Of a DNA stretch of 64,000 nucleotides, positions 1 through 64,000 are shown piece after piece. The notes under the pieces are model-generated. The model ran no database searches. It saw only the letters and a list, made by a program, of their open reading frames with translations, and was not told the DNA's origin. Within the stretch, counting starts at the first letter, position 1; every line of letters starts with the position of its first letter. The stretch covers positions 399,672 through 463,671 of the forward strand of contig CAYNQD010000001.1 in assembly GCA_964399295.1 (NCBI GenBank), read 5' to 3'. This DNA comes from an uncultured Candidatus Saccharibacteria bacterium (GTDB taxonomy: Bacteria > Patescibacteriota > Minisyncoccia > Phycocordibacterales > UBA918). The position numbers were made by a program, and so were the translations under genes.

Positions 1-770
1 AACATATTGCGTAAAGCATGATTTTGAGAATTTACTATAACTTTTTGCAAGAAACTTCGGAAAAACAAATAGACTACCAAAGAAGCGAAAACCGTAATTA
101 AGAATGGGATAAGAAGATTTTTGGCCAGATTTTCTTCTTTAAGAATCGGGTCGCTGCGAACTATACTGTTTGTTACATGGGCATTTTGAGCTCTAGTTAG
201 TTCAGACAAACTGGTATATTTGACACTATCACCGATACTGGCTTTGTCGCCGAGAATTAAGTTGCCGGTAGTAATATCCAGTCCCTTACCGACCTCACCA
301 TCAATACGAACCTTATTATTAAAATAACCTAAAACATTACCCCCCACCGCGCCACTAATATCAGCCTCAGTTCCAAAAAATAGAATGTCCCCTTCTATCC
401 GTGCCGAAGACAAAACCTGCAGATTTCTGGCTACCACCACCAAGTCTCCTTTTACGTTTCCGGCCACCACCACTTCCCCGGCCACAATCCTGGCATCATC
501 ACCAATATTTCCATGAATATCAACCCGACCAGCCATCAGTGCCAAATCAGTACCAATCTCACCATTGATGGTGATATCAGCTCCCATAATCAGCAGATCA
601 TCCATCACCGAGCCGGAAATGACAATAGAATTACCCAAACCGTAAAAATCTCCCTCCACAACCTGATCGGCCGCGATTGAAACCATTTCTCCAGTGCGCA
701 ACACCGAAGCTCCCCAGGCGGTAGCCGGTATTAAAAGCAGAGCAAATATGTAAATAAATAAGCGGTTCAT
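1..770 (-). CDS. Secreted/membrane-anchored beta-strand repeat protein (bactofilin/DUF4097-like glycine-rich repeats); 5' part of gene runs off window edge? no: start ATG at 770, 3' end beyond position 1 (partial)
   Basis: Minus-strand ATG at 768-770 (MNRLFIYIFALLLIPATAWG... signal-like N-terminus), followed by repeated GxxhxIxG/VxxDLxhhGxxIxI beta-helix-like repeats; open to window edge; not in ORF track because truncated. Confidence 0.5.
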   Translation of the reverse strand, partial: MNRLFIYIFALLLIPATAWGASVLRTGEMVSIAADQVVEGDFYGLGNSIVISGSVMDDLLIMGADITINGEIGTDLALMAGRVDIHGNIGDDARIVAGEVVVAGNVKGDLVVVARNLQVLSSARIEGDILFFGTEADISGAVGGNVLGYFNNKVRIDGEVGKGLDITTGNLILGDKASIGDSVKYTSLSELTRAQNAHVTNSIVRSDPILKEENLAKNLLIPFLITVFASLVVYLFFRSFLQKVIVNSQNHALRNM

Positions 771-873
771 AGACATTTATTATGTTTTAAATCAATAATA
801 CACACAACTTCACACTAAATGTCAACGACTACTTAATGAAGGTTATAGTTTATTTGTAATATGATGGACGGCA

Positions 874-1905
874 TTATAACATACATTTAACATTTTTTCT
901 ATACTCTTTCACATAGAGAATACGGCCACACTCCCACATTTCCGGATGACCTTTTTCTTTCAACCAATACCACCATTCCGCTCCCCAGAGATATTGCTTA
1001 TCAAAACGAGTACTTTCGGCATATTTCAAAATATCTTCAAATTTCTCCAAGTCCATTCTGGTGAATTGTGTTTCTATCGGGACAGTAGCTAGCGGAGCCA
1101 CCAGCCATGGCTCGGCCGATAATTCAATCAAAAATACCGGCCGCTTACCATAGACCAAAGCATTCCAATTGCTTTTCACCCGATAAACCCATGCCGGCAA
1201 GATCGTCCGAAATTGACCAACTTCCGGATTCCAAAAATGGACATACACGCTAGTACCAAAAATATCGCTTCGTTTGTAAGCTTGCGACCACAAACCTAAA
1301 TTGCCGCTGTCAGTAATAATTACCGGTCGAGTGGTATCAAGTTCCTTGACTAAAGCAATTTCTTTTTCAAAGAAATCAAGGTCGAGCTTGCCGCAGTGTT
1401 CGTAAGCAAACAATTCCAAAAACGGCTCATTTTCCACTTGCCAATATTTAACAGCGGAATTATCTCGATATCTCTCAATGACTTGCCTCACGTATTCCAG
1501 CTGAGCGGAGTTTCGCTCCTCTAGTGACAGATTTTTTGCCCAAGGCGGCACATGGCATTCCGGCCAGCGCGGCAACCTTCTACCAACCGCCAATATCACC
1601 TCCGCGCCCGCTTCCTCGGCTTTTTCCAACTGATAATCCAGCTCAGAAAAATTATACTCTCCAACCACCGGTTCAACCATCGGCCAATGCGCGGCCAGGC
1701 GCAAGTGTCGCACCCCCAAGTCATGCAAAATAGCGTCGTAGGTCGAACGCCAGTCCAAACCCAGCTCATTAGCGTACATGACATTAAAAGACATACCGTA
1801 AGTTATTTTGTCCGGCTTGTCGGCCCTAGCTAGCGTAAAAATAAAAACCACTGCCGCCATCAGCAGTACCAAAATAACAATTAAAAATTTCTTCATTCGA
1901 ATCAT
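874..1905 (-). CDS. Glycoside hydrolase, GH5-like (cellulase/mannanase clan GH-A), N-terminal TM/signal anchor
   Basis: 343 aa; hydrophobic N-terminus; WQVENEP catalytic acid/base motif typical of clan GH-A/GH5; TIM-barrel-like W/Y-rich pattern. Confidence 0.7.
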   Translation of the reverse strand: MIRMKKFLIVILVLLMAAVVFIFTLARADKPDKITYGMSFNVMYANELGLDWRSTYDAILHDLGVRHLRLAAHWPMVEPVVGEYNFSELDYQLEKAEEAGAEVILAVGRRLPRWPECHVPPWAKNLSLEERNSAQLEYVRQVIERYRDNSAVKYWQVENEPFLELFAYEHCGKLDLDFFEKEIALVKELDTTRPVIITDSGNLGLWSQAYKRSDIFGTSVYVHFWNPEVGQFRTILPAWVYRVKSNWNALVYGKRPVFLIELSAEPWLVAPLATVPIETQFTRMDLEKFEDILKYAESTRFDKQYLWGAEWWYWLKEKGHPEMWECGRILYVKEYRKNVKCML

Positions 1906-1910
1906 AGAAA

Positions 1911-2843
1911 CTATAAAAATAAAATGAAATAACCAAAGGCAATCACCACCACATACAAAACTCTCCGGAAAATTTTGTTTGGCCTAATCTCGATCTTGGA
2001 AACAGAGTTGGGTAGAAAAGAGCTGAATACTACCGAAATGATAAGTATGAAGACAAACTTTAATCCATCCAAAGCCTGCACCACTGTTACGTCACCCAAA
2101 TGAGTAGCCTTGAGTAGCAGAAAAGCCGCCACTCCCGCCAAAACCTTAGCCAAAATAATAATCAAACCGGTACGAGAAGAAGAACTTTCTGTTTGCTCCT
2201 TGATTTTGTCATAATAAACAGGAACCAACAGCAAAGACAAAGCAAAAATCACAAAACCAACTCTTGACCAAAACAAACCATCGTCAAAGTTGGTTTCTAA
2301 AAATAACCCTTTCATGGCAATGAAATGCAGAGCAAAAAAGACACCACTATGCACCAGATTTAAAATCGTGCTGCGTTTAGGGATAGTCTGCGCCACCAAA
2401 AAAGTACCAATAGCCAAAATAATTACCCCCCACATAAAATTATTGGTCAAAGTAATATCTAGAAAAAGATAACTCATGCCAAAAGTGGCCAAAGCCGACA
2501 CCGCGCCAATAACCGGCATGACATTGACCGCTTCGGTTTTGCGTAGGGCATCATACATTGAAACCAAAGCCATGAAAAAAGTATAAGCCGCCAAAAATGA
2601 CATCCCCACCACTTGAATACTAGGCTTGTGAACATTTTCTAAAGTCGGCATGCCCAAGGCGGCTAATTGAGGAATATAACCAAGAATGTAAATGAACATC
2701 CAAAAACCAGTCAACAAACAGGAATAAAAAGCATAAACAAAAGGCCGCGGTAAAATCTTATCATCAGAGACAATATACTTATCCAAAAACACCACCACAG
2801 CATTGATAAATTGCCCAATAGTCGCTAATAGTAACCAAGACAT
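1911..2843 (-). CDS. Polytopic integral membrane protein of unknown function
   Basis: 310 aa, ~9 predicted hydrophobic helices throughout; no recognisable catalytic motif. Confidence 0.6.
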   Translation of the reverse strand: MSWLLLATIGQFINAVVVFLDKYIVSDDKILPRPFVYAFYSCLLTGFWMFIYILGYIPQLAALGMPTLENVHKPSIQVVGMSFLAAYTFFMALVSMYDALRKTEAVNVMPVIGAVSALATFGMSYLFLDITLTNNFMWGVIILAIGTFLVAQTIPKRSTILNLVHSGVFFALHFIAMKGLFLETNFDDGLFWSRVGFVIFALSLLLVPVYYDKIKEQTESSSSRTGLIIILAKVLAGVAAFLLLKATHLGDVTVVQALDGLKFVFILIISVVFSSFLPNSVSKIEIRPNKIFRRVLYVVVIAFGYFILFL

Positions 2844-2847
2844 GGCC

Positions 2848-4092
2848 CTATTCTAACACTGAGTTTTCCTCACAAATTTTCTTATACACGTAAGCTGAAG
2901 GGCGGATTTTTCGCTCCAGCGTCTTGTAATCAATTTCCACCAGACCAAATCTTTTTTCAAAACCAAGCGCCCACTCATAATTATCCAAAAGCGACCAATA
3001 TAAATGCCCGCGCACATCCGCGCCAGAATCCAAGGCTCGCCAAACACCCAGCACTTGCTTTTCAATATACTCAGCACGGTCTGAGTCATCGTGGTCGGCC
3101 AAGCCGCTCTCTGAGACAAACAAAGGTTTTTTATAACGAGTCAACATCATCAATGCGTCGTAAATATGCTCGGGAGCAAAGTTCCAATCCATGTCCGTCT
3201 TTCGCCACTGTCTTTTATCGCCAAATTGAGTATAAAAATAGTAATTCAAACCAATAGAATCACACTGCTTATAAACCAATTTCATAAACTTATGCGTCCA
3301 GAAATAATTGGCAATCAGGGCTTTGATTTTATTAAAAGGATTCCAGTTGGAGGCAAATACAATCACGTGCTTGACGACACTAACTTCAGTTGATGGCGAT
3401 ATTTTTTTGATTTCCTGATAAGCGAGATTGTGAGCGGTCGCGAGATTTTTCATGACCTTAAAATACAGCCGAAGTGGCCGCAGACCTTCGCTGGCCTTGG
3501 CTTCGTATTGTCGTCCGGAATTAGTGATTTTAACTAAATCCGTAAAAACAAAGCGCTTGAAAGGTGGCCAACTGCCACGCAACCAGCCATTGCTGGCAAA
3601 AACGGCCGGTTCGTTCATAGTGGAAAAATGTTCACACAAATCGCCAAGTCGAGAGACAACAAAAGTACAATAGCGCGCAAAAATTTCCGGCGCATCATCT
3701 CTTTCAAACCCTCCTTTTTCGGAAAACCACAGTGGCAATGTGAAGTGCCACAAAGTAACAAAAGGCTTCAAACCCCGCTCCCGCAAAGCCAGCAACACTT
3801 CTCGATAATGCAAAATTGCTTCTTCATCAAATTTTCCGTCCTCCGGCTCAATCCGCGACCACTCCACCGAAAAGCGATGCGCCGTGTGTCCCAAATCTTT
3901 AGCAATATCAAAATCTTCCACAAACCGCCGGTAATGATCGCAAGCCAGCCCACACTCCGGCACTCTCCCGTCTCGCGCCGCCTGTGCCCAGTCGGTATTT
4001 TCGATACCGCCTTCCACCTGATAAGACGCGGTAGCAGCTCCCCAATAAAAGCCTTCAGGAAATTTTCTTTCAGTCATGTTTATTCGTGGCAT
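2848..4092 (-). CDS. GH1 family beta-glucosidase/beta-galactosidase
   Basis: 414 aa; N-terminal FPEGFYWGAATASYQVEGG GH1 signature; TMNEP acid/base and ESG nucleophile regions. Confidence 0.9.
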   Translation of the reverse strand: MPRINMTERKFPEGFYWGAATASYQVEGGIENTDWAQAARDGRVPECGLACDHYRRFVEDFDIAKDLGHTAHRFSVEWSRIEPEDGKFDEEAILHYREVLLALRERGLKPFVTLWHFTLPLWFSEKGGFERDDAPEIFARYCTFVVSRLGDLCEHFSTMNEPAVFASNGWLRGSWPPFKRFVFTDLVKITNSGRQYEAKASEGLRPLRLYFKVMKNLATAHNLAYQEIKKISPSTEVSVVKHVIVFASNWNPFNKIKALIANYFWTHKFMKLVYKQCDSIGLNYYFYTQFGDKRQWRKTDMDWNFAPEHIYDALMMLTRYKKPLFVSESGLADHDDSDRAEYIEKQVLGVWRALDSGADVRGHLYWSLLDNYEWALGFEKRFGLVEIDYKTLERKIRPSAYVYKKICEENSVLE

Positions 4093-4205
4093 TATAACAA
4101 TAAACCAAGATACTTTCTAGTTATCGACTACAACTAAAGATTAAAAAAATAGACACAAAAAGAGCGTCAAAGTAATGTCCTCGACGCTCATGAATTTCCA
4201 ATGTT

Positions 4206-4826
4206 CTACAACAGAGGAACCGACGGATACTTCCCGTCGCCAATTTCTCCGTAGTCCACTATTTTTATTTTTATCTGCTGACCGGATTCATTGATACCAA
4301 AAAACTGGCATTCTTCCGGCCCGCGCAATACTCGCACGCAACCATCGAGAACGTCGTTCTCGTCACCAACAACTGGAATTTGTATCAGAGATATTCCCCT
4401 GACATCTTCCGCCAGCCAACCCACTCGCCAAGAGTGAATAAAAGCCTCACTTGGGTCTGGCTTTAATACCACATACCTTTTCCAGCCACCAAACCGTGGC
4501 ATATGAAAAATCGGTATCCAGTGCCATTTCCAGCGCGGCAGAGCTAAAGGATCGTCTGGAACACAAACCATCTTTTCCTCCGATAGCTGCCAGACAGCCA
4601 GCTTGGAAAGTTTGATGTTGTTCCAAAAGTGAGTCCTTTGAGGCGCTTCGTTGCCATCGCCGGCAAGGAACCTCATTATTGGTTCCAAACAGTTGTCCAA
4701 AACCCTAGTCAATCGCCCATACTTAGGTAAATTGGAAAAATTTACCGCATGTGGATTACGCAAATGATGCCTAGACATCTTACACCTCCTTCGTTTAGAG
4801 TTTTTAAAAAGTGCTTCTAACTTCAA
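4206..4826 (-). CDS. Hypothetical protein
   Basis: 206-aa ORF, W-rich, no recognisable motif; start uncertain (alternative Met at MSRHH). Confidence 0.45.
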   Translation of the reverse strand: MKLEALFKNSKRRRCKMSRHHLRNPHAVNFSNLPKYGRLTRVLDNCLEPIMRFLAGDGNEAPQRTHFWNNIKLSKLAVWQLSEEKMVCVPDDPLALPRWKWHWIPIFHMPRFGGWKRYVVLKPDPSEAFIHSWRVGWLAEDVRGISLIQIPVVGDENDVLDGCVRVLRGPEECQFFGINESGQQIKIKIVDYGEIGDGKYPSVPLL

Positions 4827-4843
4827 TTAGACCATGAAAAACC

Positions 4844-5578
4844 TCAAAAATCAATGAATTTTTCATCATCGTCTGGTTGGAATAGTAAATAATCACGCCA
4901 CTTTTTATAAAGAGCTACAGTAGCAGTGACATCACCGGCGTTGTAGCGAGCGAGGTCGCGGAACTTTTTGCTAGCAAAAAGTTCCGCGACCTCATCGCCG
5001 CTCCCTGCCACCTTAGGACTATCAATCCCAAACGCTCGACAAAATAAATGTAAGCTTGGTCGTCTGGTCATCGCTCCGTAAAAAGTCAGCTCGTCTTGCA
5101 AATCAACGTGCCGACAACCCCTCTGCTGTGATGGATAGCGCCCTTCCATCAAGTTTTTAGTCGGCTTAACACCACACACTACCGACCGATGAAGCAAAAA
5201 CGGTACGTCAAATACTCGCCCATTGAAAGTAACAAAAGTATCATAATGCCGCGCTCCATCCCAAAATTCGGCCAACATTTTAGCCTCGCTTCTTTCCTTA
5301 TAAGTGTAAGCTCCGTCGACAGTATCTTTCTCCGTGCCATTTCCAGAATAATAAACCACTCCCTTTTCCCGTTCCAAATCATAAATCCCAATCGCCACCA
5401 CAAAGCCAGTAAGCGGAGAAAAGCCCAAACCGGCTTTCAAGTCGGTTAGTAAGAGTTGTTTTTCTTCCGAATTTTTGGCCACTCTTTCCAGCCATCTGCT
5501 CAGGGTACTTTTAGTGATCTCATCAAAATCTTCCCAATTTTCACCGACAGTTTCGATATCAAAGACTAGCGTCGCCAT
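4844..5578 (-). CDS. Predicted 3'-5' exonuclease related to PolB exonuclease domain (RNase H-like, DEDD)
   Basis: 244 aa; N-terminal FDIETVG Exo I motif, YDxxxL and later YxxxD-like motifs; matches COG3298-type architecture. Confidence 0.75.
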   Translation of the reverse strand: MATLVFDIETVGENWEDFDEITKSTLSRWLERVAKNSEEKQLLLTDLKAGLGFSPLTGFVVAIGIYDLEREKGVVYYSGNGTEKDTVDGAYTYKERSEAKMLAEFWDGARHYDTFVTFNGRVFDVPFLLHRSVVCGVKPTKNLMEGRYPSQQRGCRHVDLQDELTFYGAMTRRPSLHLFCRAFGIDSPKVAGSGDEVAELFASKKFRDLARYNAGDVTATVALYKKWRDYLLFQPDDDEKFIDF

Positions 5579-5589
5579 ACCAAAACCAA

Positions 5590-6378
5590 TTACAAACTAA
5601 CGGGTTCACCAGCAAAACAACCAATCACCCCTTCCCGCGTTGAAGACAAATAATAACGATACTGTCCATCTTCAACCATTCCGCCACAGACGTCGGTCTT
5701 AGCCGTGTCATTCAAGCCATGGACAGGAAAGCCATCAAGCGCGTAGCCGACCAAAGTTTCTTTGCCAAAAATCGAATACATACCATTCTCGTTATTTCTA
5801 AGCAAAGAACCATCAAGCGCTATGCCAACCACATCTTGAGGCAAGCAATTTTTGGAAACGGAAGCGATAGAGCGCAGAGGCAACTGCAAGACAATTTCCT
5901 GGCCCAAGCCTTGAGAAAAACCTTCGCCAGACGCACTCATGTTTGCTTCACGAAAAACAATTCTGGCTCCCTCCACCACTTCAAATTTTAATCCCTGCGG
6001 CAGCCACGCCATGCTGGAAACAGAATAATGCGCGCACTTCAAAATTTCCCCAGGGGTATTATTGTCTTCGATGATGTTTTCTTCGGATTCCTCTTCAACC
6101 TTATCTGGCACCGCCGCAATCACGCTAGCTAAATTACTATCAATCCCCACTTGCGCTATCTTTTTTTTCATTGCTTGCAGATTTTGATTTCTGTCAGGTT
6201 CAACATTTTTATTTTCCGGCGCTACGGCAGTATAAGCTACCTCTTCTGAATTAAAATTATTTTGCGACCACCAACTCTGACTATCGCTAGCTATACCAGA
6301 ACCAGCCGTATAAACGATAGCGACAACCAAAAATCCCACCGCCAGCAAATACAATAAAAAATCGCGAGTTCTAAACAT
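5590..6378 (-). CDS. Secreted YHYH-domain-like protein
   Basis: 262 aa; N-terminal TM; C-terminal DVCGGMVEDGQYRYY resembling the D-x-CGG...YHYH motif of PF14240. Confidence 0.5.
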   Translation of the reverse strand: MFRTRDFLLYLLAVGFLVVAIVYTAGSGIASDSQSWWSQNNFNSEEVAYTAVAPENKNVEPDRNQNLQAMKKKIAQVGIDSNLASVIAAVPDKVEEESEENIIEDNNTPGEILKCAHYSVSSMAWLPQGLKFEVVEGARIVFREANMSASGEGFSQGLGQEIVLQLPLRSIASVSKNCLPQDVVGIALDGSLLRNNENGMYSIFGKETLVGYALDGFPVHGLNDTAKTDVCGGMVEDGQYRYYLSSTREGVIGCFAGEPVSL

Positions 6379-6409
6379 AAGTTACAACCATAATAACAGA
6401 AAAATATGA

Positions 6410-7750
6410 TTATTGTTTTACCGCTTCTCCACTTTTCTTGCGAGATGAAACTTTTATTTCCACCAACTGCTCCACCCGCCTGATGTCTGCTAATAATTTT
6501 GAACGATCGGAATTGTGTAAAAACAAGTTAAAAACTGAGCGCCCACCGTTACGAGAAAAATCCGCCCTGTCTCCAATTTTTTTGTTGATGTCAATGCTGT
6601 AAAATGATTCCAACTGCTCAATTTTCTTGATACCTTTCATTTCAATAATCTTCCCCTCACTGGCCGCAAACCACTTTATTGCACAAGCGTAGCTGTGACA
6701 CTTTTTTGGTACGGACACTTTTTGCGGAATTCGCACCAAGATGTCGTTTAGGGAATGGTCAATTCCGCAGGTTAATTGGTGTAGCACATGCCTAAAACCG
6801 CCCATACGCGCGCCAATTTCGATAACCTTCCATTCATCATCTATCTTCATGAGCTCAGTATGCGTCATCGTACTTCTAAGACCGAGCGCGTGAATGGCTT
6901 TTTTGGCCACCAATTCAGCCTTTTCAACAGTTTCTTTTTTTAGGACTGGTGGCGTAATCTGCAAATAATTATAAAAATCATTATGTCCGATTTTCTTACC
7001 GGTAATAACCTTAACTAGCGGACAATGCTCTACTCCGCCACGCGAGCCAACGTAAGAGTCGATAGAATACATATCGCCGTCCATATATTCCTCAGCAATC
7101 AGCTTTGGCTCTTCGACGCGATTATCTTTTTTGTAAGCGGCATTGAGTTTGCGTAAGGTGGCACGCAGCGTCTTTTCCAAATCTTCTTCGTGATAACAAA
7201 CCGACACAAACAAACTCGCCGCCAAATTAGTTGGCTTTATTATCATCGGAAAACCAATCTGCTTCACCAAGCGTTCACGCTCTTTCTTGCCGTTGGTACC
7301 AACCAGAGTAAATTTGGGCGTAATTTTGGGGTCATAAATACGCATTCTCCGGCGCATCATGTACTTATCGCTCGCCCAAAGTAGTGATTCGGTGGTCGGC
7401 GTACTCAAATAAGGCACGTGCGGTATGATTTTGACAAACCGCGCCATGCTTTGTTCGTGTCGGCAAGTAATAGCTAGAAATTGATCCTGATACGGAAGCA
7501 GCGCGCTGGCAATTTCATCCGGCTTAGAAAAATCACAACTGATGTGAATATCCAGTCCGGCTGTTTGCGGCCGATCCTTTTTGATTTTCACGCGAGAATC
7601 CTGAAGCAACATCACCCGATACTTTTGCCCTGATGACTGTTCGTATTTTCTAATACTATCAATAGTACCGGAAGGAATGGTTGTAACATACACAATGATG
7701 TCCTTTTCTACTTTCGGCACCACTTCATCTTGAATCTTTGGTTCTTGCAT
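6410..7750 (-). CDS. ATP-grasp family ligase (unknown substrate)
   Basis: 446 aa; ATP-grasp fold signatures (IIKP...G..V, EEYMDGDMYSIDSY, large C-terminal Mg/ATP region EIGARMGG). Confidence 0.7.
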   Translation of the reverse strand: MQEPKIQDEVVPKVEKDIIVYVTTIPSGTIDSIRKYEQSSGQKYRVMLLQDSRVKIKKDRPQTAGLDIHISCDFSKPDEIASALLPYQDQFLAITCRHEQSMARFVKIIPHVPYLSTPTTESLLWASDKYMMRRRMRIYDPKITPKFTLVGTNGKKERERLVKQIGFPMIIKPTNLAASLFVSVCYHEEDLEKTLRATLRKLNAAYKKDNRVEEPKLIAEEYMDGDMYSIDSYVGSRGGVEHCPLVKVITGKKIGHNDFYNYLQITPPVLKKETVEKAELVAKKAIHALGLRSTMTHTELMKIDDEWKVIEIGARMGGFRHVLHQLTCGIDHSLNDILVRIPQKVSVPKKCHSYACAIKWFAASEGKIIEMKGIKKIEQLESFYSIDINKKIGDRADFSRNGGRSVFNLFLHNSDRSKLLADIRRVEQLVEIKVSSRKKSGEAVKQ

Positions 7751-7885
7751 AAAGCTTAAATATTTGATATTGAAACCGAAAAATATTCATCCGCATGATT
7801 GATAATTATGAACCAACAGCTTACTACACTTTTGGACAAAAAATTTTAAAGGAACAGAAATCAAGAAAAATCAAGACTTGACAGA

Positions 7886-8551
7886 TTAATTCTGATTTAC
7901 AGGCAAATCGGAAATCGGTAAATCAAACTGCACTTTTGGATTTATAGCGGCTTCTATTTGCTGATAAAAATCATCATAGGTGGTTATGGTCATTTTTTCT
8001 CCGTTTAGGAAAAAGGTTGGAGTACCGGTAATTCCCAAGTCACGCCCTGATTGCAAATCACTATCAATTCTATCTTTTAGCAAAGATGAGTTCATTTGAC
8101 GTTTAAATTGTTCTATGTCGAGACCAAGACTTTCCGCGTATTGCACGAATAAAGCGTTTGGATTTGGGCTATTAGACCAGGTTTTTTGATTTTCAAAAAT
8201 CAAATCATGGAATTCATAGAAGGCATCCTGCTGACCGGCAGCTTCGACAGCCCTAGCAGCCGGCAACGCCAACGGGTGCATAGGCAACGGAAAATGCTTA
8301 TACTCAAATCTGATATCATCCCCAAACTCATTCATCAAATCAACCAAAACCGGATGAAATGAAGCGCAAGCCGGACACTGAAAATCGCTATATTCTACTA
8401 AAGTTACCGCTGCTTCCGGATTGCCTTTGATATAAGACTTTGTAGCATCAACTCCCTCGTCACTTTTTTTGGCGACGCTGCTTGAAAACCAAAACGAACC
8501 GGCAATCAAAATCAACGTCACTACCCCAATTATTATCCATGGATTTTTCAT
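7886..8551 (-). CDS. DsbA-family thiol:disulfide oxidoreductase, membrane-anchored
   Basis: 221 aa; N-terminal TM; thioredoxin-fold CPAC active site (SDFQCPACASF). Confidence 0.85.
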   Translation of the reverse strand: MKNPWIIIGVVTLILIAGSFWFSSSVAKKSDEGVDATKSYIKGNPEAAVTLVEYSDFQCPACASFHPVLVDLMNEFGDDIRFEYKHFPLPMHPLALPAARAVEAAGQQDAFYEFHDLIFENQKTWSNSPNPNALFVQYAESLGLDIEQFKRQMNSSLLKDRIDSDLQSGRDLGITGTPTFFLNGEKMTITTYDDFYQQIEAAINPKVQFDLPISDLPVNQN

Positions 8552-8657
8552 ACAGCGCCATTATAACACAAAAGAATTGCCCTTGTAAAAATTATTATCA
8601 CAATTTTGTATAAAAATAACCCTTGTGAAAAATAATTTTGCTACACTATAAGTTGAT

Positions 8658-11309
8658 ATGAAAATACCAACACATCCTTGGGTGAATGATCCCCATAATT
8701 TAGCAGAACAACTTTCAACCGATTTGACCGTCGGACTGACAGAAGCGGAAGCACAGAAGCGACTGAAAGAATTTGGAGAAAATATTTTTGATGACGACAA
8801 CACTCGCGGTCCGATTAGTATTTTTCTTCATCAACTAAACAACCCTCTGATTATCGCTCTGGTAATCGCGGTGGCTTTGACCATGTCCTTGCAAGAATGG
8901 ATAGACGCTTTGGTAATTCTCTTTGCCATTGTCATCAATACTATCTTGGGGTTTGTGCAAGAATACAAGGCGGAACGAGCGATTGCTGATTTGCGCTCTT
9001 ACGTACTTGATCGAACCAGAGTACTTAGAGATGGGCGTGAGTTTGAGATTGATGCCAGGTTGTTGGTGCCTGGTGACATCATTCATATCAGCCAAGGTTC
9101 CCGCGTGACGGCTGATGCCAGAATTATAAGAGAAAGCGATCTTTCAATAGACGAAGCTCTCCTAACAGGAGAATCTCTACCCGAAACTAAAGACACAGAA
9201 ATCATACCCGAAACCACGCTACTGGCAGACAGAAACAACATGGTCTTTGCCGGAACACTCACTGTCGGCGGATCGGCTTACGCCCTAATCACCAACACCG
9301 GCAATCAAACCGAAATCGGCAAGCTCGCCAACCTTGTCTCCACGACAGTCACCGAAAAAACCCCACTGCAAAAAGCGCTGGAAAAACTGACTTGGGTTAT
9401 AGTAATTGTAATCTCGCTGGTAGTAGCGTTGGTTTTTGTGCTGGGAATTATGCAAAATCAACCCTTTTATGACATGCTTCTCATTTCAATTGCCATCATC
9501 GTTGGAGCGGTTCCGGAAGCTTTGCCGATTGGATTGACCGCTGTTTTGGCGGTTGGAGTCGAGCAGATAGCCAAACGTCGCGGTATTATGCGCAGTCTGA
9601 CTGCCGCAGAGACTCTAGGCTCCACCACTATCATCATGACCGACAAAACCGGCACGCTCACTCAAGCCAAAATGCAACTGGTAGACATCGTGACCCTGAA
9701 TGACTTGTTGCACAAACCCATCTTCACAGGCATCAGAGAGCGTTATTCAAACGAACAAAAAGAACTCCTTACCCTAGCCCTTTGCAGCACCGACGTGATA
9801 ATTGAAAACGACAAGCTAAATCCAAAAGACTGGATTTTGTCCGGTTCGATACTGGAGAGAAACATCGTTCAAAGCGCGGCCATGCACGGCATTAAATTCA
9901 GTCAAGCAGAAAAGAACGGCATTCAGGTAAAAATCCCTTTCGGTTCAAAATATAAATTCTCGGTCAATAAAATACCCCGTCGTTTTCTTCCTAGCCATTT
10001 AGAACAATTTGAAAACCCTCACGTCGTGCTCGGTGCACCCGACATTTTGCTTGAAAGGTCTTTTATGGACAACGACCAATATCAAGAGACCAAAGAAGCA
10101 ATTTCAGAACTAAGCCGGCACGGCAAGAGAGTGTTGGGAATCGCTCTGGTAACTCCAAAAACTTCAGAAAAAGATATCAAGCCTGATGATATTAAAGATG
10201 TGGTCTTTATGGGAGTAATTTGTTTTTATGACCCTATACGTCCGGAAGTAATAGAATCATTAAAAGAAATAAATTCCTATGGCGTTAAGGTCGTGATGGC
10301 CACCGGCGATTTGCCCGGAACAGCATTCAACGTCGCCAAGGAAATCGGGTGGGATGTAAATGAACAATCCATTCTCACCGGTGACCAAATAAGACAAATG
10401 TCTGACGAAGAATTGAAGGATTCTTTGAGCTACGTCCGTATTTTTGCTCGCGTCACCCCTGAAGACAAACTACGCATTACCAAACTCTACCAAAGCCTAG
10501 GTGAAATAGTCGCCATGACAGGCGACGGCGTAAATGATGCCCCTTCTCTCAAAGCGGCCAATATCGGCATCGCCGTTGGTTCCGGCAGTGATGTCGCCAA
10601 AAGCACTTCTGATTTGGTCTTGCTCGACGACAACTTCAAAACCATTGTCGCGACAATCGAGGAAGGAAAAAGAATGCTCATAAATATTAAAAAAATATTT
10701 GTCTATCTAATGTCCACCTCTTTGGACGAAATAATTTTGATTGGCGGTTCCATTGTCGCCGGCTTGGCATTGCCCTTGTCGGCCATTCAGATTATTTGGG
10801 TAAATTTGTTTACCGGCAGCATACCGGCGGTGGCTTATGCTTTTGACAGACAAGCCATCACCAAAAGCGGGCCTTCGGCATCATTTTTTGATGCCTCGGT
10901 AAAATTTCTAACTATCGGCATTGGCGTTCTTACTTCTATATTACTCTTTGTACTTTACGTGGTTCTTATAAAAATGGGAGTTCCTGTCGATACGGCTCAG
11001 AATGTGATTTTTGCTTGTTTTGGTTCTTATATATTGGTGGTGGCTTTTTCTTTCCGCAATTTGGATTTGCCGATATACAAATATTCTTTGGTGGAAAATA
11101 AAATTCTCGTGTTTGGAGTTTTGCTTGGTTTGATTTTGATGTTTGCCACCATCTATCTACCTTTCTTCCAAAATATCTTTGGTACCAGCGCTCTGTCATT
11201 TTCTTGGTTGATGTTTGTGGTCGCTTGGCTTTTAGCCAATATTATTATCATTGAAATCGCCAAGTGGATTTCCTACACTTACCTAAAACCAGACCCTACG
11301 ATAGCGTAA
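8658..11309 (+). CDS. P-type cation-transporting ATPase (type II, Ca2+/Mg2+-like)
   Basis: 883 aa; DKTGTLT phosphorylation motif, TGDGVNDAPSL hinge motif, PEGL-like PEALP in TM4, 10 TM segments. Confidence 0.92.
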   Translation: MKIPTHPWVNDPHNLAEQLSTDLTVGLTEAEAQKRLKEFGENIFDDDNTRGPISIFLHQLNNPLIIALVIAVALTMSLQEWIDALVILFAIVINTILGFVQEYKAERAIADLRSYVLDRTRVLRDGREFEIDARLLVPGDIIHISQGSRVTADARIIRESDLSIDEALLTGESLPETKDTEIIPETTLLADRNNMVFAGTLTVGGSAYALITNTGNQTEIGKLANLVSTTVTEKTPLQKALEKLTWVIVIVISLVVALVFVLGIMQNQPFYDMLLISIAIIVGAVPEALPIGLTAVLAVGVEQIAKRRGIMRSLTAAETLGSTTIIMTDKTGTLTQAKMQLVDIVTLNDLLHKPIFTGIRERYSNEQKELLTLALCSTDVIIENDKLNPKDWILSGSILERNIVQSAAMHGIKFSQAEKNGIQVKIPFGSKYKFSVNKIPRRFLPSHLEQFENPHVVLGAPDILLERSFMDNDQYQETKEAISELSRHGKRVLGIALVTPKTSEKDIKPDDIKDVVFMGVICFYDPIRPEVIESLKEINSYGVKVVMATGDLPGTAFNVAKEIGWDVNEQSILTGDQIRQMSDEELKDSLSYVRIFARVTPEDKLRITKLYQSLGEIVAMTGDGVNDAPSLKAANIGIAVGSGSDVAKSTSDLVLLDDNFKTIVATIEEGKRMLINIKKIFVYLMSTSLDEIILIGGSIVAGLALPLSAIQIIWVNLFTGSIPAVAYAFDRQAITKSGPSASFFDASVKFLTIGIGVLTSILLFVLYVVLIKMGVPVDTAQNVIFACFGSYILVVAFSFRNLDLPIYKYSLVENKILVFGVLLGLILMFATIYLPFFQNIFGTSALSFSWLMFVVAWLLANIIIIEIAKWISYTYLKPDPTIA

Positions 11310-11339
11310 TTTTGATTTTTGTGTTCTAATACGGGCAAC

Positions 11340-12077
11340 ATGGCCGTAAAACCAAATTTCGTTCGCAAGAAAAAACGCAAACAACATGGTACCACTTTCT
11401 GGGACGCGGAATACAACAACCCTTCCCACCTCAAGCTGTCCATCAAACCCAGTGCTGATTTGGAAAAATTTACCCGCTGGGTGATGCGTCGGCAGCGTGA
11501 AGATTTACTGGCTCCGACCGCTAGCGTGCTGGATGTTGGCTGTGGTAATGGCCGTAATCTGATTTATTTGGCAGAAAATTTTGGTTGTAAAGGCATTGGC
11601 TACGATGTGTCCTCAGCGGCCATAGCCCAGGCTATGGCCGCCTCCAAAGGATTGCCGATTGTTTATAAGGCTCGTAGCATTGCCGGTACTTTGGATTTGG
11701 AGAATCAATCGGAGGACTTGGTGCTGGACATGATGACATCACATTTTTTAAATCAATCTGAACGTCAGCAGCTACGGGAAGAAATATACCAGGTTCTAAA
11801 ACCAGGCGGTTATTTATTTATGAAAACTTTTCTCAAGGACGAAGACCTCCACACTCGCCGTCTGCTAAAAGATCACAGCGGACCGGAAGAAGGCACTTAC
11901 ATACATCCGGTTATGGGTGTTGCAGAATATGTCTACAGCGAAGAAGAGTTGGTTGATTTCCTTTCTGAACGTTTTATCATTCACAAAATATACCGTTCAC
12001 ACAAACACGCTTTTCGCGGCCAGGCTCGTAAAAGACGAACCATCACCATCTACGCAGAAAAAGACCCGTATAAATAA
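11340..12077 (+). CDS. Class I SAM-dependent methyltransferase
   Basis: Motif I VLDVGCGNGRNLIYLAE; ORF track starts at 11319 but ATG at 11340 (MAVKPN) more plausible. Confidence 0.75.
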   Translation: MAVKPNFVRKKKRKQHGTTFWDAEYNNPSHLKLSIKPSADLEKFTRWVMRRQREDLLAPTASVLDVGCGNGRNLIYLAENFGCKGIGYDVSSAAIAQAMAASKGLPIVYKARSIAGTLDLENQSEDLVLDMMTSHFLNQSERQQLREEIYQVLKPGGYLFMKTFLKDEDLHTRRLLKDHSGPEEGTYIHPVMGVAEYVYSEEELVDFLSERFIIHKIYRSHKHAFRGQARKRRTITIYAEKDPYK

Positions 12078-12079
12078 GA

Positions 12080-13036
12080 CTAGAGCGACAACAATACCGA
12101 CGCCACCACAAGATAAATACACAAACTGATAATATCCCGCACCACAGTCGCGAGTGGGCCGCTGGCAATGGCCGGATCATAGCCCAAGCGCAAGACAAAC
12201 CAAGGCAGCATTATCGCGATAATGACAGTAGACCAAACCGTCAGAAAGATAGACAGTCCTAAGATTGAACTAATCAATAGTGATTGCTGCCACAAAAAAG
12301 AGAAAATAAAAATCAAAACCGCGAGAATCATGCCAATAAAAAAATTGACTTTCATCTCGCGTCCAATATACCAACCAAGTTTTAAATTGCTCTCAATCGA
12401 CAAGGCGCGCACAAACAGCATTTGAGTTTGCGAACCAACAGCGTCAGCCATATAAACAATCGCTGGGATAAAAGCCGCCAGAATCAATTGGCTGTGCAAA
12501 GTAGCTTCAAACTGCCCCACCACCACCGCAGCCCCAACACCGCCCAAAAGACCCATCACCAGCCAAGGCACGCGCGACTTGACGTGAGTTAGAGACGAGC
12601 CGGTAAGAATCATGTCCGAACCATTACCAAAACCTTTTTTGCGTTGCACGCCGGCAAAGCGCAAAACGTCCTCGGTGTGTTCTTGATTTAGAACCGCCAA
12701 AATTGTGTCTGAATCCACAACCCCGAGAAAAATTCCTTCCTTTGAAACCACCGGTACGGCTTTTATCTTATACTTCAAAGCCAGCTGCGCCACCCGCTCC
12801 TGATCGGTGTGCGGACGAACCTTAAGCAAAGGACGGCCTGTATACGCAGTCAAAGTATCCTGAGGCTTTAGATAAAGCAGTTCCTTGATGGAAATAACAC
12901 CCAATAATTTTTGCAACTCATCTACAATATAGATGTAGTTTATGGTGGTGAAGTTTTCATTTTTAGCATGAATTATTTGTTCTACTTGCTCCACCGTCAC
13001 AGAACCCAAAACCACCGGCACCGTAGCGACCATCAA
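12080..13036 (-). CDS. mgtE: Magnesium transporter MgtE (CBS pair + MgtE membrane domain)
   Basis: Tandem CBS-like region followed by TM domain with GYDPAIASGPLATVVRD signature; ORF track start 13201 overlaps upstream gene by 130 nt, internal Met (MVATVP) at 13036 avoids overlap. Confidence 0.75.
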   Translation of the reverse strand: MMVATVPVVLGSVTVEQVEQIIHAKNENFTTINYIYIVDELQKLLGVISIKELLYLKPQDTLTAYTGRPLLKVRPHTDQERVAQLALKYKIKAVPVVSKEGIFLGVVDSDTILAVLNQEHTEDVLRFAGVQRKKGFGNGSDMILTGSSLTHVKSRVPWLVMGLLGGVGAAVVVGQFEATLHSQLILAAFIPAIVYMADAVGSQTQMLFVRALSIESNLKLGWYIGREMKVNFFIGMILAVLIFIFSFLWQQSLLISSILGLSIFLTVWSTVIIAIMLPWFVLRLGYDPAIASGPLATVVRDIISLCIYLVVASVLLSL

Positions 13037-13070
13037 TTTTCCCGCTGATTCTTTACGATAAAATATCTTC

Positions 13071-13799
13071 TTATTCACAAGAGAAAGTAACGAGACATTC
13101 ATCACGATTGGCACCAGCCGGAATCTGCCGGCAAACAGCGCACGATGAAGCCGCTCCCGAACCTTCTTCGTAAATTGTGCCAAATTCCATACCAGTACCA
13201 ATCAAGCTGCCGTAATCACTAAAAATGATATCGGTTGGCGGCTCAAAAATACTACCGTCAACATCATTCCAAGCTCGACAATCATACTTAACCTTGTCAT
13301 CAAGCGGCACCGGCTCTCTGGTGTCAGGCTTTGTTTCCACTCCAACTGATTCCGTGGTACTGAGGTCTATTTTCATTCCATACTTTTCACCTTCAATTTC
13401 CGACCAAGTATATAAGGTGTTATCAACCATAATCATGGACGAAACCACCTCCATTCCCGAATCATTCATGATAAAATCCCCACGCAAACGGCTTTGGCTG
13501 GTGAAGTAAGTTCCATTTACAATTTGTCCGGAAGCCTCACTGTCTTCATAGGCAATGGTACATTCCAGATTTTCGCGACGAAGTAATAAATCTTTGAGAC
13601 TCCCTTCACCAATCAAAGTCTCTCTTTTACTCAACTCATTTTCATTTTCGGTCTGATTGATATTTTCCAGTTCAGTATTCTGCCGACTATCTTTCCCAGC
13701 CAAAACCAACCCTAAGCCCAGCAGTATTATTGCTAATATAATTATAAATATTGTTTTCTTAGTCATAAAATTAATAGGACATTTTTTATTAGTATCCAC
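13071..13799 (-). CDS. Secreted hypothetical protein (N-terminal TM anchor, Cys-rich C-terminus)
   Basis: 242 aa; MTKKTIFIIILAIILLGLGLVLAG anchor; acidic, no catalytic motif. Confidence 0.55.
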   Translation of the reverse strand: MDTNKKCPINFMTKKTIFIIILAIILLGLGLVLAGKDSRQNTELENINQTENENELSKRETLIGEGSLKDLLLRRENLECTIAYEDSEASGQIVNGTYFTSQSRLRGDFIMNDSGMEVVSSMIMVDNTLYTWSEIEGEKYGMKIDLSTTESVGVETKPDTREPVPLDDKVKYDCRAWNDVDGSIFEPPTDIIFSDYGSLIGTGMEFGTIYEEGSGAASSCAVCRQIPAGANRDECLVTFSCE

Positions 13800-13917
13800 T
13801 TAGCATAACAAATTGAACAAAAAAACAAAGGTGAAAAATCCTCCTCTAGCCAAAGCTTATATTGCATGTTACAATCCGCCGCGTAGTTCTTTTTTTAATT
13901 TTTTTTGGGGGTGTTAA

Positions 13918-14538
13918 ATGCTGAGATACAACACAGAAAGAATCGAGTCCCTAATCGAAGGCAAAAGTAGAGAGGAAATAATACTACTTATGAGCCGAGA
14001 AATTGGGGGACTCATAACAAAAAATCTCAAGCTGGAAGAGGAGTTAGGGGAAACCAGAAAACTGGCTTTGACCGATTTTCTAACCGGCCTTCCCAACCGC
14101 CGAGCTTTTGATCTCGAAGTCCCGCATTATATTGGACTGAGAGATCGACACGGAACGCAATTTCATTTGGTATTGGTTGATTTGGATGATTTCAAGTCAA
14201 TCAATGACACCTATGGGTATGAGGTTGGAGACAGGGTTTTGCAATCCGTGGCCAAAACCATGTCTAGCCACATAAGAAATACAGATTTTATTGCCCGTCT
14301 TGGCGGCGATGAGTTTGTACTTATTATAGACAGCGCCAGTTACCCGGATTTATCTCAGATTCTTGAGAGAATCCGTGGAGACATTAGGTCAATGAGTATT
14401 CCCGGATTTACTGAGACCATCACGGCCAGCATGGGGGCATCTGAGTTAACAAACCTTGGAGAAACCTTTCGCAATGCCAATAAGGTATTGCAGACAGTGA
14501 AGTACTTAAATCTGGGCGTGGCAATAGCAGGCAAATAA
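13918..14538 (+). CDS. Diguanylate cyclase (GGDEF domain) with N-terminal coiled-coil
   Basis: 206 aa; RLGGDEFVLII active-site motif, LTGLPNRRAF, strong GGGGGTG RBS 5 nt upstream of ATG. Confidence 0.88.
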   Translation: MLRYNTERIESLIEGKSREEIILLMSREIGGLITKNLKLEEELGETRKLALTDFLTGLPNRRAFDLEVPHYIGLRDRHGTQFHLVLVDLDDFKSINDTYGYEVGDRVLQSVAKTMSSHIRNTDFIARLGGDEFVLIIDSASYPDLSQILERIRGDIRSMSIPGFTETITASMGASELTNLGETFRNANKVLQTVKYLNLGVAIAGK

Positions 14539-14557
14539 TCTCCAAGACCTCACAACA

Positions 14558-14587
14558 GCCCCGCGAATTTTTGCGGGGCATTTTTTT
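14558..14587 (+). terminator. Rho-independent terminator after GGDEF gene
   Basis: GCCCCGC-gaattttt-GCGGGGC stem-loop followed by TTTTTTT. Confidence 0.8.
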
Positions 14588-14675
14588 GAAAAAAATTCCC
14601 CGTCACAATTTCTGGTCTGGCTATCTAAACTATCAACGTTTATAATTAGCATTTGCCGAGCATTCATAAAGTACA

Positions 14676-15992
14676 ATGATTATTATGCAATCTGTTAGAG
14701 TTTGGTTTTCCAAAGCAACGCCGGTGGGACTGGTGATTTTGGGTGTGGTGGTGGGTGTGGGCGGCGCCTTCGGCGCCGCCCTTTTTCACACCCTGATAAA
14801 CCTCATGACAACGCTGTTTTTTGGGACTACCGGCAATATGGGATTTGTTAGCACGATTGAAACCCTGCCGTCATGGCAGCGCCTGCTTATACCAACCGCC
14901 GGCGGACTTCTGATCGGACTGTTATTTATGCTGATAAAAATAAACGAAATGGAAGGCGAAGGTGTGCCGGAAGTAATGAATGCTCTAAAAAAACGTAAAG
15001 CGCGCATCCGACCAATCGTGGCCCCGATGAAGATATTAGCTTCCGCCATCACCCTTGGTTCTGGCGGCTCAGCTGGGCGAGAAGGGCCGATTATTCAGAT
15101 TGGTTCCGCTATTGGTTCTACCATCGCGCAGTTTGTAAAACTTGGACAAGAACACAGAAGTCTGTTTTTGTCTGCCGGCGCGGCAGCTGGTATTGGCGGC
15201 ACTTTTGGCGCGCCAGCCGCCGGAGTGGTTTTTACCTTTGAAGTCCTAAAACAACAACTGACCTTGTTTCGAGCCTTTGTTATCATTATTGCCGCCGTTG
15301 TCGGCTCTACGGTAATGCAGCTTATTACCGGTTATGAGGGCTTGCGTTTTAATATCGACTCGGTTTCTTCACTTTCATTTAAAACCCTTCTAATCGCGTT
15401 TTGTCTTGGTGTCGTGGCGGCTTTGATTGCTCTTAGTTTTGGCGCTATTTTACGCATCAGCAAGACAATTTTTACCAAATTATCACTACCGCACTTTTTG
15501 CAACCGGCGGTTGGAGGATTTTTTATCGGCTACATTGGTCTATACATGCCATACATTCATGAGCCGGCCGCCTATCCTTTAATGGTTGATTTATTGGCAC
15601 TTGCCAGCTTACCGATGGGGTTCTTACTTACGCTGCTTTTGGTAAAAATGATCGCCACCGGTATTACGCTTGGCTCTGGTGGCTCTGGTGGTATTTTCGC
15701 GCCGGCTTTGCTTCTAGGTACGATTGTGGGCAGCGCCTTTGGCGCTGCCCTGGTTTCCCTCGACATCATACTCACCACCGACATCCCCACTCTAGTACTT
15801 ATCGGTATGGGAGCAGTTTTTGCCGGAGCCGCCCACGCTCCCCTAACCTCAACCTTTATCCTTTATGAAATGACCAAAGAACCGCTACTAATACCTCCAC
15901 TCATAATTGCTTGTTTTACCGCCTTTTTAATAACCAAAGCCATAAGAAAGCAAAATATATACACAGAATACAATATTGATTTAAAATCATAA
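14676..15992 (+). CDS. ClC family chloride channel / H+-Cl- antiporter
   Basis: 438 aa; GSGGSAGREGP and GIFAP selectivity-filter motifs, ~10 TM helices. Confidence 0.9.
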   Translation: MIIMQSVRVWFSKATPVGLVILGVVVGVGGAFGAALFHTLINLMTTLFFGTTGNMGFVSTIETLPSWQRLLIPTAGGLLIGLLFMLIKINEMEGEGVPEVMNALKKRKARIRPIVAPMKILASAITLGSGGSAGREGPIIQIGSAIGSTIAQFVKLGQEHRSLFLSAGAAAGIGGTFGAPAAGVVFTFEVLKQQLTLFRAFVIIIAAVVGSTVMQLITGYEGLRFNIDSVSSLSFKTLLIAFCLGVVAALIALSFGAILRISKTIFTKLSLPHFLQPAVGGFFIGYIGLYMPYIHEPAAYPLMVDLLALASLPMGFLLTLLLVKMIATGITLGSGGSGGIFAPALLLGTIVGSAFGAALVSLDIILTTDIPTLVLIGMGAVFAGAAHAPLTSTFILYEMTKEPLLIPPLIIACFTAFLITKAIRKQNIYTEYNIDLKS

Positions 15993-16039
15993 CGCTAAAA
16001 TTTTATTACTTCAATATGCCAGCATTATATAATAGTTTT

Positions 16040-16065
16040 GGGAACTATATACAAAGTTACCCTAG
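16040..16065. repeat. Left terminal inverted repeat of IS1595-family element (plus flanking TSD ATAGTTTT at 16032-16039)
   Basis: Reverse complement matches 18438-18462 exactly. Confidence 0.85.
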
Positions 16066-16166
16066 CAGTATAACAGAAGCCCTACCTTGTTTGACATTGT
16101 AGGGTTTTATGGTGTATGGATAAACGGAGTTGACAACCCTAATCTGATCGTATAAGATAGGTAGTA

Positions 16167-17081
16167 ATGAAAGAGTATAAAACACTAATTGACTTCCTCG
16201 CCCACTACAAGGACGAAGAAACCTGCAAGAAATACTTTGAGCAAATCCGTTTCAAAGACGGTGATTACTGCCCTCACTGCAACCACAGTAAGATAAACCG
16301 ATTTGCTGACGGCAAGCGTTACCGTTGTGCGTCTTGTAAAAAGGACTTCACTATTAAGACTGGTACTGTGTTTGGCGAAAGTAAAATCCCCCTACAGAAG
16401 TGGTTTGTGGCTATTTACCTACTTACTACCAACAAAAAAGGTATTTCTTCTATAAACCTAGCCAAGCAAATCGGAGTTACTCAAAAGACAGCGTGGTTTA
16501 TGGATCATCGTATCCGAGCAACGATGAAGCAAAACGGCGGACAGCTTTTTGGAAAGGTAGAAGTGGACGAAACCTACATTGGTGGCAAGGAAAAGAACAA
16601 GCACGCTCACAAGCGAACTAAAGGCACACAAGGACGTAATACACTTACCAAAACACCAGTTGTAGGTTTGGTACAGCGTGGCGGTAACGTGAAAGCTAGT
16701 GTAGTAGAAGATGTAAAAATGCGAACACTTGAAAGTATGATTGTTGAACACGTCAAAATCGGTTCAGAGCTTTTTACTGACGAGTTTCTTTCATACTCAA
16801 AAATAGGCACTCTTTACCCTCACCAGTCTGTATCTCACGGAAAAGGACAGTATGTAAAAGGTGAAGCACACTCAAATACTATGGAAAGTTTTTGGGCTAC
16901 ATTCAAGCGTGGTTACTATGGTACTTACCACACAATGAGCAAGAAGCATTTACAAAAGTACGTCAATGAGTTCGTGTTCCGTCACAACAGCCGTACCGCT
17001 TCATTGGTCGATGTATTTGCTGACGCAGTTACTAGAGTGTCGGAAAGCACACAACTTCCGTATAATAAACTTACTGCTTAA
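16167..17081 (+). CDS. IS1595-family transposase (N-terminal zinc ribbon + ISXO2-like DDE domain)
   Basis: 304 aa; CPHCNHSK...RYRCASCKK zinc ribbon; ISXO2-like core (GGKEKNKHAHKR, FTDEFLSY, HQSVSHGKGQY, TMESFWA). Confidence 0.85.
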   Translation: MKEYKTLIDFLAHYKDEETCKKYFEQIRFKDGDYCPHCNHSKINRFADGKRYRCASCKKDFTIKTGTVFGESKIPLQKWFVAIYLLTTNKKGISSINLAKQIGVTQKTAWFMDHRIRATMKQNGGQLFGKVEVDETYIGGKEKNKHAHKRTKGTQGRNTLTKTPVVGLVQRGGNVKASVVEDVKMRTLESMIVEHVKIGSELFTDEFLSYSKIGTLYPHQSVSHGKGQYVKGEAHSNTMESFWATFKRGYYGTYHTMSKKHLQKYVNEFVFRHNSRTASLVDVFADAVTRVSESTQLPYNKLTA

Positions 17082-17082
17082 T

Positions 17083-17967
17083 ATGGGACGAGACAAAAAA
17101 TATCACGAACCCATAGACGCTTCATTTGATGAGGTACTTACTGCAATCGGTACAGAAAACCGACCAGAAATTATAGTGCCTAACGCACGACCATTTGTAA
17201 AATGGGTAGGTGGCAAGCGTTCTATATTGCCCGAGCTTATCAAGCGTATGCCTGAAAGCTATGACGCATACCATGAGCCGTTTATGGGTGGTGGAGCGTT
17301 ATATTTTGCCCTACAACCTAAAGAAGCGTATTTGTCTGATATAAACTTTCACCTAGTTATTACTTACCAAGCAGTACGCAACGATGTCGAGCGACTTATT
17401 ACCTTACTCAAAGGACACGAACGCAATCACAACAAAGAGTATTATGGGCGACAGCGTGAACGACTAGCTAAAGAGAAAGATCCAACTAAACTTGCTTCTG
17501 TTTTTATCTATATCAACAAGACGTGTTTTAATGGACTTTACCGAGTGAATAAAAGCGGTGGGTACAATGTTCCTATGGGTGACTATAAGAACCCTGCTAT
17601 CCTAGACGCTGACAATCTACGAGCGTGTTCTGCACTACTCAAATCTGCTAATGTCACACAGCATAGCTTCAAACAGGCGGAAATATACAAAGACGACTTT
17701 TACTACCTCGATCCGCCATATCACGAAACTTATAGTGGGTATAGTGGTGATGGTTTTGGTGACTCTGAACACGTTGCATTGGCTCAATTTTGCCACCAGA
17801 TACACAAAAAAGGCGGTTTCTTTATGCTCTCAAATAGCGATACTCCGTTTGTAAGAGATCTATATAAGGGCTATAATATTGAAACGGTATCGGCTTCTCG
17901 CTTCGTATCGTGTAAATCTCATCAACGTGGAAAAGAAGACGAGCTTATCATCAGAAATTATAAATAG
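17083..17967 (+). CDS. D12-class (Dam-family) N6-adenine DNA methyltransferase
   Basis: ATG at 17083 immediately after transposase stop; VKWVGGKRSILPEL, EPFMGGGA (motif I) and DPPY (motif IV) in D12/Dam order; ORF-track 16966 start is an upstream extension through the transposase 3' end. Confidence 0.85.
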   Translation: MGRDKKYHEPIDASFDEVLTAIGTENRPEIIVPNARPFVKWVGGKRSILPELIKRMPESYDAYHEPFMGGGALYFALQPKEAYLSDINFHLVITYQAVRNDVERLITLLKGHERNHNKEYYGRQRERLAKEKDPTKLASVFIYINKTCFNGLYRVNKSGGYNVPMGDYKNPAILDADNLRACSALLKSANVTQHSFKQAEIYKDDFYYLDPPYHETYSGYSGDGFGDSEHVALAQFCHQIHKKGGFFMLSNSDTPFVRDLYKGYNIETVSASRFVSCKSHQRGKEDELIIRNYK

Positions 17968-18445
17968 CCCCATTATTGGTGGGAGACAAGCAACCGTAAC
18001 GGGCAATACCCTAGAGCGATTTGTTGAACGTACCTTGCTTGATAATGGCTATTTAGAGTTTACGGGCAACCGAAAGCAACTATTTGAGAGCAGAGCCAAC
18101 GTAGGCGGAAAACAATATGCCAAACAAGTGCCTTGCGGTACGAGTATTTATGAAAGCCCCCGCAAGTGCGATTTTCTCATTATAAACAAAGAGAGGTTTC
18201 CAAATGACCTCATTATTGAGTGTAAATGGCAACAGAGTAACGGTAGTGTAGACGAAAAGTACCCCTTTACGCTTTTCAATATCATTAAAATCGGATTACC
18301 GACCATTATTCTGCTAGACGGTGGAGGTTATAAACGCACTGCTATGGAATGGCTTAAAAACCAAGTCAACCCTAACAGGGCTTTAATTGGTGTTTACAAT
18401 ATGTCCGAGTTTCAAGCCCTCGTTAACAAACGATTTTTAGGGTAA
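17879..18445 (+). CDS. Putative PD-(D/E)xK restriction endonuclease partner of the Dam-type MTase (start uncertain)
   Basis: CDFLII...IIECKWQ fits D...ExK nuclease core; lies immediately 3' of a Dam-type MTase inside the IS; ATG at 17879 overlaps the MTase by 89 nt, alternative TTG near 18032; stop codon lies in the right TIR. Confidence 0.45.
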   Translation: MKRYRLLASYRVNLINVEKKTSLSSEIINSPIIGGRQATVTGNTLERFVERTLLDNGYLEFTGNRKQLFESRANVGGKQYAKQVPCGTSIYESPRKCDFLIINKERFPNDLIIECKWQQSNGSVDEKYPFTLFNIIKIGLPTIILLDGGGYKRTAMEWLKNQVNPNRALIGVYNMSEFQALVNKRFLG

Positions 18446-18462
18446 CTTTGTATATAGTTCCC
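18438..18462. repeat. Right terminal inverted repeat of IS1595-family element (TSD ATAGTTTT 18463-18470)
   Basis: Reverse complement of 16040-16065. Confidence 0.85.
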
Positions 18463-18639
18463 ATAGTTTTTTTATTTAATATTAAAATCAAAATGCGTGA
18501 TATCTTTTTCGACATCTGAAGACAGCTTCGTGTAAAGGGAGACGGCTTCCACGTCCACATTATCTGCTTGTAAGAACATAAAAAAATATAATACTGAGTC
18601 TCCTTTAATTACAAATATTTATCTAGTCTGACAAAACAA

Positions 18640-18668
18640 AAAAGAGCCCAGCAAAAACTAGGCTCTGT
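18640..18668 (-). terminator. Rho-independent terminator (minus strand) downstream of 18725..18976 ORF
   Basis: AGAGCC...GGCTCT hairpin with T-run on minus strand. Confidence 0.5.
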
Positions 18669-18724
18669 GTATAAATAAAGAAAAAGAAACAGTTTTTATT
18701 TTTCTTATTATTAAAGTAGAAAAC

Positions 18725-18976
18725 CTACTTTTTTTCTTCTGACGGAGGAGCAAAGATTTCCTCCACCAACTTCAAAACCATCTCCTTCATAAACTCTGCC
18801 GCTTCGTCTGGATGAACACCTAGATCTGCAGCCATGTTCTTAATTTCATTGCGGGTACCCATACACAGATGGATTCCTTCCTCGCGAAAAGCGGCGTAAG
18901 CCACTCTCAGCGCGATTTTACCTTTGCGTTCTTCTGTCATCATATTTTTCTTCTCCAAAAAAATTGTGTGAATCAA
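18725..18976 (-). CDS. Small hypothetical protein
   Basis: 83-aa ORF (MMTEERKGKIALRVAYAAF...), no motif. Confidence 0.4.
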   Translation of the reverse strand: MIHTIFLEKKNMMTEERKGKIALRVAYAAFREEGIHLCMGTRNEIKNMAADLGVHPDEAAEFMKEMVLKLVEEIFAPPSEEKK

Positions 18977-19058
18977 AAGTAATTCACTTTTCTCATAAAA
19001 ACATGAATTTATGTTAAAGTCAAAATTTAAATACTATTCTGATACAATATAAGCACCC

Positions 19059-21173
19059 ATGAATAAAACCAGACTATTTTACAAAAAAAGTGGCTTAGTT
19101 GGAGGTGTTTTATTTAAGTATAAATATTACCTATTAGGCACTCTGATTATAATATTTTCAATCTCCCTGTGGGCGGCCGCGAAAGAGGCTGACCGCCGGT
19201 ATCAGCCACTTCTCTCCGTGACTATCTTTGACAGAAACGGCGTTCCTCTCAGTATTAAAGAAAATAGTAAAGGTCATTACGTTAGCGCGATTGATGATGT
19301 GCCGGAAGATTTTAAGAAACTCCTCATTGTCAAAGAGGATGCGTATTTTTATTTTCATTTTGGAATAAATCCTTTCAGCAACGGGCGGGCGCTATATTCA
19401 TATCTTAAGAATAAGAGTGCCGGTGGTGCCAGTACCATCACGCAACAACTTTCCAAAAACCTCCTCGGCACCGAACTAGACAGAAATTTACCCAATAAAT
19501 GGCGTGAAGCTTTTTATGCTCTCGGTATTGAACTCTTTTACACCAAAGACGAAATCCTAACCATGTACGCCAATACCGCGTACCTTGGCAACCAAGTCCA
19601 AGGATTTGAAACCGGCAGTTATGCTTACTTTGGAAAAAGTTTGCAAGACACCACTCACAGTGAACAAATCGCTCTACTCGCCACCCTCTCCCAACCCAAC
19701 ATCCGCAATCCTTGGCAAGATAAAAACGCGGATTTTGCCGCCACTCTCAACCAAAGAATTTCACCAGAAGAAATTTTTGCAAAGCCGGAAACCACCAACA
19801 GCTACTCTTTTCAAAAAGAAGCTTTTTTTGAAATAAGAACGGCTGGTGTGATTTGTAAGCAAACTTGCCGCACCACTATTGATAACGACATAAGCGAACG
19901 TATCCGAGACATACTAAAAAGACATCTCGAAAGCGAGTGGGAGCGCGGCGCGAGAAATGGCGCAGTTGTAGTCATTGATCCAAAAACTTCTGAAATCCTG
20001 GCCTTGGTCGGAAGCAAAAATCCCAAGAGTACTGCCGGCGGCGATCAGATCAATATGGCTTTGGAGCCGCGCCCGATTGGTTCAACCATAAAACCTTTTA
20101 TATACCTTAAGGGGTTTGTGGACGACTTGCGCCCCTACACCCTCGTGGACGACCGAGAATATAAATATTCCATCGCCACCGGCTTTCCTCTCTATCCTAA
20201 AAATTATGATGGTCAATACCGTGGTGAAGTAACCCTGCACGAATCTCTGAGCAATAGCCTAAACGTACCTTCAGTGAAAGTATTGGAATTTATTGGCCTG
20301 CACAATTTCTACACTTTTCTCAGTGAAAAATTAAAATTCCAACCGCTACAAAATTATGACAGTTATCAGTATGGTATCGCGCTTGGCGGGCTGGAGATGG
20401 ATTTATTGACCCTGACGCATTACTTTACCATTTTCCCACGCCAGGGAACCATCGAGCCGATACGGATTCTTAAGGGTAATGCCGAGAATTATTCATTGCC
20501 TCCGCAGTCTGAAATAAAGAACCAGCAAATTGTAGCTGACAAAAAATTTGTACAGCTGGTTCACGCTATACTCCGCGACCGTCTCTCTGGCGTAAATCAA
20601 TTCGGTCTTAAAAGTACTCTCAACATTGAGGCTGGTGATTATGGAGTAAAAACCGGTACGTCGAGGGATTTTCATGACAGTTGGGTAGTAGGCTATACTG
20701 GCGATTTTGTGGTCGGAGTGTGGATTGGAAACACTGAAAACGAACCCTTAAAACAAGTCACCGGACAATCAGGAGCTGGAGCCGTGTGGCATGATGTCAT
20801 GAATATTTTACTCCAAACTCCAGACAACAAAAACACAACTTTACCGATTGATTCCCTAGCTCTGTTTCCAATCAAAAATTCAAATGAATGGGGATTGTTT
20901 GGTGATGACATTTCTGCTCACCGAAGGCTTCTACTTGATGAGAATATTATCCTGAGTCCGCACACGAATGATTCTTTTGAATTCTTTGCGGGCATGACTT
21001 TGCCTCTAATGGGAGCGCGGGCGGTGGAGTGGTTTGTGAATGGAAAGAGTCTGGGTAAAAAGCAAGCTACGGAATTCTCCCCTCAGACTACCGGCACCTA
21101 TGAAATCATGGCTACTGACGAAGAATCAAATACTCGTGAAATTATTAAAGTAAACATTACTGAGTCTCGGTGA
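19059..21173 (+). CDS. Class A penicillin-binding protein (GT51 transglycosylase + transpeptidase), PbpC/PBP1-like
   Basis: 704 aa; N-terminal TM; GT51 motif GGASTITQQL; transpeptidase SxxK (STIKPF), SxN (SLSNS), KTG (KTGTS); TGA stop. Confidence 0.9.
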   Translation: MNKTRLFYKKSGLVGGVLFKYKYYLLGTLIIIFSISLWAAAKEADRRYQPLLSVTIFDRNGVPLSIKENSKGHYVSAIDDVPEDFKKLLIVKEDAYFYFHFGINPFSNGRALYSYLKNKSAGGASTITQQLSKNLLGTELDRNLPNKWREAFYALGIELFYTKDEILTMYANTAYLGNQVQGFETGSYAYFGKSLQDTTHSEQIALLATLSQPNIRNPWQDKNADFAATLNQRISPEEIFAKPETTNSYSFQKEAFFEIRTAGVICKQTCRTTIDNDISERIRDILKRHLESEWERGARNGAVVVIDPKTSEILALVGSKNPKSTAGGDQINMALEPRPIGSTIKPFIYLKGFVDDLRPYTLVDDREYKYSIATGFPLYPKNYDGQYRGEVTLHESLSNSLNVPSVKVLEFIGLHNFYTFLSEKLKFQPLQNYDSYQYGIALGGLEMDLLTLTHYFTIFPRQGTIEPIRILKGNAENYSLPPQSEIKNQQIVADKKFVQLVHAILRDRLSGVNQFGLKSTLNIEAGDYGVKTGTSRDFHDSWVVGYTGDFVVGVWIGNTENEPLKQVTGQSGAGAVWHDVMNILLQTPDNKNTTLPIDSLALFPIKNSNEWGLFGDDISAHRRLLLDENIILSPHTNDSFEFFAGMTLPLMGARAVEWFVNGKSLGKKQATEFSPQTTGTYEIMATDEESNTREIIKVNITESR

Positions 21174-24100
21174 CAGTAATAATATCACCGGAAGTTCTAC
21201 CAAAAATTTCCGGAAAATAAAGTTCTTCGGCTCTGGCTGGCAGATGCTGGAACACACCCGGAACCAACGCTCGCAGATAGTACTCATATTCATACACACC
21301 GGGAGCAAGTCTTTCCATATAGAGAAATACCCTATCATCATGGGATTCAACGTGCGTGGGATAAAGCCTTCGCTTTCCTTTTGCGTAAGTACCGCCGGCG
21401 TTGGAAGCTCCATAAACCTGAGCGGTTTGGGAATTACTAAATATGTTTTTGACTGAAGCCAAGGCACTCACCACAAAACCCGAACTTCTGATAGACTGAT
21501 TAGCTCCATAGACTTCTGCCTGTTTTAATGATTGATCTTCAGTGCTTAAGTTGAAATTTACAATCTCAAATCCGGCCGGAATAAAATCCTCAATCGCTAC
21601 ATTTTTATACTCAGCCGGAATAGTGATGGTTAATTTTCCGCGAACAACATCCCCTACGGCCGCGGTCTTTATATTTTCCACACCACGCTCGCTACCTAGA
21701 GAGTGCAAGCTTCTGGTAATGGTAATACCTTCATCTCTTGGCGGCAACTCGTCTACCGGAAGATAATATTTGAGAGACATATCATAGTAGAGATTATTGG
21801 CCCGGCCATTTTTGTCCTCCTTCTCAAAAGCCAGTGGCAACAATTTCTCTTTCGGTAATTTATCAATGGAAATAAAGTGAGTGAAGGTTTCAAAAACAGT
21901 CTTGGGATTAAATTCAAAACCAAATATCTCCACCCCATCAAGCAAGCCGCGCAAAGTGAAATGTGATTCGGTTTCGTGTTGCCATTTCAGATAATCAACC
22001 AGCGCACTCACCACTACAAAGGTATTATGAGTACTGCCCCACACGCCTTTGTGGTCACGACTGGCTAAGAGCCAGCGAAGCATATTGGGCAAGGCTGCAT
22101 GCTCATCACTGTGAGCGGAAAACGCGGCCAAGGCAAGAGCGGTATTTTTAATCGGCGTTTCGTAGAAATCTCGGTTTGCATATTCAGCACTTGATAAATA
22201 AGCTCCACGACCATCAATATCAATGCGATTCTGAAATGCTTCATATACCCGATTACGCTCGCTACGGCTGTAGTCCTGCGCGGTCAAAATTGCGAGCTGC
22301 GCTAGCGCCATACTGCTGATTTTCTCATTCAGAAATGAATCGTCCTTAATGAGCGTAGCCACAATATCTGTAAGGGAGGTCTTTGTTTTGGGTGATACTT
22401 TTCTAAGAACCGCCTCCGCTAAAATCACGGCTTCATTATTTAGGGCAGGATACTGGGTGTATAAGCGCTTAGCTTCTGATTCAATATATCCAAGACCTCG
22501 ATTTAGCACATCTTCGCGCACTTCATATCCGGCCACCTTTAAATCATAAAGCGCTGACACCACGTGTATGGTGAGCGATAGATTGGCATTAAGTCCTTTG
22601 TAGTACGCAAAACCACCATTCACGGTTTGGGATTCATACACTTGCTTGAGACCATCAGCCACCACAGCGTCCACTGTGTATGTTACTCCTTCATGTTTGA
22701 TGGTATCAAATTCTCCGGCAACATTTGGTAGCATGAGCGCTTTGGTTAAAATTCCAATAGTACTAAGAGAGCTGGCCAATTGCTCACTGCAGCCATACGG
22801 ATACGTCACCATATACGAAAGAGCATCACTCATAAAAACAGCCATGGTAGCATTGGCGTTGATGGTAAGTCCACCTTCACCCGCCACCACAGTATCCGGC
22901 ACGTATAAATACTCGACCACAGTGTTGTCTTTTGTGGAATTGGCCGTGGCTACTGTTTCGTAAGTAGTATTGGGTGTTATGACAATAGACTGCTCGACAC
23001 TATCGACAAAAGTCTTGGCTTTATCGGCAGCCGTAAACGTAAACAGATGTTCTCCAGCTCTTTTGTCTTCAGGCGCTTCCACCGCAAAGTAAACGGTTTT
23101 TGATTCGCCGGAATTTATACGAATAGACTTAGAAGTACTTTCCTTGAAGCTGAGAGTTTGGCTTTCAAGGACAACAGTAATATCTCTATCTGTAGCCGTC
23201 TGATTGAACACTTTTGCTCCCAAAGAAAACTTATCTCCCGGCACCACAAAGCGAGGCTTGAGCGGTACGGCCATCAAGTCTTTTTTGGTGGTGAATTCTT
23301 GATAATCAACACCGAGCTTGGTGTCTTTTGTTACGCCGAGTGATTCTACTTGCCAGGTGGTTAGATTATCAGGCAAGGTGAAAGTAACGCTCGCCTCACC
23401 GTTTTGATTAGTTTCCACTGACGCTTCCCAAAAAGCTGTGTCCTTAAATATTCCCCGCTTTTTATTGGCCAAATCATCCGGCGCTCCTCCGCCGCCTTTA
23501 GTACCAAGCGGCACATCCACTTCATGAAGAATATTTTTGATGTTGCTAGCGGTAGAAACAGACAGTGGAAAATCGTTGTAGAAAAATATTAAAGGATTCT
23601 TCTTCGGATTTCCTTTCAGGGCCAACACTGAGAGATCAGCCACAGCAATCGAAACCTCAGCCGGAACCCCTTGTCCCAAGTGATTTTTGGTTTTAACGGT
23701 AAGCCTCACCTCTTCACCTGGCAAGTAGTGGGTTTTATTGGCCTTCACTTCCACAGAAAGTTCTTTTTCTTCCATGCCAATGCTGTAAGTCACACTTCCG
23801 TACTTCACTTCCGGATCAGGCGATAACAGTAAAACCGATACGTGCATATTGGGCGCGTAGCTGCTTTTAATTGGAAATCTGTGCGCATGAAGCCCGCCCA
23901 CGACATCGACAATCCAGTAATCGTACACAGTTCCTCGTTCTACCGAAATGAGAGCTTTTGCTTTTGGATAGGGAGACTTGATTAAAATTGAGGCCTCATC
24001 GCCAACATTCAAATCAGTTTTTTCAACCTCAATGTCAAGTTCGTAATTATTATTGGGTGGTACCGTCACTGACCCCGAACCGTAAATATACACGTTAGTA

Positions 24101-27100
24101 GTGGTTTTGAGGTTATTACCTCTGTTATCAGTACCGCCGACATGCACCTCATATTGACCTTCACCAGACAACACGAGGCTGCCATTCCAGTCGCCACGAT
24201 TGTCGGTCTTAATTTTTTCCCGACTTATTTCTGTCAGTTTTTTCTCAGACCGATAGTAAAACCCGCCATCAACTTCCTGCCGCTTGAAAGTTTCCCACTC
24301 GACTTTATAGAGAGTTTTTTCGAGGTTGTTTATTGATAGCGGTTTACCTTCCGTATCCACGGTCTTCACGCGCAGTGTATTGGCTGAATTAACACTAGTG
24401 TAATATTTGTCGGTTTTTACGCCCAAATAAAATTCCCCCTTATGAACGATAAAGGATTTCTGCAGAGAAACAGACCGGCCGTTGATATCTTTTGCCGTCA
24501 CAAAAACATTGATAAGCTTGCTGCCTTCATTTTCTACGTCATCAAAATAATCATTGAAATTTAATTCGCGCTCAATGGTGGCGTACCCATTTTCATTGAT
24601 TGTCGTTTCGCCTCTAAACAGGAAATTGTCGCCATACCCGCATGAGTAGCAATAGTACCACCCGCCACCGAAATTGAAGTAATCATCGGTGTAGCGATCA
24701 AAATAATAATCTTGCGCCGTCACGGAATACGAGATAGCCCCCTCATCAAGCGGAACACCGAAATAATAATCAGCCTGAATATCAATCTTAAAGGTGTCAC
24801 CATTTATGTACTCCTCTTTGTCGGTGATGGCTTCTACCTTGAAAGCGGCGGGAACATATTCTTCCACGTCAAAATAGAAACTCTGACCAAACACTTCAAT
24901 CCGGTAGGTTCCGAGAGGAGCTTCGCTTGGAATATCAAGCTTAGTTGAAAAAGTACCGTAAAGATTTTGCTCGAGATTTGTGTCGTAGATTCTAGCGCCT
25001 TGTGAATTAAAAACTTCCAAGGAAACTTTCTCCCGATTCCAGACTTCATACTCTCCATCAAAACCAACACGGTCAATACCTCTTATATGCACGGTATGCC
25101 CGGGGCGATAAATAGGCCTATCTGTGTAGACGTAAGTCTTGGAAGAGTCCTGTGCCTGACTAGCATAACGTAGTGTATCCGCCCAATCAGTAACAACAGC
25201 ACTATCAAGTCCTGATCTAATTACGGCACCGACCAACCCTTGATGAATCGCGGTACGCGCAATACCTTGACCATCGGTAACTCCGGAAGTCTTTTGTTCA
25301 AAACTGCGATTGTAGCCACCTGTGTATTGCGTCACCATCGCCCCCGCCACCGGCTGCAGAGTTTTACTATTATTCACCCAGTAGAGATTATTAGACGCGT
25401 TCAATTCTTTAGTCAAGACATTGGACTTGCTTGGGTTTTTGGAAATACTCCAAGCTTGGTCGGAATATTCAATTTCTTTTTTGCCTACCGCCAGATTGGT
25501 AACGCTTACATACGTCCGATCATGCAATTGACGCTTACCGCCGTATGATTCTTTGTACAGCGGATTGCTGAAAGTCAAAATATAATGCCCGCGCGTATCA
25601 GAAAAATATTCAGCCAGATTGACTTGAAAATAATTATTGACCCAGTACCTAGCCGGCAAAGGTAATTGTTTGCTTACCACCTCAGAGCAACCCTCACTAC
25701 TCGCCGGTGTGTACTGACTATCACGATCAACGGTTCGCTCCAAAAAAGTATCCGGACTCATTTTGCAAATATGCATGTCCACGTATTCCAGATTTTCAAC
25801 AGCGTAAGTGAGCTTGGTCTTGTCTGGCGAAGTCACGTTGTATTGCTGTTGCATGTTGTGGAAACGAGTATACTGCTCTTTTGGCGGACTGGTTTTAAAA
25901 GATAGTTGACTAGAAGCTAACTGCCCAAAAACATCACTCAGTTTTAACTGCAAACTATAATCTGTCTCCGGCAACAAACCATAAGACAATCTAGTTTCAA
26001 ATTCTCCCACTTGGCACCTGCTATATGTATTCTCCGATTCAATATAAGAAGAATTAGACCATCTTCCAAAAACTATGTAGCCGTCGGTTTGAACGTAAGA
26101 ACTCAAACCGGCATCTTCAGGATTTTGCAAAGGAGTATTGGAACAAATGGTCAAGCCGTCAATATCCGCGCTTTCTGATTGATTTTGCGGAAGGGTGCGG
26201 AGAATTTGAAATGGCGGATGGGTTTTGAGCGCGATATTTATTGGCTCGGCATTGATACGGAAACCGTCTTTTGTGAGAATCTTCTTTAGTTCAAGATTAA
26301 AGGATTCATTGGTAGAAAACGCGCTCTGCTCAAAAGAAAAAATCAAAGTCTTGGTGTCAGGCTCTTTTTCACAAGAAGACCCAAGCCTTATCGGTTCTCC
26401 CCTTTCATCAGTCCGACAGCGTTCTCCGTAAGAAACATTCTTTAGTCCTTTAGCTTCTATACTCGACTTATCTTTGTCGATAGTGTCAAAAAATACCACC
26501 TTGACTGTACCTCGCGGATCAATCAAATCCGGCCGCACCAATGAAGTGCGATTTGACTCCGCTGTAACACTATCAACGATATTGGGCACGGAAACAACAA
26601 AATTTTTCCCTTCTTCCAGATTCATCGTGCCAAGGAGCGGCACAGCGCCTGCCACCGAAACATTATAAGTAGTATCAAAATCCCACAGCTGGCTTCGCCC
26701 ATGCTTATCTTTTTTCTGGTAGACAAATAACTTGCTTTTGTCTCCAGTGGTGATATATTTGCGCGCATTTCTGTCGTAATAGGTAACTTCCCCATACCGA
26801 ACATCAACCGCCACCTTACCACCATCTTGTTTTGACACCGTGATATTTTTTTCAGTTTTACCAAGATCAACCGGCTGATTGAATGAAATAATTATGGGTG
26901 AACTATATCCCACTTTTTCCGTAGAGACATTTTCATATCGTAAAGGACGCGTAACGAAAGTGTGGGTCATAGAAGCGACCGGCAAACCATCAAGCGAATA
27001 AAGACCACTTTTCACTTCAACGGTATACTTTGAAGACGGTACAAGCGTAGTCTCGGGTACAAACTGCAAATTCCTAGTACTTATCCATTTAAATTTACCA

Positions 27101-27645
27101 GGTGTTGGCGGCGAGATGGTAATCGGTAATTCACTCATCTCCTGCTTGGCCAGAGTGGTAAGCGGAATCATTGGACGGTTGAAAACAATGGTGATTTCGC
27201 TATCTTCATGAGTCTCACTCTCTGCCGCCGGAAAGATGGTTTCAATTTTCGGGTCTTCATCGACATAAAAATCTCCCGACATTTTGACAGTCTCCGTGTC
27301 CATATTGACCGCGTAGTAGACCTTGGTCCGAAGCGGTTTTTTGGGTTTAAATAAAACCACCCCTTCCAGTTCTTCTACTTGCCAGTCGCCTTCAATCTCC
27401 GGACTAAAAGTGATGGCCGCGCGCGCAGTGTCTTCACTCACTCCCTTAGGGAGATTTATCTGAATAGCCGCGCTTTTAGAAATCTTTTCCGGAACAAAAG
27501 AATAGACATTTGTAAACTGCTTAACGGCAACATGCCTATCCGGTGTAATAAAAAATAATACCAATCCAACGACAAAAAATAACGCCAACAGAGAAAAAAG
27601 TGTCTTCTTGCGACTTAGGATTTCTAATATATGCTGTTTAGACAT
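21157..27645 (-). CDS. Bacterial alpha-2-macroglobulin family protein (thioester-containing, MG-domain protease inhibitor)
   Basis: 2162 aa; N-terminal membrane anchor; thioester motif YPYGCSEQLASSLS; long beta-rich MG-domain region; converges on and overlaps the PBP gene 3' end by 17 bp. Confidence 0.88.
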   Translation of the reverse strand: MSKQHILEILSRKKTLFSLLALFFVVGLVLFFITPDRHVAVKQFTNVYSFVPEKISKSAAIQINLPKGVSEDTARAAITFSPEIEGDWQVEELEGVVLFKPKKPLRTKVYYAVNMDTETVKMSGDFYVDEDPKIETIFPAAESETHEDSEITIVFNRPMIPLTTLAKQEMSELPITISPPTPGKFKWISTRNLQFVPETTLVPSSKYTVEVKSGLYSLDGLPVASMTHTFVTRPLRYENVSTEKVGYSSPIIISFNQPVDLGKTEKNITVSKQDGGKVAVDVRYGEVTYYDRNARKYITTGDKSKLFVYQKKDKHGRSQLWDFDTTYNVSVAGAVPLLGTMNLEEGKNFVVSVPNIVDSVTAESNRTSLVRPDLIDPRGTVKVVFFDTIDKDKSSIEAKGLKNVSYGERCRTDERGEPIRLGSSCEKEPDTKTLIFSFEQSAFSTNESFNLELKKILTKDGFRINAEPINIALKTHPPFQILRTLPQNQSESADIDGLTICSNTPLQNPEDAGLSSYVQTDGYIVFGRWSNSSYIESENTYSRCQVGEFETRLSYGLLPETDYSLQLKLSDVFGQLASSQLSFKTSPPKEQYTRFHNMQQQYNVTSPDKTKLTYAVENLEYVDMHICKMSPDTFLERTVDRDSQYTPASSEGCSEVVSKQLPLPARYWVNNYFQVNLAEYFSDTRGHYILTFSNPLYKESYGGKRQLHDRTYVSVTNLAVGKKEIEYSDQAWSISKNPSKSNVLTKELNASNNLYWVNNSKTLQPVAGAMVTQYTGGYNRSFEQKTSGVTDGQGIARTAIHQGLVGAVIRSGLDSAVVTDWADTLRYASQAQDSSKTYVYTDRPIYRPGHTVHIRGIDRVGFDGEYEVWNREKVSLEVFNSQGARIYDTNLEQNLYGTFSTKLDIPSEAPLGTYRIEVFGQSFYFDVEEYVPAAFKVEAITDKEEYINGDTFKIDIQADYYFGVPLDEGAISYSVTAQDYYFDRYTDDYFNFGGGWYYCYSCGYGDNFLFRGETTINENGYATIERELNFNDYFDDVENEGSKLINVFVTAKDINGRSVSLQKSFIVHKGEFYLGVKTDKYYTSVNSANTLRVKTVDTEGKPLSINNLEKTLYKVEWETFKRQEVDGGFYYRSEKKLTEISREKIKTDNRGDWNGSLVLSGEGQYEVHVGGTDNRGNNLKTTTNVYIYGSGSVTVPPNNNYELDIEVEKTDLNVGDEASILIKSPYPKAKALISVERGTVYDYWIVDVVGGLHAHRFPIKSSYAPNMHVSVLLLSPDPEVKYGSVTYSIGMEEKELSVEVKANKTHYLPGEEVRLTVKTKNHLGQGVPAEVSIAVADLSVLALKGNPKKNPLIFFYNDFPLSVSTASNIKNILHEVDVPLGTKGGGGAPDDLANKKRGIFKDTAFWEASVETNQNGEASVTFTLPDNLTTWQVESLGVTKDTKLGVDYQEFTTKKDLMAVPLKPRFVVPGDKFSLGAKVFNQTATDRDITVVLESQTLSFKESTSKSIRINSGESKTVYFAVEAPEDKRAGEHLFTFTAADKAKTFVDSVEQSIVITPNTTYETVATANSTKDNTVVEYLYVPDTVVAGEGGLTINANATMAVFMSDALSYMVTYPYGCSEQLASSLSTIGILTKALMLPNVAGEFDTIKHEGVTYTVDAVVADGLKQVYESQTVNGGFAYYKGLNANLSLTIHVVSALYDLKVAGYEVREDVLNRGLGYIESEAKRLYTQYPALNNEAVILAEAVLRKVSPKTKTSLTDIVATLIKDDSFLNEKISSMALAQLAILTAQDYSRSERNRVYEAFQNRIDIDGRGAYLSSAEYANRDFYETPIKNTALALAAFSAHSDEHAALPNMLRWLLASRDHKGVWGSTHNTFVVVSALVDYLKWQHETESHFTLRGLLDGVEIFGFEFNPKTVFETFTHFISIDKLPKEKLLPLAFEKEDKNGRANNLYYDMSLKYYLPVDELPPRDEGITITRSLHSLGSERGVENIKTAAVGDVVRGKLTITIPAEYKNVAIEDFIPAGFEIVNFNLSTEDQSLKQAEVYGANQSIRSSGFVVSALASVKNIFSNSQTAQVYGASNAGGTYAKGKRRLYPTHVESHDDRVFLYMERLAPGVYEYEYYLRALVPGVFQHLPARAEELYFPEIFGRTSGDIITVTETQ

Positions 27646-27650
27646 AGGTT

Positions 27651-30600
27651 TTAGTAATCAAACGTGCCCCGCCCATCAAGTTCCACCGCTGGAGTCTGAC
27701 ATCCTACAAGCATATTAAGGAACTTATTGGTTGTCTTGTATTTGTAGCCGGTGCCGGAGGTTAGACCCCACGGCTTGAGCATTGTGTCACTGAAAGTCTG
27801 CTGAAAATTCTTGAGTGAAATGTCGAGAGAATTGTCGAATGTATTATTGACAACCCCAGAGTAAAAACCGAGTTCGGTCAGGAGAGTTTTTGTCTTTACA
27901 ACTTCGGTAGACACGGGATTCTCGGTAAGGCTGTTGTGTTCGGTAAACGCTGGACAAGTTATGCTGGCGCTACAATAAAACGAATTAATCTTCATCAGCG
28001 TTGTACGGTATACATAGCCTGTGGGTTCGGCAACACCCCAAACATTTAGTACCTCACTGGCATATTTTTGCTGAAATCGCTTCACCGCTTCCATGTCCTC
28101 AAGAGAATACACACCATCAACTGCCAGTGCTTCTCCTTGCTTTTCATTGAGGAATGTTTCGAGTTTTCTTACGTCTTCCACATCATTATCAGCACCGTAA
28201 CGAATATACGTCTTTATGTGTGGCGCACATACACTATCAACGGCGACGGACTTGGTTGGAATAGGTTGGGTTGTGTCGGATTGCGCGATTTTATATTGAC
28301 AAAGCTCTTGCTTATGGCTGGTGAAATGGTTGTAGTTTGAAGCCTTGGGATCCTTGCAGCCGAAGGTAATTCCACTCATTCTTGTTGAAGATCGTCCGTT
28401 GGTTTCATTATTGTCCCCTGCCAGAGCCAAGCTATTGCCGAAAATTGCAAAAATTGAGAAGTGCGGAGCAGTACAAGTGATAGTATTCGTGGCAGTATTG
28501 ACTGAACAATTATCGAGCTCCTGCCACACACCGCCCGCGTAGTGATACATCGAAAGCGAATTTTCATCAAGACCATTCACGTCCGCGTCGGTATAAGTAT
28601 AAGAAATTGTAACGGGATGGTCGAAAGAATCGAGTTCCGTGACGTTATTTACCAGCGCCTTCACATCGAAGACAACACTAGCGGCGCTACTCAGACTGCT
28701 AAACGGTTTCCCGATAGAACCGAGTACAGTAGCAGAATCGAGTCCCTTGATTTGGATAACGATTGATGCCCAATCATCAGTAAAGCCCGCGGGTGCATCG
28801 ACAGTGAAGGCGCGTCCGCTGTTGGTTCCGGTCACTACCGTTGGTGCGCTTACATTGATACTGTTTGAGATTACAGAAGAAGGTACGGCACCGCCAGAGC
28901 AACCTGTGGTAAGGAAAGTTGACGGACTGGAAGTTGCGTAGTTGCCATCTTCGTCAGCTGAGATGACTTTAAAATTGTAGAGCGTGCAGGCAAGAAGATT
29001 CGAAATGGACTTTGAGTGTTCGAGCACGCCGGAATCCGTATCGGTTTCGCTTGTCGAAGACGCATACTGATTATCAGTCGAATACACAACTTTGGTAGAC
29101 GCAAGCTCATCTGTCAGCCAAGTAATCGTAGCTCCTGAGGTACCTGGAAAAGTTTCGATATCCGATATAACAGGGACAGCACCCACGCTGCCAATAGCAT
29201 TGAAAGTGACCGTATTACCAACACCATACAAGGTAGCTGTTACCACATGTTCCCCCAGGCTATTTAATGTCCATCCTCCGCTAAAAGTCGCGGTACCGGA
29301 ACTGTTGGTTTGCACAGTTGTAGGAGCACCAAGCAAACCGGTACCTGAAGTAATCGCAAATACAACATCCGCCCCAACAACATCATTACCTTCCTCGTCA
29401 GACACACGTACTACCAAATTATCATTGAGAGTTTGATTTAGTTCTGCCTGAAGAGTACTTGTCGGTGATACTTTAATCATGGACTCAGCGATATCGGGCT
29501 CTGCGTCTTCTAGTATATCAATGGTAAACACCGCCGTCGGACTAGTATACCCAGCATCCTCGATTGTAAGCTCAAACTCACGAACGGCTTCATTAGGTGC
29601 TGAATTGTAGTACTGCAGAGCGTTGAGCAAAGCTTCGTACTGCGCCCGAGTGTTTTTCCCAGCGCCATCCTTGGTAAAAGTGAGAGTCTTCACTGCGCCG
29701 GCCGTGCTGGACGCGTATTTCCATGGAACTCCAGCGAGCGAGAAAGTACCACCAGCCTTATTACTGAGCGAAATAGACATGTCAACACCGTCAATCAGGA
29801 GTCTCTCGCCGGGCTGAATGGAGGCAAGAGTATAATTGATTTTTAGGTTGTCGATAGTACCGCTCACGATAGGTGCCGGATCATTCAAAAATTCACCGGG
29901 GTTGCCAGGATTGGACAATCCTGTCGTCAAGGGAAAGATTTCTCCGTTTTCGCTAAAAGTAATTGGTTCTCCGGAGAATTCAATTGTCCTATCCTTTTCT
30001 CCCAAGGAAAGAGTTAATTCCGGAGTTCTTGTCATCTCAGGAGGACTCGCCCACTGCGGACCGAGAGCAAACTGCAGACCAAAGGTTGAAGCATTGCTAT
30101 AAGAACCCATACTAATCTCAAAAACGCTCAATTCGTCGTAAAGCACCCTCACGCGGAAACGGTCTCCAGCCGCGGTACCAGGTGCTTGATTGTTGTTTAG
30201 GTTGGTGAGAGAAACAAATGTTGTTAGTCCAGTCAGGGCATTGTAGCTGGGGTACAGTACGGACGGAGATTCATACGGATCTAAGGTACCCGTGCTTAGC
30301 TCACTCAACTGAAAGCCGCCAAACTCAGTAAACTGATTGACCGCCCCATCGGAAAATGTCGGCGGTGTAAAATTCAAAGTCGGATGCGAACCAGTTGGGG
30401 CCGTGCTGCCCGTACCGTCAATATCGAAGGAGTTGACCGCGACATTTTGAAGTCTCAGCGGCGTATCGTCAGCTTGATTGATAAAACTAAACTCAAGCTT
30501 GATGTGACCTCGCACATTTGAACCTCCACCAGACGCACCGGTGGTCAAAATAAACCAATTCGCCTGATTGGCGGCAGATACGCACTGATTTGGATTTCCA

Positions 30601-30935
30601 CTACTGGTATCTGTACACACAACATTACTGCTGGAACCAGGATCAAAGTCAGCAATAGTCCGATTGGTCATCTCCTTTATTTCCACGATAGCTCTGACAG
30701 TAGTGGTTGGAGAACCCACCGCTATCACATTGTCATAACGATATTTCGCACCCACCGTAAGAGCACCTGAGCCAGTACCATTTATATATGTCCCACCAGT
30801 GAAATTAAGTTGCTTAAACTCCGTATCATAAATCGGCGCCAGCTGCGCCTCAGATTTCTGTGGCGCAAAAGAAAAAGCGATTATAAAAATGAGACTATAG
30901 GCGATAGAAATTCTCATGTATATGCATTGTAGCAA
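27651..30935 (-). CDS. Large secreted surface protein with Ig/FN3-like beta domains and two C-terminal peptidoglycan-binding (PG_binding_1-like) domains
   Basis: 1094 aa; signal peptide; T/S/G-rich beta modules shared with the 1256-aa paralog (GCKDPKASNYNHFTSHKQELCQY block); C-terminal DGVYSLEDMEAVKRFQQ and ELGFYSG...NFQQ PG-binding-like repeats; 5 bp upstream of A2M gene. Confidence 0.7.
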   Translation of the reverse strand: MLQCIYMRISIAYSLIFIIAFSFAPQKSEAQLAPIYDTEFKQLNFTGGTYINGTGSGALTVGAKYRYDNVIAVGSPTTTVRAIVEIKEMTNRTIADFDPGSSSNVVCTDTSSGNPNQCVSAANQANWFILTTGASGGGSNVRGHIKLEFSFINQADDTPLRLQNVAVNSFDIDGTGSTAPTGSHPTLNFTPPTFSDGAVNQFTEFGGFQLSELSTGTLDPYESPSVLYPSYNALTGLTTFVSLTNLNNNQAPGTAAGDRFRVRVLYDELSVFEISMGSYSNASTFGLQFALGPQWASPPEMTRTPELTLSLGEKDRTIEFSGEPITFSENGEIFPLTTGLSNPGNPGEFLNDPAPIVSGTIDNLKINYTLASIQPGERLLIDGVDMSISLSNKAGGTFSLAGVPWKYASSTAGAVKTLTFTKDGAGKNTRAQYEALLNALQYYNSAPNEAVREFELTIEDAGYTSPTAVFTIDILEDAEPDIAESMIKVSPTSTLQAELNQTLNDNLVVRVSDEEGNDVVGADVVFAITSGTGLLGAPTTVQTNSSGTATFSGGWTLNSLGEHVVTATLYGVGNTVTFNAIGSVGAVPVISDIETFPGTSGATITWLTDELASTKVVYSTDNQYASSTSETDTDSGVLEHSKSISNLLACTLYNFKVISADEDGNYATSSPSTFLTTGCSGGAVPSSVISNSINVSAPTVVTGTNSGRAFTVDAPAGFTDDWASIVIQIKGLDSATVLGSIGKPFSSLSSAASVVFDVKALVNNVTELDSFDHPVTISYTYTDADVNGLDENSLSMYHYAGGVWQELDNCSVNTATNTITCTAPHFSIFAIFGNSLALAGDNNETNGRSSTRMSGITFGCKDPKASNYNHFTSHKQELCQYKIAQSDTTQPIPTKSVAVDSVCAPHIKTYIRYGADNDVEDVRKLETFLNEKQGEALAVDGVYSLEDMEAVKRFQQKYASEVLNVWGVAEPTGYVYRTTLMKINSFYCSASITCPAFTEHNSLTENPVSTEVVKTKTLLTELGFYSGVVNNTFDNSLDISLKNFQQTFSDTMLKPWGLTSGTGYKYKTTNKFLNMLVGCQTPAVELDGRGTFDY

Positions 30936-31035
30936 TTAAGCCTAATAACTTATATGAGAAGCCAGTGGATAAAGATTTTGAATTACGATCAGCTTACCCA
31001 AACAACGCGTCTTGAAGATAATTCGAACATAAAAT

Positions 31036-31066
31036 AAAAGCATCCTGCAGGATGCTTTTATTTTAT
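31036..31066. terminator. Bidirectional rho-independent terminator
   Basis: Perfect palindrome AAAAGCATCCTG|CAGGATGCTTTT flanked by A/T runs. Confidence 0.75.
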
Positions 31067-31220
31067 GTAGAATGCTTACGCTTTCTTTGGCTCAGTTTGG
31101 GGGGTATCTTTGGTTGGGGTAGCTGGATTCGTTTCAACTTTTTTCTCGTCTGACATAATTGTTTTTACGTTAGCTACTAAACCGCGGCTAGGTCATTATA
31201 CACCACACTAGGATAAATAG

Positions 31221-31592
31221 CTATTTCTCTTTTTCAAGATAACGCCTTGTCTTGCGTAGCTCAGGTAAAATACCAATCGATTCAATATAGAGACCTCCAG
31301 TTTCTTTGACAAGGTCTGTATCAATCTCAGAAAGGAATTCATACGCCTCATCATGAGGAAGAGAAATAATGTATCCGACAGTTCTCGACTCCGCATCCTT
31401 CAAAAGAATCTGTATCCCTTTACTTTCAAGAGTCTCTCGAATTTCCTCCTCCGCTACCGGCATGGTTGGGAAAATTTTTCTATCAATATCAATAATATCC
31501 TGCACTTCTTGCTCAGAAACAGCCTCCAGAACATTTACTGTCATTGGTTCTTTCTCTTGTTCAGGCGGCTGGAATGTTGGTATTTTTTCCAT
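31221..31592 (-). CDS. Small hypothetical protein, GNAT-like N-terminal region (possibly truncated)
   Basis: 123 aa; MTVNVLEAVSEQEVQDIIDIDRKIF resembles GNAT N-terminus but lacks acetyl-CoA motif A. Confidence 0.4.
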   Translation of the reverse strand: MEKIPTFQPPEQEKEPMTVNVLEAVSEQEVQDIIDIDRKIFPTMPVAEEEIRETLESKGIQILLKDAESRTVGYIISLPHDEAYEFLSEIDTDLVKETGGLYIESIGILPELRKTRRYLEKEK

Positions 31593-31625
31593 ATTAGTAA
31601 TTATAATAAATATCCCTTACACTCC

Positions 31626-32267
31626 CTAAAATTCTCTCTCATCCCCATCATTTATAACAACAAACTCAATTCCGTTTTCAGTAAGAACTTTTTCGGGGAT
31701 TTTATGCGAGCTTCCGATTCGATCATTTTGCAACATTCCATCGTGTACAGGAAACACTTTATTTGGTCTTACAGATAATGCGTATCGGATAGCATCAGAG
31801 ATTTTGCACCACGGGCCCGCAACAGGAAGTGCCAGCACATCGACAGGTTCTTCAGGATTACAGAACGAGTCTCCGGGATAAAAGAGTTTGTTGTTGATGA
31901 AGTATCCGGTATTTTGCACCTGTCCAATTTCTTCAAAAATCTCTTCATGTTTACAGTCAAACGCTTCAAAGACCAGTCCCGCAATCTCTGCCTGGTTCCT
32001 TCCTTCAAGGATTAAATATACAATACCGGCCTCATCAAGCTTTTTGCCAACACCTGTATTTGTAATCACTTTGACTTCAGGATTATTTTTCAAAATCTCC
32101 TTAAGTGAATCTATGTGAAGATGGTCAACATGTTCGTGAGTAATGAGCACAACATCAATTCCTACAATCGAATTCTGAGCAGTTGAAAAAGCTCCCGGGT
32201 CTGTGAGAATCGTCAGTTTTTCTATCTGTATCAAAAGACAACAATGTCCAATCTTCTTAATTTTCAT
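31626..32267 (-). CDS. MBL-fold metallo-hydrolase
   Basis: 213 aa; THEHVDH (HxHxDH) motif. Confidence 0.85.
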   Translation of the reverse strand: MKIKKIGHCCLLIQIEKLTILTDPGAFSTAQNSIVGIDVVLITHEHVDHLHIDSLKEILKNNPEVKVITNTGVGKKLDEAGIVYLILEGRNQAEIAGLVFEAFDCKHEEIFEEIGQVQNTGYFINNKLFYPGDSFCNPEEPVDVLALPVAGPWCKISDAIRYALSVRPNKVFPVHDGMLQNDRIGSSHKIPEKVLTENGIEFVVINDGDEREF

Positions 32268-32337
32268 TACCTCCTATTTTAGCTTAAATACCGATTTTCA
32301 GATAGTGAAGTTATTTCAAAACAACGCATCTCGAGCA

Positions 32338-32814
32338 CTATTCTACTTTAGCTTCAAAAAAAGAAGGAGGGTATTTCAAATCATATGTTAGAGTGAAGTT
32401 GCCCGGAGGATTGGTAAAGCACATTCTCTTTTGCCTATCACCTTCCCTTAGTCCCGAAAAGGAAGATCGTGCATGATAAACTACGCTGTCTGTACTAATA
32501 GAGACGCATATTCTTGTGGGCAAAATCCCCTCAGTAGAGTTGACCATAAGAGTGACTTTATTTTTTTCTATATTTTTACTACTTATATTAAAAATTGCCT
32601 GCTCGTTTATTTTCACGTCACCCTGTATTTGTATTACATCACCATTATTATTTTCTGCGTTTTGCGATGCGTAGTTAATAACTTCTTGAGAAGAAGTATC
32701 ATAGATGTCACCACTATAATTTTTTCCTATCCCAAATACGTAATAAAGAACGAGGCCTCCGATTACTGTAACGCCTATCCCCACTATCCAACGATTTTTC
32801 AGAATTTTATTCAT
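32338..32814 (-). CDS. Membrane-anchored hypothetical protein
   Basis: 158 aa; N-terminal TM (IVGIGVTVIGGLVLYYVFGI). Confidence 0.5.
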   Translation of the reverse strand: MNKILKNRWIVGIGVTVIGGLVLYYVFGIGKNYSGDIYDTSSQEVINYASQNAENNNGDVIQIQGDVKINEQAIFNISSKNIEKNKVTLMVNSTEGILPTRICVSISTDSVVYHARSSFSGLREGDRQKRMCFTNPPGNFTLTYDLKYPPSFFEAKVE

Positions 32815-32843
32815 AAAGTAATACTTCTCGTGCTAGCACAACT

Positions 32844-32906
32844 TGGCTGCCGGACAGGGATTCGAACCGTCTCGGTCTAGAACCAAGATATGGCTTAAAA
32901 TATAAA
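32844..32906 (-). repeat. tRNA-3'-end-derived repeat copy A (T-arm-like GGTTCGAATCC + CGGCAGC acceptor-like end)
   Basis: Minus-strand reads ...TTTAAGCCATATCTTGGTTCTAGACCGAGACGGTTCGAATCCCTGTCCGGCAGCCA; abuts stop codon of 32915..35653 gene; homologous to copies at 48567, 53941, 54881. Confidence 0.7.
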
Positions 32907-32914
32907 CTTTTCTT

Positions 32915-35653
32915 TTACCACCACAATCCAGACAGTCCTGCAGCTTTCATTTGTGCGCGAGTGATAGGTCCGAAGTATCCGACAGCTGGCGAGATACCGT
33001 TTGCAGCTTGATATGCTGCGAGAGCTGATCGTGTTTGGTTAAGGAACAGGCCGGTTGCTCCAGCTGGAATTGAGTGTCCCTGTCCAATGAGAAGAGTCTG
33101 GAGAGCTACAACATCAGCACCTTCCATTCCATATTTAAGGTCTCGGACAAAAAATGCTGGTGCGGTAATTCCGAGCAGGTCTAGAATATTCTGTGGAAGA
33201 GATATACCCATACTGTGTGCTCGAAGAAGCATGTCACGATGTTGATTAACAAGGTTTTCTACTGTTTGAGTTGGTCGTTGACCTACAATGTGAGAGCTCG
33301 ATCGTCGTGTTCGTTGTGAAGGAGACACGATTTCTTCTTCAGTCGGCAAAGTGGGTTCTACTTGCGTAATGACAAAAAGCTCAGAGAAGACGACGAGCCC
33401 CAAACGAGATAGATTGTATGAACCAGAAATTCCTCCTACCAACTGGCCAAACATAGACTCCATACCTTCATCAAAATACTCATCTTCACTTTCTGACTGC
33501 CTAGTCCACGAGGTACCATTATCGAGCGAAGAATACACCACTATCCGATACCAGAGTAATTCATCGTCATATGCATCCATGCGGTTTTCTACCACAGCCG
33601 CGACTACCCCCTCACCTGTCGCTGAAGGAGCGACATATATCCACGAGTGATCTCCTGGGGCAGTACTCGTGGCCCACGATAATCCCTTATCGCTGGATAT
33701 GTACATGTTTCTGGCGAAGGCATCGATGACAAAAAATCTCTCCGCGTCTTTCGAGACCATCACTGAGAAAGGAATAACTTCTTGGTCAAGATATGAAAGT
33801 ATCGGCTCCCACGTTTCTCCATAATCATGAGAAACAATCACTACTGCCATTTCAGGATCTCCCATCATGAGCATAGGGCTCATTGCAAGCATAATTGTTG
33901 AACCATTTGCTGAGGCAGAAATTGAAGAAGGAAAAACGAACGATTCATTGGAAAGGCTGAGAGGGAGCATGTCTTCCCAATCCTCTCCTCCATTGTTCGA
34001 ATATATCACTTTGTTAAATAATGCAACATATATATGTGACAAATCACTTGATGCGGTGATACGTGAAAGATACAATGCCATAAAAGTAAGGTAGTCATCG
34101 CCAAACTCTTCCATATCATCCATTGCAATAGTTGATATTACTTGGATGTCCCAACTCTCTCCGCCGTCTACAGAACTGACAGCAATAAAATTAACTTCAT
34201 CGCCTATAAGGCTAGTGACGCCTACTGCCATTATCTTCATCCCATCTGCAGAAGACGTGACAGATGTAAGGAGTATGTCTGGAGAAGAGGTGCTGAGTTC
34301 CCAGCTCTCTCCGCCGTTGGCTGACACATATATGACAGTAGAAGGATACTCTTCCTCGCCAAGTAGTCCATGTCCTGTTGCTACTAGTCGGCTCCCGTCT
34401 GAAGATACCGAGATTGATGTCCATATATGATTTTCAAAACCTTCTAAGTGTTGCTCGAGCATTTCATATATAGAACCTTCTGGAATATCATTGTCGTCTC
34501 CAAAATCCTCTTCTATCGGCTCCTCAATGGTGGTGAAGCTCCATGAAGAACCGCTAATACCTGGGTAAGTATTGTCATCAGCATCAACAAACGCCGTATC
34601 AGGGATAACCACTAGATACTCAGTTCCATATTCAAATTCAGATATCGGACTGATTGTCACCTCATTACCGTCAATCGTAATACGATCGCTATCTATATCG
34701 AAGGACTCGAAAAGTGAATCATCTTCTGCTCGATAAATACTAATTTGTCCTGTCGATGTCGCAACGGTTGAGGTACTGAAGCTAAGAACGAGGTTGGTTG
34801 AAATAGCCACATCTTCTGCATTATCAACCGGAGAAAGTGTCGCTGAGATTGTTCCTAGTGATGCATTTGAATTTTCTGCCGCCTCCTCCTCGGTAATTGC
34901 CCGACTGTAGATCCGCACATCCTTCACATCACCCTTAAACCATCCCTGATTGTTGCTGCAGCTTGGGGCATCTATACCAGCAAATACATATACAGGATCA
35001 TCAGCTGCAGCATAGGCAGTCATCGCACTAGAAGCAACTTGCACACCATTCACATACAAGTCTAGTGTTTCTGTTTCGGGAGACCAAGTGTTGGCAATGC
35101 TATACCACTCTCCGAGCACCGCTGGCACAGAATTGACGGCTGTGACAGGAGTACCGTCCCATCCTATAGCGCGAAAATGTCCGTTCTGGATATGGAGCAT
35201 AGAAATACACCAACCCTGTCCATTTCCACCATTTGGACTGTTTGATATATGAATAATGTTCCCACTTTCACTTTCATCATTTACACGAACGGAAGCGGAT
35301 AGAGTATAGGCCTGATTGGACACGCCCATAGATTCCGTGAGAGGAGAATCGGTTCGGATGTAATCATCAACCCCATCAAAGGAAAGGCCTCCGTTTAAAA
35401 TCCAAGTTGGACCGCCATAGAGTGTACCCGGGTATCCGGTCAACGCTCCGGTTGTCCCCCCTTCTCCTTCATCAAGTGGCCAATAGAATTTCAAATCATC
35501 ACCAGCATGTGCACCAGAGACTGCGATAAAGAAAATTACCGCGAGACAAAAAGTTGTAGTAATAAAATATTTCCAGTTTTTCATTATGATTATTATTGTA
35601 TCATGACTAAATAAAATATGAACGTCATGTCCAAGTGCAAGAAATAATTGCAA
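32915..35653 (-). CDS. Large secreted surface protein: LamG/ConA-like lectin domain + BNR/Asp-box beta-propeller repeats + C-terminal peptidoglycan-binding domain
   Basis: 912 aa; N-terminal TM/signal; LamG-like YWPLDEG...FDGVDDY; six SxDxGxTW Asp-box repeats (SANGGESW, SVDGGESW, SNNGGEDW, SHDYGETW, SSDKGLSW, SLDNGTSW); C-terminal LKYGMEGADVVALQTLL...GYFGPITRAQM PG_binding_1. Confidence 0.75.
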   Translation of the reverse strand: MQLFLALGHDVHILFSHDTIIIIMKNWKYFITTTFCLAVIFFIAVSGAHAGDDLKFYWPLDEGEGGTTGALTGYPGTLYGGPTWILNGGLSFDGVDDYIRTDSPLTESMGVSNQAYTLSASVRVNDESESGNIIHISNSPNGGNGQGWCISMLHIQNGHFRAIGWDGTPVTAVNSVPAVLGEWYSIANTWSPETETLDLYVNGVQVASSAMTAYAAADDPVYVFAGIDAPSCSNNQGWFKGDVKDVRIYSRAITEEEAAENSNASLGTISATLSPVDNAEDVAISTNLVLSFSTSTVATSTGQISIYRAEDDSLFESFDIDSDRITIDGNEVTISPISEFEYGTEYLVVIPDTAFVDADDNTYPGISGSSWSFTTIEEPIEEDFGDDNDIPEGSIYEMLEQHLEGFENHIWTSISVSSDGSRLVATGHGLLGEEEYPSTVIYVSANGGESWELSTSSPDILLTSVTSSADGMKIMAVGVTSLIGDEVNFIAVSSVDGGESWDIQVISTIAMDDMEEFGDDYLTFMALYLSRITASSDLSHIYVALFNKVIYSNNGGEDWEDMLPLSLSNESFVFPSSISASANGSTIMLAMSPMLMMGDPEMAVVIVSHDYGETWEPILSYLDQEVIPFSVMVSKDAERFFVIDAFARNMYISSDKGLSWATSTAPGDHSWIYVAPSATGEGVVAAVVENRMDAYDDELLWYRIVVYSSLDNGTSWTRQSESEDEYFDEGMESMFGQLVGGISGSYNLSRLGLVVFSELFVITQVEPTLPTEEEIVSPSQRTRRSSSHIVGQRPTQTVENLVNQHRDMLLRAHSMGISLPQNILDLLGITAPAFFVRDLKYGMEGADVVALQTLLIGQGHSIPAGATGLFLNQTRSALAAYQAANGISPAVGYFGPITRAQMKAAGLSGLWW

Positions 35654-35702
35654 ACATTTCTAGTAGCATAGAGACATCGCGCAATCATTAAAAAGACGGT
35701 CC

Positions 35703-35990
35703 AGGACTCGAGTCGACTAAATGGCTTAAACTAACACTTAACTGTTCTATGAAAAATGATAGGAGTTTCGAGCCCATGACTCGTTTTTAAAATGTTTTGG
35801 AAATTATAGCGATTTTAAGAGTCTCAATAGATCTCACTACTCTGCTGACTGACTCAGTTGTGAACCCCATGAAGTGAGACCCCACAAGGGTCTTTGGGCG
35901 TTTCTTCGCTTGGTGTTTTGAGGCGTCTCAGTCTAGCTGGCCTCAAAGGGGTTTACAAACCTGACAACCCCCACGAGACCCTTTGGATAT
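35703..35990. repeat. Repeat-unit copy E (GGACTCGAGTCGACTAAATGGCTTAAA) plus a ~130-nt multi-hairpin structured segment upstream of the 912-aa gene
   Basis: Shares the GGACTCGAnnCGACTAAATGGCTTAAA unit and degenerate ATAGCGATTTTAgGAG hairpin region with modules at 53808, 54752, 56098; 35860-35985 has 3-4 consecutive perfect 6-7-bp stem-loops. Confidence 0.6.
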
Positions 35991-36004
35991 AGAACTATAT
36001 GACA

Positions 36005-36934
36005 TTATCTGAACGTCGCGGTACCACTATCAAACTTGAGGTCAAGAATAAGTTCGCCCCTTGCAGTGAAATGGTAAAGCTGTGCATTCTCGAGAAGTGC
36101 GAGAAACTCGGTTTCTTGAGATTCTGGACAAAATCTCTCGTCCATGGCAATACGCTCAAATGAGATTGAATACTCATCAGCGATATAACTGCCACTAATA
36201 TAATTGCAATCAGTTGTGGCGGAGAATCTTCCATCTTCAGTAAACGTAAGTATAAACGCATTGGGCTGATAGGGTTCAATACTGCGCCCGTCATTGTAAA
36301 GTGCTGAACTCCACACCCACTCTTTCATGGTCAGTGACATGCGCGACGGGTCGACTTCTCCTTCAAAATCCTGATCCACTACACCAAATTGCATAGTCTG
36401 TGGATCAAGTTTGAGCCAGACACTTTTACCAACTGACGGTTGTGTAGACATTGGCTCGCCGGGAGTACGGTCAGCATAATTTACGACGATAACATTTTGA
36501 TGATTAGGATTCTGACTCAGCTCGGTAGTCTGCGGTGCAATACGATCTCCAAGCAAATACGCTTCAGAGCCTATATATCCATCTCCAGTATTGAGCGCAG
36601 CGACGGTGTAATAGAAGGTGCCTGAACCGCCCGTCTCTTGTGTAAGAACGAACACAACATCTTCACGGCCGTCATTATTTAAATCTGCTATAAGTTCGTT
36701 ACCAAAGTAGCGAGTGATAATTTTGGACGCAGAGTCTGGAGCTACTTCTGTTTCGGCAACACCATCTATAAGTGTCACGGGCTCTCCGTCAATGATGTAT
36801 GTTGCATTTCTGTAATCGTCTGCGGTATCAGCTTGCTTCTCGTTGTAGATGTAGGAATTAAAGGCGAAGAAGCCTCCGACAAGAAGGACAAGAACACCTA
36901 CTGCAAGTAAAATCCATTTCACATTCATACACAT
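36005..36934 (-). CDS. Secreted two-domain protein with C-terminal META/HslJ-like (DUF306) domain
   Basis: 309 aa; N-terminal TM; C-terminal W...L...G.W.L, GCN.ISGSY and RFCPESQETEFLALLENAQLY pattern reminiscent of META domain. Confidence 0.5.
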   Translation of the reverse strand: MCMNVKWILLAVGVLVLLVGGFFAFNSYIYNEKQADTADDYRNATYIIDGEPVTLIDGVAETEVAPDSASKIITRYFGNELIADLNNDGREDVVFVLTQETGGSGTFYYTVAALNTGDGYIGSEAYLLGDRIAPQTTELSQNPNHQNVIVVNYADRTPGEPMSTQPSVGKSVWLKLDPQTMQFGVVDQDFEGEVDPSRMSLTMKEWVWSSALYNDGRSIEPYQPNAFILTFTEDGRFSATTDCNYISGSYIADEYSISFERIAMDERFCPESQETEFLALLENAQLYHFTARGELILDLKFDSGTATFR

Positions 36935-37116
36935 AAGTATAACTAATCAGCATGAATACGTGAACAAGTTGTCATTAGGTACCGAAAGGTGAATTGCCAC
37001 AAGAACTTTTTGATGTCGCACTGATGCATTTGGCACTTTTCCACAAGCCAAACGAGGTGGTGTATGTATAATGCAATTAACGGCATACAAGCCCACATAG
37101 GTGACTCCTTAAATGA

Positions 37117-37163
37117 AGGCCTACGCATTTCCCATACAACGGGACTCGTAGGCCTTTTGTGTT
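37117..37163 (+). terminator. Strong stem-loop (9-bp perfect stem AGGCCTACG/CGTAGGCCT) followed by T-run; terminator-like or element boundary structure
   Basis: Inverted repeat with nested TCCC/GGGA pairing and TTTTGTGTT tail; sits at left edge of the integrative-element-like block. Confidence 0.45.
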
Positions 37164-37217
37164 AGTCACGATTTTAACGAAAACGAAAACGCATTATGAC
37201 TAACTCCATTCATTATT

Positions 37218-38495
37218 ATGAATACACAACCACTCACATGGCGAACGGAACAGCGAAAGGTCAGCGACCTCGTACCGAACGCCAAGAACCCTCGCTCACT
37301 CTCTGCACAACAAAAAGCAGACCTTGAAGCGAGCATTACTAAGTTCAACATTGCCGAGATCATGGCTTTGAACACCGACAACACGGTGCTGGCGGGTCAC
37401 GCCAGACTTGTTGTGCTGAAGGCGCTCGGACGCTCTGATGAAATGATCGATGTTCGCATTCCTTCTCGGACATTAACAAAGGAAGAGTGCGAGGAGTACA
37501 TGCTCCGCTCGAACCGCAACACTGGCTCGTGGAATCATGAACTGCTTCGTGCTTTTGATACGTCTTTCCTTCTCTCGATCGGATTTGACGATGTCGACTT
37601 GTCGGACATCTGGGAGGACGTACTTGAAATTGAAGATGATGATTTCAAGGAAGAGGATGCGGTTGAAGAAGCCAAGGACACCGACATCAAGAACGGTGAT
37701 CGGTTTCAACTTGGAGATCACCTGCTTGCGTGTGGCGACAGCACGGACCAGACAGTCGTGAAGAATCTTGTTGGCGACAAGAAAATCGATATGGTCTATG
37801 TTGACATTCCATACAATATAAATTTGAGCTACAACAAGGGATTAGGTGGAAAATCCCACTATGGCGGTGATGTCGACGACAAGAAATCCGATACTGAATA
37901 TCGTGCATTTGTGAAGAAACTCATGGAGAACGCTCTCGCGGTCTCCGCAAAGGATTCGCACCATATCTGGTATTGCGATTCAAGCTATGTGGGCATGATG
38001 CAATCACTCTTTGCAGAAGTTGGCATCGCATACAAGCGCACCGCATTGTGGATCAAAAACGGCATCAACTGCACTCCGAAGATAGCATTTTCGAAGATGT
38101 ATGAGCCGGCCTTGTACGGAGTAACCGGACGACCATACCTTTCACCAAAGCACACGAAATTCGGCGAGGTGCTTAACAAGGAGGTTGGTATCGGTAACGC
38201 AACGATTGATGACATCACAGACATGATTGATATCTGGCTCGCAAAGCGTGATGCGGGTCAGGATTATAAACATCCAACGCAGAAGCCACTCTCGCTTCAC
38301 GAGCGACCGCTCAATCGTTGTACCAAAATCGGAGATGCGGTCTTGGATCTTTGTGGTGGTAGCGGATCTACACTCCTAGCCTGCGAACAAATGAAGCGCA
38401 AAGCGTTTTTGGTCGAACGCAGTCCAGTATTTTGTCAGGTAATCATCAACCGCTATGAAGACTCCAGTGGAAACAAAGCAGTCAAGCTCAATTAA
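37218..38495 (+). CDS. ParB-like nuclease domain fused to beta-class N6-adenine/N4-cytosine DNA methyltransferase
   Basis: 425 aa; N-terminal ParBc-like (VSDLVPNAKNPR...), then LGDHLLACGDSTD, DIPY (motif IV), HPTQKP, DLCGGSGST (motif I) in beta-class order. Confidence 0.85.
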   Translation: MNTQPLTWRTEQRKVSDLVPNAKNPRSLSAQQKADLEASITKFNIAEIMALNTDNTVLAGHARLVVLKALGRSDEMIDVRIPSRTLTKEECEEYMLRSNRNTGSWNHELLRAFDTSFLLSIGFDDVDLSDIWEDVLEIEDDDFKEEDAVEEAKDTDIKNGDRFQLGDHLLACGDSTDQTVVKNLVGDKKIDMVYVDIPYNINLSYNKGLGGKSHYGGDVDDKKSDTEYRAFVKKLMENALAVSAKDSHHIWYCDSSYVGMMQSLFAEVGIAYKRTALWIKNGINCTPKIAFSKMYEPALYGVTGRPYLSPKHTKFGEVLNKEVGIGNATIDDITDMIDIWLAKRDAGQDYKHPTQKPLSLHERPLNRCTKIGDAVLDLCGGSGSTLLACEQMKRKAFLVERSPVFCQVIINRYEDSSGNKAVKLN

Positions 38496-39252
38496 GCACG
38501 GAGATGTGGTTCGGCTTGGCGACCACATTCTCTATTGTGGCAACGCTCAGGATGTTGACCTTGCAACGCTCCTTGAGGGCAGAACTATTTCCTGTCTTGC
38601 GTGTGACCCTCCGTATTCAGTAGATTATGCGGCCAGCAAGCGTAGTATCGGCAAGATTGCAAAAGATAAAGATATCGCAAATGACGGATTCATGACAGCT
38701 GAGGAGTATGTATCGTTCACGAAGTCGTGGATCTCGCCCGCATTGCCACATCTCTCAAAGAAGAACAGCATCTACGTCTTCAACTCGGACAAGATGATCT
38801 TCGCACTTCGACAGGCATTTGTGGAATTGGATCTGAAGGTCGCTCAGCTCATTATCTGGGTGAAGTCTCAGCCAATTCTCGGACGGCTCGACTATCTCCC
38901 ACAACACGAGTTGATCCTCTACGGCTGGAAAGGTACCCACGAGTGGCGACGTGGGAAGGATAAGTCAGTGATGTTTGCGCCGAAGCCATCGCGAAGTGCA
39001 CTCCATCCAACAATGAAGCCTGTCTCGCTCATGCGTCGAATTATCCTTAACGCCACTCGAGTTGGAAGTGTTGTCTATGACCCCTTTGGTGGGAGCGGTA
39101 CCACGCTAATTGCCTGCGAACACACCAAGCGTCGATGCATCATGGTCGAGATGGATCTAGAACACTGCGAGACAATCGTAAAGCGGTGGGAAAAACTAAC
39201 TGGTCATGGCACGGAAATCATCAGATCCGAAGGAGCGGAGCAAGCGGTTTAA
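38455..39252 (+). CDS. Beta-class N6-adenine/N4-cytosine DNA methyltransferase
   Basis: 265 aa; LGDHILYCGN, DPPY, HPTMKP, DPFGGSGTT; overlaps upstream gene by 41 nt. Confidence 0.85.
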   Translation: MKTPVETKQSSSIKHGDVVRLGDHILYCGNAQDVDLATLLEGRTISCLACDPPYSVDYAASKRSIGKIAKDKDIANDGFMTAEEYVSFTKSWISPALPHLSKKNSIYVFNSDKMIFALRQAFVELDLKVAQLIIWVKSQPILGRLDYLPQHELILYGWKGTHEWRRGKDKSVMFAPKPSRSALHPTMKPVSLMRRIILNATRVGSVVYDPFGGSGTTLIACEHTKRRCIMVEMDLEHCETIVKRWEKLTGHGTEIIRSEGAEQAV

Positions 39253-39634
39253 AACAAAACTGCTTGAACACCTCAAGGACTCCGGCAACGTCAGCTACGC
39301 CTGCAAGCGAGCAGGTATTTCTCGCGAAACCTACTACAAGTGGCGCAGGAGCAAAGTATTCGCTGAGGAAGCTGATGTGGCAATCGACCTTGGTAAAGAG
39401 TTTGTGAATGACTTGGCGCACACGCAACTCATTCAAAACATTCAGCAGGGACACATGGGTGCGGTGAAGTTTCAGCTGGCTAGCTGTCACATAGACTACC
39501 AAGCGAGAAAACCATGGCCTCGTGAACTACCAACTGCTCCGCCTCCAGTAACCGAGATTCATATCCATCCAGCCGAACCGATGGAAGTGCGAGAACAACA
39601 AGCGAAGAAGCGAGCGGAGGCTAAAGATCACTAG
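39206..39634 (+). CDS. HTH DNA-binding protein, phage terminase small-subunit-like
   Basis: 142 aa; SYACKRAGISRETYYKWRR helix-turn-helix typical of terminase small subunit/transposase-like HTH. Confidence 0.45.
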   Translation: MARKSSDPKERSKRFKTKLLEHLKDSGNVSYACKRAGISRETYYKWRRSKVFAEEADVAIDLGKEFVNDLAHTQLIQNIQQGHMGAVKFQLASCHIDYQARKPWPRELPTAPPPVTEIHIHPAEPMEVREQQAKKRAEAKDH

Positions 39635-40364
39635 CCAACACTTCAACAATATTCTTCCAGTCTGAGGTAGACATTCCAAAAGAAGTCGCGTGAGGGACCA
39701 CGGCATACAATGTGCCGTGGTTCTTTGCTATGTGGAGTTTCTTCGGAATGATTTCTTCAAACGGTATGCTTGCGATTTGTTGCCAATCTGAAAGATAAGT
39801 ACGTGAGTAGAAGAGGACGAGTTTTGGTTTATGCCTGTGTATCAATGCTTGGAGTTGGTGTGCTCGTCTTGGTTTGTATGTTTTTAGATACTCCTTGCGA
39901 GAAGCTAATCCCTCAATATTAAAATCACCATACAGCCAGTCTGCTTCTTTGATTGATTTAGACGGCAACGGCATGAGTTCCAAGACCGTGTGGTCGGATT
40001 TCTTTCTTCCGAATGAACCAATCTGAAACTGGCGAATTTCTTCGAGTGTTGGTTCTTTGCCTGTTGTTAGATATAGGTGAATGTATATGAGTGGTCGGTA
40101 TGTTTTCTGTGTCGGTGCATTGTCTGCAAACCAGCGTAAATGATCGGGGCTGGTCTGCATGTCTTCCACGATGTCGCAGACTATTTTGTCGCTGGTAGTT
40201 TTGAATCGCTCATAGAGTAGATTCATTGAACCATCAAAACCCTCTTCCATACCGACAAACCAAATATCACTTTCTAGATTGCCATAGCCAAAAAAGTTCT
40301 TGATTCGTTTTTGGATTAATATTTCAAAATCGTCTCCGTGAGGAGACTGGGTGTTGTCATTCAT
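39621..40364 (-). CDS. Hypothetical protein (possible paralog of 40675..41256; weak UDG-superfamily-like pattern)
   Basis: 247 aa; IWFVGMEEGFDG and C-terminal VVPHATSFG loosely resemble UDG motif A/B positions; low confidence. Confidence 0.4.
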   Translation of the reverse strand: MNDNTQSPHGDDFEILIQKRIKNFFGYGNLESDIWFVGMEEGFDGSMNLLYERFKTTSDKIVCDIVEDMQTSPDHLRWFADNAPTQKTYRPLIYIHLYLTTGKEPTLEEIRQFQIGSFGRKKSDHTVLELMPLPSKSIKEADWLYGDFNIEGLASRKEYLKTYKPRRAHQLQALIHRHKPKLVLFYSRTYLSDWQQIASIPFEEIIPKKLHIAKNHGTLYAVVPHATSFGMSTSDWKNIVEVLASDL

Positions 40365-40674
40365 TTTTCCCTACTAGGATTTAGTTGTGCGGAACCTTCA
40401 GGTAATCAAAAGGCTCCCAGCCATCGCGATCCAACCTTTCGGCCAGACCCATACCTGTTTCCAGATATGACCTAGTAGAGTGACTCTGACTGGGAGTCCT
40501 TTGATCTCTACTAGGTTTTTGCGCCATACCTTAGGAAACCCTAAGGGTTAGGCGACTATATTCAATTGTCGTACGAGTACATAATACCAAAATCGGTATC
40601 ATTTGGCACTTTAGCTTACATTCGGAGCTTTGCGAAGTAGCTGTTACCAACACATTCACGTATACTCTATAACC

Positions 40675-41256
40675 ATGTATTCCCGAGAAAAGTATGAGAA
40701 TTTGAAGGCAAAATATGGGGAATACGCCAGTTGGGCTATTTGGAATGAAAAAGACGAGCGTGATACTTCTGTTATAGATGCATCTTTTGAACAGCTATCT
40801 CCACATTATGTATTCATTGGTCTGAACATATCAGCTCCACTACGAGACTCTTCTTGGGCGAATTTTCGTGGTGGCAGACATGATCGAAAACTTAAGTACG
40901 CTTGCAACAATACTGCATTGCGTGGCTCATACCTTACTGATCTCTTTAAAGGAATACCTGAAGCAAAGTCATTCAAGGTAAAGGGGATGCTTACCAATGA
41001 CATCATTCAGGAAAATGTATCCTTCTTTCAAAACGAAATGGATGATATCGGATTGGACAAGGAATCTGTTCTTATCCTTCTCGGCGATTTAGCAACGCGA
41101 TATTTTGATGAACATTTTCGAAAACTCTTTACTAATTCGACCATAAGTTACCGCCACTACTCATCGTATGGAACCGATCGTGATTGGGTTGAGGGTTTAT
41201 GGAATCAACTTGATGTTGATGGCGATTTTGATTCTATCAAACTGAAAAGTAGTTAG
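40675..41256 (+). CDS. Hypothetical protein (divergent partner/paralog of 39621..40364)
   Basis: ORF track start 40630; Met at 40675 (MYSREKYENLKAK) plausible; YVFIGLNISAP...YLTDLFKG...H.SSYG pattern parallels upstream-divergent gene. Confidence 0.4.
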   Translation: MYSREKYENLKAKYGEYASWAIWNEKDERDTSVIDASFEQLSPHYVFIGLNISAPLRDSSWANFRGGRHDRKLKYACNNTALRGSYLTDLFKGIPEAKSFKVKGMLTNDIIQENVSFFQNEMDDIGLDKESVLILLGDLATRYFDEHFRKLFTNSTISYRHYSSYGTDRDWVEGLWNQLDVDGDFDSIKLKSS

Positions 41257-41275
41257 GCCAAAAATGAAACACTGC

Positions 41276-42685
41276 TCAATCTATCTTGTAGTAGGAATAC
41301 ATGTCTTTTAATTCCAGTCCTAAGCCAACCACATCCAGTCTATCCTTCCTATCATCAAAGAGAGCGTTGATTAAGTGTTTTCTCTCTCGATCAACAGCCA
41401 GATGTATTTGCCGGTGACAACGTGGACAGAGTGTCACATAGTTCGCAAGTACTTCGATAGAGTGAGAGAAATCATTTCTAAATTCACGAGGAATCAAGTG
41501 ATGTAATTCTAGATAATTTTTCCCATTTGCCTTTGCTGTAAAATAAATTGGACTACAATTATTCATGGTTTCCAGAGCACAAGTATATCCACTTTGAATC
41601 CTGGCTTGCCGCTTACGCAGGTTGTAAACAGCTTTAATTTTTTGCTTACCCTCTTCACTAGTTTCGTCAATATAGTCTTCAGCAATATCATGATCCTCAA
41701 CTTCAATCGAGTGATCCTCTACTCCCACCACATCTGAGATTGCCATCTCAATTTCCTCAAGCTCAAGAATTTCGACAAAGATTGGATCAAACACATTCTT
41801 GTTTTCCTGTAGGTAGGTCAAGACTCGATTTCGATCTATAGGAGCAATGGAGGTATTGTAATTGCCAACAAAAACCTCCGGCAGGTTTGCCATGTTTGGG
41901 TCTTTGGACCGGATAAGGAAAAGGGTTAGGAGGAACACTTTTGTCTCATCAAGGAGCATGTTGTGATTGAAGTTGCCACTTGGTTGGTACTTCTTCGATA
42001 TGCAACACGCAAAGGTTTCCGTGCTGATATTACTCTCAATGTATTGAGCTAACTCCTCACGCTCTTCTTCAGTTGATCGCAGGTAACCTATAAGAAAATC
42101 TGAGTCGTCATAAAAAGAATGGATGTAGAAGAATGGACTTCGAAGTGCCGTGCTTAGTGATTCAGATGTAAGCAATTGTTTTGCTGAGTCAGTAAGCAAT
42201 TCTTCGGTCACTCCATCGGTGCTCAGTAAAAATCCAAGCAGATCTTCTTTAACCCGGTAGACAATATAGTTTTTTCGGTTTGTGTAATATCCATTCAACA
42301 AGAACAGGTAGTTGAGTAACCACTTTTCGGCACTCTCAAAATCATTTTCTATAAACTGACCATAGAGTTGCCCTTTTGTGGTCCTGCTATATAAGTCATT
42401 TACATCCTTTCGAAAGAGCTTCGATTGGATCATGTTTATGACGTGATGCTTGTGCTTCTCCTGCCCGTGTCCCTGTCGAGGCCACTGATCTCTTGGCATG
42501 TTTTCTACCTCAAGAAAAGTAGTGAACGCATCAATGAATGCTTTCTGTGTTCTGAAGTTCGTGTTGGTGTATTCAAACATTCTTCCGGCAGCACCCTTAC
42601 CCAAAGAAGCGTGGTTTTTAAACCACTCTTGATTAGCATTTTTCTCTTTGTATATATCTACTAAACTCATGTGTTTGTTTCGCAA
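41276..42685 (-). CDS. HNH endonuclease-domain protein (putative restriction endonuclease)
   Basis: 469 aa; C-terminal LELHHLIPREF...VTLCPRCHRQIH HNH/zinc-finger motif; large N-terminal domain; operonic with two D12 MTases. Confidence 0.7.
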   Translation of the reverse strand: MRNKHMSLVDIYKEKNANQEWFKNHASLGKGAAGRMFEYTNTNFRTQKAFIDAFTTFLEVENMPRDQWPRQGHGQEKHKHHVINMIQSKLFRKDVNDLYSRTTKGQLYGQFIENDFESAEKWLLNYLFLLNGYYTNRKNYIVYRVKEDLLGFLLSTDGVTEELLTDSAKQLLTSESLSTALRSPFFYIHSFYDDSDFLIGYLRSTEEEREELAQYIESNISTETFACCISKKYQPSGNFNHNMLLDETKVFLLTLFLIRSKDPNMANLPEVFVGNYNTSIAPIDRNRVLTYLQENKNVFDPIFVEILELEEIEMAISDVVGVEDHSIEVEDHDIAEDYIDETSEEGKQKIKAVYNLRKRQARIQSGYTCALETMNNCSPIYFTAKANGKNYLELHHLIPREFRNDFSHSIEVLANYVTLCPRCHRQIHLAVDRERKHLINALFDDRKDRLDVVGLGLELKDMYSYYKID

Positions 42686-43677
42686 ATGAACAGAAGTTCT
42701 TTGTGGTCTTTAAAGTCCGTCTTGCCACTGTTGAAGAATTTGTGGGCTACCTCTTTACGCGTGACCTTACCCCTAGAGGAAAGGGTATCTACCAACTGCT
42801 CCTCAGTGATCTTATTGTTTGACGCACTGCTCTTTGCAGAGTAGGTATTATTGTAAGATACAACGATTATTTTTGCCTGCAAGTTATCGATCAGATCTTT
42901 GAACACTTGGGGGGCCTTTGCTCGTGAGTATTCGCTCTTTAGTTCGTCTCTCTTAAATTTCATGGATGTCCCCTCGAATTCTGTTGGTTTATTCCAACGG
43001 ACCAAGTTCTCTAGTACGTGATAGAAGTTTACATACTGACGTGCATTGTACGGCGGATCGATATATGCGATATCACAAGTGATGCTACGTACGAGCTTAT
43101 TAGCATCTATGTTGTGCATCATTGCCGTCCCTGTGAATTCCTCTAATTTTGGGAGGCGTAAATCCACACCTTTTTCTTCTGGAGCTTTTGAGAGAAAGTG
43201 CTCGAAGTGTCCCACTGTATTGGCGATTTTATCTGCGGTATACATGAGTGCAGTAAGTAAAATATACCGCTCTCGCTCGGTAAGTCGGGTATTTGCTATT
43301 CGTTCTCGCAGATATCCGATTTTCTTGGCATCCGGCTGAGAGAAGTACTTACCTCCGTATATTTTTGAGAAGTAATTTGCCTCCAAGTCATTGCCGTCTA
43401 TTGCATTGAATTCTGCAACGATCCTCTTGAGCTTCTCTTTGCTGTATTTTCCAGTACCAAACCACGCCTGGTATGCAATGTAATTCGATCGAAGGGTGTC
43501 GTTTACAATCACATCCATTCCTTTCTCCAGCATATAGTTTGCGACCACACCAGTACCAGCAAACAAGTCAGCGAATACCACCTTTCCGTTGCAGAAAGGT
43601 TCGATGCTGTCGTAAATGTTGTTCAAGAGAGAACTTTTACTTCCAGTATATCGTCTGTTGTTAATTAATAAGCTCAT
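42667..43677 (-). CDS. D12-class (Dam-family) N6-adenine DNA methyltransferase
   Basis: 336 aa; N-terminal RYTGSKSSL, DLFAGTG (motif I), DPPY (motif IV). Confidence 0.85.
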   Translation of the reverse strand: MSLLINNRRYTGSKSSLLNNIYDSIEPFCNGKVVFADLFAGTGVVANYMLEKGMDVIVNDTLRSNYIAYQAWFGTGKYSKEKLKRIVAEFNAIDGNDLEANYFSKIYGGKYFSQPDAKKIGYLRERIANTRLTERERYILLTALMYTADKIANTVGHFEHFLSKAPEEKGVDLRLPKLEEFTGTAMMHNIDANKLVRSITCDIAYIDPPYNARQYVNFYHVLENLVRWNKPTEFEGTSMKFKRDELKSEYSRAKAPQVFKDLIDNLQAKIIVVSYNNTYSAKSSASNNKITEEQLVDTLSSRGKVTRKEVAHKFFNSGKTDFKDHKELLFICETNT

Positions 43678-44602
43678 AATTCGTAATCAAAATTTCGCGC
43701 TCAGCCGCTTGTCGGTTGATCTTATTATAGCTAGCACTGCGGTAGTGGTAATTGATGTCCCAAATCTGCCAGTCATTTCGGTTAAAGGTGCGCACCCATT
43801 CCGATAATGGATTGTTGGTTGCGCCCACTTTAGTGAGTACGTTGGAAAGTGCAAACTTCTTCCCTTTCCTATCAAGAGCTTTTAATAGATCGATCAGTTC
43901 GTGTTCGGTTTCTTCTGTCCAATTTCCTGCCTCGTTGTAGACAGCATCCCCTACCAAGTATGGAGGATCAGCATATATAAAATCTGCCTTAAAGAGAATG
44001 TCTTGAATCTTTTTATCTCGGAAGTCGCCGCATATAAATTTGTAATTGATCTTTTGTACTCGATCTATGTACTGGGTTAGCTTTCGGATGTTGCTGTTAT
44101 TCAGATCGGTTTTCCCGACTGGCAAATTGAAGTCTCCGTCCCGATTAAATCGCATGTCATTGTTAAATGCATACACTACCAGCAAGTAAAGGAGATCGAA
44201 TGCTTTCTTTGAGGATTTATTTTTAAGAGCATTATAATCATCACGTAGTTTGTAGTACCCCTCTGAGTTGTATGCCTTGAGTCCGTTGTTGTCTGCTTTG
44301 GGAATACCTTGGCGGTATGTTTGATATCCGTACTTTGCAGAGTATGACAGTCCGTACTTTTCAACGAGTTTTTCTAGTCTCGGTAAAAGTTTTTCAATGG
44401 TTGAGACCGCTAAGTGTTGAAGCAGACCAATCACATTCTCGTTGTTGTCTATAAAAATAACTTTCTTTGCGTTTACACTTAGTCCTACTGTCGCGCCTCC
44501 GCAAAATAAATCTACAAATGTATCAACCTCTTTAGGAAATCGAGTTGCAAACTGTTCCATTAACCTTGACTTGTTTCCTGTGTAATTGAGTGGTGTTTTC
44601 AT
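43661..44602 (-). CDS. D12-class (Dam-family) N6-adenine DNA methyltransferase (second copy)
   Basis: 313 aa; NYTGNKSRL, DLFCGGA, ADPPY. Confidence 0.85.
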   Translation of the reverse strand: MKTPLNYTGNKSRLMEQFATRFPKEVDTFVDLFCGGATVGLSVNAKKVIFIDNNENVIGLLQHLAVSTIEKLLPRLEKLVEKYGLSYSAKYGYQTYRQGIPKADNNGLKAYNSEGYYKLRDDYNALKNKSSKKAFDLLYLLVVYAFNNDMRFNRDGDFNLPVGKTDLNNSNIRKLTQYIDRVQKINYKFICGDFRDKKIQDILFKADFIYADPPYLVGDAVYNEAGNWTEETEHELIDLLKALDRKGKKFALSNVLTKVGATNNPLSEWVRTFNRNDWQIWDINYHYRSASYNKINRQAAEREILITNYELIN

Positions 44603-44616
44603 AAATAAAATATTTT

Positions 44617-44814
44617 CTACCTCGCCTTTCGTGAGGTGCCATTCTCATATCGTCGAAGGAAACTATCGATATCAGACCGCTTAATTCGCCATTGTCCGAT
44701 TTTGAACGCCCTAAGCCTCTTCGCTTTAATGTAGCGCATAATCGTTCGATCACTTACTCTCAAAGTTCTCGCTGCTTCCTTTACGGTCAGTACTTTTTCA
44801 GCCATCATAGGCAC
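44617..44814 (-). CDS. Excisionase-family helix-turn-helix DNA-binding protein
   Basis: 65 aa; LTVKEAARTLRVSDRTIMRYIKAKRL MerR-like excisionase HTH; divergent from serine recombinase. Confidence 0.65.
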   Translation of the reverse strand: MPMMAEKVLTVKEAARTLRVSDRTIMRYIKAKRLRAFKIGQWRIKRSDIDSFLRRYENGTSRKAR

Positions 44815-44947
44815 TTTATATTATAGCTTACGCTGTCATGTTTTGTCCTATTTATTTGACCTCTGTAGGTGGATAACTTGTCCGACAAACACTTACCAAC
44901 ACTCTCCAAAACGGCACCTAGACTCCTAGGAGCCGTTGCGTCATTAG

Positions 44948-46240
44948 TTGTGTTGTATGGAAAAAACACAACAAACGGAGGTTCTACGGTACTGCCTCTA
45001 TGCACGCAAAAGTACCGAAGCGGAGGATAAGCAGGCTCTATCCATTGAGTCCCAAGTAAAGGAAATGCAGTCCTTAGCGGAGCGAGAGCAACTTAATATC
45101 GTGGAAACCAAGAGAGAGTCCCACTCCTCTAAAGAAGTAGGTCAACGTCCGGTATACAACCAGATGCTCAATGAAATACGCGAAGGTAAGTACAATGCCA
45201 TCCTTACGTGGGCACCAGATAGATTAAGTCGTAATGCGGGAGACTTGGGATCGGTGGTAGACCTCATGGACCAGAAGCTTCTGCATGAGATACGCACCTA
45301 CGGACAGAAGTTCACGAACAACCCAAATGAGAAGTTCCTGCTGATGATCCTCGGGTCACAGGCAAAGTTGGAGAACGACAACAAGGCGGTCAATGTGAAG
45401 CGAGGACTACGAACACGCTGTGAAATGGGATGGAGACCAGGAGTAGCTCCTACCGGATACTTGAATGAGAAGCATGTCGATAAGAAATGTCAGGTTCGGA
45501 TTGATCCGAAACGAGCACCCGTCATAAAGCAGATGTTTGAGAAGGTAGCGTACGAACACTGGAGCGGACGGAAAGTGTACCGATGGCTACGAGAGATTGA
45601 TTTCAAGACCCATCGCGGAAAGCCACTGGTGCTAGCGAACATTTATATAATCCTGAGAAATTCGTACTACCACGGTGACTTCGAATACCCTGTCGGAAGC
45701 GGACAGTGGTATACCGGCAAACACACACCGATTATAGATAAGGATTTATTCGACAAGGTGCAGATGACGCTCAATGAGAACTACATACCCAAGACTGAGA
45801 GCAAGGAGTTCGCCTTTACCAAGCTCATACGATGCGGATATTGCGGCTCAGGGATATCGGCTGATGAAAAATTCAAGAAGCTGAAGAATGGCGGTGTGAA
45901 TCGCCATGTCTACTACTTCTGCTCTAAGTCACGGAATATCGACTGCAAGAATCCTTATATCAACGAACCGAGTCTGATTGAAGAACTAATAGGTCTGATG
46001 GATACGGTAGACCTAGATGAGCTTGGAGTACGTGGCAGGATAGAAGATGAGATCAGACGGTTCAATAAATTCAGGTCGGGAGTACTGGGGCACAAACAAG
46101 ATAAGGTGGAGATAGATGTGGACGTACGAAACTATACAAAGTACCTACTGCGAGAAGGAACGCTACTAGAAAAGCGAGAACTGCTCGGATGCCTACAAAG
46201 CAAACTTTTCCTGAAAGATAAAAAGATTGGAATTGAGTAA
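44948..46240 (+). CDS. Large serine recombinase (resolvase catalytic domain + recombinase domain + zinc ribbon)
   Basis: 430 aa; catalytic YARKST near N-terminus; recombinase-domain and CGYCGS...C..C zinc-ribbon region. Confidence 0.85.
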   Translation: MCCMEKTQQTEVLRYCLYARKSTEAEDKQALSIESQVKEMQSLAEREQLNIVETKRESHSSKEVGQRPVYNQMLNEIREGKYNAILTWAPDRLSRNAGDLGSVVDLMDQKLLHEIRTYGQKFTNNPNEKFLLMILGSQAKLENDNKAVNVKRGLRTRCEMGWRPGVAPTGYLNEKHVDKKCQVRIDPKRAPVIKQMFEKVAYEHWSGRKVYRWLREIDFKTHRGKPLVLANIYIILRNSYYHGDFEYPVGSGQWYTGKHTPIIDKDLFDKVQMTLNENYIPKTESKEFAFTKLIRCGYCGSGISADEKFKKLKNGGVNRHVYYFCSKSRNIDCKNPYINEPSLIEELIGLMDTVDLDELGVRGRIEDEIRRFNKFRSGVLGHKQDKVEIDVDVRNYTKYLLREGTLLEKRELLGCLQSKLFLKDKKIGIE

Positions 46241-46265
46241 AAGAATAATCAAACCGTAGGATTCT

Positions 46266-47330
46266 CTATAACGTCGAAATATTCTTGACGAACTTTCTTT
46301 GTATAAAACCAATGTTCTGCACACACCACGTCACTATATAAATCCCCGCAACAATAAGTGGGTTATTGGATGTGATGAGCTTACGTGCCTGTTCGGTGAT
46401 ACGGATAACTTTGGTGGCCTTAGCTTTTCTTTCCCGTTGATACTCCAATACCGTGTTATATATCAACGCTGTTGCTAATGCCTGACCATCTTCAATACCG
46501 AGATTCATTCCGCGACCACCAACTGGAGAATGGGCATGTGCCGCATCTCCCGCAAGCACCACTCTGCCACGCATATACTCCTGTGCCTGTCGCACTGTTA
46601 TTTTAAACGTACCCGTACGACGCACATTCTTCACATCAAGTTTTATAGGGGATGCTTCCAGACTATTTGGTGTAGAGGAAATGAGACGTACTCGGTTACG
46701 CTCAATAGGTACCATAACCATTCCATCTCTATCTTTATGCTCACCTTCAAGAAGCCATGCGTTTAAGGAGTCATAGTCATGTTCAGCAGTAAGTTCAACG
46801 TCAGCTATTGACCATTCTTCTTCGAGTTCGTATCCATCGTATGGGATATTAAGAGAGCTTCGGACAATTGATCCAACACCATCAGCTCCGACAACCCAGT
46901 CGTAGGTTTTCTTTTCGCCACCATTAAATGTAACTTCCGCAGAAGTATCAGATGTTGTTACCGAATTCACTTTCGTACCAAAGCGTACTGAAACACCCAT
47001 GTGCTCTAATTGCTCGATCATAAGACTCTCCGTTCTGTTCTGCGCAATTCCGATGATAGTCAGCTCGTCACTCGGAAGCATTACGTCTATAAGCCGCTTA
47101 TGTCCTCGGTGTATATGCACCTTCTTCATGCGTATTCCTTCGGCAACAATGCGCTTTCCGACTCCAGTCCTATCAAGAATCTCAATACTTCGAGGAAGGA
47201 CAATAACCGCACGTGATTTCCACGACGGTTCGTCTTTTGCGTCCACAATTTCTGGCACAATGCCTTGCCGTGCCAATTCGAGTGCTACGGTGAGTCCGGT
47301 TGGACCTGCTCCTACGATTAGTACTTTCAT
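46266..47330 (-). CDS. FAD-dependent monooxygenase (UbiH/salicylate hydroxylase-like)
   Basis: 354 aa; N-terminal MKVLIVGAGPTGLTVALELARQG Rossmann/FAD motif; GDAAHAHSPVGGRGMNLGIEDG second FAD motif. Confidence 0.85.
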   Translation of the reverse strand: MKVLIVGAGPTGLTVALELARQGIVPEIVDAKDEPSWKSRAVIVLPRSIEILDRTGVGKRIVAEGIRMKKVHIHRGHKRLIDVMLPSDELTIIGIAQNRTESLMIEQLEHMGVSVRFGTKVNSVTTSDTSAEVTFNGGEKKTYDWVVGADGVGSIVRSSLNIPYDGYELEEEWSIADVELTAEHDYDSLNAWLLEGEHKDRDGMVMVPIERNRVRLISSTPNSLEASPIKLDVKNVRRTGTFKITVRQAQEYMRGRVVLAGDAAHAHSPVGGRGMNLGIEDGQALATALIYNTVLEYQRERKAKATKVIRITEQARKLITSNNPLIVAGIYIVTWCVQNIGFIQRKFVKNISTL

Positions 47331-47380
47331 TATGGTGTTATTTTAACACCTAGAGATTTTTTGGGGAGTTAATCTCACAA

Positions 47381-47956
47381 CTAGGACTTGTTCTTCAAGC
47401 GCAACTTTTGTTTAGCTAATTCTTCCTTAATTATTCGTACCGCCTTGGGGCCAACACCGTGAATAGCTAGTAGTTCTTTCTCGGTATATTTTGATGCTTG
47501 TTTGAGCGTATTGATTCCATTTACAGCTAATTCACGTGGTGCAACTTTACCCATAGTCTTTGGAAACTCACTTGTTTGCGACTCTTCACGTAAAACCTTC
47601 TCCATTGCCTTACCTTTTGCTAGTTCGTCAATAAGTTTGTCGAGATAGCGGACCTCCCGCATAAAAGAATCCTTTATTTCCTCGACACGCACGCCGCAAA
47701 CTACGCCTGTTATCTTTTTTCTTCGGGCGTTCATTTTTGGAGCATTTTTAAAGAACTCTCCAAAATTAGTCTCTTTCTTGAGTTGGGACTCAAGCCCTTT
47801 TGCAGTGTAGCCTGTCAGCCAATGAATAATCTGATCAACTTCTGCTTTCGTTCGCCCTTTTTTCTCTGCCTTCGCGATATAGAAAGGATAGACTTTTGCA
47901 AAAATCATCTTTCTCACCCGTTCGATGGTTTTTTTATCGTCTGCCTTCATAATCAC
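47381..47956 (-). CDS. DUF2200-like protein with C-terminal helix-hairpin-helix
   Basis: 191 aa; [29 protein letters not shown] resembles DUF2200; C-terminal [15 protein letters not shown] HhH. Confidence 0.4.
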
Positions 47957-48417
47957 TACTCATAATCAGCAATTACAATCTTCTTCTGACCCATCATAAT
48001 CTTGAAAGCATCGGGCTTCTTCATAAGCTCCTCTATATTCTCTGGCACCACCTGCCAACTCAAGCCAAATTTGTCCTTGCACCAACCACACTGTTCGTTC
48101 TCTGGATTAGCAGAAAGCTTCTCCCAATAGTAGTCGATCTCTTCTTGATCTTTGCAGTAAATAGCAAAAGATACTGCTTCGGTGAATTGAAACTCCGGAC
48201 CAGCGTTGATGGCTGTGAAGTGCTGACCATCAAGCTCAAACTCTACCGTGAGTGGTTTGCCCGCCATATCGAGCTGAAAATCAGCTAGACCTTCTTCAGC
48301 ACTGTTGGGGTAGTGGACGGTAGTAATAATTTTGCTGTTTGGGAACACAGACGTGTAGTATTCTGCAGCTTCTACAGCATTTCCGTTGAACCATAAGTTT
48401 GCGACGATTTTTTGCAT
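47956..48417 (-). CDS. VOC/glyoxalase-superfamily protein, PhnB-like
   Basis: 153 aa; [14 protein letters not shown]...FGLSWQVV pattern of PhnB/3-demethylubiquinone-MTase-like domain. Confidence 0.7.
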
Positions 48418-48459
48418 AGTATAAAAATGATTGGCTGATAATATATTTAGTTTAACAGA

Positions 48460-48490
48460 AAAGACCGCTCTTTTGGAGCGGTCTTTTCTG
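48460..48490 (-). terminator. Rho-independent terminator (bidirectional-capable) for the 1256-aa surface protein transcript
   Basis: AAAGACCGCTC-ttttg-GAGCGGTCTTT hairpin with flanking T runs on both strands. Confidence 0.7.
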
Positions 48491-48566
48491 TCTGGTTACC
48501 GGACTCACCGGGTATGCAATGTGCGGAATAGTACCTATGCGTCTCAGTCACTTGACTTAGCATATG

Positions 48567-48632
48567 GCTGCTGCCGCAGAAGGACTCGAACCGTCTCGGT
48601 CTAGAACCAAAATATAGCTTAAAATATAGACT
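48567..48632 (-). repeat. tRNA-3'-end-derived repeat copy B
   Basis: Minus strand ...GGTTCTAGACCGAGACGGTTCGAGTCCTTCTGCGGCAGCAGC; abuts stop of 48636..52406 gene, same position as copy A relative to its paralog. Confidence 0.7.
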
Positions 48633-48635
48633 TTT

Positions 48636-51600
48636 TTACCACCACAACCCAGAAAGCCCTGCCTCTTTCATCTGTGCACGAGTAATTGGCCCGAAGTAGC
48701 CACCCCGTGGCGCGATACCGTTCGCAACCTGATACGCATCAAGTGCATACTGAGTTTGAGTACCAAAGTAACCTGTTGCCCCAGCCGGTATAGAGTACCC
48801 TTGTCCAATAAGAAGCGTCTGGAGTCGACGAACATCTTCCCCGTCCATACCATATTCAAGATCACGAACAGATAGTGATCCATTCTCAACACCAAGCATG
48901 ATAAGAATATTTTGTGGTAATACAATACCAGCTTCATGTGCCCGGATAAGTAAATCTCGATGCTGATCAACTATTTTTTGCAGGGCTTGTTCAGGGCTAT
49001 CGTACTTACATAACTCCTGTTTGTGTGCTGAAAAATACTCATAGTTAGAAGCGTTAGTATCTTTGCAGCCAAAGTGTGTACCACCAGTTGTCCGACTACC
49101 TGTAGGTTCTTCTGTTTCAGGACTAGTGCCAAACAATCCAAAAATAGAGAATGATGGAGTCGTACAAGAAATAGAGTTTGCATCAGTATCTAGTACACAG
49201 TCATTGAGTGCTATCCATTGCCCTCCGGTGTAGTGATAGAGCCAGAGTGTTGATTCATCGATACCCGAGACTTCATCTTCAGTGTATTCGTAATCAATTG
49301 TTACTTCAGTATCAAACGAATCGAAAATAGTATCACCATTTACAATTGCTTTTACATCAAATACCGTAGCGCCAATTTCATTTGGTGCCGAGCTTGGACG
49401 TCCAAGTGCGGTGAGTACTGCAGTGTTTGGTACTGCCTTTACCTGGATAACAATTGTTGAGTCAACAGGAGCATCTGCTGTTACTGAAAAAGTCTTTGCA
49501 TTTTCAGTCACATTGGTCGTGCCAGTGTTACCAGCATATATTGTGGTTGAAGTAGCTGTTGTTGGTGTAGCATTACCTGTACAACCAGTCGTGGTAAATG
49601 TACTGTCTGTTGACGTAGCAGTATTGGACGCACCATCAGTTGAAACAACGGCATAATGATACATAGTACAAGACAACAAACCAGAAAGATTTACTACATG
49701 CTCAGTCACGCGTGGTGATGTATTGATTTCAGCAGTAGTGGTTCCGTACAAATTAGTTAAACCATAAGATACCTTTGAAGAAGCATTCTCATCAGTAGTC
49801 CAAGAGATTGTAGCTCCTGAATCAGAAATTGATGATGCGACAACTTCACTAACTATAGGATCATCAGCATCTTCTTCCGGCTCCTCAGAACCGGTCCCAA
49901 GACTGAACATTTCTCCAGGAGTAAGGGCTCGATTATAAACTCGCACATCGTCAATATAGCCATCGAATGGTCCTGAACTTCCGCCATCTTGTACCCCAAT
50001 ACCAATAGAGAAATTATCTCCCGTACCGTAATTATCAGTAGGACTATCTGAAGATATGCCTACTTGGTCGCCATCAACATACAAGATCACATTTTCACCA
50101 TCACCAAGACAGGTAATATGGTGCCAAACATTGAAAAATGTTTCAGGATCATAAGTCCAATTCACCTCACCATGAGGTGTCCAGCACCTTAGTTGGTTGT
50201 CAGTGGTGAAAAAGAATTCAAATACATTATTTGCTCCAAACCAACCCTCGTTATCTGCAGCGGAACGTGGATATGCCCAACCAGCTAGAGTAAATTCAGG
50301 ATAATTGTTGAGAGAGAGTGAAGTGGTGATTCCGTCATTTACACCATCAAAATTCAAGCTATGAGAATCTGTAAACTCCACATCTGGAGGTGTAGTCGTG
50401 GAATATGAGGCACCGCTAATAGTTCCATTTTTACGATTAACAGTAGAATCAAGTGCCGTACTTCCTGATCCTTCGTCAAATCTCCAGTAAGCTACGAGAG
50501 AGTCATCCCAAGTCTGCCCAGTCGTTACAGCAACGGTTGCTTCAGCAGAACTTGGAGAAGGGTCTATATATCCGTCAGCTGGAACGGCATTTATACTATG
50601 ACTCAAAGTGGTACTAGCATTCACAGCCGAACCAACTGTTGCTTCAACAGTGACGGTAGCCACCTCCCCATCATCTAAACTAACTACAAATGAATCAATA
50701 TCAGATTCATCTCCAGAACCTGAATCAGCACCAGTCGAGGTGTAGCTCCAAATCACATCAGTGAATCCTGTATGTCCGATAACCATATCGTTGGTCACTG
50801 TTACCTCACCAGCATCATTTGGACCATTGTTAGTGACCGTATACGTATATTCTAAAGTGTCGCCATATCGATATGTACCATCTGGAGCATCAGTGACAGA
50901 AACGGCAATATCTGTCGGTAGAGACACTTGCAGATTGTCTATCGCATGAATGTTTGTTGATCCGCCTGTACCAGCTGTAAAGCCAAGTTTAAAGAAGTCT
51001 GGCGGCACGTCGTCATAAGCATAATCATCAATCACTGTGTGCCATGTTGCTCCATCGTCCCAACTCATCTCAACCCGAATTACCGCACCAGAGTCATTTG
51101 GTGATATAGATATTCGAGCCCTTCTCCACCCTCCATCAATTGTTTGACTGATTGGTGAATCCGATACTCTTGTGTGAGTTAAGTAGTTATATCCACTAGT
51201 TCCATTTCCAGACCCGCGTAAAGTGACGTTATCTGGAGCAGAACTTCCAATCCCAGTTTTTCCACCACCTGCTACAGGAAAACCTCCATACTCATCAAAT
51301 CCAACTCCAAGATATGCATGAGGTACTCCGGGAGTACTGCCACTAAGCGCATATCCAAGCGAAGAACCAAAGGCACCAGCTGCGATATTACCAACATTTA
51401 CCAAATCTCCATCCACCAAAAAGAATGCGAGACCATCTGCACCGGTTCCACCACCAGAGTAGTAGTCGAACTCAACAACAATACCGTTATCAGAAGAAAA
51501 AGCGGTGTCATAATATCCTAGTCCAGCTTGACTAGTAGCGGCAGTAGTGAGACGCAAGGTTTCTTCTGAATCTACCACAGCTCCCCAGGACGCACTACTA

Positions 51601-52406
51601 CCAAGAATCCATTTAACTGGTTTAGCTTCATCAAAATTTTCAGAAATAGGAAACACTCCAGAAAGCTCAGAAATTTCACCTGGAGTTAGGGCCCGTGAAT
51701 ATACTCGTACATCATCAATTTTGCCTTGGAAATACCGCTGCAAACTATTTTCATAGTTTGAGGCTCCGATAGGAAGAGATACATCGCCTAGATTAATATC
51801 CATATCGAGACCAGTGATAGTGTCTCGTGCAACTCCATCATAGTAGAGCGTGCCGTTACCCTGATCTATTACTATAGAAATGTTATGCCATTCGCTATCT
51901 GCATAACTCACTGTGTAATTTAGGTCTTTACGAGCACCATCAGCTCCACGAAATAAACCTTGAATTTCGCCTGAAACAAGATATATTTCGGCCAGAGGAG
52001 TACCCGGTTTACTGCTATCACGAGCTGAAAATATTCCTTTACCTGACTGATTTGTACCAGTCTTAAACCATAGCGACCACGTAAAAGAATCCCCGTCTGA
52101 ATACACAGGGCTGTACGTAGTTGCAACAACGTCGTCTGTACCATCAAAATCTAAACTGCGTGGATTAGTAAAACTTACATCAGGAACATCACTCGAAGGC
52201 TGTGGTTTGTCGTTTGCACCCGTAGCTCCACTTGGTGTTCCGTGACGATCACCTCCTGATGAATCAATAACCGAACTTACTCCATCACTCATGGTCTCAT
52301 CCAATTTCCAATATCCGACTAAATCATCCGACGCAGAGATTGTTGGAACTATATAAAATAATCCTACTGCCAGTACTGTTGATGTAATAAAAAAATATCG
52401 CTTCAT
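48636..52406 (-). CDS. Giant secreted surface protein: two LamG/ConA-like lectin domains, FN3/Ig-like modules, C-terminal peptidoglycan-binding domain
   Basis: 1256 aa; signal peptide; YWKLDETMSDG...FDGTDDV and YWRFDEGSGSTALDS...FDGVNDG LamG-like modules; C-terminal LEYGMDGEDVRRLQTLL...GYFGPITRAQMKEAGLSGLWW nearly identical to C-terminus of the 912-aa paralog. Confidence 0.75.
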   Translation of the reverse strand: MKRYFFITSTVLAVGLFYIVPTISASDDLVGYWKLDETMSDGVSSVIDSSGGDRHGTPSGATGANDKPQPSSDVPDVSFTNPRSLDFDGTDDVVATTYSPVYSDGDSFTWSLWFKTGTNQSGKGIFSARDSSKPGTPLAEIYLVSGEIQGLFRGADGARKDLNYTVSYADSEWHNISIVIDQGNGTLYYDGVARDTITGLDMDINLGDVSLPIGASNYENSLQRYFQGKIDDVRVYSRALTPGEISELSGVFPISENFDEAKPVKWILGSSASWGAVVDSEETLRLTTAATSQAGLGYYDTAFSSDNGIVVEFDYYSGGGTGADGLAFFLVDGDLVNVGNIAAGAFGSSLGYALSGSTPGVPHAYLGVGFDEYGGFPVAGGGKTGIGSSAPDNVTLRGSGNGTSGYNYLTHTRVSDSPISQTIDGGWRRARISISPNDSGAVIRVEMSWDDGATWHTVIDDYAYDDVPPDFFKLGFTAGTGGSTNIHAIDNLQVSLPTDIAVSVTDAPDGTYRYGDTLEYTYTVTNNGPNDAGEVTVTNDMVIGHTGFTDVIWSYTSTGADSGSGDESDIDSFVVSLDDGEVATVTVEATVGSAVNASTTLSHSINAVPADGYIDPSPSSAEATVAVTTGQTWDDSLVAYWRFDEGSGSTALDSTVNRKNGTISGASYSTTTPPDVEFTDSHSLNFDGVNDGITTSLSLNNYPEFTLAGWAYPRSAADNEGWFGANNVFEFFFTTDNQLRCWTPHGEVNWTYDPETFFNVWHHITCLGDGENVILYVDGDQVGISSDSPTDNYGTGDNFSIGIGVQDGGSSGPFDGYIDDVRVYNRALTPGEMFSLGTGSEEPEEDADDPIVSEVVASSISDSGATISWTTDENASSKVSYGLTNLYGTTTAEINTSPRVTEHVVNLSGLLSCTMYHYAVVSTDGASNTATSTDSTFTTTGCTGNATPTTATSTTIYAGNTGTTNVTENAKTFSVTADAPVDSTIVIQVKAVPNTAVLTALGRPSSAPNEIGATVFDVKAIVNGDTIFDSFDTEVTIDYEYTEDEVSGIDESTLWLYHYTGGQWIALNDCVLDTDANSISCTTPSFSIFGLFGTSPETEEPTGSRTTGGTHFGCKDTNASNYEYFSAHKQELCKYDSPEQALQKIVDQHRDLLIRAHEAGIVLPQNILIMLGVENGSLSVRDLEYGMDGEDVRRLQTLLIGQGYSIPAGATGYFGTQTQYALDAYQVANGIAPRGGYFGPITRAQMKEAGLSGLWW

Positions 52407-52522
52407 TGCGAGATAATTATATCAACTTCAAATTAATATTGATAGAGAGAGCAAGTAATACACCTATGGGCGGACTACGTATGCACAGATGAATCAAATG
52501 TCCACCTTTTTATAAACCTGAA

Positions 52523-52558
52523 TAGGATTCGGACTTAACGCCAAAAAGTGGCTTAAAA
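52523..52558. repeat. Degenerate copy of the repeat unit (AGGATTCGGACTTAACGCCAAAAAGTGGCTTAAAAATAT)
   Basis: Similarity to AGGATTCGAACCG...AAAATATGGCTTAA unit; lies upstream of the 1256-aa gene. Confidence 0.45.
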
Positions 52559-52601
52559 ATATAAATAGGAGTTACCACCGTCTGGAGCAATCTCTGAATT
52601 T

Positions 52602-52868
52602 CTATTCGCTCTCTTCTAGATAAGTCTTCTCAGGAAGTACGGCGTCAGGATTATCTTCTCGTGCCTTTCTATACACCTCTTCAATCGCGTTCTTGCACTG
52701 ATTGAGATCATCTACTCGAAAAAGAAACATCACCTCTTCAGGATTATCTGCATTTACCCAAAGGTGTTCGAGATACATACCTTGAGCAACATGTGATTCT
52801 TTATCTGCTTCCAGCTGCTTTTTTACAGCTTCAATTGGAGCGGTTATTTTATTAAGTATATGTGCCAT
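52602..52868 (-). CDS. Small hypothetical protein
   Basis: 88-aa ORF, acidic; no motif. Confidence 0.4.
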   Translation of the reverse strand: MAHILNKITAPIEAVKKQLEADKESHVAQGMYLEHLWVNADNPEEVMFLFRVDDLNQCKNAIEEVYRKAREDNPDAVLPEKTYLEESE

Positions 52869-52902
52869 ATAGATATTTAATTACTAATTAAACCCAATTC
52901 AA

Positions 52903-53331
52903 CTATCCTGCCAACACTTTTATCCTATCCAAAGCCAAAGGAACTCTTGTATTCATTGTTTCTTCTTGAGATGGTGGAATGTCCATAGCTATCTTCAGAG
53001 TAGTAACACCATCAGTTTCTGTTAATGAGTAACTCTCAGTACCACCTGTCCATTCTTTTTCTCGTTCTTGTTTTCCACTTTCTTTAGTGTTAGCACTATG
53101 TCTGAATTGTACAAACTCACCTGGAATGAATTTCTCAACTAAACTTGTTACGCCATATCCACCTACAGAAGAAATGAATTGTATCTCGTTTCCTTCTTTC
53201 AACTCACCAACCATATATGTTCCTTCATCAATAAGGTTTGCCCAATCACGAAAGGTGGTATCCTCCCAAAGGATGCTTCAAACTTTTTCACGAGGTGCTT
53301 GTATATCAATTGAAAATTCTTTTTGTTGCAT
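52903..53331 (-). pseudogene. SRPBCC/AHSA1-family protein gene interrupted by in-frame TGA at codon 18 (conserved Trp position)
   Basis: ATG at 53331: MQQKEFSIDIQAPREKV-[TGA at 53278-53280]-SILWEDTTFRDWANLIDEG...; SRPBCC N-terminal motif is normally I-A-P-x-E-x-V-W; TGA is an authentic stop elsewhere in window, and TGG to TGA is a single transition. Confidence 0.55.
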
Positions 53332-53346
53332 AAAATTCTTAGTCTA

Positions 53347-53775
53347 CTAAAACACAAGGTCACTAACTTCAACTGAAGGATATTCTTCTATATACATCTC
53401 ACCCCTTGCACCCATATATGCCACTTTTCTTTTTAAAAAATCCACGTCGTACCCCCACGCTCCAGCATCCCATATTGCCTTCAAGAATTCTGGGAATGTA
53501 CTTTCTCTTGCCTGATCGGTACGAATTGCTTTAATAATTGCTTCCTCGTCAAATCTGGAAACCTCTGTCATACCAGTAACAAGTGGAGTACCTTGATTGA
53601 TAATGTACTCACCATCATCCATCAAATACATACTCGTGACCGCAGGTAACGACCAAATGTTGTGCTTTACGCCTGCCTTACGAAGACACTCTGCAAGGAA
53701 TGGAAAACCACCGACCTTTGGTCGGTTTGCCATTGCGTATTCCATAGCTTTTTGGAGTTTCTCTTTTGGATTCAT
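53347..53775 (-). CDS. Hypothetical protein
   Basis: 142-aa ORF (MNPKEKLQKAMEYAMANRPKVGGFPFLAECLRKAGV...), no RBS seen. Confidence 0.5.
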   Translation of the reverse strand: MNPKEKLQKAMEYAMANRPKVGGFPFLAECLRKAGVKHNIWSLPAVTSMYLMDDGEYIINQGTPLVTGMTEVSRFDEEAIIKAIRTDQARESTFPEFLKAIWDAGAWGYDVDFLKRKVAYMGARGEMYIEEYPSVEVSDLVF

Positions 53776-53807
53776 AGATTTATTATATTACTTTTTGATT
53801 GACGAAC

Positions 53808-54005
53808 CTAGGACTCGAACCGACTAAATGGCTTTAAATATGAATATTCTAAATTCAAGAAAAATCACTAAAGTTCGTGCCCATGACTCGTTCTTAAAAT
53901 GCTTTGGAAAATATGGCAATTTTAGGAGACACGGTCTGTCTCACATGATTGCTGCCGCGCTAGGATTCGAACCGTCTCGGTCTAGAACCAAAATATGGCT
54001 TAATG
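53808..54005 (-). repeat. Composite repeat module F: unit U (GGACTCGAACCGACTAAATGGCTTTAAA) + spacer with GGAGACACGGTCTGTCTCAC hairpin + tRNA-3'-end-like copy C
   Basis: Aligns along its length with modules at 54752-54940 and 56098-56312 (the last carries a genuine tRNA-Gln in place of copy C). Confidence 0.7.
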
Positions 54006-54076
54006 TAGACACCATTTTTTCATTCTCGTGCGTAGGCAAGGGCAGAATAGTGATTCATGCACCTTTACCTCTCTAT

Positions 54077-54679
54077 TTAACATATCTCATTAAATCTCTT
54101 ACGGAGACTAATGAAAAATACGGTATGCACGCCAAGTCCAATACTGTACGCAATCAACAATTCAAACAATCCAGCATATCCGTTTATCGTATAAAAATAA
54201 AGAATATATGCGCTTAGTGGCAAATTAAGCAAAACCGAAGAGATTGAGCCAGGAGAGTAAGCTCCAGTGGTAATATGGGTAGTTAGGTGCCAAGCCCCGT
54301 TAATTAAGAAAATAGAAGCAATTCCCAGTGTAAGCCATAAATAGTTAGTGCCGATTACAGCCAATAAACCCATAATTACAATACCGGCGGTAGCATCAGT
54401 AAAGAAAGCATTCTTTGCTGAAAGAGGTTTGTCTAAATCACTACTCCGAAAAAAGCTACCGTTAATCCATTTAATAAATCCACCTGGCCATATATATTCT
54501 TCAAACGTATGAAAGCCTCCAACAATAACCAAAAACCAGATAACCCAGTCAGGATTTGTCATACGTGACGGTTCAAGTAAGAGCAAGGCAACCAAAACTA
54601 TCGCAACAATAGTTACAATCCCATTAAGTAATTGGGTGTAGAGTGTATACTTCTTGATTTCGTTTGTTTGATTTTCCAT
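54077..54679 (-). CDS. HXXEE-domain membrane protein
   Basis: GGFHTFEEYIWPGGF HXXEE motif, multiple TM helices; ORF-track N-terminal 46 aa (54680-54817) translate the repeat module, so Met at 54679 (MENQTNEIKKY) is the likely start. Confidence 0.65.
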   Translation of the reverse strand: MENQTNEIKKYTLYTQLLNGIVTIVAIVLVALLLLEPSRMTNPDWVIWFLVIVGGFHTFEEYIWPGGFIKWINGSFFRSSDLDKPLSAKNAFFTDATAGIVIMGLLAVIGTNYLWLTLGIASIFLINGAWHLTTHITTGAYSPGSISSVLLNLPLSAYILYFYTINGYAGLFELLIAYSIGLGVHTVFFISLRKRFNEIC

Positions 54680-54751
54680 TTGTTGATCACCTAAATTATA
54701 GCACTGAGTCTTAGTTTTATATGCTAATACGAATTGATGAGAAAATGCGTT

Positions 54752-54940
54752 TAGGACTCGAACTACAGAAACGGCTTTAAATAAGACTTTTGCAAATTCA
54801 GCGAAGTTCGAGTCCATGACTCATTCTAAATATGCATTGCAAAATATAGCGATTTTAGGAGACACGGTCTGTCTCACATGGCTGCTGCCGCAAAAGGATT
54901 CGAACCGTCTCGGTCTAGAACTAAAATAGGGCTTAAATTA
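54752..54940 (-). repeat. Composite repeat module G (unit U + hairpin spacer + tRNA-3'-end-like copy D)
   Basis: TTAGGACTCGAACTACAGAAACGGCTTTAAA...ATATAGCGATTTTAGGAGACACGGTCTGTCTCACATGGCTGCTGCCGCAAAAGGATTCGAACCGTCTCGGTCTAGAAC. Confidence 0.7.
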
Positions 54941-54979
54941 TATATTTTTATCTTCAAACCAGTTCGAGTCTCTGACAGG

Positions 54980-55447
54980 TCACTTGTGCCTTCTCTCAGC
55001 CATCTTGATAAAAAGCTCCTTGGTCTCATCAGAAAAACCATTTTTATAATCACCCAGAAACAGATCTCTCACCTCAAGCTGATACACCTTCAAACTTGGC
55101 AACCTCTCTATCTCAACCCATACTGGCTCAAACACCTGTTCTCCATTTCTCATTTGTTCTACTTCGATAGAATCAGGGTGCAATTGTGGTTCTCCTGAAA
55201 CATACTCACAAAGATAGAAAAAATTCTCTTCGCCCGTATCCCAAGTTATATGATAGAGAGACTTTTTCGGTACGACAGTAATCATTGTCTCTTCATCTAT
55301 TTCTCGAACCGCTGCCTGTTCAGGCGTTTCCCCTTCTTCGACACCTCCGCCAGGAAACACCCAATATTCATCACCCTTATTGAAGCGATGTATGAGAAGC
55401 ACTTTTCCATCTTTGATAACTATTCCTGCTGAGCGGTTTCGATTCAT
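54980..55447 (-). CDS. NUDIX hydrolase
   Basis: 155 aa; Nudix box GGGVEEGETPEQAAVREIDEETMI. Confidence 0.88.
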   Translation of the reverse strand: MNRNRSAGIVIKDGKVLLIHRFNKGDEYWVFPGGGVEEGETPEQAAVREIDEETMITVVPKKSLYHITWDTGEENFFYLCEYVSGEPQLHPDSIEVEQMRNGEQVFEPVWVEIERLPSLKVYQLEVRDLFLGDYKNGFSDETKELFIKMAERRHK

Positions 55448-55448
55448 C

Positions 55449-56060
55449 TTAGTTCAGAGATTTAATGATTTTAACAATCTCAGGAAACTCAGAGATCTTG
55501 AAATGTCCGTTCTTGCTTTCATAGATGATAATTTCCGAGCTCTTTAATTTCTTTCTGTATTTTTCAGCGTGAGAAACAGGAACAGAAGGATCGTCTTTTG
55601 AAAACATGAGATATGTTTTCTTTGAATTCTTTTCAATCAGAGAAAGATCGCTGCCGAGCTTGAAACCGCCCACCAAATCTTCTCCTTCAACCGTATTGTC
55701 ATACGGGGGACAAATCATAAATGTTGCTTTTATCTTCTTTGGAAATTTGTTCTCAGAAAGATATTTCGCCAAAAAGATGCCGCCGAGCGACGAGCCAATA
55801 AGAATGATATCGTTTCGAAAATACGGAAAATGCCTTTCAAAGAAAATCTTCCAGTCAGCATATTTTGCATCATCCTGCAAAGGCATTCGGGGTCGAATAA
55901 TGTCGAATTCTTTTCCGAGCTTATTTTCCAAATACTCATCGCTCCATCTCTCCTTCTTTTCTACAGAAACCGTTCTGTTGTTGAGCCAGTCAATATAATC
56001 CTTCTTGTTCTTGAAGGTCATTCCGCCGTGAATTACGAATATTTGAGTTTTGCTTTTCAT
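55449..56060 (-). CDS. Alpha/beta-hydrolase-fold serine hydrolase (RBBP9/YdeN-like)
   Basis: 203 aa; nucleophile elbow GSSLGG; abuts NUDIX gene (operon). Confidence 0.7.
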   Translation of the reverse strand: MKSKTQIFVIHGGMTFKNKKDYIDWLNNRTVSVEKKERWSDEYLENKLGKEFDIIRPRMPLQDDAKYADWKIFFERHFPYFRNDIILIGSSLGGIFLAKYLSENKFPKKIKATFMICPPYDNTVEGEDLVGGFKLGSDLSLIEKNSKKTYLMFSKDDPSVPVSHAEKYRKKLKSSEIIIYESKNGHFKISEFPEIVKIIKSLN

Positions 56061-56097
56061 TATTTTTATTTTATCACCTTCAGCCCAAATGACCCAT

Positions 56098-56240
56098 CTT
56101 GGACTCGAACCGGTCGAAGGGCTTAAAATAAAGCTTTTCCAAATTTAACGAAAATCACAAAATTTCGAGCCCATGACTCGTTCAAAATATATGTTGCTAA
56201 ATATAGCGATTTTAGGAGACACGGTCTGTCTCACATGAGT
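56098..56240 (-). repeat. Repeat module H (unit U + hairpin spacer) immediately 3' of tRNA-Gln
   Basis: TTGGACTCGAACCGGTCGAAGGGCTTAAAA...ATATAGCGATTTTAGGAGACACGGTCTGTCTCACATGAG. Confidence 0.7.
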
Positions 56241-56241
56241 G

Positions 56242-56312
56242 CTGCCGATCAGGGACTCGAACCCCAATAGACGGTACCAGAAACCGTAGTCCTACCATTA
56301 GACGAATCGGCA
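56242..56312 (-). tRNA. tRNA-Gln (anticodon CUG)
   Basis: Minus strand TGCCGAT-T-C-GTCT-AATGGTA-GGAC-T-ACGGT-TTCTGGT-ACCGT-CTAT-TGGGG-TTCGAGT-CCCTG-ATCGGCA-G: 7-bp acceptor with U1-A72 and G73 (GlnRS identity elements), U8, D-loop GG, anticodon loop UU-CUG-GU, T-loop GTTCGAGTC; CCA not encoded. Confidence 0.8.
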
Positions 56313-56443
56313 ATATTTTCAACGACAGACCAAGCTGGTTTTATCTGTCGTGGCACCATTCTGCCACAGCTGGAAAAAGATTCAAGTGATTTAATCTACT
56401 TTCAATCAGATTACTCAATGAACAACTAAAATTTTACAGAATT

Positions 56444-57043
56444 TTACAACACCTCCCAACTACATTGATTTTGTCTATGCCGATGACGCAAGTGAATGAC
56501 GCAAGCATTTTTCATGGTCAAAATTTTCATGAAGCGTTTGACGGCCCTCCCTATTTTCATTTGCTTATCGTTACACAAATGTTCAATAAAAATATTGATA
56601 AAGACGGCATGCGACACCACCACCACGCGCGAATCATCTGGTAATCCCTCTAGGTGCCGGCGGGCTTCAATAATCCGCTTAAGAAAATCGGCATAATTCT
56701 CCCCCTCACCTTTTATTCGTAAATTAAAAAACCAACGCCAGACATACCAGGCCGTCACCAGGCTCACATACCGACCGCCGATCATCCAGTGCGGGCGGCG
56801 TATTTCTTCAAAATTAGGGTCTGTTTCCGGTATCAAGCCACAACGCTCAGCAATAATCTTGGCCGTTTGAACTGCTCGCAAATTGGTGCTGCAAATAATA
56901 TGGGTTGGCTTAAACCGCAAAATTTCATCAGCAATCTCTTCAATCTGCTTTCTCCCCACTTCGTTTAGAGTAGTATCCTGATGCTGATGCCGCAAGGCCA
57001 CGTTGCCGTCAGTTTCTCCATGTCTAACCAAATAAACATCCAT
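56444..57043 (-). CDS. Histidine phosphatase family protein (phosphoglycerate mutase-like)
   Basis: 199 aa; N-terminal VYLVRHGETDGN RHG motif. Confidence 0.8.
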   Translation of the reverse strand: MDVYLVRHGETDGNVALRHQHQDTTLNEVGRKQIEEIADEILRFKPTHIICSTNLRAVQTAKIIAERCGLIPETDPNFEEIRRPHWMIGGRYVSLVTAWYVWRWFFNLRIKGEGENYADFLKRIIEARRHLEGLPDDSRVVVVSHAVFINIFIEHLCNDKQMKIGRAVKRFMKILTMKNACVIHLRHRHRQNQCSWEVL

Positions 57044-57051
57044 AACAAAAT

Positions 57052-57705
57052 CTATTCAGCAGATTTAACCCTGTCATCTTCAGCAAAGTGAGCGCGGTCA
57101 TTATAATTGTATAAACGCCAATTATGAGTTTCTTCATCACAAATAAGGGTCGTGATGCCGGTATTACTGACAATTAAATTATTCATTCCCACTCGCCATT
57201 CTTCCGGCGCGAGTTTTCTGCCCATTATCACGTACAGCGTCATCATTATTATCATTCGGCCATGAGTAACCGCCACCGCGTTCCCCTCGAGACCATCAAG
57301 ACTGGCGAAGAATTTTTCCACACGCTTTAAAACATCACTAAAATTTTCCTCATCAGCAAAACGCCAGTCCGGATCGGTAACATTTTCCGCTGTTAATTTT
57401 AAATAGGCCGCGTACTCAGGTGAAGTGTTGGGCTGATTAAAAAATTGGCTGGGACGACGCAACTCTCGCAGCAGCGGTGTGGGCGTGGGGGTCTTGGCCA
57501 TAGCTTTGGCGACAAATTCTGTCGTTTCCACCGCTCGCGCGTAGTCGCTTGTGAACAAATGGGAAAATTCTAGGTGGCGCAAGCGTTCAGCCAGACTTTT
57601 TGCTTGCTCTCTGCCTCTTTCTGATAAAATAGAATGTTCGTCTTGGATCAAACTTTTGGCGTTATTTTCAGTTTCTCCGTGCCTTACAAGATAGATTTTA
57701 TTCAT
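57052..57705 (-). CDS. Histidine phosphatase family protein (second tandem copy)
   Basis: 217 aa; IYLVRHGETENN. Confidence 0.8.
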   Translation of the reverse strand: MNKIYLVRHGETENNAKSLIQDEHSILSERGREQAKSLAERLRHLEFSHLFTSDYARAVETTEFVAKAMAKTPTPTPLLRELRRPSQFFNQPNTSPEYAAYLKLTAENVTDPDWRFADEENFSDVLKRVEKFFASLDGLEGNAVAVTHGRMIIMMTLYVIMGRKLAPEEWRVGMNNLIVSNTGITTLICDEETHNWRLYNYNDRAHFAEDDRVKSAE

Positions 57706-57711
57706 AAATAA

Positions 57712-58755
57712 TTATTGCCGGCCGCAATGCTCGACAATCGCAATCTGAAGCGGCAGTAGCGGCAAGGGTGAGCGGGTGCTTTGCTCGGCGGCGGCGATTA
57801 GTTTTAAAAGCAGATGTGAATTTAGAGGAGAAGCCGGACTTTGAGAAAAAGTTAATAATTCGGCGCAAACGTCGGCATTGTATGCTGCCAGGATTGTTTC
57901 CTGTTCGGTTGATTGGTTGCGTAAAAGCATGACGGCTCGTATGTGTTCAAGTAAAAGTCTTATCAGTAATTTGATGTCAGTATGAGAATCCATAACATTC
58001 GCGACCGCACTCAAACCAAGCTCAACGTTTTTGTCATTAAAAGCTTTTAATAAATTGATGATAGTTGACTGTTTTGGCGCACCAATAATGGCCGCCACTT
58101 CATCAGCCTCACCCACCTCATTCCCCGAAGCCATGATCACCTTTTGCGTTACTCCCAGCGCGTCACGAAAAGACCCATCCGCGGCGACCGCGATCAAGTC
58201 AGCCACGTCAGGGGAAAATTTAAAACCCTCTTTCTTGGCTACTTCTGTCACTGTCTCAGCCAAGACCGCGCGCGACGGTGAACGAAAACGAAAAACCAAA
58301 CAACGAGACAAAATGGTATCAAGCAATTTTTCTTCTTCCGTGGTTGCCAAAATAAAAATCACGTGCGACGGTGGCTCTTCCAGAGTCTTTAGCAAGGCAT
58401 TAAAAGCTTCTTTGGTAAGCATGTGCACCTCGTCCACAATGTAGACTTTGTATTTTGATTCGTATGGTACGGTATGCACGGCTTCTTTAAGCTCACGAAC
58501 ATCATCAATTCCACGATTGCTGGCGGCATCAATTTCATACAAATCAATACTGGACGTGCCAATTTCCTTGGCAAAAATTCTCGCCAGAGTCGTCTTGCCG
58601 GTCCCTCTGGTACCGGAAAACAAAAGTGCGTGCGGAATATCGCCCTTGCTAATCGCTCCCTTTAGCACCTTTACAATATGTTCTTGGTCACGAACTTCGG
58701 CAAAAGTCTGCGGCCGGTATTTTCGGTATAAAGCTCCTTGTTCTGACATAGACAA
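57712..58755 (-). CDS. dnaX: DNA polymerase III subunit gamma/tau (short form)
   Basis: 347 aa; YRKYRPQTFAEV...ALLFSGTRGTGKTT Walker A, YIVDEVHML Walker B/DExx, clamp-loader sensor motifs. Confidence 0.88.
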   Translation of the reverse strand: MSMSEQGALYRKYRPQTFAEVRDQEHIVKVLKGAISKGDIPHALLFSGTRGTGKTTLARIFAKEIGTSSIDLYEIDAASNRGIDDVRELKEAVHTVPYESKYKVYIVDEVHMLTKEAFNALLKTLEEPPSHVIFILATTEEEKLLDTILSRCLVFRFRSPSRAVLAETVTEVAKKEGFKFSPDVADLIAVAADGSFRDALGVTQKVIMASGNEVGEADEVAAIIGAPKQSTIINLLKAFNDKNVELGLSAVANVMDSHTDIKLLIRLLLEHIRAVMLLRNQSTEQETILAAYNADVCAELLTFSQSPASPLNSHLLLKLIAAAEQSTRSPLPLLPLQIAIVEHCGRQ

Positions 58756-58767
58756 CAGTATACCAGA

Positions 58768-59652
58768 TTACTCAAATTTCACCGACTGTCCCACAAACTT
58801 CCGCAGAGCGTCCGTATCAGACCGCAAATCGTCACTACCCAAAATCACATAACCAATCACCCTAGACTCAACTCCAAATTTTTCATCAAATAAAGCCACG
58901 ACAGTCTTGGCTGAGACTTTAGTATAACCGTGCTTGCCTCCCTGGTAATTTTTGTCGAGGATTGGGTTGTTGTTTACCCAGCCGGTATAGGGTCCGACAA
59001 ACTGCGACAATCTGGTAATGTCAAAAACATGCGGCTGAGTTTTGTATAAATAGCTTGTTATCAAGGCCAAATCAGAAACAGTAGAAATATTACCAACCGA
59101 CAAACCCGACGCGTCGGTGAGCTTGGTATTTTTCGCACCCGCAAGTAGAGACAGCTCATTCATTTTTTGCACTACCTCACCTTTTGTTACCCGCTCAAAA
59201 ACAGCAGCCGCGTCATTTGATGATTCAAGAAGTAGTGGAAAAAGCAGCTCTCGATAAGAATATTTCTCACCAAGTTTGAGCTTGCCAGCATCACCTTCGG
59301 CTTCCAAATCAATAGCCTGAACTACGACTTTTTCTTCCAAAGAAGAGCTGTCGAGAAGCGCGGCGGCGGTTAGTAGTTTTGTTATTGACGCTATCGGTAC
59401 GACCAAATCAGCTTGCTTAGACAAAAGTGTTTGTCCGGTAGCAACATCAAAAACCAAAAATGACTTGGCTGATAAAGCCACCGCCGTATCCGCGACACTA
59501 AATCGCGCAGACTCGTAGACCGTCGCTGGTGACTGGCTAGAATCGGCTTTATTTTGAGAAAGAAATAACAAAATAGCGATTATCAGTACCACTTTGCAGA
59601 TTATCAACCAAATAAAAACCGGATGTCTTTTATAGGTTGTTTGTTTGCGCAT
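58768..59652 (-). CDS. D-alanyl-D-alanine carboxypeptidase (S11 peptidase, PBP5/6-like)
   Basis: 294 aa; N-terminal TM; SxxK (ASITK), SxN (ESSND), KxG-like (GKHGYT). Confidence 0.75.
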   Translation of the reverse strand: MRKQTTYKRHPVFIWLIICKVVLIIAILLFLSQNKADSSQSPATVYESARFSVADTAVALSAKSFLVFDVATGQTLLSKQADLVVPIASITKLLTAAALLDSSSLEEKVVVQAIDLEAEGDAGKLKLGEKYSYRELLFPLLLESSNDAAAVFERVTKGEVVQKMNELSLLAGAKNTKLTDASGLSVGNISTVSDLALITSYLYKTQPHVFDITRLSQFVGPYTGWVNNNPILDKNYQGGKHGYTKVSAKTVVALFDEKFGVESRVIGYVILGSDDLRSDTDALRKFVGQSVKFE

Positions 59653-59681
59653 GATTTTTGTTTGCTTGTGCCAGTTTATTT

Positions 59682-60122
59682 TTATTCAGCTACTTTTTTC
59701 ACGACTTTTTTAACTTCTTTCTTCACTACTTTTGCTGAAGTTTTCTTAACCGCTTTTTTCACAGTCTTCTTTACTGACTCTTTTTTTGGCGCCGCCGTCT
59801 TGGCTATTTCCAACCAATGCTGTTTCATTTCTTTCTTGAAGTCAGCCAAATCAGCACGAGTTGCGTCTTTGACATTGCCGTAAGAGGTACTAACGACATC
59901 AATCAATTTTTCATATTCACGCCTTGTCATATCCTGAGTATTCTCCAAAGCTTCGAGCACTTCAGCCTTGGCTTTAAACATCCAGCTCTTTACCGCCTTA
60001 CGATTTTTGGCAGCCTTTTTACTTCCATACATAAAATAAGCTCCCACCGCTGCCGCCACCGCGCTCAGTCCTACCGCTACTCCTAGACCATTGTCATTTC
60101 CTGATTTTTTGTTTGTTGCCAT
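59682..60122 (-). CDS. Membrane-anchored protein with lysine-rich histone-H1-like C-terminal tail
   Basis: 146 aa; TM near N-terminus; C-terminal KKESVKKTVKKAVKKTSAKVVKKEVKKVVKKVAE. Confidence 0.55.
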   Translation of the reverse strand: MATNKKSGNDNGLGVAVGLSAVAAAVGAYFMYGSKKAAKNRKAVKSWMFKAKAEVLEALENTQDMTRREYEKLIDVVSTSYGNVKDATRADLADFKKEMKQHWLEIAKTAAPKKESVKKTVKKAVKKTSAKVVKKEVKKVVKKVAE

Positions 60123-60130
60123 AATTTAAA

Positions 60131-60475
60131 TTATTTATTTTTACTATTAGAAGCTCGGGGCTTGGCCGCTCGAGTTGGGATTTTTCGTTTTGAACGCGTC
60201 GTTTTTTTTGGACGATCATCACTGCTAAATAGACTAAAGAACCGAGAAATAATACTACCGCCCATTACCAACCCTCTAAGATTAGCCATATCGCGCGCCA
60301 AGATTTCACTTCCCGCTTCAATGCGACCCAATATAGACCGCACTAATTTCACTATTTTAATAATATGAAAAAGGATAATCGAAACCAACACGAGAAAAAA
60401 GACCGTGGCTACGCTGGCAATGATAAAGAAAATATTAGCGTGTAAAATTTCATTCATCTTTGTATAGTGTAACAA
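60131..60475 (-). CDS. Small membrane protein, unknown function
   Basis: 114 aa; one long hydrophobic helix, basic C-terminus. Confidence 0.5.
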   Translation of the reverse strand: MLHYTKMNEILHANIFFIIASVATVFFLVLVSIILFHIIKIVKLVRSILGRIEAGSEILARDMANLRGLVMGGSIISRFFSLFSSDDRPKKTTRSKRKIPTRAAKPRASNSKNK

Positions 60476-60536
60476 CTAAACACTATAAAGTAAAAAATAA
60501 CAGTGGAAAAATATCCACACAATGTTGGGGGTAATT

Positions 60537-61568
60537 TTAAGTAGGAGGATTTTGAGCCAAGAATTCCTCTACCACTTCTTTTATTTCCGCAGCGGTATTT
60601 TTCTCCATCAGTTTGGCCCGCAGTTCACTGGCACCGGCAAAATCCTTTACGTAAGCTTTGTAGTGTTTTTTCATAACCGCGAAATTTTTGAAAGGTAGTA
60701 ATTCAGTAAACAAAAATGTGTGTTCTACCATTACTCGCAGACGTTCTTCAAGCGATACAGTGCCAGCATCTTTTTCCGGATGAAACATCCACGGGTTACC
60801 AAAAATAGCGCGCCCGAGCATAACGCCGTCGGCGCCGGAAAGCGAAGCTTTCCGGCGCGCGTCTTCAAGCGAAAGCGCGTCACCATTGCCAATGATTTTG
60901 GTTCTGGTTTTACTTTCGCCTTGTATTTCGTTTCTTATTTCCACTGCCCGTTTGATTCTTTCCCATCTAGCCGGCACTTTACTCATTTCTTTGCGAGTGC
61001 GTCCATGAATAATTAAAGTAGCTGGTTCTTCCGCCAACAGCCACGGTAGCCATTCTTCCAGTTGGTCACGATTGTATCCCAGGCGGGTTTTGACCGATAC
61101 TGGAATTCCGTCTTTCTCGCCGGTTTTGGCACCCTTCTTGGCAGCGCGAATAATCCTGGCCGCCGATTCTGGATTCTTCATCATCGCCGCTCCACAGCCT
61201 TGCTTTTCAATTGAACGATCCGGACAGCCCATATTGATATCAACGCCATCAAAACCCAAATCTCGACACAAAGCGGCGGCATATTCCATGTGACCTTCAT
61301 TGCTACTAAAAAGCTGCGCGACAACGGGTCGCTCGGTCGAGTCGTACACAAGGTCGGCCATCAACTTCTCGCGACCCTCCACCGTAGCCCGCACCAAGCC
61401 ATCCGCCGACACAAATTCCGTCCACATCACGTCCGGCCCACCCACAGTGCCATCAGCTCGTACGTGTGCGCTGTATTTGGCAATCATTCTCCTAAAAGCC
61501 GCGTCGGTAACATCCGCCATCGGCGCCAAAACAAAAAACGGTGTTGGTAATTTTTCCCAGAAATTCAT
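60537..61568 (-). CDS. tRNA-dihydrouridine synthase
   Basis: 343 aa; VLAPMADVTDAAFRRMI Dus N-terminal signature, TIM-barrel FMN-binding pattern (HGRT, catalytic Cys region). Confidence 0.88.
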   Translation of the reverse strand: MNFWEKLPTPFFVLAPMADVTDAAFRRMIAKYSAHVRADGTVGGPDVMWTEFVSADGLVRATVEGREKLMADLVYDSTERPVVAQLFSSNEGHMEYAAALCRDLGFDGVDINMGCPDRSIEKQGCGAAMMKNPESAARIIRAAKKGAKTGEKDGIPVSVKTRLGYNRDQLEEWLPWLLAEEPATLIIHGRTRKEMSKVPARWERIKRAVEIRNEIQGESKTRTKIIGNGDALSLEDARRKASLSGADGVMLGRAIFGNPWMFHPEKDAGTVSLEERLRVMVEHTFLFTELLPFKNFAVMKKHYKAYVKDFAGASELRAKLMEKNTAAEIKEVVEEFLAQNPPT

Positions 61569-61604
61569 AGTGTCTGATGTTGTACCATAGTTTGCTGAGA
61601 GATT

Positions 61605-62477
61605 CTATTCAGAAACTTCATCCTCCACCTCCACAATCTCCGCCACAGCTTCTTCCTCCATTTCCAACTCCTCATTCACATAAACCTTAGCACCAAAACG
61701 CAAATCAACATATTGAAAATTTCCGGGTTTCAAATGAGCAAATTCCTTTGAGCGAATCAGGGTTTGAAAATATGAAAAAGTTGCTGTTGGATCGCTTTGC
61801 AAGAAAGCTCGAATTTCGCCGCCACCTGCCATCAAGTAAAACACATCCCGCACCGCGTCCACCTCCACTTTATTTACAAACCAACCCTCCCCAGCCAACA
61901 ATCGCGTAAACTCCTTGGTACTGGCAAAGTCTTTTTCCTCAATCAAACCAACTTGTGGCTGTGGATCTTCGCCCAATCTATAATAACGAATTAAACTTTC
62001 ACCAAAAAGTCCCGGGGCTTTCCCAAAAGCAAAGCCTGCGTCGTCTACAAAATAACAAACCTCGTTGGTTTTTCCGCACCACAAGGCATCAGGAAAATAT
62101 TCAGAAAAAGTCACCGCTAATTCTGTCCCAGACAACCGCTCCACTTCTACCTCCTTTACACGCGGAATCTCCCGCACCACACGCAAAATCTCAGCTTCAG
62201 GATAAAACCAAGCAAACTTCCTTGGCACCAAATGAAAATAATTCCCCATCAAGACTTCATTTACTTTCTCTTTTACCAAGCTGCCGCGGACAGTTTCGCC
62301 GTCGGCAACTTTTACGTCAGAAATTGTTAAGTTTGCCACTCTGGTTCCATACCAAATACCCGTAATGATGAGCGCCAAAACAGAAAATAAAAATATCCCA
62401 AACAAAGCCTGCTTGATAAGCAAGATTTTTTCAGGCTTCAAATAGAACTTTTTTTTGCCAGCCGACCTTGATTTCAT
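61605..62477 (-). CDS. FtsQ/DivIB-like cell-division protein (POTRA domain)
   Basis: 290 aa; cytoplasmic basic N-terminus, single TM, POTRA-like region LTISDVKVADGETV... Confidence 0.6.
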   Translation of the reverse strand: MKSRSAGKKKFYLKPEKILLIKQALFGIFLFSVLALIITGIWYGTRVANLTISDVKVADGETVRGSLVKEKVNEVLMGNYFHLVPRKFAWFYPEAEILRVVREIPRVKEVEVERLSGTELAVTFSEYFPDALWCGKTNEVCYFVDDAGFAFGKAPGLFGESLIRYYRLGEDPQPQVGLIEEKDFASTKEFTRLLAGEGWFVNKVEVDAVRDVFYLMAGGGEIRAFLQSDPTATFSYFQTLIRSKEFAHLKPGNFQYVDLRFGAKVYVNEELEMEEEAVAEIVEVEDEVSE

Positions 62478-62533
62478 ACGCTCTATGTTAGCATATTAAA
62501 GATTAGGAGTTAAAAATCCCATTCCAACCTACC

Positions 62534-62600
62534 AACCCCAACCACTGTTTGCGGAGGGCGGTTATTGGGGCGGAGGGCGAAGCAAACAGTGGTTGGGGTT
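62534..62600 (-). terminator. Long (19-22 bp) perfect stem-loop downstream of serS with internal GGAGGGCGG direct repeat in loop; terminator/REP-like
   Basis: AACCCCAACCACTGTTTGC...(31-nt loop with GGAGGGCGG x2)...GCAAACAGTGGTTGGGGTT followed by GGGGTTTTCT. Confidence 0.6.
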
Positions 62601-62628
62601 GGGGTTTTCTGAGGTTTAACTTTTCCCT

Positions 62629-63894
62629 TTACCCAATAAAATCTCTACCCATGAAAGGCCGCAAAACTTCCGGAATAACAACAGTGCCATCAGCTCGTTG
62701 GAAGTTCTCAATCAACGACACCAAAATACGCGGTGTTGGTACAGCAGTACAATTTAATGAATGAGCGTAACGCATCTTCCCCTCATCATCACGATAGCGA
62801 ATATTAAAACGCCGAGTTTGAAAATCGTGAAAATACGAAGCGGAACTGATTTCACGGTAGGTTTGTTCGCCTGGTACCCACAGCTCGATGTCGTATTTCT
62901 TCACCTGCCCTTGCCCCAAGTCACCGCCGCAATTTACAACCGTACGGTAAGGAATCCCAAGAGATTCGATAAATTCCTCGGTGTTGCGATTGATCCATTC
63001 ATGCAAACTCACGCTTTCCGCGTGCGAAGCTTCACACAAAATCACCTGCTCAAGCTTGTTGAATTCATGCACGCGAATCAAGCCTTTGGTATCCTTACCG
63101 TGACTGCCCGCCTCCCGCCGAAAACAAGGAGAGAAAGCCAAAAATTTAACCGGAAATTGCGCTCGCTCCAAAACCTCATCCGCATAAAAACCCATGGTTG
63201 ACACCTCACTGGTACCAATCAAATAATCATCATCTTGAGTTTTGTACACGTCTTCCGCTTCATTTGGCAAATGGCCGGTGCCATAGAGATTACTCTTGCG
63301 CACGATAGTAGGGCCTAAAAGTGGTTCAAAACCTTTAGCCAAAAAGAATTGACTGGCATAATTCCAAATCGCCCAAGACAATTTTGCTCCTTCGCCACGC
63401 AAATAATAACCCCGAAAACCATGCACCTTCACTCCCCGCTCAAAATCCGCCAGCTTGTGCGCGGTCATAATCTCTACGTGGTCTTTGGCTGGAAAATCAA
63501 ATTTGGTCTTTTCACCCCAGACTTTTATTTCCAGATTTTCTTTATCACTTTCGCCATCAGGTACCGACATGTCGGGGATGTTTGGTATTTGCAACATCAG
63601 CGCTTGCCATTCTGACAGTATCGGCTTTAAATTTTCTTCATCCTGCTGAATTTCCGTCTTTAAATCCTGCATCTCCAAAATCAATTGATTGCGCCGAATC
63701 TCATCTCTTCCGGCTTGCACGATATCCAAAGAAAAGCGGTTTTGCTCAGCTTTTCTAGCCTCTAGCAAAGTCATGATTTCCCGCCGCTTATCATCAACCA
63801 CCAACAAACGATCAACATCAACACTAATCTTTTTCTTCTTTGCCGCCAACTTTACCAACTCAGCGTTCTCGCGAATGAATTTTATATCTAACAT
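62629..63894 (-). CDS. serS: Seryl-tRNA synthetase
   Basis: 421 aa; N-terminal coiled-coil arm MLDIKFIRENAELV..., class II motifs (FRREAGSHGKDTKGLIRVHEFNKLE, GGDLGQG...). Confidence 0.92.
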   Translation of the reverse strand: MLDIKFIRENAELVKLAAKKKKISVDVDRLLVVDDKRREIMTLLEARKAEQNRFSLDIVQAGRDEIRRNQLILEMQDLKTEIQQDEENLKPILSEWQALMLQIPNIPDMSVPDGESDKENLEIKVWGEKTKFDFPAKDHVEIMTAHKLADFERGVKVHGFRGYYLRGEGAKLSWAIWNYASQFFLAKGFEPLLGPTIVRKSNLYGTGHLPNEAEDVYKTQDDDYLIGTSEVSTMGFYADEVLERAQFPVKFLAFSPCFRREAGSHGKDTKGLIRVHEFNKLEQVILCEASHAESVSLHEWINRNTEEFIESLGIPYRTVVNCGGDLGQGQVKKYDIELWVPGEQTYREISSASYFHDFQTRRFNIRYRDDEGKMRYAHSLNCTAVPTPRILVSLIENFQRADGTVVIPEVLRPFMGRDFIG

Positions 63895-64000
63895 AAATGC
63901 AAATTATTGTCTGCCGATTATACCTCATATTGGCAGATCTGTTTAATTTCATGTTTTATATAATAAGTAACTTATTTTCATAAAGCAAATATTAAAATGT

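Follow-up and report, generated by a model that had tools for sequence, protein, structure and literature searches.

SCCmec and other SCC elements are inserted at the 3' end of rlmH by CcrAB serine recombinases, carry short direct repeats at their boundaries and occur in tandem composite arrays that include recombinase-less pseudo-SCC units. The ssrA islands (ssrA-GIs) of Dehalococcoides, which have been likened to SCC, lie in tandem downstream of a single-copy tRNA-like gene and are bounded by a direct repeat of its 3' end, with an additional conserved motif just upstream of the repeat that cannot be aligned to the gene (PMC3146451). They encode a large serine recombinase (LSR) on the reverse strand, and the many units without an integration module have been explained as cis-mobilizable elements that came together through accretion (PMC3146451). 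The tycheposons of Prochlorococcus are defined by a common set of integration and replication genes and combine tyrosine or large serine recombinases with niche-relevant cargo (bioRxiv 10.1101/2020.12.28.424599).

Here we analysed a 64,000-nucleotide stretch of DNA (the window) from a CPR/Patescibacteria genome of the Paceibacterota type, in which positions 56312-32843 (minus strand) probably represent a composite genomic island at tRNA-Gln that grew through successive site-specific insertions of gene units. Its closest analogues are the Dehalococcoides ssrA islands and the SCCmec composite islands. With the ssrA-GIs it shares tandem units at one gene, repeats of the 3' end of that gene, a motif upstream of the repeat, a reverse-strand LSR and integrase-less units. 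It differs in its target, which is tRNA-Gln instead of tmRNA, in a boundary composed of a ~48-nt P arm and a ~160-nt D1 arm instead of a 15-nt motif, in smaller units (down to ~0.95 kb with a single gene) and in having no DsiA, RecF or ParB module; moreover, the LSR does not adjoin a repeat but lies 2.3 kb from the nearest one, within a strain-variable block. The use of a conserved-gene 3' end as target, boundary direct repeats, tandem composites and recombinase-less units are also features of SCCmec, whereas target, host phylum and cargo are all different and the LSR is here a candidate only.

Repeats matching the 3' end of tRNA-Gln

The stop codons of two surface-protein genes (912 and 1256 aa) are each followed by a repeat of ~75 nt, the last ~28 nt of which are a copy of the tRNA-Gln 3' end. 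This bears out the initial annotation, which had described a tRNA-3'-end-like repeat abutting both stop codons; the conserved block starts a few bases 3' of them. The window contains four intact copies (A to D) and one decayed copy, all co-oriented and downstream of tRNA-Gln, and every array feature from tRNA-Gln to repeat A, including both surface-protein genes, is on the minus strand (Table 1). The 23-mer GGTTCTAGACCGAGACGGTTCGA has four matches in the window at up to three mismatches (three exact, one with a single mismatch), compared to an expectation of 0.00 from shuffled sequences. Of the 13 T-loop-like 11-mers in the window, all fall in the junctions of the array and 12 are minus-strand matches. 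The stretch of tRNA-Gln present in every repeat runs from the T-loop through the 3' end, and wherever a locus contains a tRNA-Gln, positions 49-76 of the repeat HMM correspond to the 3' end of that gene. Within the window, the cores of repeats A to D are identical neither to each other nor to the 3' end of the resident tRNA-Gln, and a tRNA with the acceptor strand of repeat D would mispair. The P-arm block of 22-35 nt is not tRNA-Gln sequence and is invariant across lineages with unrelated cargo.

Table 1 Features of the tRNA-Gln array and its surroundings, in array order from tRNA-Gln. Positions are those of the window.
Feature	Position	Strand	Description
tRNA-Gln(CTG)	56241..56312	-	Array anchor, attL side; ARAGORN, Rfam tRNA model 50 bits
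D1 arm copy 1	56079..56238	-	~160 nt, directly 3' of tRNA-Gln; repeat family; nhmmer E 9e-48
Cassette 1 cargo	54980..56060	-	Serine-hydrolase-like, 203 aa (55449-56060), and NUDIX hydrolase, 155 aa (54980-55447); Pfam
Repeat D	54879-54962	-	P arm (TTTAAGCC..AGTTCTAGACCGAGAC) and tRNA-Gln-like core; with the next D1, internal attP-equivalent junction
D1 arm copy 2	54736..54883	-	nhmmer E 1.7e-39
Cassette 2 cargo	54077..54817	-	HXXEE-motif membrane protein; Pfam
Repeat C	53946-54029	-	Internal junction
D1 arm copy 3	53802..53947	-	nhmmer E 1.1e-40
Cassette 3 cargo	48636..53775	-	Four genes, the last being the 1256-aa surface-protein gene
1256-aa surface protein	48636-52406	-	LamG/DUF11/fn3-like/PG_binding_1; cassette 3
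Repeat B	48565-48648	-	attR-type junction of the tRNA-proximal array; just 3' of the 1256-aa stop codon
Ancestral tRNA-Gln trailer and X element	48427..48564	-	Trailer CATATGCTAAGTCAAGTGACTGAGACGCAT followed by X; nhmmer
Strain-variable block	40651..46260	.	LSR, HTH_17, two Dam-type methyltransferases, HNH protein, 208-aa ORF
LSR	44948..46240	+	Resolvase, Recombinase and Zn_ribbon_recom (Pfam; gene calls in L026); antiparallel to the array; candidate integrase
HTH_17 gene	~44617-44808	-	Alongside the LSR
E*	35870..35960	-	Putative decayed tRNA-Gln-like remnant GGGGTTCACAACTGAGTCAGTCAGCAG, with CTAGACTGAGACG before it; read from the sequence and aligned with the other junctions
D1 arm copy 4	35688..35843	-	Directly upstream of the 912-aa gene; repeat family; nhmmer E 3.6e-24
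912-aa ORF	32915-35653	-	Cassette 5 cargo
889/912-aa surface protein	32915-35584	-	LamG, Big_5, six-Asp-box beta-propeller and PG_binding_1; cassette 5
Repeat A	32843-32924	-	Distal attR-type junction; encoded CCA kept; non-D1 flank next
1094-aa surface protein	27651..30935	-	Outside the array

The location directly 3' of stop codons, the common orientation with the genes and the T-loop sequence inside the repeat would also suit a role as RNA, in which a tRNA-like 3' UTR, a processing signal or a terminator would serve to stabilise or release the mRNAs of the large surface-protein genes. We consider this most improbable. The z-score of the folding energy reaches -2.0 in copy A only and is not significant in the other three copies (+0.09, -0.11 and +0.18), the repeat has no 5' acceptor or D-arm partner, its T-stem is unpaired, and it is called neither by ARAGORN nor by the Rfam tRNA model. 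It also has no G+C-rich hairpin followed by a T-run, and the objection that the downstream similarity might reflect a generic terminator did not hold. Repeats C and D are located 3' of unrelated small genes (HXXEE and NUDIX, respectively), and at three other loci (L002, L004, L006) the repeat faces the 5' end of an opposite-strand gene.

Surface proteins and other cargo

The initial annotation had called the 912-aa and 1256-aa proteins paralogues with near-identical C-termini. BLASTP showed that the latter applies to the extreme end, where 20 of the last 21 residues match, but not to the whole module (68% identity over 119 aa, E 1e-48). The N-terminal LamG modules are likewise common to both but just 26% identical (E 3e-9), so that the sequences point to domain sharing and not to full-length paralogy. 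In Pfam searches, the 912-aa protein (889 aa from its likely ATG start) showed Laminin_G_3, Big_5, BNR/Sortilin-Vps10 and PG_binding_1 domains, and the 1256-aa protein Laminin_G_3 in two stretches, Laminin_G_2/_1, DUF11 and PG_binding_1, together with a sub-threshold fn3-like match (Pur_ac_phosph_N). Both genes are predicted to encode secreted multi-domain proteins of the lectin/adhesin type, which probably stay attached to the cell wall through their common C-terminal PG_binding_1 module. As previously noted, a module including the GCKD..ASNY..HKQELC motif is common to the 1094-aa and 1256-aa proteins (40% identity over 364 aa, E 9e-62), and low complexity does not account for the protein similarities. 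The PG_binding_1-type C-terminus of the 1094-aa protein differs from that of the 1256-aa protein; over the last 240 aa it has 74% identity to an 808-aa protein of locus L005. The six Asp-boxes of the 912-aa protein were recovered at residues 421, 471, 529, 585, 630 and 686. The sialidase-type cleavage suggested for it found no support: the protein contains no FRIP motif, BNR_2 and BNR_3 scored below the Pfam cut-offs, and a fold search with a low-confidence model gave generic beta-propeller matches only.

The repeat had been linked to a duplicative, cassette-like spread of adhesin and lectin genes, and the 305 nt that the A and B loci share at 76% DNA identity (the repeat plus ~230 nt of coding region) could be read in this way. 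The pairing of a '...GLSGLWW*' terminus with the repeat also occurs in L005 and L015, in proteins of another N-terminal architecture (a GGLVG-rich repeat), and the order in L005, PG-binding protein, repeat and homologue of the 1094-aa protein, is the same as at repeat A. Proteins with LamG, Big_5, a variable part and PG_binding_1 form a family, the existence of which would also fit such copying. Nevertheless, an adhesin-specific cassette that copies itself within the genome has very little probability. The shared 3' ends of A and B have diverged from each other about as much as from copies in other genomes, and we saw no sign of recent duplication in this genome. Of four other proteins ending in ...LWW* that were found by protein search and not via the repeat, none has it after the stop codon, and the N-terminal parts of the two surface proteins have diverged as described above. 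The repeat bounds many unrelated cargos. Elsewhere these include GNAT-ASCH, reverse transcriptase, glycosyltransferases, thymidylate kinase and metal-handling genes, and the identical boundary type surrounds unrelated cargo in at least ten contexts from several CPR lineages. The part of the claim that can be retained is that of cassette-like units with the repeat as part of the mobile unit; in each unit it forms the junction at the distal end.

In cassette 3, the surface-protein gene is preceded by genes for a DUF1398-like protein (142 aa, 53347-53775) and for proteins of 103 aa (52903-53214) and 88 aa (52602-52868). The listed 246-aa HXXEE ORF of cassette 2 begins within D1, and its true start may be further downstream. 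The pairing of the NUDIX 3' end with the repeat in cassette 1 recurs in L007. At other loci, part of the cargo is encoded on the opposite strand. No recombinase was found inside units 1, 2, 3 and 5, no tyrosine recombinase or integrase in the window or any cassette examined, and no match in a viral contig collection.

Junctions and comparative loci

The junctions of the array are of three kinds. tRNA-Gln is followed by D1 (attL-like), repeats D and C are also followed by D1, giving P arm, core and D1 (attP-like), and repeat B is followed by AGCCATATGCTAAGTCAAGTGACTGAGACGCAT and X, giving P arm, core and ancestral flank (attR-like). D1 copy 1 contains a hairpin (GAGAC-N6-7-GTCTC), which is weakly supported, a terminator-like hairpin CGAGTCATGGGCTCG with a T-run (match at 56180-56166) and then TATTTTAAGCC..GGTTCGAGTCC; we read D1 as a P' arm borne by the element. 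In the X element, an intrinsic terminator accompanies the conserved motif GCATACC-hairpin-GTAACCAGA, with compensatory changes in both hairpin and terminator; the element matched no Rfam family and gave only sub-threshold terminator-type matches. An empty site matching the array was seen in three cassette-free relatives (L040, L042, L044), in which the sequence directly 3' of the intact tRNA-Gln is the right flank of repeat B. E* is proposed as the site at which cassette 5 was inserted, and it may also mark the distal boundary of the segment that carries the LSR.

In L001, L013, L014 and L017, a perfect 23-nt direct repeat, GGTTCGAGTCCTAGTCCCGCAGC, is common to the tRNA 3' end and the repeat; D1 follows the tRNA copy only, and the encoded CCA is with the distal copy. 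L047 has a 165-nt insert between perfect 21-nt repeats that start in the T-loop. Cassettes are exchanged between organisms: over 1056 nt, the HXXEE unit with D1 and repeat shares 93.3% identity with that of L019, where it is the first unit directly after tRNA-Gln, while the two tRNA-Gln genes match at 51 of 72 positions (71% identity). Furthermore, one upstream gene occurs with three different contexts 3' of the repeat (L010, L016, L021).

These loci bear on whether genes or merely boundaries move. Repeat and D1 (~240 nt) are contiguous at internal junctions, contigs break at copies, and the boundary sequence is strongly conserved across lineages, as might be expected of a non-autonomous, tRNA-derived MITE/SINE-like element in the intergenic spaces between resident genes. 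We disfavour this explanation as very unlikely, because the array ends carry complementary half-units, namely tRNA and D1 without P arm on one side and, on the other, P arm and core that lack D1 (at B, A and L001), and the flank of B is the trailer of intact tRNA-Gln genes elsewhere. In addition, gene and both boundaries move together in L019, and every copy is co-oriented and restricted to the region downstream of tRNA-Gln.

Proposed mode of insertion

In the site-specific insertion that we favour, the attachment site of the units would mimic the 3' part of tRNA-Gln, with the T-loop and all that follows it up to the acceptor end. A circular unit would carry one attP-like site of ~240 bp, composed of the P arm TATTTTAAGCC-N7-GGTTCTAGACCGAGAC (about 48 nt), the core GGTTCGA(A/G)TCC..CGGCAGC and D1 as P' arm (about 160 nt). 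Insertion at the T-loop region would rebuild tRNA-Gln and place D1 3' of it, whereas P arm and core would remain as a tRNA-like stub 3' of the last cargo gene; further insertions would stack in tandem by accretion. The repeats after the surface-protein genes may thus be both scars and docking sites of insertion, and the stop codons of the 1256-aa and 912-aa genes would abut the stub because they occupy the last cargo position in units 3 and 5, respectively. Given how the cores of A to D differ from the resident tRNA-Gln and from each other, the units were probably not all inserted singly into this tRNA. We observed neither circular nor excised forms, and both the exact crossover position and any present-day mobility are inferred.

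Homology between attP and attB extends beyond the core into the tRNA 3' end and a related trailer, which would also permit a RecA-dependent single crossover. Cassettes might then enter by homologous recombination, for example after DNA uptake, with tRNA-3'/trailer and P-arm/D1 sequences as portable homology and no dedicated recombinase. This would be in line with the integrase-less units, with D1 positions 1-80 following the repeat in L002, L003, L004 and L010, and with the apparent co-inheritance of neighbouring units in L019. We regard it as unlikely, though less so than the other alternatives: the invariant non-tRNA P-arm block is easier to explain as a protein-binding site than as passive homology, the perfect short direct repeats of L001 and L047 start in the T-loop with unrelated sequence on both sides, and an LSR is persistently linked to tRNA-Gln.

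A candidate recombinase

The LSR is the sole site-specific recombinase near the array. It has more than 8000 homologues, of which the top 120 are 78-90% identical, and the family is located beside tRNA-Gln across Paceibacterota: in four of four lineages sampled via the LSR, an antiparallel tRNA-Gln is present at 1.6-6 kb beyond the 3' end of the LSR. An LSR or LSR fragment is also found near the repeat in L007 and L003. Because its homologues adjoin tRNA-Gln in four other lineages, the LSR is the best, if unproven, candidate catalyst for moving the units. P-arm/D1 cassettes are absent from the four loci sampled via the LSR, so that its link to the cassettes is positional only. Strain L030 has type I R-M genes, YgjP and a reverse transcriptase in place of the LSR-bearing block, whose right boundary (~40651) was measured and whose left one was inferred. 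As the units have no recombinase of their own, they would have to be moved in trans or are now fixed.

Relation to other mobile arrays

As in tycheposons, a streamlined genome has stacked insertions at a specific tRNA with partial tRNAs at the flanks (bioRxiv 10.1101/2020.12.28.424599), but the cassettes showed no replication genes and most units are without any hallmark gene. Integron arrays similarly stack small, co-oriented, recombinase-less units with their own recombination site at one position and use a recombinase from outside the cassette; however, the locus has no IntI tyrosine recombinase, attI or Pc, its boundaries show no attC R''/R' core sites (GTTRRRY), and cargo orientation varies at other loci. 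Classical tRNA-inserted islands and prophages resemble it in attL and attR formed from the tRNA 3' end, a restored tRNA and ~240-bp attP arms, in contrast to which a tyrosine integrase was not detected here. The array would represent a known kind of genome island, found here in a little-studied group of bacteria with tiny genomes, the CPR.

Tandem cassettes behind a tRNA-Gln gene

Immediately after the stop codons of the 912-aa and 1256-aa surface-protein genes, a conserved block was found whose 3' part resembles a tRNA T-arm and acceptor strand, as the initial annotation had described. We searched the window for the 23-mer GGTTCTAGACCGAGACGGTTCGA with up to three mismatches and obtained four copies (repeats A to D), all on the minus strand, compared to 0.00 expected from shuffled controls. 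The coupling of the repeat to the giant genes holds for A and B but is not exclusive, as C and D follow the genes of an HXXEE membrane protein and a NUDIX protein. Positions 49-76 of the repeat HMM align to the 3' end of tRNA-Gln, both in the window and in every related locus containing a tRNA-Gln. This part is referred to as the core and the non-tRNA left part of about 48 nt as the P arm.

Coordinates of features in the window and of elements at related loci (L numbers)
Feature	Position	Strand	Remarks
tRNA-Gln(CTG)	56241-56312	minus	ARAGORN and Rfam; upstream of all repeats
Repeat D	54879-54962	minus	3' of NUDIX gene
HXXEE ORF	54077-54817	minus	246 aa
Repeat C	53946-54029	minus	3' of HXXEE membrane-protein gene
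1256-aa ORF	48636-52406	minus	
Repeat B	48565-48648	minus	
X element	48427-48544	minus	
X, other loci	L003 5922-6032; L004 1717-1826; L010 11335-11441; L040 13646-13724; L044 16112-16177; L036 1-63		
Large serine recombinase (LSR)	44948-46240	plus	Pfam; array on minus strand
Two D12 methyltransferase genes	42667-44602		
LOOT RNA	40428-40554	minus	Rfam RF03000, 87 bits
LOOT RNA, L030	about 5040-5170		
Two N6_N4 methyltransferase genes	37218-39252		
E*	about 35870-35960		decayed tRNA-like remnant
D1 of unit 5	35688-35843		just upstream of 912-aa gene
912-aa ORF	32915-35653	minus	likely ATG start gives 889 aa, 32915-35584
Repeat A	32843-32924	minus	
1094-aa protein	27651-30935		
Alpha-2-macroglobulin	within 19059-27645		2162 aa
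IS1595-family transposase and following genes	16167-18445	plus	transposase 304 aa
Reverse transcriptases, other loci	L046/L047 12245-13625; L003 1951-2997; L030 3523-4944		
Insert, L047	17201-17367		165 nt
Minihelix, L042	12795-12856		75 nt past tRNA-Gln

A functional, suppressor or split tRNA was considered as an identity for the repeat, which carries CTA at the anticodon-like position. This was rejected: the repeat lacks the 5' acceptor strand of a cloverleaf, its T-stem is mispaired, it has neither a 5' half nor a variable loop, and ARAGORN and Rfam remained silent. Folding was not significant in three of the four copies and marginal in copy A (z = -2.0). A terminator was discarded as well, because the repeat lacks a G+C-rich hairpin with a T-run; a terminator-like hairpin sits instead in D1, the right arm of about 160 nt, and in X, the hairpin and terminator element that follows the ancestral tRNA-Gln trailer. 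Viral origin was rejected because neither the repeat nor D1 was matched exactly by any sequence of the viral contig collection.

The junctions were aligned on the T-loop and compared with cassette-free loci. In L040, L042 and L044, which are distant relatives and not close strains, an intact tRNA-Gln with encoded CCA is followed by CATATGCTAAGTCA(A/G)GTGACTGAGACGCAT and then by X; the empty-site junction is accordingly tRNA-Gln joined to CATATGCTAAGTCAAGTGACTGAGACG and X. At the window tRNA-Gln, which is intact and at whose 3' end the array begins, D1 replaces this ancestral trailer. In copies D and C, the P arm precedes the core and D1 follows it, so that the internal junctions consist of P arm, core and D1 and resemble attP. 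Copy B has the P arm on its left, and on its right the same trailer and X as the cassette-free tRNA-Gln genes. The tRNA-Gln gene, a distal direct repeat, an empty site in relatives and tandem units bounded by an att repeat are all present, and the tRNA-Gln array is best explained as an accretion array. The junction pattern is what would be expected if units with P arm, core and D1 had inserted serially, one after another, into the 3' part of tRNA-Gln.

All 13 T-loop-like 11-mers of the window lie within junctions, and the window copies of the tRNA 3' end are imperfect repeats. In the Yonathbacteria loci (L001, L013, L014 and L017), 23 nt of the tRNA 3' end recur without mismatch, as a direct repeat, in the distal copy; here D1 follows the tRNA only, and the distal copy has kept the encoded CCA. 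In L047, a short insert lies between perfect 21-nt repeats beginning in the T-loop, and L042 carries a perfect CCTGG-TTCGAAT-CCAGG minihelix. The tRNA-Gln T-loop appears to be a general recombination hotspot for more than one element family.

In order of decreasing coordinates, the anchoring tRNA-Gln is followed by unit 1 (D1, a 203-aa hydrolase, NUDIX, repeat D), unit 2 (D1, HXXEE, repeat C) and unit 3 (D1, a DUF1398-like gene, two small ORFs, the 1256-aa protein, repeat B). After the ancestral flank of trailer and X, an intervening segment encodes 3-dmu-9_3-mt-like and DUF2200 proteins, a FAD monooxygenase, the LSR on the opposite strand, HTH_17, methyltransferases, HNH, the LOOT RNA, further methyltransferases and a META protein. 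E* and unit 5 (D1, the 912-aa protein, repeat A) come next. The outer flank contains a 158-aa ORF, a metallo-beta-lactamase-fold protein, the 1094-aa protein and alpha-2-macroglobulin. Since L005 has the same distal order as the window (PG-binding protein, repeat, 1094-aa homologue), repeat A is supported as the outer boundary. Assembly contigs break at the repeats, which is explained by repeat length alone.

The listed start of the HXXEE ORF falls inside the D1 arm, and its first ~36 residues align in another frame in L019; translation probably begins at a Met further downstream. In the outer part of the window, the alpha-2-macroglobulin gene (MG2, A2M_BRD, A2M, bMG6, bMG10 and TED domains) is convergent with the gene of a 704-aa class A penicillin-binding protein (transglycosylase and transpeptidase), with a 17-nt overlap. 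This pairing is known in other bacteria and is present here in a CPR genome. Downstream of the IS1595-family transposase gene come genes for a D12 methyltransferase of the Dam type and for a PD-(D/E)XK nuclease, which may form a restriction-modification pair carried beside the IS.

Structure of the D1 and X elements

Members of the D1 family follow tRNA-Gln, copy D and copy C, and a further one lies upstream of the 912-aa gene. The inverted pair GGGCTCGAAC/GGTTCGAGTCC of D1 showed significant single-strand DNA folding in two of five copies and almost no covariation. RNAalifold pairs the inverted T-loop motif, with one compensatory pair found, which makes a weak case for D1 as a structured RNA. 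X is a conserved motif of about 70 nt (..ATTGCATACC-hairpin-GTAACCAGA..) with an intrinsic terminator at its end, and in cassette-free Paceibacterota loci it lies directly 3' of tRNA-Gln. Compensatory changes occur in both its hairpin and its terminator stem, and a search for an Rfam family gave no match. X could represent a small RNA or else a structured trailer of the tRNA.

Domain-sharing surface proteins in the array

The initial annotation had regarded the two giant proteins as paralogues with near-identical C-termini. The C-terminal domain is indeed shared (68% identity over 119 aa, E 1e-48), but near-identity is confined to the last ~20 residues (20 of the final 21), and the N-terminal LamG modules are just 26% identical. 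Judged from their sequences, the 912-aa and 1256-aa proteins are domain-sharing and not full-length paralogues. The former contains Laminin_G_3, Big_5, BNR/Sortilin-Vps10 and PG_binding_1 domains, the latter Laminin_G_3 in two stretches, Laminin_G_2/_1, DUF11, a sub-threshold fn3-like Pur_ac_phosph_N and PG_binding_1. The modules described as common to the 1094-aa and 1256-aa proteins were recovered as a 364-aa module at 40% identity.

Both the 912-aa and the 1256-aa protein combine a hydrophobic N-terminus, as a putative signal or anchor, with PG_binding_1 above the Pfam cut-off (30.1 and 35.2 bits, respectively, versus 23), and were on this basis classed as predicted wall-anchored surface proteins. 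The combination of LamG lectin-type modules, Ig-like or fn3-like spacers and PG_binding_1 fits secreted, wall-retained binding proteins, which plausibly have a role in attachment to host cells or glycans.

Six sialidase-type Asp-boxes (S-x-D/N-x-G-x-x-W) had been reported in the 912-aa protein, with carbohydrate cleavage as one possible function. All six were found, and sialidase-type cleavage was not borne out. The FRIP/RIP motif was looked for in this protein and is absent, BNR_2 reached 24.5 bits, below the cut-off of 31.4 (Sortilin-Vps10 exceeded its own cut-off), and a sequence search against the PDB gave no match. A low-confidence structural model (mean pLDDT 59.8) has a beta-rich propeller region at residues 390-700. 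It yielded generic propeller and lectin-propeller matches only; those with a meaningful TM-score were generic propellers such as Ycf48, and sialidase folds reached 0.14-0.21. A sialidase or GH33 identity is not supported: the protein has the Asp-boxes and lacks both FRIP and an above-cut-off hit to the catalytic family.

The gene 3' end together with the repeat (305 nt) shows 76% DNA identity between A and B, and the copies in L005 and L015 are at a similar distance. In these two loci, the same C-terminus and repeat terminate proteins of a different, GGLVG-rich repeat architecture. A protein search also revealed a family of LamG, Big_5, variable middle and PG_binding_1 proteins of 488-996 aa. 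These are likely members of an old cassette lineage whose wall-anchor module remained coupled to the P arm while the domains upstream of it were swapped. The ...LWW* C-terminus and the repeat are not obligatorily linked, as the repeat followed the stop codon in none of four such genes found via protein similarity.

Related loci and exchange of units

Exact-pattern scans detected the repeat in seven genome contigs and 15 metagenome contigs. All titled genome records among them are Patescibacteria/CPR MAGs (Yonath-, Kaiser- and Taylorbacteria, Paceibacterota and two labelled Saccharibacteria). Wherever a locus comprises enough sequence, tRNA-Gln lies 1-7 kb upstream of the repeat on the same strand. 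The cargo differs entirely by locus and includes GNAT-ASCH, a reverse transcriptase, a 7-kb glycosyltransferase cluster, thymidylate kinase and cupredoxin/DsbD-HMA; no recombinase was detected among the cargo of the other loci. Lineages with unrelated cargo share an invariant 22-35-nt block in the P arm, which fits a putative protein-binding site.

Single units recur in other surroundings. In L019, a stretch of 1056 nt that spans the HXXEE unit, including its D1 and repeat, and runs into the following D1 is 93.3% identical to the window; the unit stands first there after a tRNA-Gln that agrees with that of the window at only 51 of 72 positions. The NUDIX 3' end with its repeat reappears in L007 in a different downstream context, and a cupredoxin-cluster gene with the repeat occurs in three distinct downstream contexts (L010, L016 and L021). 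At the strain level, where the initial annotation had proposed a check for presence or absence, the contigs of one project showed the same array in five runs. The sole variant found, L030 (95.8% identity), differs in the LSR block and not in the cassettes: in place of the block stand type I R-M genes together with a reverse transcriptase, with a break at about 40651 adjoining the LOOT RNA.

The LOOT RNA lies exactly at the edge of this variable block, next to the LSR/methyltransferase/HNH block in the window and next to the reverse transcriptase in L030, and the two copies differ by many substitutions. Reverse transcriptase genes recur in the tRNA-Gln islands of several lineages; the bAvd-like neighbour of one of them is suggestive of a diversity-generating retroelement. 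Between 36 and 46 kb, the window encodes four DNA methyltransferases, a 469-aa HNH protein and an HTH transposase-like ORF. Given this methyltransferase and HNH content, the island doubles as a defence/R-M hotspot.

A candidate recombinase

The LSR is the sole site-specific recombinase found in the window, and Pfam detected no tyrosine recombinase domain in the scanned window ORFs. Seven Pfam scans of the window and of cassettes revealed no integrase in units 1, 2, 3 and 5 or in cassettes of other loci, so that no island-borne integrase was found. The LSR family comprises >8000 proteins at E <= 1e-30; the best 120 are 78-90% identical and come from named Parcubacteria/Paceibacterota lineages. 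In all four lineages sampled via the LSR protein and not via the repeat, the 3' end of the LSR gene is followed 1.6-6 kb further on by a tRNA-Gln on the other strand, an orientation that the window shares, and in two of them X comes directly after the tRNA. An LSR or a fragment thereof is also located near the repeat in L007 and L003. In L040-L047, the genes between LSR and tRNA-Gln vary, and a ParB_N-N6_N4 methyltransferase or HTH_17 lies on the LSR 5' side.

None of the four LSR-sampled loci contains P-arm/D1 cassettes, the LSR block is strain-variable, and the LSR is ~25% identical to known phage serine integrases. For these reasons the LSR is a candidate and not a result, and we give it somewhat less than an even chance of moving the cassettes of the window.

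Comparison with known systems

Integrons are marked by an IntI-type tyrosine recombinase, attI and a promoter, and by attC palindromes with R''/R' cores (RYYYAAC / GTTRRRY) that act as single-stranded hairpins. The tRNA-Gln array is similar in outline only, and these defining features are missing. No IntI-type domain was detected in the scanned window ORFs. An attC identity was rejected since the repeat core reads GGTTCGA(A/G)TCC and not GTTRRRY, compared with the published consensus, and the D1 pair folds significantly in two of five copies. A broader scheme, which we regard as improbable, would be integron-like gene capture built on a serine recombinase in Paceibacterota (CPR). A resident, highly conserved LSR by tRNA-Gln would move 1-7-kb recombinase-less cassettes in trans, using a ~240-bp tRNA-T-arm-derived site with several GGTTCNANNCC putative recombinase-binding motifs; the cassettes would pile up behind tRNA-Gln and be exchanged across distant lineages. 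If true, tiny-genome symbionts would have a dedicated route for exchanging surface adhesins, defence genes and small metabolic genes.

Among described systems, the Dehalococcoides ssrA islands come closest; they are tandem, are bounded by ssrA 3'-end repeats and carry an extra conserved motif beside the repeat (PMC3146451). The same logic applies to SCCmec composite islands and to the tycheposons of Prochlorococcus (bioRxiv 10.1101/2020.12.28.424599). Compared to these three, the array stands apart in the group of bacteria that hosts it, in its target (tRNA-Gln), in a large composite boundary that bears several T-loop-like motifs, and in very small units that lack a recombinase. In the literature searched, we found no description of tRNA-Gln islands or of this LSR in CPR bacteria.

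CPR/Patescibacteria are host-dependent bacteria with very small genomes, and their gene gain and loss are, to our knowledge, very poorly understood. The locus reveals a recurring, specific insertion site, the tRNA-Gln T-loop, with small recombinase-less units that are stacked and common to distant lineages. The cargo includes large, predicted cell-wall-anchored proteins of lectin/adhesin type, which plausibly mediate host attachment. The repeats account for the assembly breaks at the array and can serve as a sequence tag with which to search metagenomes for surface-protein cassettes of variable content. If the conserved serine recombinase is the catalyst, the LSR would be a new tRNA-targeting serine integrase with defined sites, and CPR bacteria would possess a simple, widespread gene-capture system.

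Follow-up and report, generated by a model that had tools for sequence, protein, structure and literature searches.

Ten open reading frames occupy positions 37218-46240 of the window, by which we mean the whole 64,000-nucleotide stretch of DNA that was analysed (Table 1). They were all found where an earlier note on this DNA, which described a ten-gene block of about 9 kb, had placed them, and carry the domains it ascribed to them. As that note had also said, structural phage genes are missing from the block, and the recombinase at its right-hand end possesses the catalytic serine, in a Y-A-R-K-S19-T motif. A D-R-L-S-R motif is present too.

Table 1. Genes, RNA and junctions of the block and its surroundings (window positions).
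Feature	Position	Strand	Basis or description
Junction J4, candidate distal end of LSR unit	32843..32908	-	~45-nt arm TATATTTTAAGCCATATCTTGGTTCTAGACCGAGAC + tRNA-Gln-like T-loop + acceptor 3' end with CCA
LamG/BNR/PG_binding surface-type protein (889-912 aa), cargo beside distal arm	32915..35653	-	ORF; Pfam labels from identical contig
META-domain protein, 309 aa, cargo	36005..36934	-	ORF; Pfam label from identical contig
Hairpin with T-run	37115..37152	+	Divergent intergenic region; terminator-like
ParB-like N-terminal domain + beta-class N6/N4 DNA methyltransferase fusion, 425 aa	37218..38495	+	N6_N4_Mtase E 6e-24
Second beta-class N6/N4 methyltransferase, 265 aa, optional backbone gene	38455..39252	+	N6_N4_Mtase E 1e-33
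HTH protein in terminase-small-subunit position, 142 aa	39206..39634	+	HTH_Tnp_1_2 E 1e-6 + weak terminase-small PHROGs
Variable gene headed by LOOT, 247 aa	39621..40364	-	Uracil-DNA-glycosylase (UDG)-superfamily fold
LOOT RNA, Rfam RF03000	40428..40554	-	Strand opposite LSR; 63 nt upstream of UDG-like gene
193-aa protein, cargo	40675..41256	+	Family of 590 cluster representatives
Predicted restriction endonuclease, 464 aa	41276..42670	-	McrA-type HNH at residues 388-428
D12-class adenine methyltransferase	42667..43677	-	MethyltransfD12 E 2e-28
D12-class (Dam-family) adenine methyltransferase	43661..44602	-	MethyltransfD12 E 5e-33; TIGR00571 above cutoff
HTH_17 small DNA-binding protein, head of restriction-modification operon	44617..44814	-	HTH_17 E 3e-17
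Large serine recombinase (LSR)	44957..46240	+	Resolvase, Recombinase, Zn_ribbon_recom domains
FAD-dependent monooxygenase, DUF2200, PhnB/3-dmu-9_3-mt-like gene	46266..48417	-	Pfam labels
Conserved LSR-proximal element end	48453..48567	-	Motif CATATGCTAAGTCAAGTGACTGAGACGC + hairpin + bidirectional terminator 48455-48491
Junction J3	48568..48632	-	Pseudo-tRNA-Gln 3' half + conserved arm directly before end motif
Junction J2	53930..54012	-	Common arm + tRNA-like 3' end joined to second right-arm type CATGTGAGACAGACCGTG
Junction J1	54863..54945	-	Architecture as J2
Intact tRNA-Gln(CTG), array anchor	56241..56312	-	Then type-B right arm

The gene for the large serine recombinase (LSR) encodes a full-length protein whose catalytic motifs are intact, and it is divergently oriented from the HTH_17 gene. 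SprA of SPbeta is its best solved relative (E 3e-14), while CcrB is its best NCBIfam match at 135 bits, far below the cutoff of 900. The family holds more than 8,000 homologues; identities among the top 120, which represent several Patescibacteria lineages, are 78-90%. Elements of this LSR family are common in these tiny bacteria. Neither a recombination directionality factor nor a gene for replication or transfer was identified in the element.

Upstream of the LSR, a set of genes recurs. Among the 48 LSR loci whose upstream sequence reaches 5 kb or more, a homologue of the ParB-methyltransferase was found in 24, a homologue of the 142-aa HTH protein in 27 and LOOT in 21. The recurrent backbone, present in approximately half of the checkable loci, comprises the ParB-like methyltransferase, the terminase-small-like HTH protein and then the LSR, with LOOT on the opposite strand. 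The ParB-methyltransferase went undetected in about half of the LSR loci at the sensitivity used. In the window, residues 9-158 of this protein match ParB-like PHROGs (E 8e-17), and Pfam ParB_N gives no match, though it does in homologues. Counterparts of the second methyltransferase also occur in three other loci (L100, L073 and L025; 44-55% identity). The suggestion that the 142-aa protein is terminase-small-like has gained strength: a terminase large subunit lies directly 3' of its homologue in four relatives (L100, L105, L102 and L029), matching phrog_38 in three of them (E 1e-75 to 1e-83) and being 35% identical to the terminase large subunit of a phage-like contig in the fourth. The two backbone methyltransferases most likely protect the DNA of the element on entry.

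Between the two genes previously listed as unknown lies an RNA that had been overlooked. It is a full-length match to LOOT (bit score 87.4, gathering score 46.4; E 7e-16). An Rfam scan returned LOOT in 11/11 relatives scanned. With a custom model, it was matched in the window and in 25 LSR loci besides, and the four control loci gave no match. A variable ORF starts 52-77 nt downstream of the RNA in 15 of 20 loci, and the ORFs so headed include an HNH and an SNase gene, a weak match to VRR-NUC and the UDG-like gene: LOOT heads a slot for one variable gene, often a nuclease. The accessible literature presents LOOT as a metagenome-derived RNA with no stated function, and we found there no description of its association, observed here, with LSR elements and with a variable gene downstream. 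Domain searches gave no family match for the 247-aa and 193-aa proteins flanking the RNA; weak hints, among them a weak Pfam UDG match in 3 of 48 members of its family, suggest that the 193-aa protein may also be related to the UDG superfamily.

The earlier note had grouped the HNH endonuclease with all four methyltransferases. We instead assign two of these enzymes to the phage-type backbone, and the HNH gene, the two D12 methyltransferases and the HTH_17 gene to what appears to be a single portable Type II restriction-modification cassette, an independent module. The two methyltransferases correspond to successive halves of the same fused two-domain enzymes: the one at 42667-43677 to the N-terminal half (PADLOC PDLC03292, 77-407 of 722; PDLC03287, 2-287 of 646), the one at 43661-44602 to the C-terminal half (419-716 and 443-642, respectively). 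Each probably modifies one strand of an asymmetric site. In the nuclease, a unique N-terminal region of some 370 aa with no detectable relative beyond its own family precedes the HNH domain, and the enzyme is predicted to carry its own recognition domain. Compared with loci L092 and L013, the cassette is an insertion of roughly 4.3 kb between LOOT and the LSR. It recurs elsewhere at 70-84% identity, always with the HNH gene 3' of the two D12 methyltransferases. A phage-like contig (L007) carries all of it (HTH_17 70%, methyltransferases 84% and 81%, HNH 74% identity), with HTH_17 in the same position, amid a GpA-type terminase ATPase, an SU10-type capsid protein and an SU10 adaptor; two other loci have the methyltransferases and HNH without HTH_17, lying between chromosomal genes (L008) or adjoining an unrelated LSR (L010). 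The HTH_17 protein had been labelled an excisionase, and it does score above the cutoff for TIGR01764 'excise'. The label was dropped, since the gene moves with the restriction cassette, as in the phage-like contig, and no copy of it was detected in other LSR loci that were examined, minimal LSR elements among them. It is probably the regulator of the restriction-modification operon, and the cassette as a whole would provide defence and addiction.

The ends of the element lie outside the ten genes. In relatives, a conserved motif of ~30 nt follows the LSR and sits against the 3' end of a tRNA, usually a tRNA-Gln beside dnaX. Of 78 loci, 51 have this end motif downstream of their LSR, and in 30 it abuts a tRNA (tRNA-Gln in 22, tRNA-Asn and tRNA-Lys in two each, and tRNA-Glu, tRNA-Arg, tRNA-Leu and tRNA-Met in one each); five loci (L051, L071, L074, L081 and L096) have distal copies of a degenerate tRNA end plus motif. 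In the window, the counterpart of the relatives' post-LSR sequence is found at 48453-48592, 2.2 kb to the right of the edge formerly placed at 46250. Its 48453-48567 part is 75-81% identical to what comes straight after the LSR stop in L013, L021 and L099, and window positions 46225 to 48453 correspond to 11272 to 11285 of L013. Three cargo genes fill the interval from the LSR stop to the terminator and end motif that usually follow it. The stops of the LSR and the FAD gene are just 25 bp apart, and the FAD gene is intact and full length with respect to an 86% identical homologue; the sole related genome found retains this gene and not its neighbours.

Directly beyond the end motif, a pseudo-tRNA arm (J3, at which neither ARAGORN nor Rfam calls a tRNA) begins a series that leads to an intact tRNA-Gln, with dnaX beyond it (57712-58755); dnaX likewise adjoins the tRNA-Gln flanking LSR elements in 11 other distinct loci. 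Further copies of the arm lie at 32.86, 53.96 and 54.90 kb, and the 11-mer of the T-loop has nine matches in the window against 0.63 expected. The arms of J3 and J4 have kept a stretch of 21 identical nt, and sequence beyond J4 is unique. Given the relatives' post-LSR motif at 48.55 kb and the arm at 32.86 kb, the LSR unit would extend over about 32.86-48.6 kb. It shares the ~45-nt arm with three recombinase-less units of the array, which contain a serine hydrolase and NUDIX, an HXXEE protein, and DUF1398 through a LamG protein. The right arm at junctions J0-J2 is a different one, which goes with a more distant LSR subfamily; the window has no member of that subfamily.

We conclude that 37218-46240 is the core of a larger phage-derived LSR element beside a tRNA-Gln gene. 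With a probability of about 0.7, the block makes up the middle of one element from a large integrative family in Patescibacteria, with an acquired restriction-modification cassette. The recurrent, phage-type backbone of such elements consists of a ParB-like methyltransferase, sometimes a second one, and the terminase-small-like HTH protein, followed in some members by the terminase large subunit. The highly conserved LSR stands at one end, reading outward, then the terminator and the ~30-nt motif against the 3' end of a host tRNA. The recombinase would join an element site, made of a pseudo-tRNA arm and a motif arm, to the tRNA 3' end, and the crossover could occur at the tRNA 3' terminus or within the T-arm. 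Repeated integrations would push older elements away from the tRNA, and the outcome would be the tandem array at 32.86-56.31 kb, with the LSR unit as its apparent oldest member. This copy would have gained the restriction-modification cassette between LOOT and the LSR, and three metabolic-type genes between the LSR and the terminator. The T-stem and acceptor of the displaced tRNA fragments do not match the 5' half of the present tRNA, so a simple history of serial integration requires extra assumptions. Neither an empty site nor a circular junction was found, all contigs of the strain showing the same arrangement. Observed here are the domains, gene orders, conservation, repeats and RNA match; where recombination takes place, how events were ordered, whether the element still moves and what each protein does are inferred. 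This copy may have lost the ability to excise, with 2.2 kb of cargo between LSR and end motif and an adjacent tRNA that is a fragment.

These last features would also be expected of an inert remnant of a temperate Patescibacteria phage, reduced to packaging-side methyltransferases, terminase small subunit, integrase and later insertions, and no longer mobile. Structural, replication and lysis genes are all missing, as is the terminase large subunit seen in relatives, and the related genome UBA2163 holds a decayed C-terminal fragment of the LSR. We consider this reading unlikely. The LSR of the window is 90% identical to the copies of other genomes and undamaged, the J3 and J4 arms have remained alike, and the minimal three-gene backbone with LOOT recurs in many genomes, which is not expected from independent decay.

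The LSR might instead belong to a resident cassette-capture system at the tRNA-Gln, integron- or SCC-like, that installs recombinase-less cassettes with pseudo-tRNA arms, the methyltransferase and terminase-like genes being its platform. The arm common to the three recombinase-less units, the unusual conservation of the LSR across lineages, the conserved dnaX/tRNA-Gln location and the CcrB match, though far below cutoff, all point that way. We find this somewhat more doubtful than a remnant: the recombinase-less units bear the type-B right arm, which belongs to another LSR subfamily; seven other kinds of tRNA also host LSR elements, a better fit to a mobile element than to a fixed platform; and the LSR unit adjoins the tRNA in relatives, yet here is the unit farthest from it. 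Finally, a self-contained defence or anti-restriction island of ~9 kb with attachment sites near 37.1 kb (at the hairpin) and 46.25 kb and HTH_17 as its excisionase, the view of the earlier note, accounts for a compact block with genes of another kind on both sides and for an 'excise'-scoring gene divergent from the LSR, but is very improbable, as no direct or inverted repeat flanks or links these edges, the intact FAD gene has its stop 25 bp from that of the LSR, the conserved LSR-proximal end lies at 48.45-48.57 kb and HTH_17 travels with the cassette. What stands of that view is the LSR-bearing, phage-related, integrative character of the locus, its defence or anti-restriction genes and its lack of structural ones; its boundaries do not. 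The hairpin is real (11-bp outer stem followed by a T-run; predicted dG -24.6 kcal/mol, z -4.6) yet is not the edge of a mobile unit, and no counterpart was found in the related loci compared.

Parts of this element resemble several known systems. Type IIS restriction systems with two methyltransferases include FokI-type fused methyltransferases and HNH enzymes such as MnlI and Eco31I. The cassette seems similar in its two D12 methyltransferases, matching halves of fused enzymes, and in the adjoining HNH nuclease with a large separate N-terminal domain; it differs in that these 370 aa have relatives only within their own family and in that the nuclease is a predicted one. LSR prophages and islands (SPbeta SprA, phiC31/Bxb1-type integrases) share the three-domain recombinase, the catalytic serine motif and the position of the gene at the element end beside the attachment site. 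Unlike them, the element lacks structural genes and an identified directionality factor, and its apparent targets are tRNA 3' ends, sites usually chosen by tyrosine integrases. Phage-inducible chromosomal islands and other phage satellites are likewise small integrated elements with an integrase, a terminase-small-like gene, no capsid genes and often defence cargo. Here, in contrast, no repressor, primase, replication origin or capsid-remodelling gene was found, there is no known helper phage, and some relatives have their own terminase large subunit. SCC/Ccr elements differ in their target (rlmH instead of a tRNA), in their recombinase (the CcrB score mentioned above) and in lacking the phage-type backbone with RNA, but they too combine a serine recombinase, one conserved chromosomal site, restriction-modification and other cargo, and repeat-delimited tandem or composite arrays including recombinase-less units. 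Of the 937 tycheposons of Prochlorococcus with an integrase, 910 use a tyrosine recombinase, and replication genes are present in many of these elements (Hackl et al., bioRxiv 10.1101/2020.12.28.424599); our element has a serine recombinase, no replication gene that we could see, and another host phylum and hallmark genes. Tycheposons are nevertheless alike in integrating beside tRNA genes of a streamlined genome and leaving partial-tRNA repeats, in newer elements pushing older ones deeper into the island, and in comprising both carriers of cargo and satellite-like elements with a terminase small subunit (bioRxiv 10.1101/2020.12.28.424599).

The block of ten genes described in the earlier note is real: ORF mapping and searches of four profile libraries recovered all ten at their places. 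Its edges, however, have to be moved and the roles of two genes revised: the island should be taken as ~15.7 kb, not 9 kb, and two gene labels should change. The sequence of the large serine recombinase (LSR) shows both YARKS19T, with the catalytic serine, and DRLSR. Its N-terminal resolvase catalytic domain (PF00239, E 3e-20) is followed by a Recombinase domain (PF07508, E 1e-13) and a zinc ribbon (PF13408, E 7e-9), and the best solved relative, SPbeta SprA, aligns over the full length. The ParB-like domain of the first gene product was recognized through PHROG matches in the window and through Pfam ParB_N in its homologues. Base composition in the window is mosaic and tracks the inserted segments.

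Features of the block and of the array around it (positions in the window)
Feature	Position	Strand	Remark
Beta-class N6/N4 methyltransferase	37218-38495	+	ParB-like N-terminal domain
Second beta-class methyltransferase	38455-39252	+	
142-aa HTH protein	39206-39634	+	weak terminase-small matches
Unannotated 247-aa protein	39621-40364	-	
LOOT RNA (Rfam RF03000)	40428-40554	-	full length
Unannotated 193-aa protein	40675-41256	+	
464-aa protein	41276-42670	-	HNH at C-terminus
D12 methyltransferase	42667-43677	-	
D12 methyltransferase	43661-44602	-	
HTH_17 protein	44617-44814	-	'excisionase-family'
LSR	44957-46240	+	three domains
Three genes including FAD-dependent monooxygenase	46266-48417	-	
Hairpin	37115-37152		real, stable
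tRNA-Gln 3' fragment	48568-48603		precedes end motif
Pseudo-tRNA-Gln junction J4	~32.86 kb		after arm: unique sequence
Pseudo-tRNA-Gln junction J3	~48.58 kb		after arm: LSR-type motif
Pseudo-tRNA-Gln junction J2	~53.96 kb		after arm: second arm, CATGTGAGACAGACCGTG
Pseudo-tRNA-Gln junction J1	~54.90 kb		after arm: second arm, CATGTGAGACAGACCGTG
Intact tRNA-Gln	56241-56312		after arm (56.25 kb): second arm, CATGTGAGACAGACCGTG
LamG/PG_binding giant surface protein	32915-35653		
LamG/PG_binding giant surface protein	48636-52406		

The edges first proposed, at 37.1 and 46.25 kb, did not hold: nothing links them, and a repeat search over 35.5-48.7 kb returned only short chance-level matches. The stop codons of the LSR gene and of the intact FAD-monooxygenase gene are just 25 bp apart. 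Comparison with an uninterrupted locus, the check suggested in the earlier note, turned up one genome, UBA2163 (CP174359.1), where the FAD gene is 86% identical; because none of its neighbours are present there, no empty site is readable. Identical-protein look-ups for the two flanking genes gave no strain other than this one, arranged in the same way, and neither an empty site nor a circular junction was found in the same-strain contigs or in UBA2163. A decayed C-terminus of a related LSR (last ~35 aa, KNYAKYLLGEGTIVEKRELLENL) is seen at ~7620-7740 (-) of locus L012, Patescibacteria UBA2163 chromosome CP174359.1, 2.3 kb from the FAD-monooxygenase homologue and in a different gene arrangement.

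Related loci point to a right end at 48.45-48.59 kb. In nucleotide comparisons, the sequence found right after the LSR stop in three of them (L013, L021, and L099) corresponds to window 48453-48592, and therefore the three genes between are an insertion separating the LSR from its own terminator (2.2 kb against L013, window 46225-48453). This conserved end stretch opens with a ~30-nt motif, CATATGCTAAGTCA(A/G)GTGAC(T/C)GAGACGC, also written ATGCTAAGTCA. Of the 78 loci whose sequence extends far enough, 51 have this motif downstream of the LSR. In 30 of those 51 it abuts the 3' end of an opposite-strand tRNA (22 tRNA-Gln; the others Asn, Lys, Glu, Arg, Leu, and Met), and it is absent from the other tRNAs of the same loci. 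We rejected the idea that the tRNA is element cargo: its identity varies while the motif is constant, and dnaX is conserved just beyond tRNA-Gln in the window and in 11 other distinct loci. From these comparisons we conclude that the tRNA is most probably host sequence and that the motif marks the putative end of the element. Upstream of the LSR, at a distance of a few kilobases, several relatives also show a distal copy of a degenerate tRNA end with the motif. A structured trailer RNA after the tRNA fragment was considered and dropped, as a 33-copy alignment is conserved over the first ~30 nt only; on the conserved 120-nt stretch, Rfam returned nothing beyond terminator-like sub-threshold matches. 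In two loci (L030 4997-5068 and L031 6350-6421) the dnaX-side tRNA-Gln lies on the LSR strand, inverted with respect to all other loci, and the end motif comes 585 nt after the LSR with no tRNA alongside.

In the window, the end motif is preceded by a tRNA-Gln 3' fragment alone. The T-loop 11-mer occurs nine times, eight of them on the tRNA-fragment strand, against 0.63 expected, and a ~45-nt arm with a tRNA-like T-loop/acceptor end is common to the four pseudo-tRNA junctions. The sequence following the arm differs among sites (see table), and in L092 and L101 the second arm is also present after LSRs that are more distant. The simplest interpretation of this layout is a tandem array built at tRNA-Gln(CTG), its anchor, in which the LSR unit (~32.86-48.6 kb) would be the oldest member because it is the farthest from the tRNA. 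The displaced tRNA fragments do not fit the 5' half of the present tRNA. We discarded the arm TTCTAGACCGAGAC as a family-wide site, a 21-nt probe containing it having matched the window and L051 only; a related stretch is visible in L081.

Other recurrent features accompany the junctions. A second T-arm-like hairpin (TTTAAGCC...GGTTCGAGTCC), standing alone, is found 60-150 nt downstream from tRNA-Gln or from each pseudo-tRNA junction, immediately ahead of the next unit's first gene (window 56101-56111, 53811-53821, and ~54754-54764), and is also present at L015 12786-12796, L033 12976-12986, and L025 ~6600; it may serve as another site of recombination or as a signal for RNA processing. The two LamG/PG_binding proteins, ~70% identical over their C-terminal ~110 aa, each abut the conserved arm at their own unit's distal end, and look like recurrent cargo of this position.

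The LSR belongs to a very large and highly conserved family. Homologues number at least 8,000 proteins, the best 120 being 78-90% identical, and the named ones among the matches listed are all Patescibacteria (Nomurabacteria, Parcubacteria, Paceibacterota, Minisyncoccales, and Staskawiczbacteria). Context was compared in three look-ups and 87 further loci, where a same-strand order recurs, ParB-methyltransferase, HTH protein, LSR, which in its minimal form is contiguous within ~3.4 kb. Where at least 5 kb of upstream sequence was available, 24 of 48 loci had the ParB-methyltransferase and 27 the HTH gene, whose product is ~220 aa elsewhere and 142 aa in the window. Assignment of this protein as a candidate terminase small subunit draws on weak profile matches and is supported by synteny, as a terminase large subunit directly follows the HTH gene in four more distant members (L100, L105, L102, and L029). 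In the first three it matches phrog_38 with E-values of 1e-75 to 1e-83, while that of L029 is 35% identical to the one in L007, a phage-like contig. No capsid or portal gene was present in any LSR locus examined, and querying them with the proteins of L007 found no structural genes. The modules are mosaic across loci: L013 shares 90% identity with the window in the LSR and just 28% in the methyltransferase, against 64% and 51% for L100.

L100 and L105 are parts of one 25.5-kb IMG/VR contig with two LSR copies of this family (64% and 57% identity to the window), each preceded by ParB-methyltransferase, HTH, and terminase large subunit. Cargo in relatives is also defence-like: L102 (3046-9857) has Type I restriction-modification-like genes between terminase large subunit and LSR, and L015 (8139-9887 and 11330-12740) has a Schlafen/AlbA_2 protein and, between LSR and tRNA-Gln, DUF4145 and Hypoth_Ymh genes.

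Full-length homologues of the HNH protein are 33-91% identical to it, and the few with names include Patescibacteria, Bacteroidales, and a Malacoplasma; among phage and plasmid records there was neither a full-length relative nor an annotated enzyme name. We examined three homologues in their own contigs. In L007, HTH_17, two methyltransferases, and HNH (70%, 84%, 81%, and 74% identical to the window) lie among a GpA-type terminase ATPase, an SU10-type capsid protein, and an SU10 adaptor. In L008 (Nomurabacteria), the two methyltransferases and HNH lie between chromosomal genes, with another small gene upstream and no recombinase near, and in L010 their neighbours are an unrelated 505-aa LSR and a Type III system. 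The methyltransferase-methyltransferase-HNH order is thus kept in three unrelated contexts, at 39-84% identity. HNH, both D12 methyltransferases, and HTH_17 form a single portable cassette, a putative Type II restriction-modification system whose adjacent methyltransferase and nuclease genes are inherited as a unit. Against L092, the cassette and the 193-aa gene make up a 4.3-kb insertion (window 40567-44918).

One D12 enzyme matches the N-terminal half of fused two-domain methyltransferase profiles and the other the C-terminal half; in FokI-type systems, this fused layout serves modification of both strands of an asymmetric site. Because the nuclease resembles other proteins, namely McrA-type restriction HNH domains, over its final ~140 aa only, its first 370 aa are read as a predicted recognition domain of its own. 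We found no support for reading HTH_17 as the excisionase of the LSR: co-inheritance with the recombinase, expected of a recombination directionality factor, was not observed, HTH_17 being missing from all other LSR loci examined and present with the restriction cassette in L007. It is more likely a regulator of the restriction operon, as predicted from this distribution.

Overlooked in the earlier note, a LOOT RNA lies between the two unannotated genes (87.4 bits, Rfam gathering score 46.4; positions 1-121 of the 121-position model). Rfam found LOOT in all 11 related loci scanned, always on the strand opposite to the LSR, and a model built from these copies recovered it in the window and in 25 LSR loci; four control loci gave no match. 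Its end falls 52-77 nt before a same-strand ORF start in 15 of 20 loci (63 nt in the window). The ORF itself varies among loci: HNH, a staphylococcal-type nuclease, a weak VRR-NUC match, an OB-fold protein, or unknowns. In the accessible literature, LOOT is described only as a metagenome-derived motif. Two elements have two copies, L013 (4168-4308 and 7432-7559) and L089 (6337-6465 and 6594-6718), the pair in L013 bracketing a 3.1-kb insertion that includes a gene for bAvd, an accessory protein of diversity-generating retroelements.

There is strong evidence that the 247-aa protein has the alpha/beta fold of uracil-DNA-glycosylases (UDG), at 8-18% sequence identity to solved members of the superfamily. 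The 193-aa protein has a sizeable family, with weak Pfam UDG matches in 3 of 48 members; comparing its profile with the UDG-like family and with solved structures gave nothing significant, and its single-sequence structure prediction was unusable (pLDDT 35). Both genes, which flank LOOT divergently, may belong to the UDG superfamily.

Taken jointly, these data suggest, with a probability we put at about 0.45, an undescribed family of serine-recombinase elements across Patescibacteria that targets tRNA 3' ends, mostly tRNA-Gln beside dnaX. Under this tentative reading, the elements would have a phage packaging-type backbone (ParB-methyltransferase, terminase small subunit, and sometimes terminase large subunit) and may spread as phage satellites, LOOT would be the conserved leader of a hypervariable nuclease/defence slot, and the arrays would be integron-like cassette arrays. 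The LSR would recombine the element site, formed by the pseudo-tRNA arm and the motif arm, with the tRNA 3' end, and successive events would stack elements into an array; the LSR copy in the window may be fixed in place. The restriction cassette could provide both host defence and element stabilisation, the backbone methyltransferases would shield incoming DNA, and the terminase-like gene suggests possible carriage in phage particles.

The genomes of Patescibacteria are tiny and, to our knowledge, contain few recognised mobile elements. A single recombinase family present in thousands of near-identical copies, linked to one tRNA locus and carrying restriction systems as well as nucleases, would be among the main routes of gene flow and phage defence in them. 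If true, LOOT would gain a first biological context, and because it has a fixed place ~60 nt before a gene that is exchanged, its role can be tested directly. A compact recombinase would also be defined, and its short, conserved, tRNA-adjacent site would make it a candidate for genome engineering.

This LSR family was not described in any of the literature we found on LOOT or on serine-recombinase elements in Patescibacteria. With tycheposon-like island building it shares tRNA-side integration, partial-tRNA repeats, and tandem accretion; tycheposons, however, are defined by a lineage-specific tyrosine recombinase and shared hallmark genes (bioRxiv 10.1101/2020.12.28.424599), and a serine recombinase is the wrong class for membership. 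PICI-like phage satellites have an integrase and packaging-redirection genes without capsid genes; the window unit has an LSR and the candidate terminase small subunit assigned from weak profile matches and synteny, and profile searches found no primase, helicase, or replication-initiator domains in it, and hence no PICI-like replication module. Prophages carry structural genes, whereas profile searches matched no capsid, portal, tail, or lysis gene in the block. Nor does the LSR qualify as an SCC recombinase, scoring far below the Ccr-family cutoffs (CcrB 135 bits vs 900, CcrA 63 vs 700). By analogy, the element would nonetheless behave like LSR prophages and islands, SCC composite arrays, tRNA-targeted tycheposons, and phage satellites.

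Follow-up and report, generated by a model that had tools for sequence, protein, structure and literature searches.

Two unannotated protein families with a predicted UDG-superfamily fold, candidate base-excision enzymes on a defence-carrying Patescibacteria element

Two divergent, unannotated genes on a mobile element most likely encode two new base-excision enzymes of the UDG family, by analogy with the antiphage Brig proteins, and we put the probability of this reading at about one half. The genes lie in a stretch of 64,000 nucleotides, hereafter the window, from a contig of an uncultured Candidatus Saccharibacteria bacterium. ORF-A (39621-40364, minus strand) codes for a protein of 247 amino acids and ORF-B (40675-41256, plus strand) for a protein of 193 amino acids counted from an ATG codon. 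Each of them would flip a base out of DNA and cut its N-glycosidic bond, leaving an abasic site, and both would attack foreign DNA, probably DNA with modified bases, much as Brig1, Brig2 and Brig3 do. The latter are UDG-superfamily antiphage glycosylases that fall far below detection by curated models (PMC11078745; 10.1101/2025.10.29.685425; 10.64898/2026.02.25.707755). Judging from their conserved residues, ORF-A and ORF-B are predicted, with somewhat better than even odds, to be active glycosylases. A putative role in defence comes close to even odds for ORF-B and is more tentative for ORF-A. In wider terms, a role in defence, anti-defence or the handling of modifications is plausible, since defence cargo adjoins ORF-A and Brig1-3 provide a precedent. 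Such a role would extend the recent finding that very diverged UDG-fold proteins serve as antiviral glycosylases.

ORF-A and ORF-B are genuine genes of conserved families. Their coordinates agree with the earlier note on this DNA, which had described a 247-aa minus-strand frame and a divergent plus-strand frame of about 193 aa. An in-frame TTG at 40630, upstream of the ATG, would extend ORF-B to 208 aa, but the 193-aa form is favoured by the homologues and by an exact database match. In a database clustered at 90% identity, 173 matches were retrieved for the ORF-A family and 54 for the ORF-B family; a profile search with ORF-A reached 1810 clusters at 50% identity. The statement that neither protein belongs to a defined family stood up, as neither has a match in any of four curated libraries (Pfam, NCBIfam, PHROGs and PADLOC) and neither reaches the gathering score of Pfam PF03167. 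No DNA or protein match for the pair was found in phage GenBank records, and a search of plasmids yielded only distant ORF-B-like hypothetical proteins in mixed or uninformative contexts.

On the evidence of AlphaFold2 models, which were confident for both proteins (pLDDT 92.4 for ORF-A and 89.8 for ORF-B), it is highly probable that ORF-A and ORF-B adopt the UDG-superfamily alpha/beta fold. The UDG-like fold had already been suggested in the earlier note; the first Foldseek matches of both models are indeed UDG structures, with modest TM-scores of 0.4-0.59 and E-values of 1e-3 to 1e-4, and ORF-B is in addition tied to PF03167. Both models contain the central parallel sheet of the superfamily, a Gly-rich loop after strand 1 at the place of motif A, with non-canonical residues in ORF-A, and a His after the last strand at the His/Asn position of motif B (H225 in ORF-A, H161 in ORF-B). 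A fold and a testable chemistry can thus be assigned to two unannotated families, of which that of ORF-A comprises more than 1800 clusters at 50% identity.

For ORF-A, the top 50 PDB chains found by Foldseek belonged exclusively to the UDG superfamily. The best match was TDG (4fnc, E 3e-4, probability 1.00), followed by UdgX, family-4 UDG and MUG. PF03167 was matched weakly by 7 of 66 ORF-A relatives (best E 7e-5) and no second family recurred. Profile searches (A1, A2, A3, A4) of PDB sequences gave chance-level matches only; one of these, a weak match to the McrB N-terminal region, was not credited. The motif-A loop, at the end of strand 1 (34-42), consists of the invariant G38-M-E40-E41-G42, in which E40 occupies the position of the catalytic Asp/Asn of UDG enzymes. 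W35, E129 on strand 2 (LELMPLP) and H225 are likewise invariant or near-invariant, and so is F54, which comes after motif A. H225 follows a Pro after the last strand (218-222), and in the wider family this motif B reads P-H-P-x-A. Since GMEEG differs from the motif A of every characterised UDG family, catalysis by the modelled protein is assumed; with this candidate catalytic loop, ORF-A would represent a new branch of the superfamily.

The ORF-B model retrieved SMUG1 as its top PDB match (5h98, E 1.5e-3, probability 0.99), with BdiUNG, human SMUG1, UNG and D4 further down. At the sequence level, a family designated B' bridges ORF-B and Pfam UDG. The 174-aa B' protein of locus L033, which ORF-B matches by BLASTP at E 2e-8, passes PF03167 (30.2 bits for a cut-off of 24.3), and hhalign aligned the ORF-B and B' families over 143 columns with a probability of 99.0% (E 3e-18), bringing together GLN-x-S, GSY(L/M)TDL and the His of motif B. 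The ORF-A profile showed no similarity to the PF03167-positive B' family (0.1% and 4.5%). Motif A of ORF-B is G49-L-N51-I-S53, at the end of strand 1 (42-49), with the same Asn as in MUG, TDG and SMUG1; F47, N51 and S53 are invariant or nearly so. Full invariance was observed for N51, for T88 and D89 in the strand 2 motif SYLTD, and for H161, which begins the H-Y-S of motif B after the last strand (155-159), where B' has H-P-N-S.

The likeness of ORF-A and ORF-B to Brig1-3 is that of single-gene, unannotated UDG-fold proteins, recognisable by predicted structure only and located in defence islands or close to mobile elements. Brig1 excises alpha-glucosyl-hmC and protects against T-even phages, and its E147 lines an enlarged base pocket together with the aromatic Y121 (PMC11078745). 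E147 ('NFELYPWHS') replaces the usual UDG Asn, and the near-invariant E129 of ORF-A ('LELMPLPS') is on the equivalent strand. This stretch was the sole region aligned by hhalign in a comparison of low power, made with one template sequence, that gave 0.2% for Brig1 against the ORF-A profile, 0.3% against the ORF-B profile and a BLASTP E of 2.2. Brig1 has GLNPG as motif A where ORF-A has GMEEG, and ORF-A differs from the Brig genes also in its structured leader and its place in the backbone of an integrative element. Family 2 UDGs (E. coli MUG, human TDG), the best structural matches of ORF-A, share 8-12% sequence identity with it in the structural alignments. Their Asn-type motif A, GINPG, resembles the G-L-N-x-S of ORF-B, whereas in ORF-A the Asn-Pro is replaced by Glu-Glu; at motif B, MUG has Asn and both window proteins have His. 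The best structural matches of ORF-B, SMUG1 of family 3 and UNG and poxvirus D4 of family 1, are only 10-13% identical to it. SMUG1 combines GMNPG with an HPS-type motif, ORF-B has GLNIS and HYS, and B' has GLNPS and HPNS. ORF-B is without the Pro in either motif, and it carries D89 where UNG has its uracil-reading Asn. Structures of family 4 UDG and UdgX (4zby, 1l9g, 8iiq) were matched by ORF-A as well. Family 4 enzymes are characterised by an HPAA motif, to which motif B of the wider ORF-A family is similar, but their motif A is GE(A/G)PG. The four Cys that ligate the 4Fe-4S cluster of family 4 UDG and UdgX were not found in either protein: ORF-A has a single Cys (C63), and ORF-B has one near-invariant Cys (C77).

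In a family of small integrative elements of Patescibacteria that carry a serine recombinase, ORF-A belongs to the fixed backbone. Along the element come the recombinase, the defence-cargo slot, the LOOT RNA leader with ORF-A, the HTH gene and the ParB-methyltransferase gene, in this order. In the window, the backbone includes an N6_N4 DNA methyltransferase with a fused ParB-like N-terminal domain (37218-38495, plus strand) and a 142-aa HTH protein (39206-39634, plus strand) with weak matches to HTH_Tnp_1_2 and terminase small subunits, the gene of which converges on ORF-A with a 14-bp overlap. A second N6_N4 DNA methyltransferase (38455-39252, plus strand) belongs to one backbone variant only. 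At the other end stands a large serine recombinase (44948-46240, plus strand) with Resolvase, Recombinase and Zn_ribbon_recom domains, and the content of the block is variable. ORF-B sits in the variable cargo slot, beside an R-M cassette composed of an HNH-motif protein of 464-469 aa (41276-42685, minus strand, convergent with ORF-B), which is the probable restriction component, and two D12-class (Dam-like) N6-adenine methyltransferases (42667-43677 and 43661-44602, minus strand). An excisionase- or controller-like HTH_17 protein of 63 aa (44617-44808, minus strand) was called in the identical contig L001 at 13579-13770 and its coordinates were transferred to the window. Gene annotation therefore bore out the location of the pair between a methyltransferase cluster and an R-M system, and the co-occurrence of ORF-A with methyltransferases recurs elsewhere. 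The HTH and methyltransferase module is present, always in the same convergent layout, in 28 of 87 ORF-A loci, a set that omits the window's own copies (L001-L003), and a serine recombinase is nearby in 25 of the 87.

The defence system between recombinase and ORF-A changes from element to element: type I R-M, type III R-M with a Dsr1-like protein, PifA, an AbiL-like protein with DinG, an OLD/Ppl-like protein, Hachiman or toxin-antitoxin genes. The minimal element is reduced to the recombinase, ORF-A, the HTH gene and the methyltransferase gene; there, ORF-A and the recombinase are direct neighbours in divergent orientation. Defence-cargo hotspots with a conserved backbone and one variable slot are known from integrative elements and phage satellites. 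The window's element resembles them in its backbone and single defence-filled slot and differs in its large serine recombinase and in the Patescibacteria and DPANN hosts among which the family is distributed. No helper phage or transfer genes were seen in the element, and a search for flanking direct repeats gave no convincing att sites. An element family of the candidate phyla radiation is thereby defined by a serine recombinase, one defence-collecting slot and a fixed ORF-A/HTH/ParB-methyltransferase module. As a backbone gene in every element, ORF-A might serve the element itself and not host defence. The neighbourhoods of ORF-B are variable, with frequent recombinases, R-M parts and HNH genes, and a search for a conserved partner in them found none.

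The order of three short motifs had led the earlier note to consider ORF-A and ORF-B as paralogues. The N-terminal F(V/I)G(M/L) is real: F-V-G-M in ORF-A and F-I-G-L in ORF-B fall at the end of predicted strand 1 and are conserved in both families. The C-terminal H..S.G is real as well and comes after the last strand of either model; hhalign aligned no other stretch between the two, and this alignment is not significant by itself. The middle motif, YL(T/H)(D/L), proved spurious, as the YLTT of ORF-A (98-101) is helical and unconserved while the SYLTD of ORF-B forms strand 2, the ORF-A counterpart of which is the E129-bearing LELMPLP. Neither BLASTP (E=12) nor profile comparison (hhalign probability 0.4%) detected homology, so recent paralogy was rejected; on these sequence comparisons, the proteins are members of separate families within one superfamily and no recent duplicate pair. 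Taken further, the paralogue idea would make them a duplicated pair acting jointly as a two-subunit system, a reading consistent with the N- and C-terminal motifs common to both and with the two arrangements in which a UDG-type gene adjoins ORF-A, as divergent B in the window and as tandem B' 18 bp downstream in L033 and the L175-L181 elements. This reading is very improbable given the lack of sequence similarity, and most A loci are without B: a B-type gene occurs in 1 of the 87 ORF-A loci (L033, where it is B'), all 81 B loci examined beyond the element of the window are without ORF-A, and B and B' are also found alone. Hardly more credible is a non-catalytic ORF-A, a UDG-fold DNA-binding protein working for the element, for instance as a recombination directionality factor of the serine recombinase or, like vaccinia D4 in its structural use, as an accessory in replication or packaging. 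Serine integrases have directionality factors of diverse structure, which are often moonlighting proteins; ORF-A is constant throughout the element family, and in the minimal element it adjoins the serine recombinase divergently. However, the acidic and His residues at canonical positions are near-invariant in a family of more than 1800 clusters, for most of which no recombinase is nearby, and cargo has been inserted between ORF-A and the recombinase without apparent constraint.

Two further alternatives accept base excision and give it another purpose. By analogy with R.PabI, a restriction glycosylase with a half-pipe fold, ORF-A might be the restriction half of an R-M or addiction module, excising an unmethylated base while the ParB-methyltransferase or methyltransferases protect host DNA and the HTH protein controls expression. 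Base excision beside a methyltransferase would then act as restriction, although the window proteins are modelled with the UDG fold and not the half-pipe. The linkage of the three genes in 28 loci with a constant convergent layout, the resemblance of the minimal element to a mobile R-M unit and the tight translational control that the leader could impose on a toxic enzyme would all suit such a module. We nevertheless consider it doubtful and have down-weighted the pairing because ORF-A identity is uncoupled from methyltransferase and HTH type: an ORF-A of 84-85% identity accompanies a 90%-identical two-methyltransferase module in L011, whereas in L010 its companions are a single methyltransferase of 43% identity and an HTH protein of 34%. 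Moreover, no methyltransferase gene adjoins the ORF-A homologues of less than about 45% identity, and fusions of ParB with a methyltransferase mostly occur as orphan enzymes in phages and plasmids; the window gene has PHROG matches. Ordinary DNA repair carries more weight, though it is still unlikely. On this view, the mobile element would carry glycosylases that clear bases damaged by deamination, oxidation or alkylation out of its own DNA or that of the host; they might, for instance, add to the limited repair repertoire of Patescibacteria or shield incoming element DNA. For members of the UDG superfamily, repair is the default role, and it fits at least as well as defence the chromosomal setting of distant ORF-A homologues (30-35% identity) in cyanobacteria, Chloroflexota, Bacteroidota and others, which are surrounded by ordinary genes with no recombinase or methyltransferase nearby. 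Some ORF-B relatives also adjoin housekeeping-type genes (HAD hydrolase, DHH protein, nrdIEF); an Arthrobacter plasmid has an ORF-B-like gene adjacent to nrdIEF and to an exonuclease gene, and B' genes in L182 and L185 are beside DNA polymerase III gamma/tau genes. What counts against repair is the patchy distribution, the tight linkage in Patescibacteria to recombinase/methyltransferase elements and defence cargo, the non-canonical catalytic loops and a regulatory leader of unusual elaboration for a constitutive repair enzyme.

This structured 5' leader of ORF-A (40365-40662, minus strand; about 290 nt) was delineated by alignments, nhmmer, an MFE z-score of -5.3 and covariation. In about 45 Patescibacteria loci it lies directly upstream of the ORF-A start codon, ending within about 10 nt of it, whatever the sequence further upstream. 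Its core (40428-40554, minus strand) matches the full-length model of the LOOT RNA (Rfam RF03000) with 87.4 bits for a gathering score of 46.4 (E 3e-17), and is the sole Rfam match in the window besides tRNA. The LOOT motif stems from the screen of Weinberg et al. 2017 (PMC5737381). Rfam files it as an sRNA gene with no known function, and our literature search found no functional description of it. Unlike the sRNA of that entry, LOOT here forms part of a longer conserved leader that directly precedes genes of the ORF-A family. It also lies 5' of ORF-A in L004, L007, L010, L017, L175 and L179, and precedes other genes in L047 and L051.

Across 26 leaders, 93.8% of the cells in the helices of the LOOT model were paired and double changes were seen in 33 of 46 pairs. 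The LOOT hairpin (40471-40515, minus strand; helix 3), with 5' arm CCUAGUAGAG at 40506-40515 and 3' arm CUCUACUAGG at 40471-40480, had 96.8% of cells paired and two-sided changes in 8 of 10 pairs. Its loop (40487-40503) pairs with 40407-40423, 3' of the Rfam model boundary, in a pseudoknot (40407-40503, minus strand; helix 4) of 16 pairs with 94% of cells paired, 10 of these pairs showing two-sided changes. A copy of the hairpin 5' arm, CCUAGUAGGG (40369-40378, minus strand), stands 4 nt before the ORF-A AUG. Such a pre-AUG copy occurs in 23 of 26 leaders, over 12 arm variants, as against 40 of 3759 control 9-mers; arm-copy complementarity of at least 90% was found for 23 of 26 cognate pairs and for 8.5% of non-cognate pairs. 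The 5' arm, the 3' arm and the pre-AUG segment thus display a three-way covariation. Because the pre-AUG copy can replace the 5' arm in pairing with the 3' arm, it is a candidate expression platform or ribosome-binding-site switch, in which the alternative pairing could cover the region just before the ORF-A start codon. The additional pseudoknot and this start-codon-proximal alternative pairing point to cis-regulation; the leader has a fixed same-strand position 5' of ORF-A, and its start-region pairings are predicted to be mutually exclusive. An orphan RNA is thereby linked with one particular family of downstream genes and with what looks like an expression platform, which makes its function testable. 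It is conceivable, although we hold it to be improbable, that a LOOT leader switch responsive to a ligand or an RNA gates the translation of ORF-A as a new base-excision enzyme and the constant effector of these Patescibacteria/DPANN elements, with B or B' cooperating in some lineages in an attack on modified or unprotected foreign DNA and the ParB-methyltransferase marking self; if true, LOOT would gain a function and a new base-excision immunity module would be defined. A simple promoter scan of the intergenic region remained at chance level. The 'divergent promoter' region between ORF-A and ORF-B is in fact the ORF-A leader, a feature that does not appear in the earlier note.

ORF-A (39621-40364, minus strand; 247 aa, ATG start) and ORF-B are divergent genes separated by about 310 bp. 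The longest open reading frame of ORF-B starts at a TTG at 40630 and encodes 208 aa on the plus strand; the ATG at 40675, giving 193 aa (40675-41256, plus), is the start in all homologues and in an identical database protein of 193 aa (P0121, from an NCBI contig of 594 kb). The pair lies between a ParB-like/N6_N4 methyltransferase (37218-38495), a second N6_N4 methyltransferase (38455-39252) and a 142-aa HTH protein (39206-39634, its 3' end overlapping ORF-A), all on the plus strand, and, on the other side, an HNH protein (41276-42685, minus), two D12/Dam-type methyltransferases (42667-44602, minus), a small HTH_17 protein and a large serine recombinase (44948-46240, plus). The four minus-strand genes from the HNH protein to HTH_17 (41276-44808) look like a type II/IIS-style restriction-modification (R-M) cassette that includes a controller or excisionase; the only PADLOC match of the HNH protein is a weak one (E 5e-7), with a methyl-directed enzyme of type IV. 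The window also contains very large minus-strand ORFs of 2162, 1094, 912 and 1256 aa (at 21157-30935, 32915-35653 and 48636-52406). Laminin_G/ConA-like and peptidoglycan-binding domains were found in the 912-aa ORF, which also carries BNR repeats, and in a homologue of the 1256-aa ORF; such Laminin_G-bearing ORFs are typical CPR large surface proteins, and none of the four has a bearing on the gene pair.

Both genes are real and conserved, as judged from their many homologues: 173 matches for ORF-A and 54 for ORF-B in a 90% cluster database. The ORF-A profile reached 1810 clusters at 50% identity, 1103 of them at E ≤ 1e-10, and ORF-B was found at 157 metagenomic loci. The nearest homologues of both belong to Paceibacterota, Parcubacteria and other Patescibacteria, which places the window in a candidate-phyla-radiation genome. 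Neither protein matches Pfam, NCBIfam, PHROGs or PADLOC, in line with the earlier note's remark that neither fits a defined family. That note had also described the two as apparent paralogs with a possible UDG-superfamily-like fold, a proposal of which the fold is supported and the paralogy is not. Direct alignment by BLASTP detected no similarity (E = 12), and hhalign of the family alignments (37 sequences for ORF-A, 34 for ORF-B) returned a probability of 0.4%, aligning only 17 columns at the C-terminal H..S.G..DW stretch.

From the family alignments, AlphaFold2 produced confident models of both ORF-A (pLDDT 92.4, pTM 0.90) and ORF-B (pLDDT 89.8, pTM 0.89). When the ORF-A model was compared with the PDB using Foldseek, the top 50 matches were all UDG-superfamily chains, including human TDG (E 3e-4, probability 1.00, TM 0.45-0.59), UdgX, the family-4 UDGs of S. 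tokodaii and T. maritima, and MUG. For ORF-B, the best matches were SMUG1 (E 1.5e-3, probability 0.99), a UNG from Bradyrhizobium and human SMUG1, with UNG and poxvirus D4 next. Although these scores are modest, both match lists are homogeneous, which supports the proposed fold for both proteins. A sequence link came from locus L033, where a 174-aa protein, B', starts 18 bp after an ORF-A homologue. B' carries the motifs GLNPS, GSYMTDL and GHPNSY and scores above the cut-off of the Pfam UDG model (30.2 bits for a cut-off of 24.3, E 5.5e-7); PF03167 is precomputed for most members of its family. ORF-B matched B' by BLASTP (E 2e-8), and hhalign of the two families gave 99.0% probability (E 3e-18) over 143 columns, superposing GLN-x-S, GSY(L/M)TDL and the motif B histidine. 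Homology to this Pfam-positive family places ORF-B, by transitivity, as a diverged member of the UDG superfamily. The corresponding link is weaker for ORF-A: PF03167 was matched by 7 of the 66 members of a diverse ORF-A alignment (best E 7e-5), no other family recurs among these 66, and the ORF-A profile showed no significant similarity to the B' family profile.

The two loops used by UDG enzymes are motif A, which immediately follows strand 1, and motif B, which comes after the last strand. We assigned their counterparts from sequence and predicted secondary structure. In ORF-A, strand 1 (34-42) ends in G38-M-E40-E41-G42; E40, invariant across the wide family, would sit where UDGs have their catalytic Asp or Asn. 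Fourteen residues further, the near-invariant F54 probably occupies the position of the UDG base-stacking aromatic. Strand 2 of ORF-A reads L-E129-L-M-P-L-P, and the last strand (218-222) is followed by P-H225, or P-H-P-x-A in the wide family. In ORF-B, strand 1 (42-49) ends in G49-L-N51-I-S53, and the family-invariant N51 is the residue found in MUG, TDG and SMUG1; W61, N63 and F64 are also invariant, strand 2 ends in T88-D89, and the last strand (155-159) precedes H161-Y-S. Of the three motifs said to be shared by the two proteins, the first and third correspond to motifs A and B, while the middle one is a chance match, being conserved and on strand 2 in ORF-B, helical and unconserved in ORF-A.

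The Brig enzymes are among the closest known systems. Brig1, which excises alpha-glucosyl-hmC from T-even phage DNA and has E147 in place of the usual Asn, was recognised by the same route as ORF-A and ORF-B, an AlphaFold model matching UDGs (PMC11078745). Brig2 targets hypermodified thymidines, and 27 integron UDG-like proteins fell into 11 sequence clusters (10.1101/2025.10.29.685425); Brig3 excises 5hmC (10.64898/2026.02.25.707755). We compared both families with the Brig1 sequence from the paper's supplement and found no significant similarity, so we set Brig membership aside and file ORF-A and ORF-B as new families within the UDG superfamily. The sole aligned stretch put LELMPLPS of ORF-A (E129) on NFELYPWHS of Brig1 (E147), a possible lead and no evidence of membership. 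Both proteins may work like Brig enzymes. The most likely mechanism would be base excision, carried out by two distinct UDG-type enzymes of an integrative element that bears defence cargo, with defence, repair and element maintenance as candidate roles.

The architecture of this element was derived from 87 ORF-A loci by tblastn and clustering of genes. A conserved Patescibacteria/DPANN module emerged, consisting of serine recombinase (minus), ORF-A (plus), HTH (minus) and one or more ParB-methyltransferases (minus); HTH and methyltransferase were present in 28 of the 87 loci and the recombinase in 25. Members of the element family are the ORF-A loci L004-L034 and L173-L181 and the window at 37218-46240, and their fixed backbone comprises the recombinase, the RNA motif LOOT with ORF-A, HTH and ParB-methyltransferase. 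Only about 400 bp separate the recombinase and ORF-A in many loci, which makes for a minimal element of about 4.5 kb. In other loci this gap, a single slot, is filled with cargo that differs: type I R-M (L004, L011, L023); type III R-M with a Dsr1-like protein (L013); a methyltransferase, DUF262-type nuclease, AbiL/PDC-S06-like protein and DinG (L029); PifA (L015); an OLD/Ppl-like ATPase (L032); Hachiman HamA with a helicase (L175); toxin-antitoxin-like genes (L007); and, in the window, ORF-B, the HNH gene, the two Dam-type methyltransferases and HTH_17. The backbone thus includes ORF-A, while ORF-B belongs to the cargo. Elsewhere ORF-B neighbourhoods are variable, with recurring recombinases, R-M components and small HNH genes, and housekeeping-type genes too. 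The module was wholly missing around ORF-A homologues of 30-35% identity in cyanobacteria, Chloroflexota, Bacteroidota and Proteobacteria. A LexA-like gene (HTH and S24 peptidase) flanks the methyltransferase end in L010, L016, L017, L027 and L028, where it may either belong to the element or indicate a favoured site of insertion; in the window a META-domain gene takes this flanking position instead.

Two tighter partnerships were considered for ORF-A. A specificity-matched R-M pairing with the methyltransferase is argued against by the uncoupling of ORF-A identity from methyltransferase and HTH type: ORF-A is 84% identical in L010 and 85% in L011, with methyltransferase identities of 43% and 90%. 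A UDG-type gene does adjoin ORF-A in two arrangements, divergent (ORF-B, in the window) or tandem (B', in L033 and, inside full recombinase/methyltransferase elements, in L175-L181). An obligate two-subunit system was set aside, since most ORF-A loci have neither B nor B' and both also occur alone; we read the association as a repeated co-location of two base-excision-type genes. In the tandem loci L033 (3483-4774), L175 (5249-6525) and L179 (5249-6516), one LOOT leader precedes the ORF-A homologue and a Pfam-positive B' of 171-174 aa, 18 bp apart, an arrangement that resembles an operon with two UDG-type genes. In L185, a 170-aa protein (4553-5065) overlaps the B' gene start by 4 bp and, with a PD-(D/E)xK-like signature (D...E-C-K), is a possible partner nuclease that would cut at abasic sites. 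ORF-B-like hypothetical proteins (27-30% identity) are also plasmid-borne, on L. paracasei pMGB0734-2, Butyrivibrio pCY186 and an Arthrobacter plasmid (L188-L190); the first of these three settings is directly downstream of a gene for a WYL-domain regulator, another is a region containing ssb and numerous small ORFs, and in the third nrdIEF and a gene for an exonuclease are neighbours.

The result that stands out as most novel, and as the easiest to test directly, is the association of ORF-A with a structured RNA leader. This leader of about 290 nt (40365-40662, minus) is conserved as DNA, though the sequence farther upstream is unrelated between loci. It contains the LOOT motif (RF03000, classed as sRNA in Rfam) at 40428-40554 (minus; 87.4 bits for a gathering score of 46.4, E 3e-17), the only Rfam match in the window besides tRNA-Gln. 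LOOT scored above the gathering score at the same position in L004, L007, L010, L017, L175 and L179, and in about 45 loci the match to an nhmmer profile of the leader ended no more than about 10 nt from the start codon of ORF-A. A literature search returned no functional description of LOOT. On 26 leaders, a six-helix structure was 93.8% paired, compared with 34-49% for slid partners, and 33 of its 46 pairs had changes on both sides. One helix of this structure, a pseudoknot compensatory in 10 of 16 pairs, joins the hairpin loop 40487-40503 to 40407-40423, 3' of the Rfam model (minus). The 5' arm of this hairpin (40506-40515; 3' arm 40471-40480, minus) is copied at 40369-40378 (minus) as CCUAGUAGGG, a 10-nt stretch that stops 4 nt short of the AUG. 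The copy was found in 23 of the 26 leaders across 12 arm variants (1% for control 9-mers), and complementarity of at least 90% was seen in 23 of 26 cognate pairs and 8.5% of non-cognate pairs. The copy covaries with both arms, the signature expected of two pairings that exclude each other around the start of translation; the minimum-free-energy fold has the hairpin formed and the start region open. Extra LOOT copies occur in the same neighbourhoods before other genes (L047 13565-13688, a zinc-ribbon protein; L051 7450-7570, a secreted protein; L012 1854-1993), so that LOOT is not exclusive to ORF-A and could act in trans as well. At the leader 5' end, invariant TT(A/C)GCA (about 40631-40636) and TAnnnT (about 40608-40613) hexamers with 17-nt spacing on the minus strand, read from the leader alignment, look like a candidate promoter of the leader. 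The ORF-B start codon at 40675 lies only about 13 nt beyond the conserved leader block, so the ORF-B promoter must overlap this stretch on the opposite strand.
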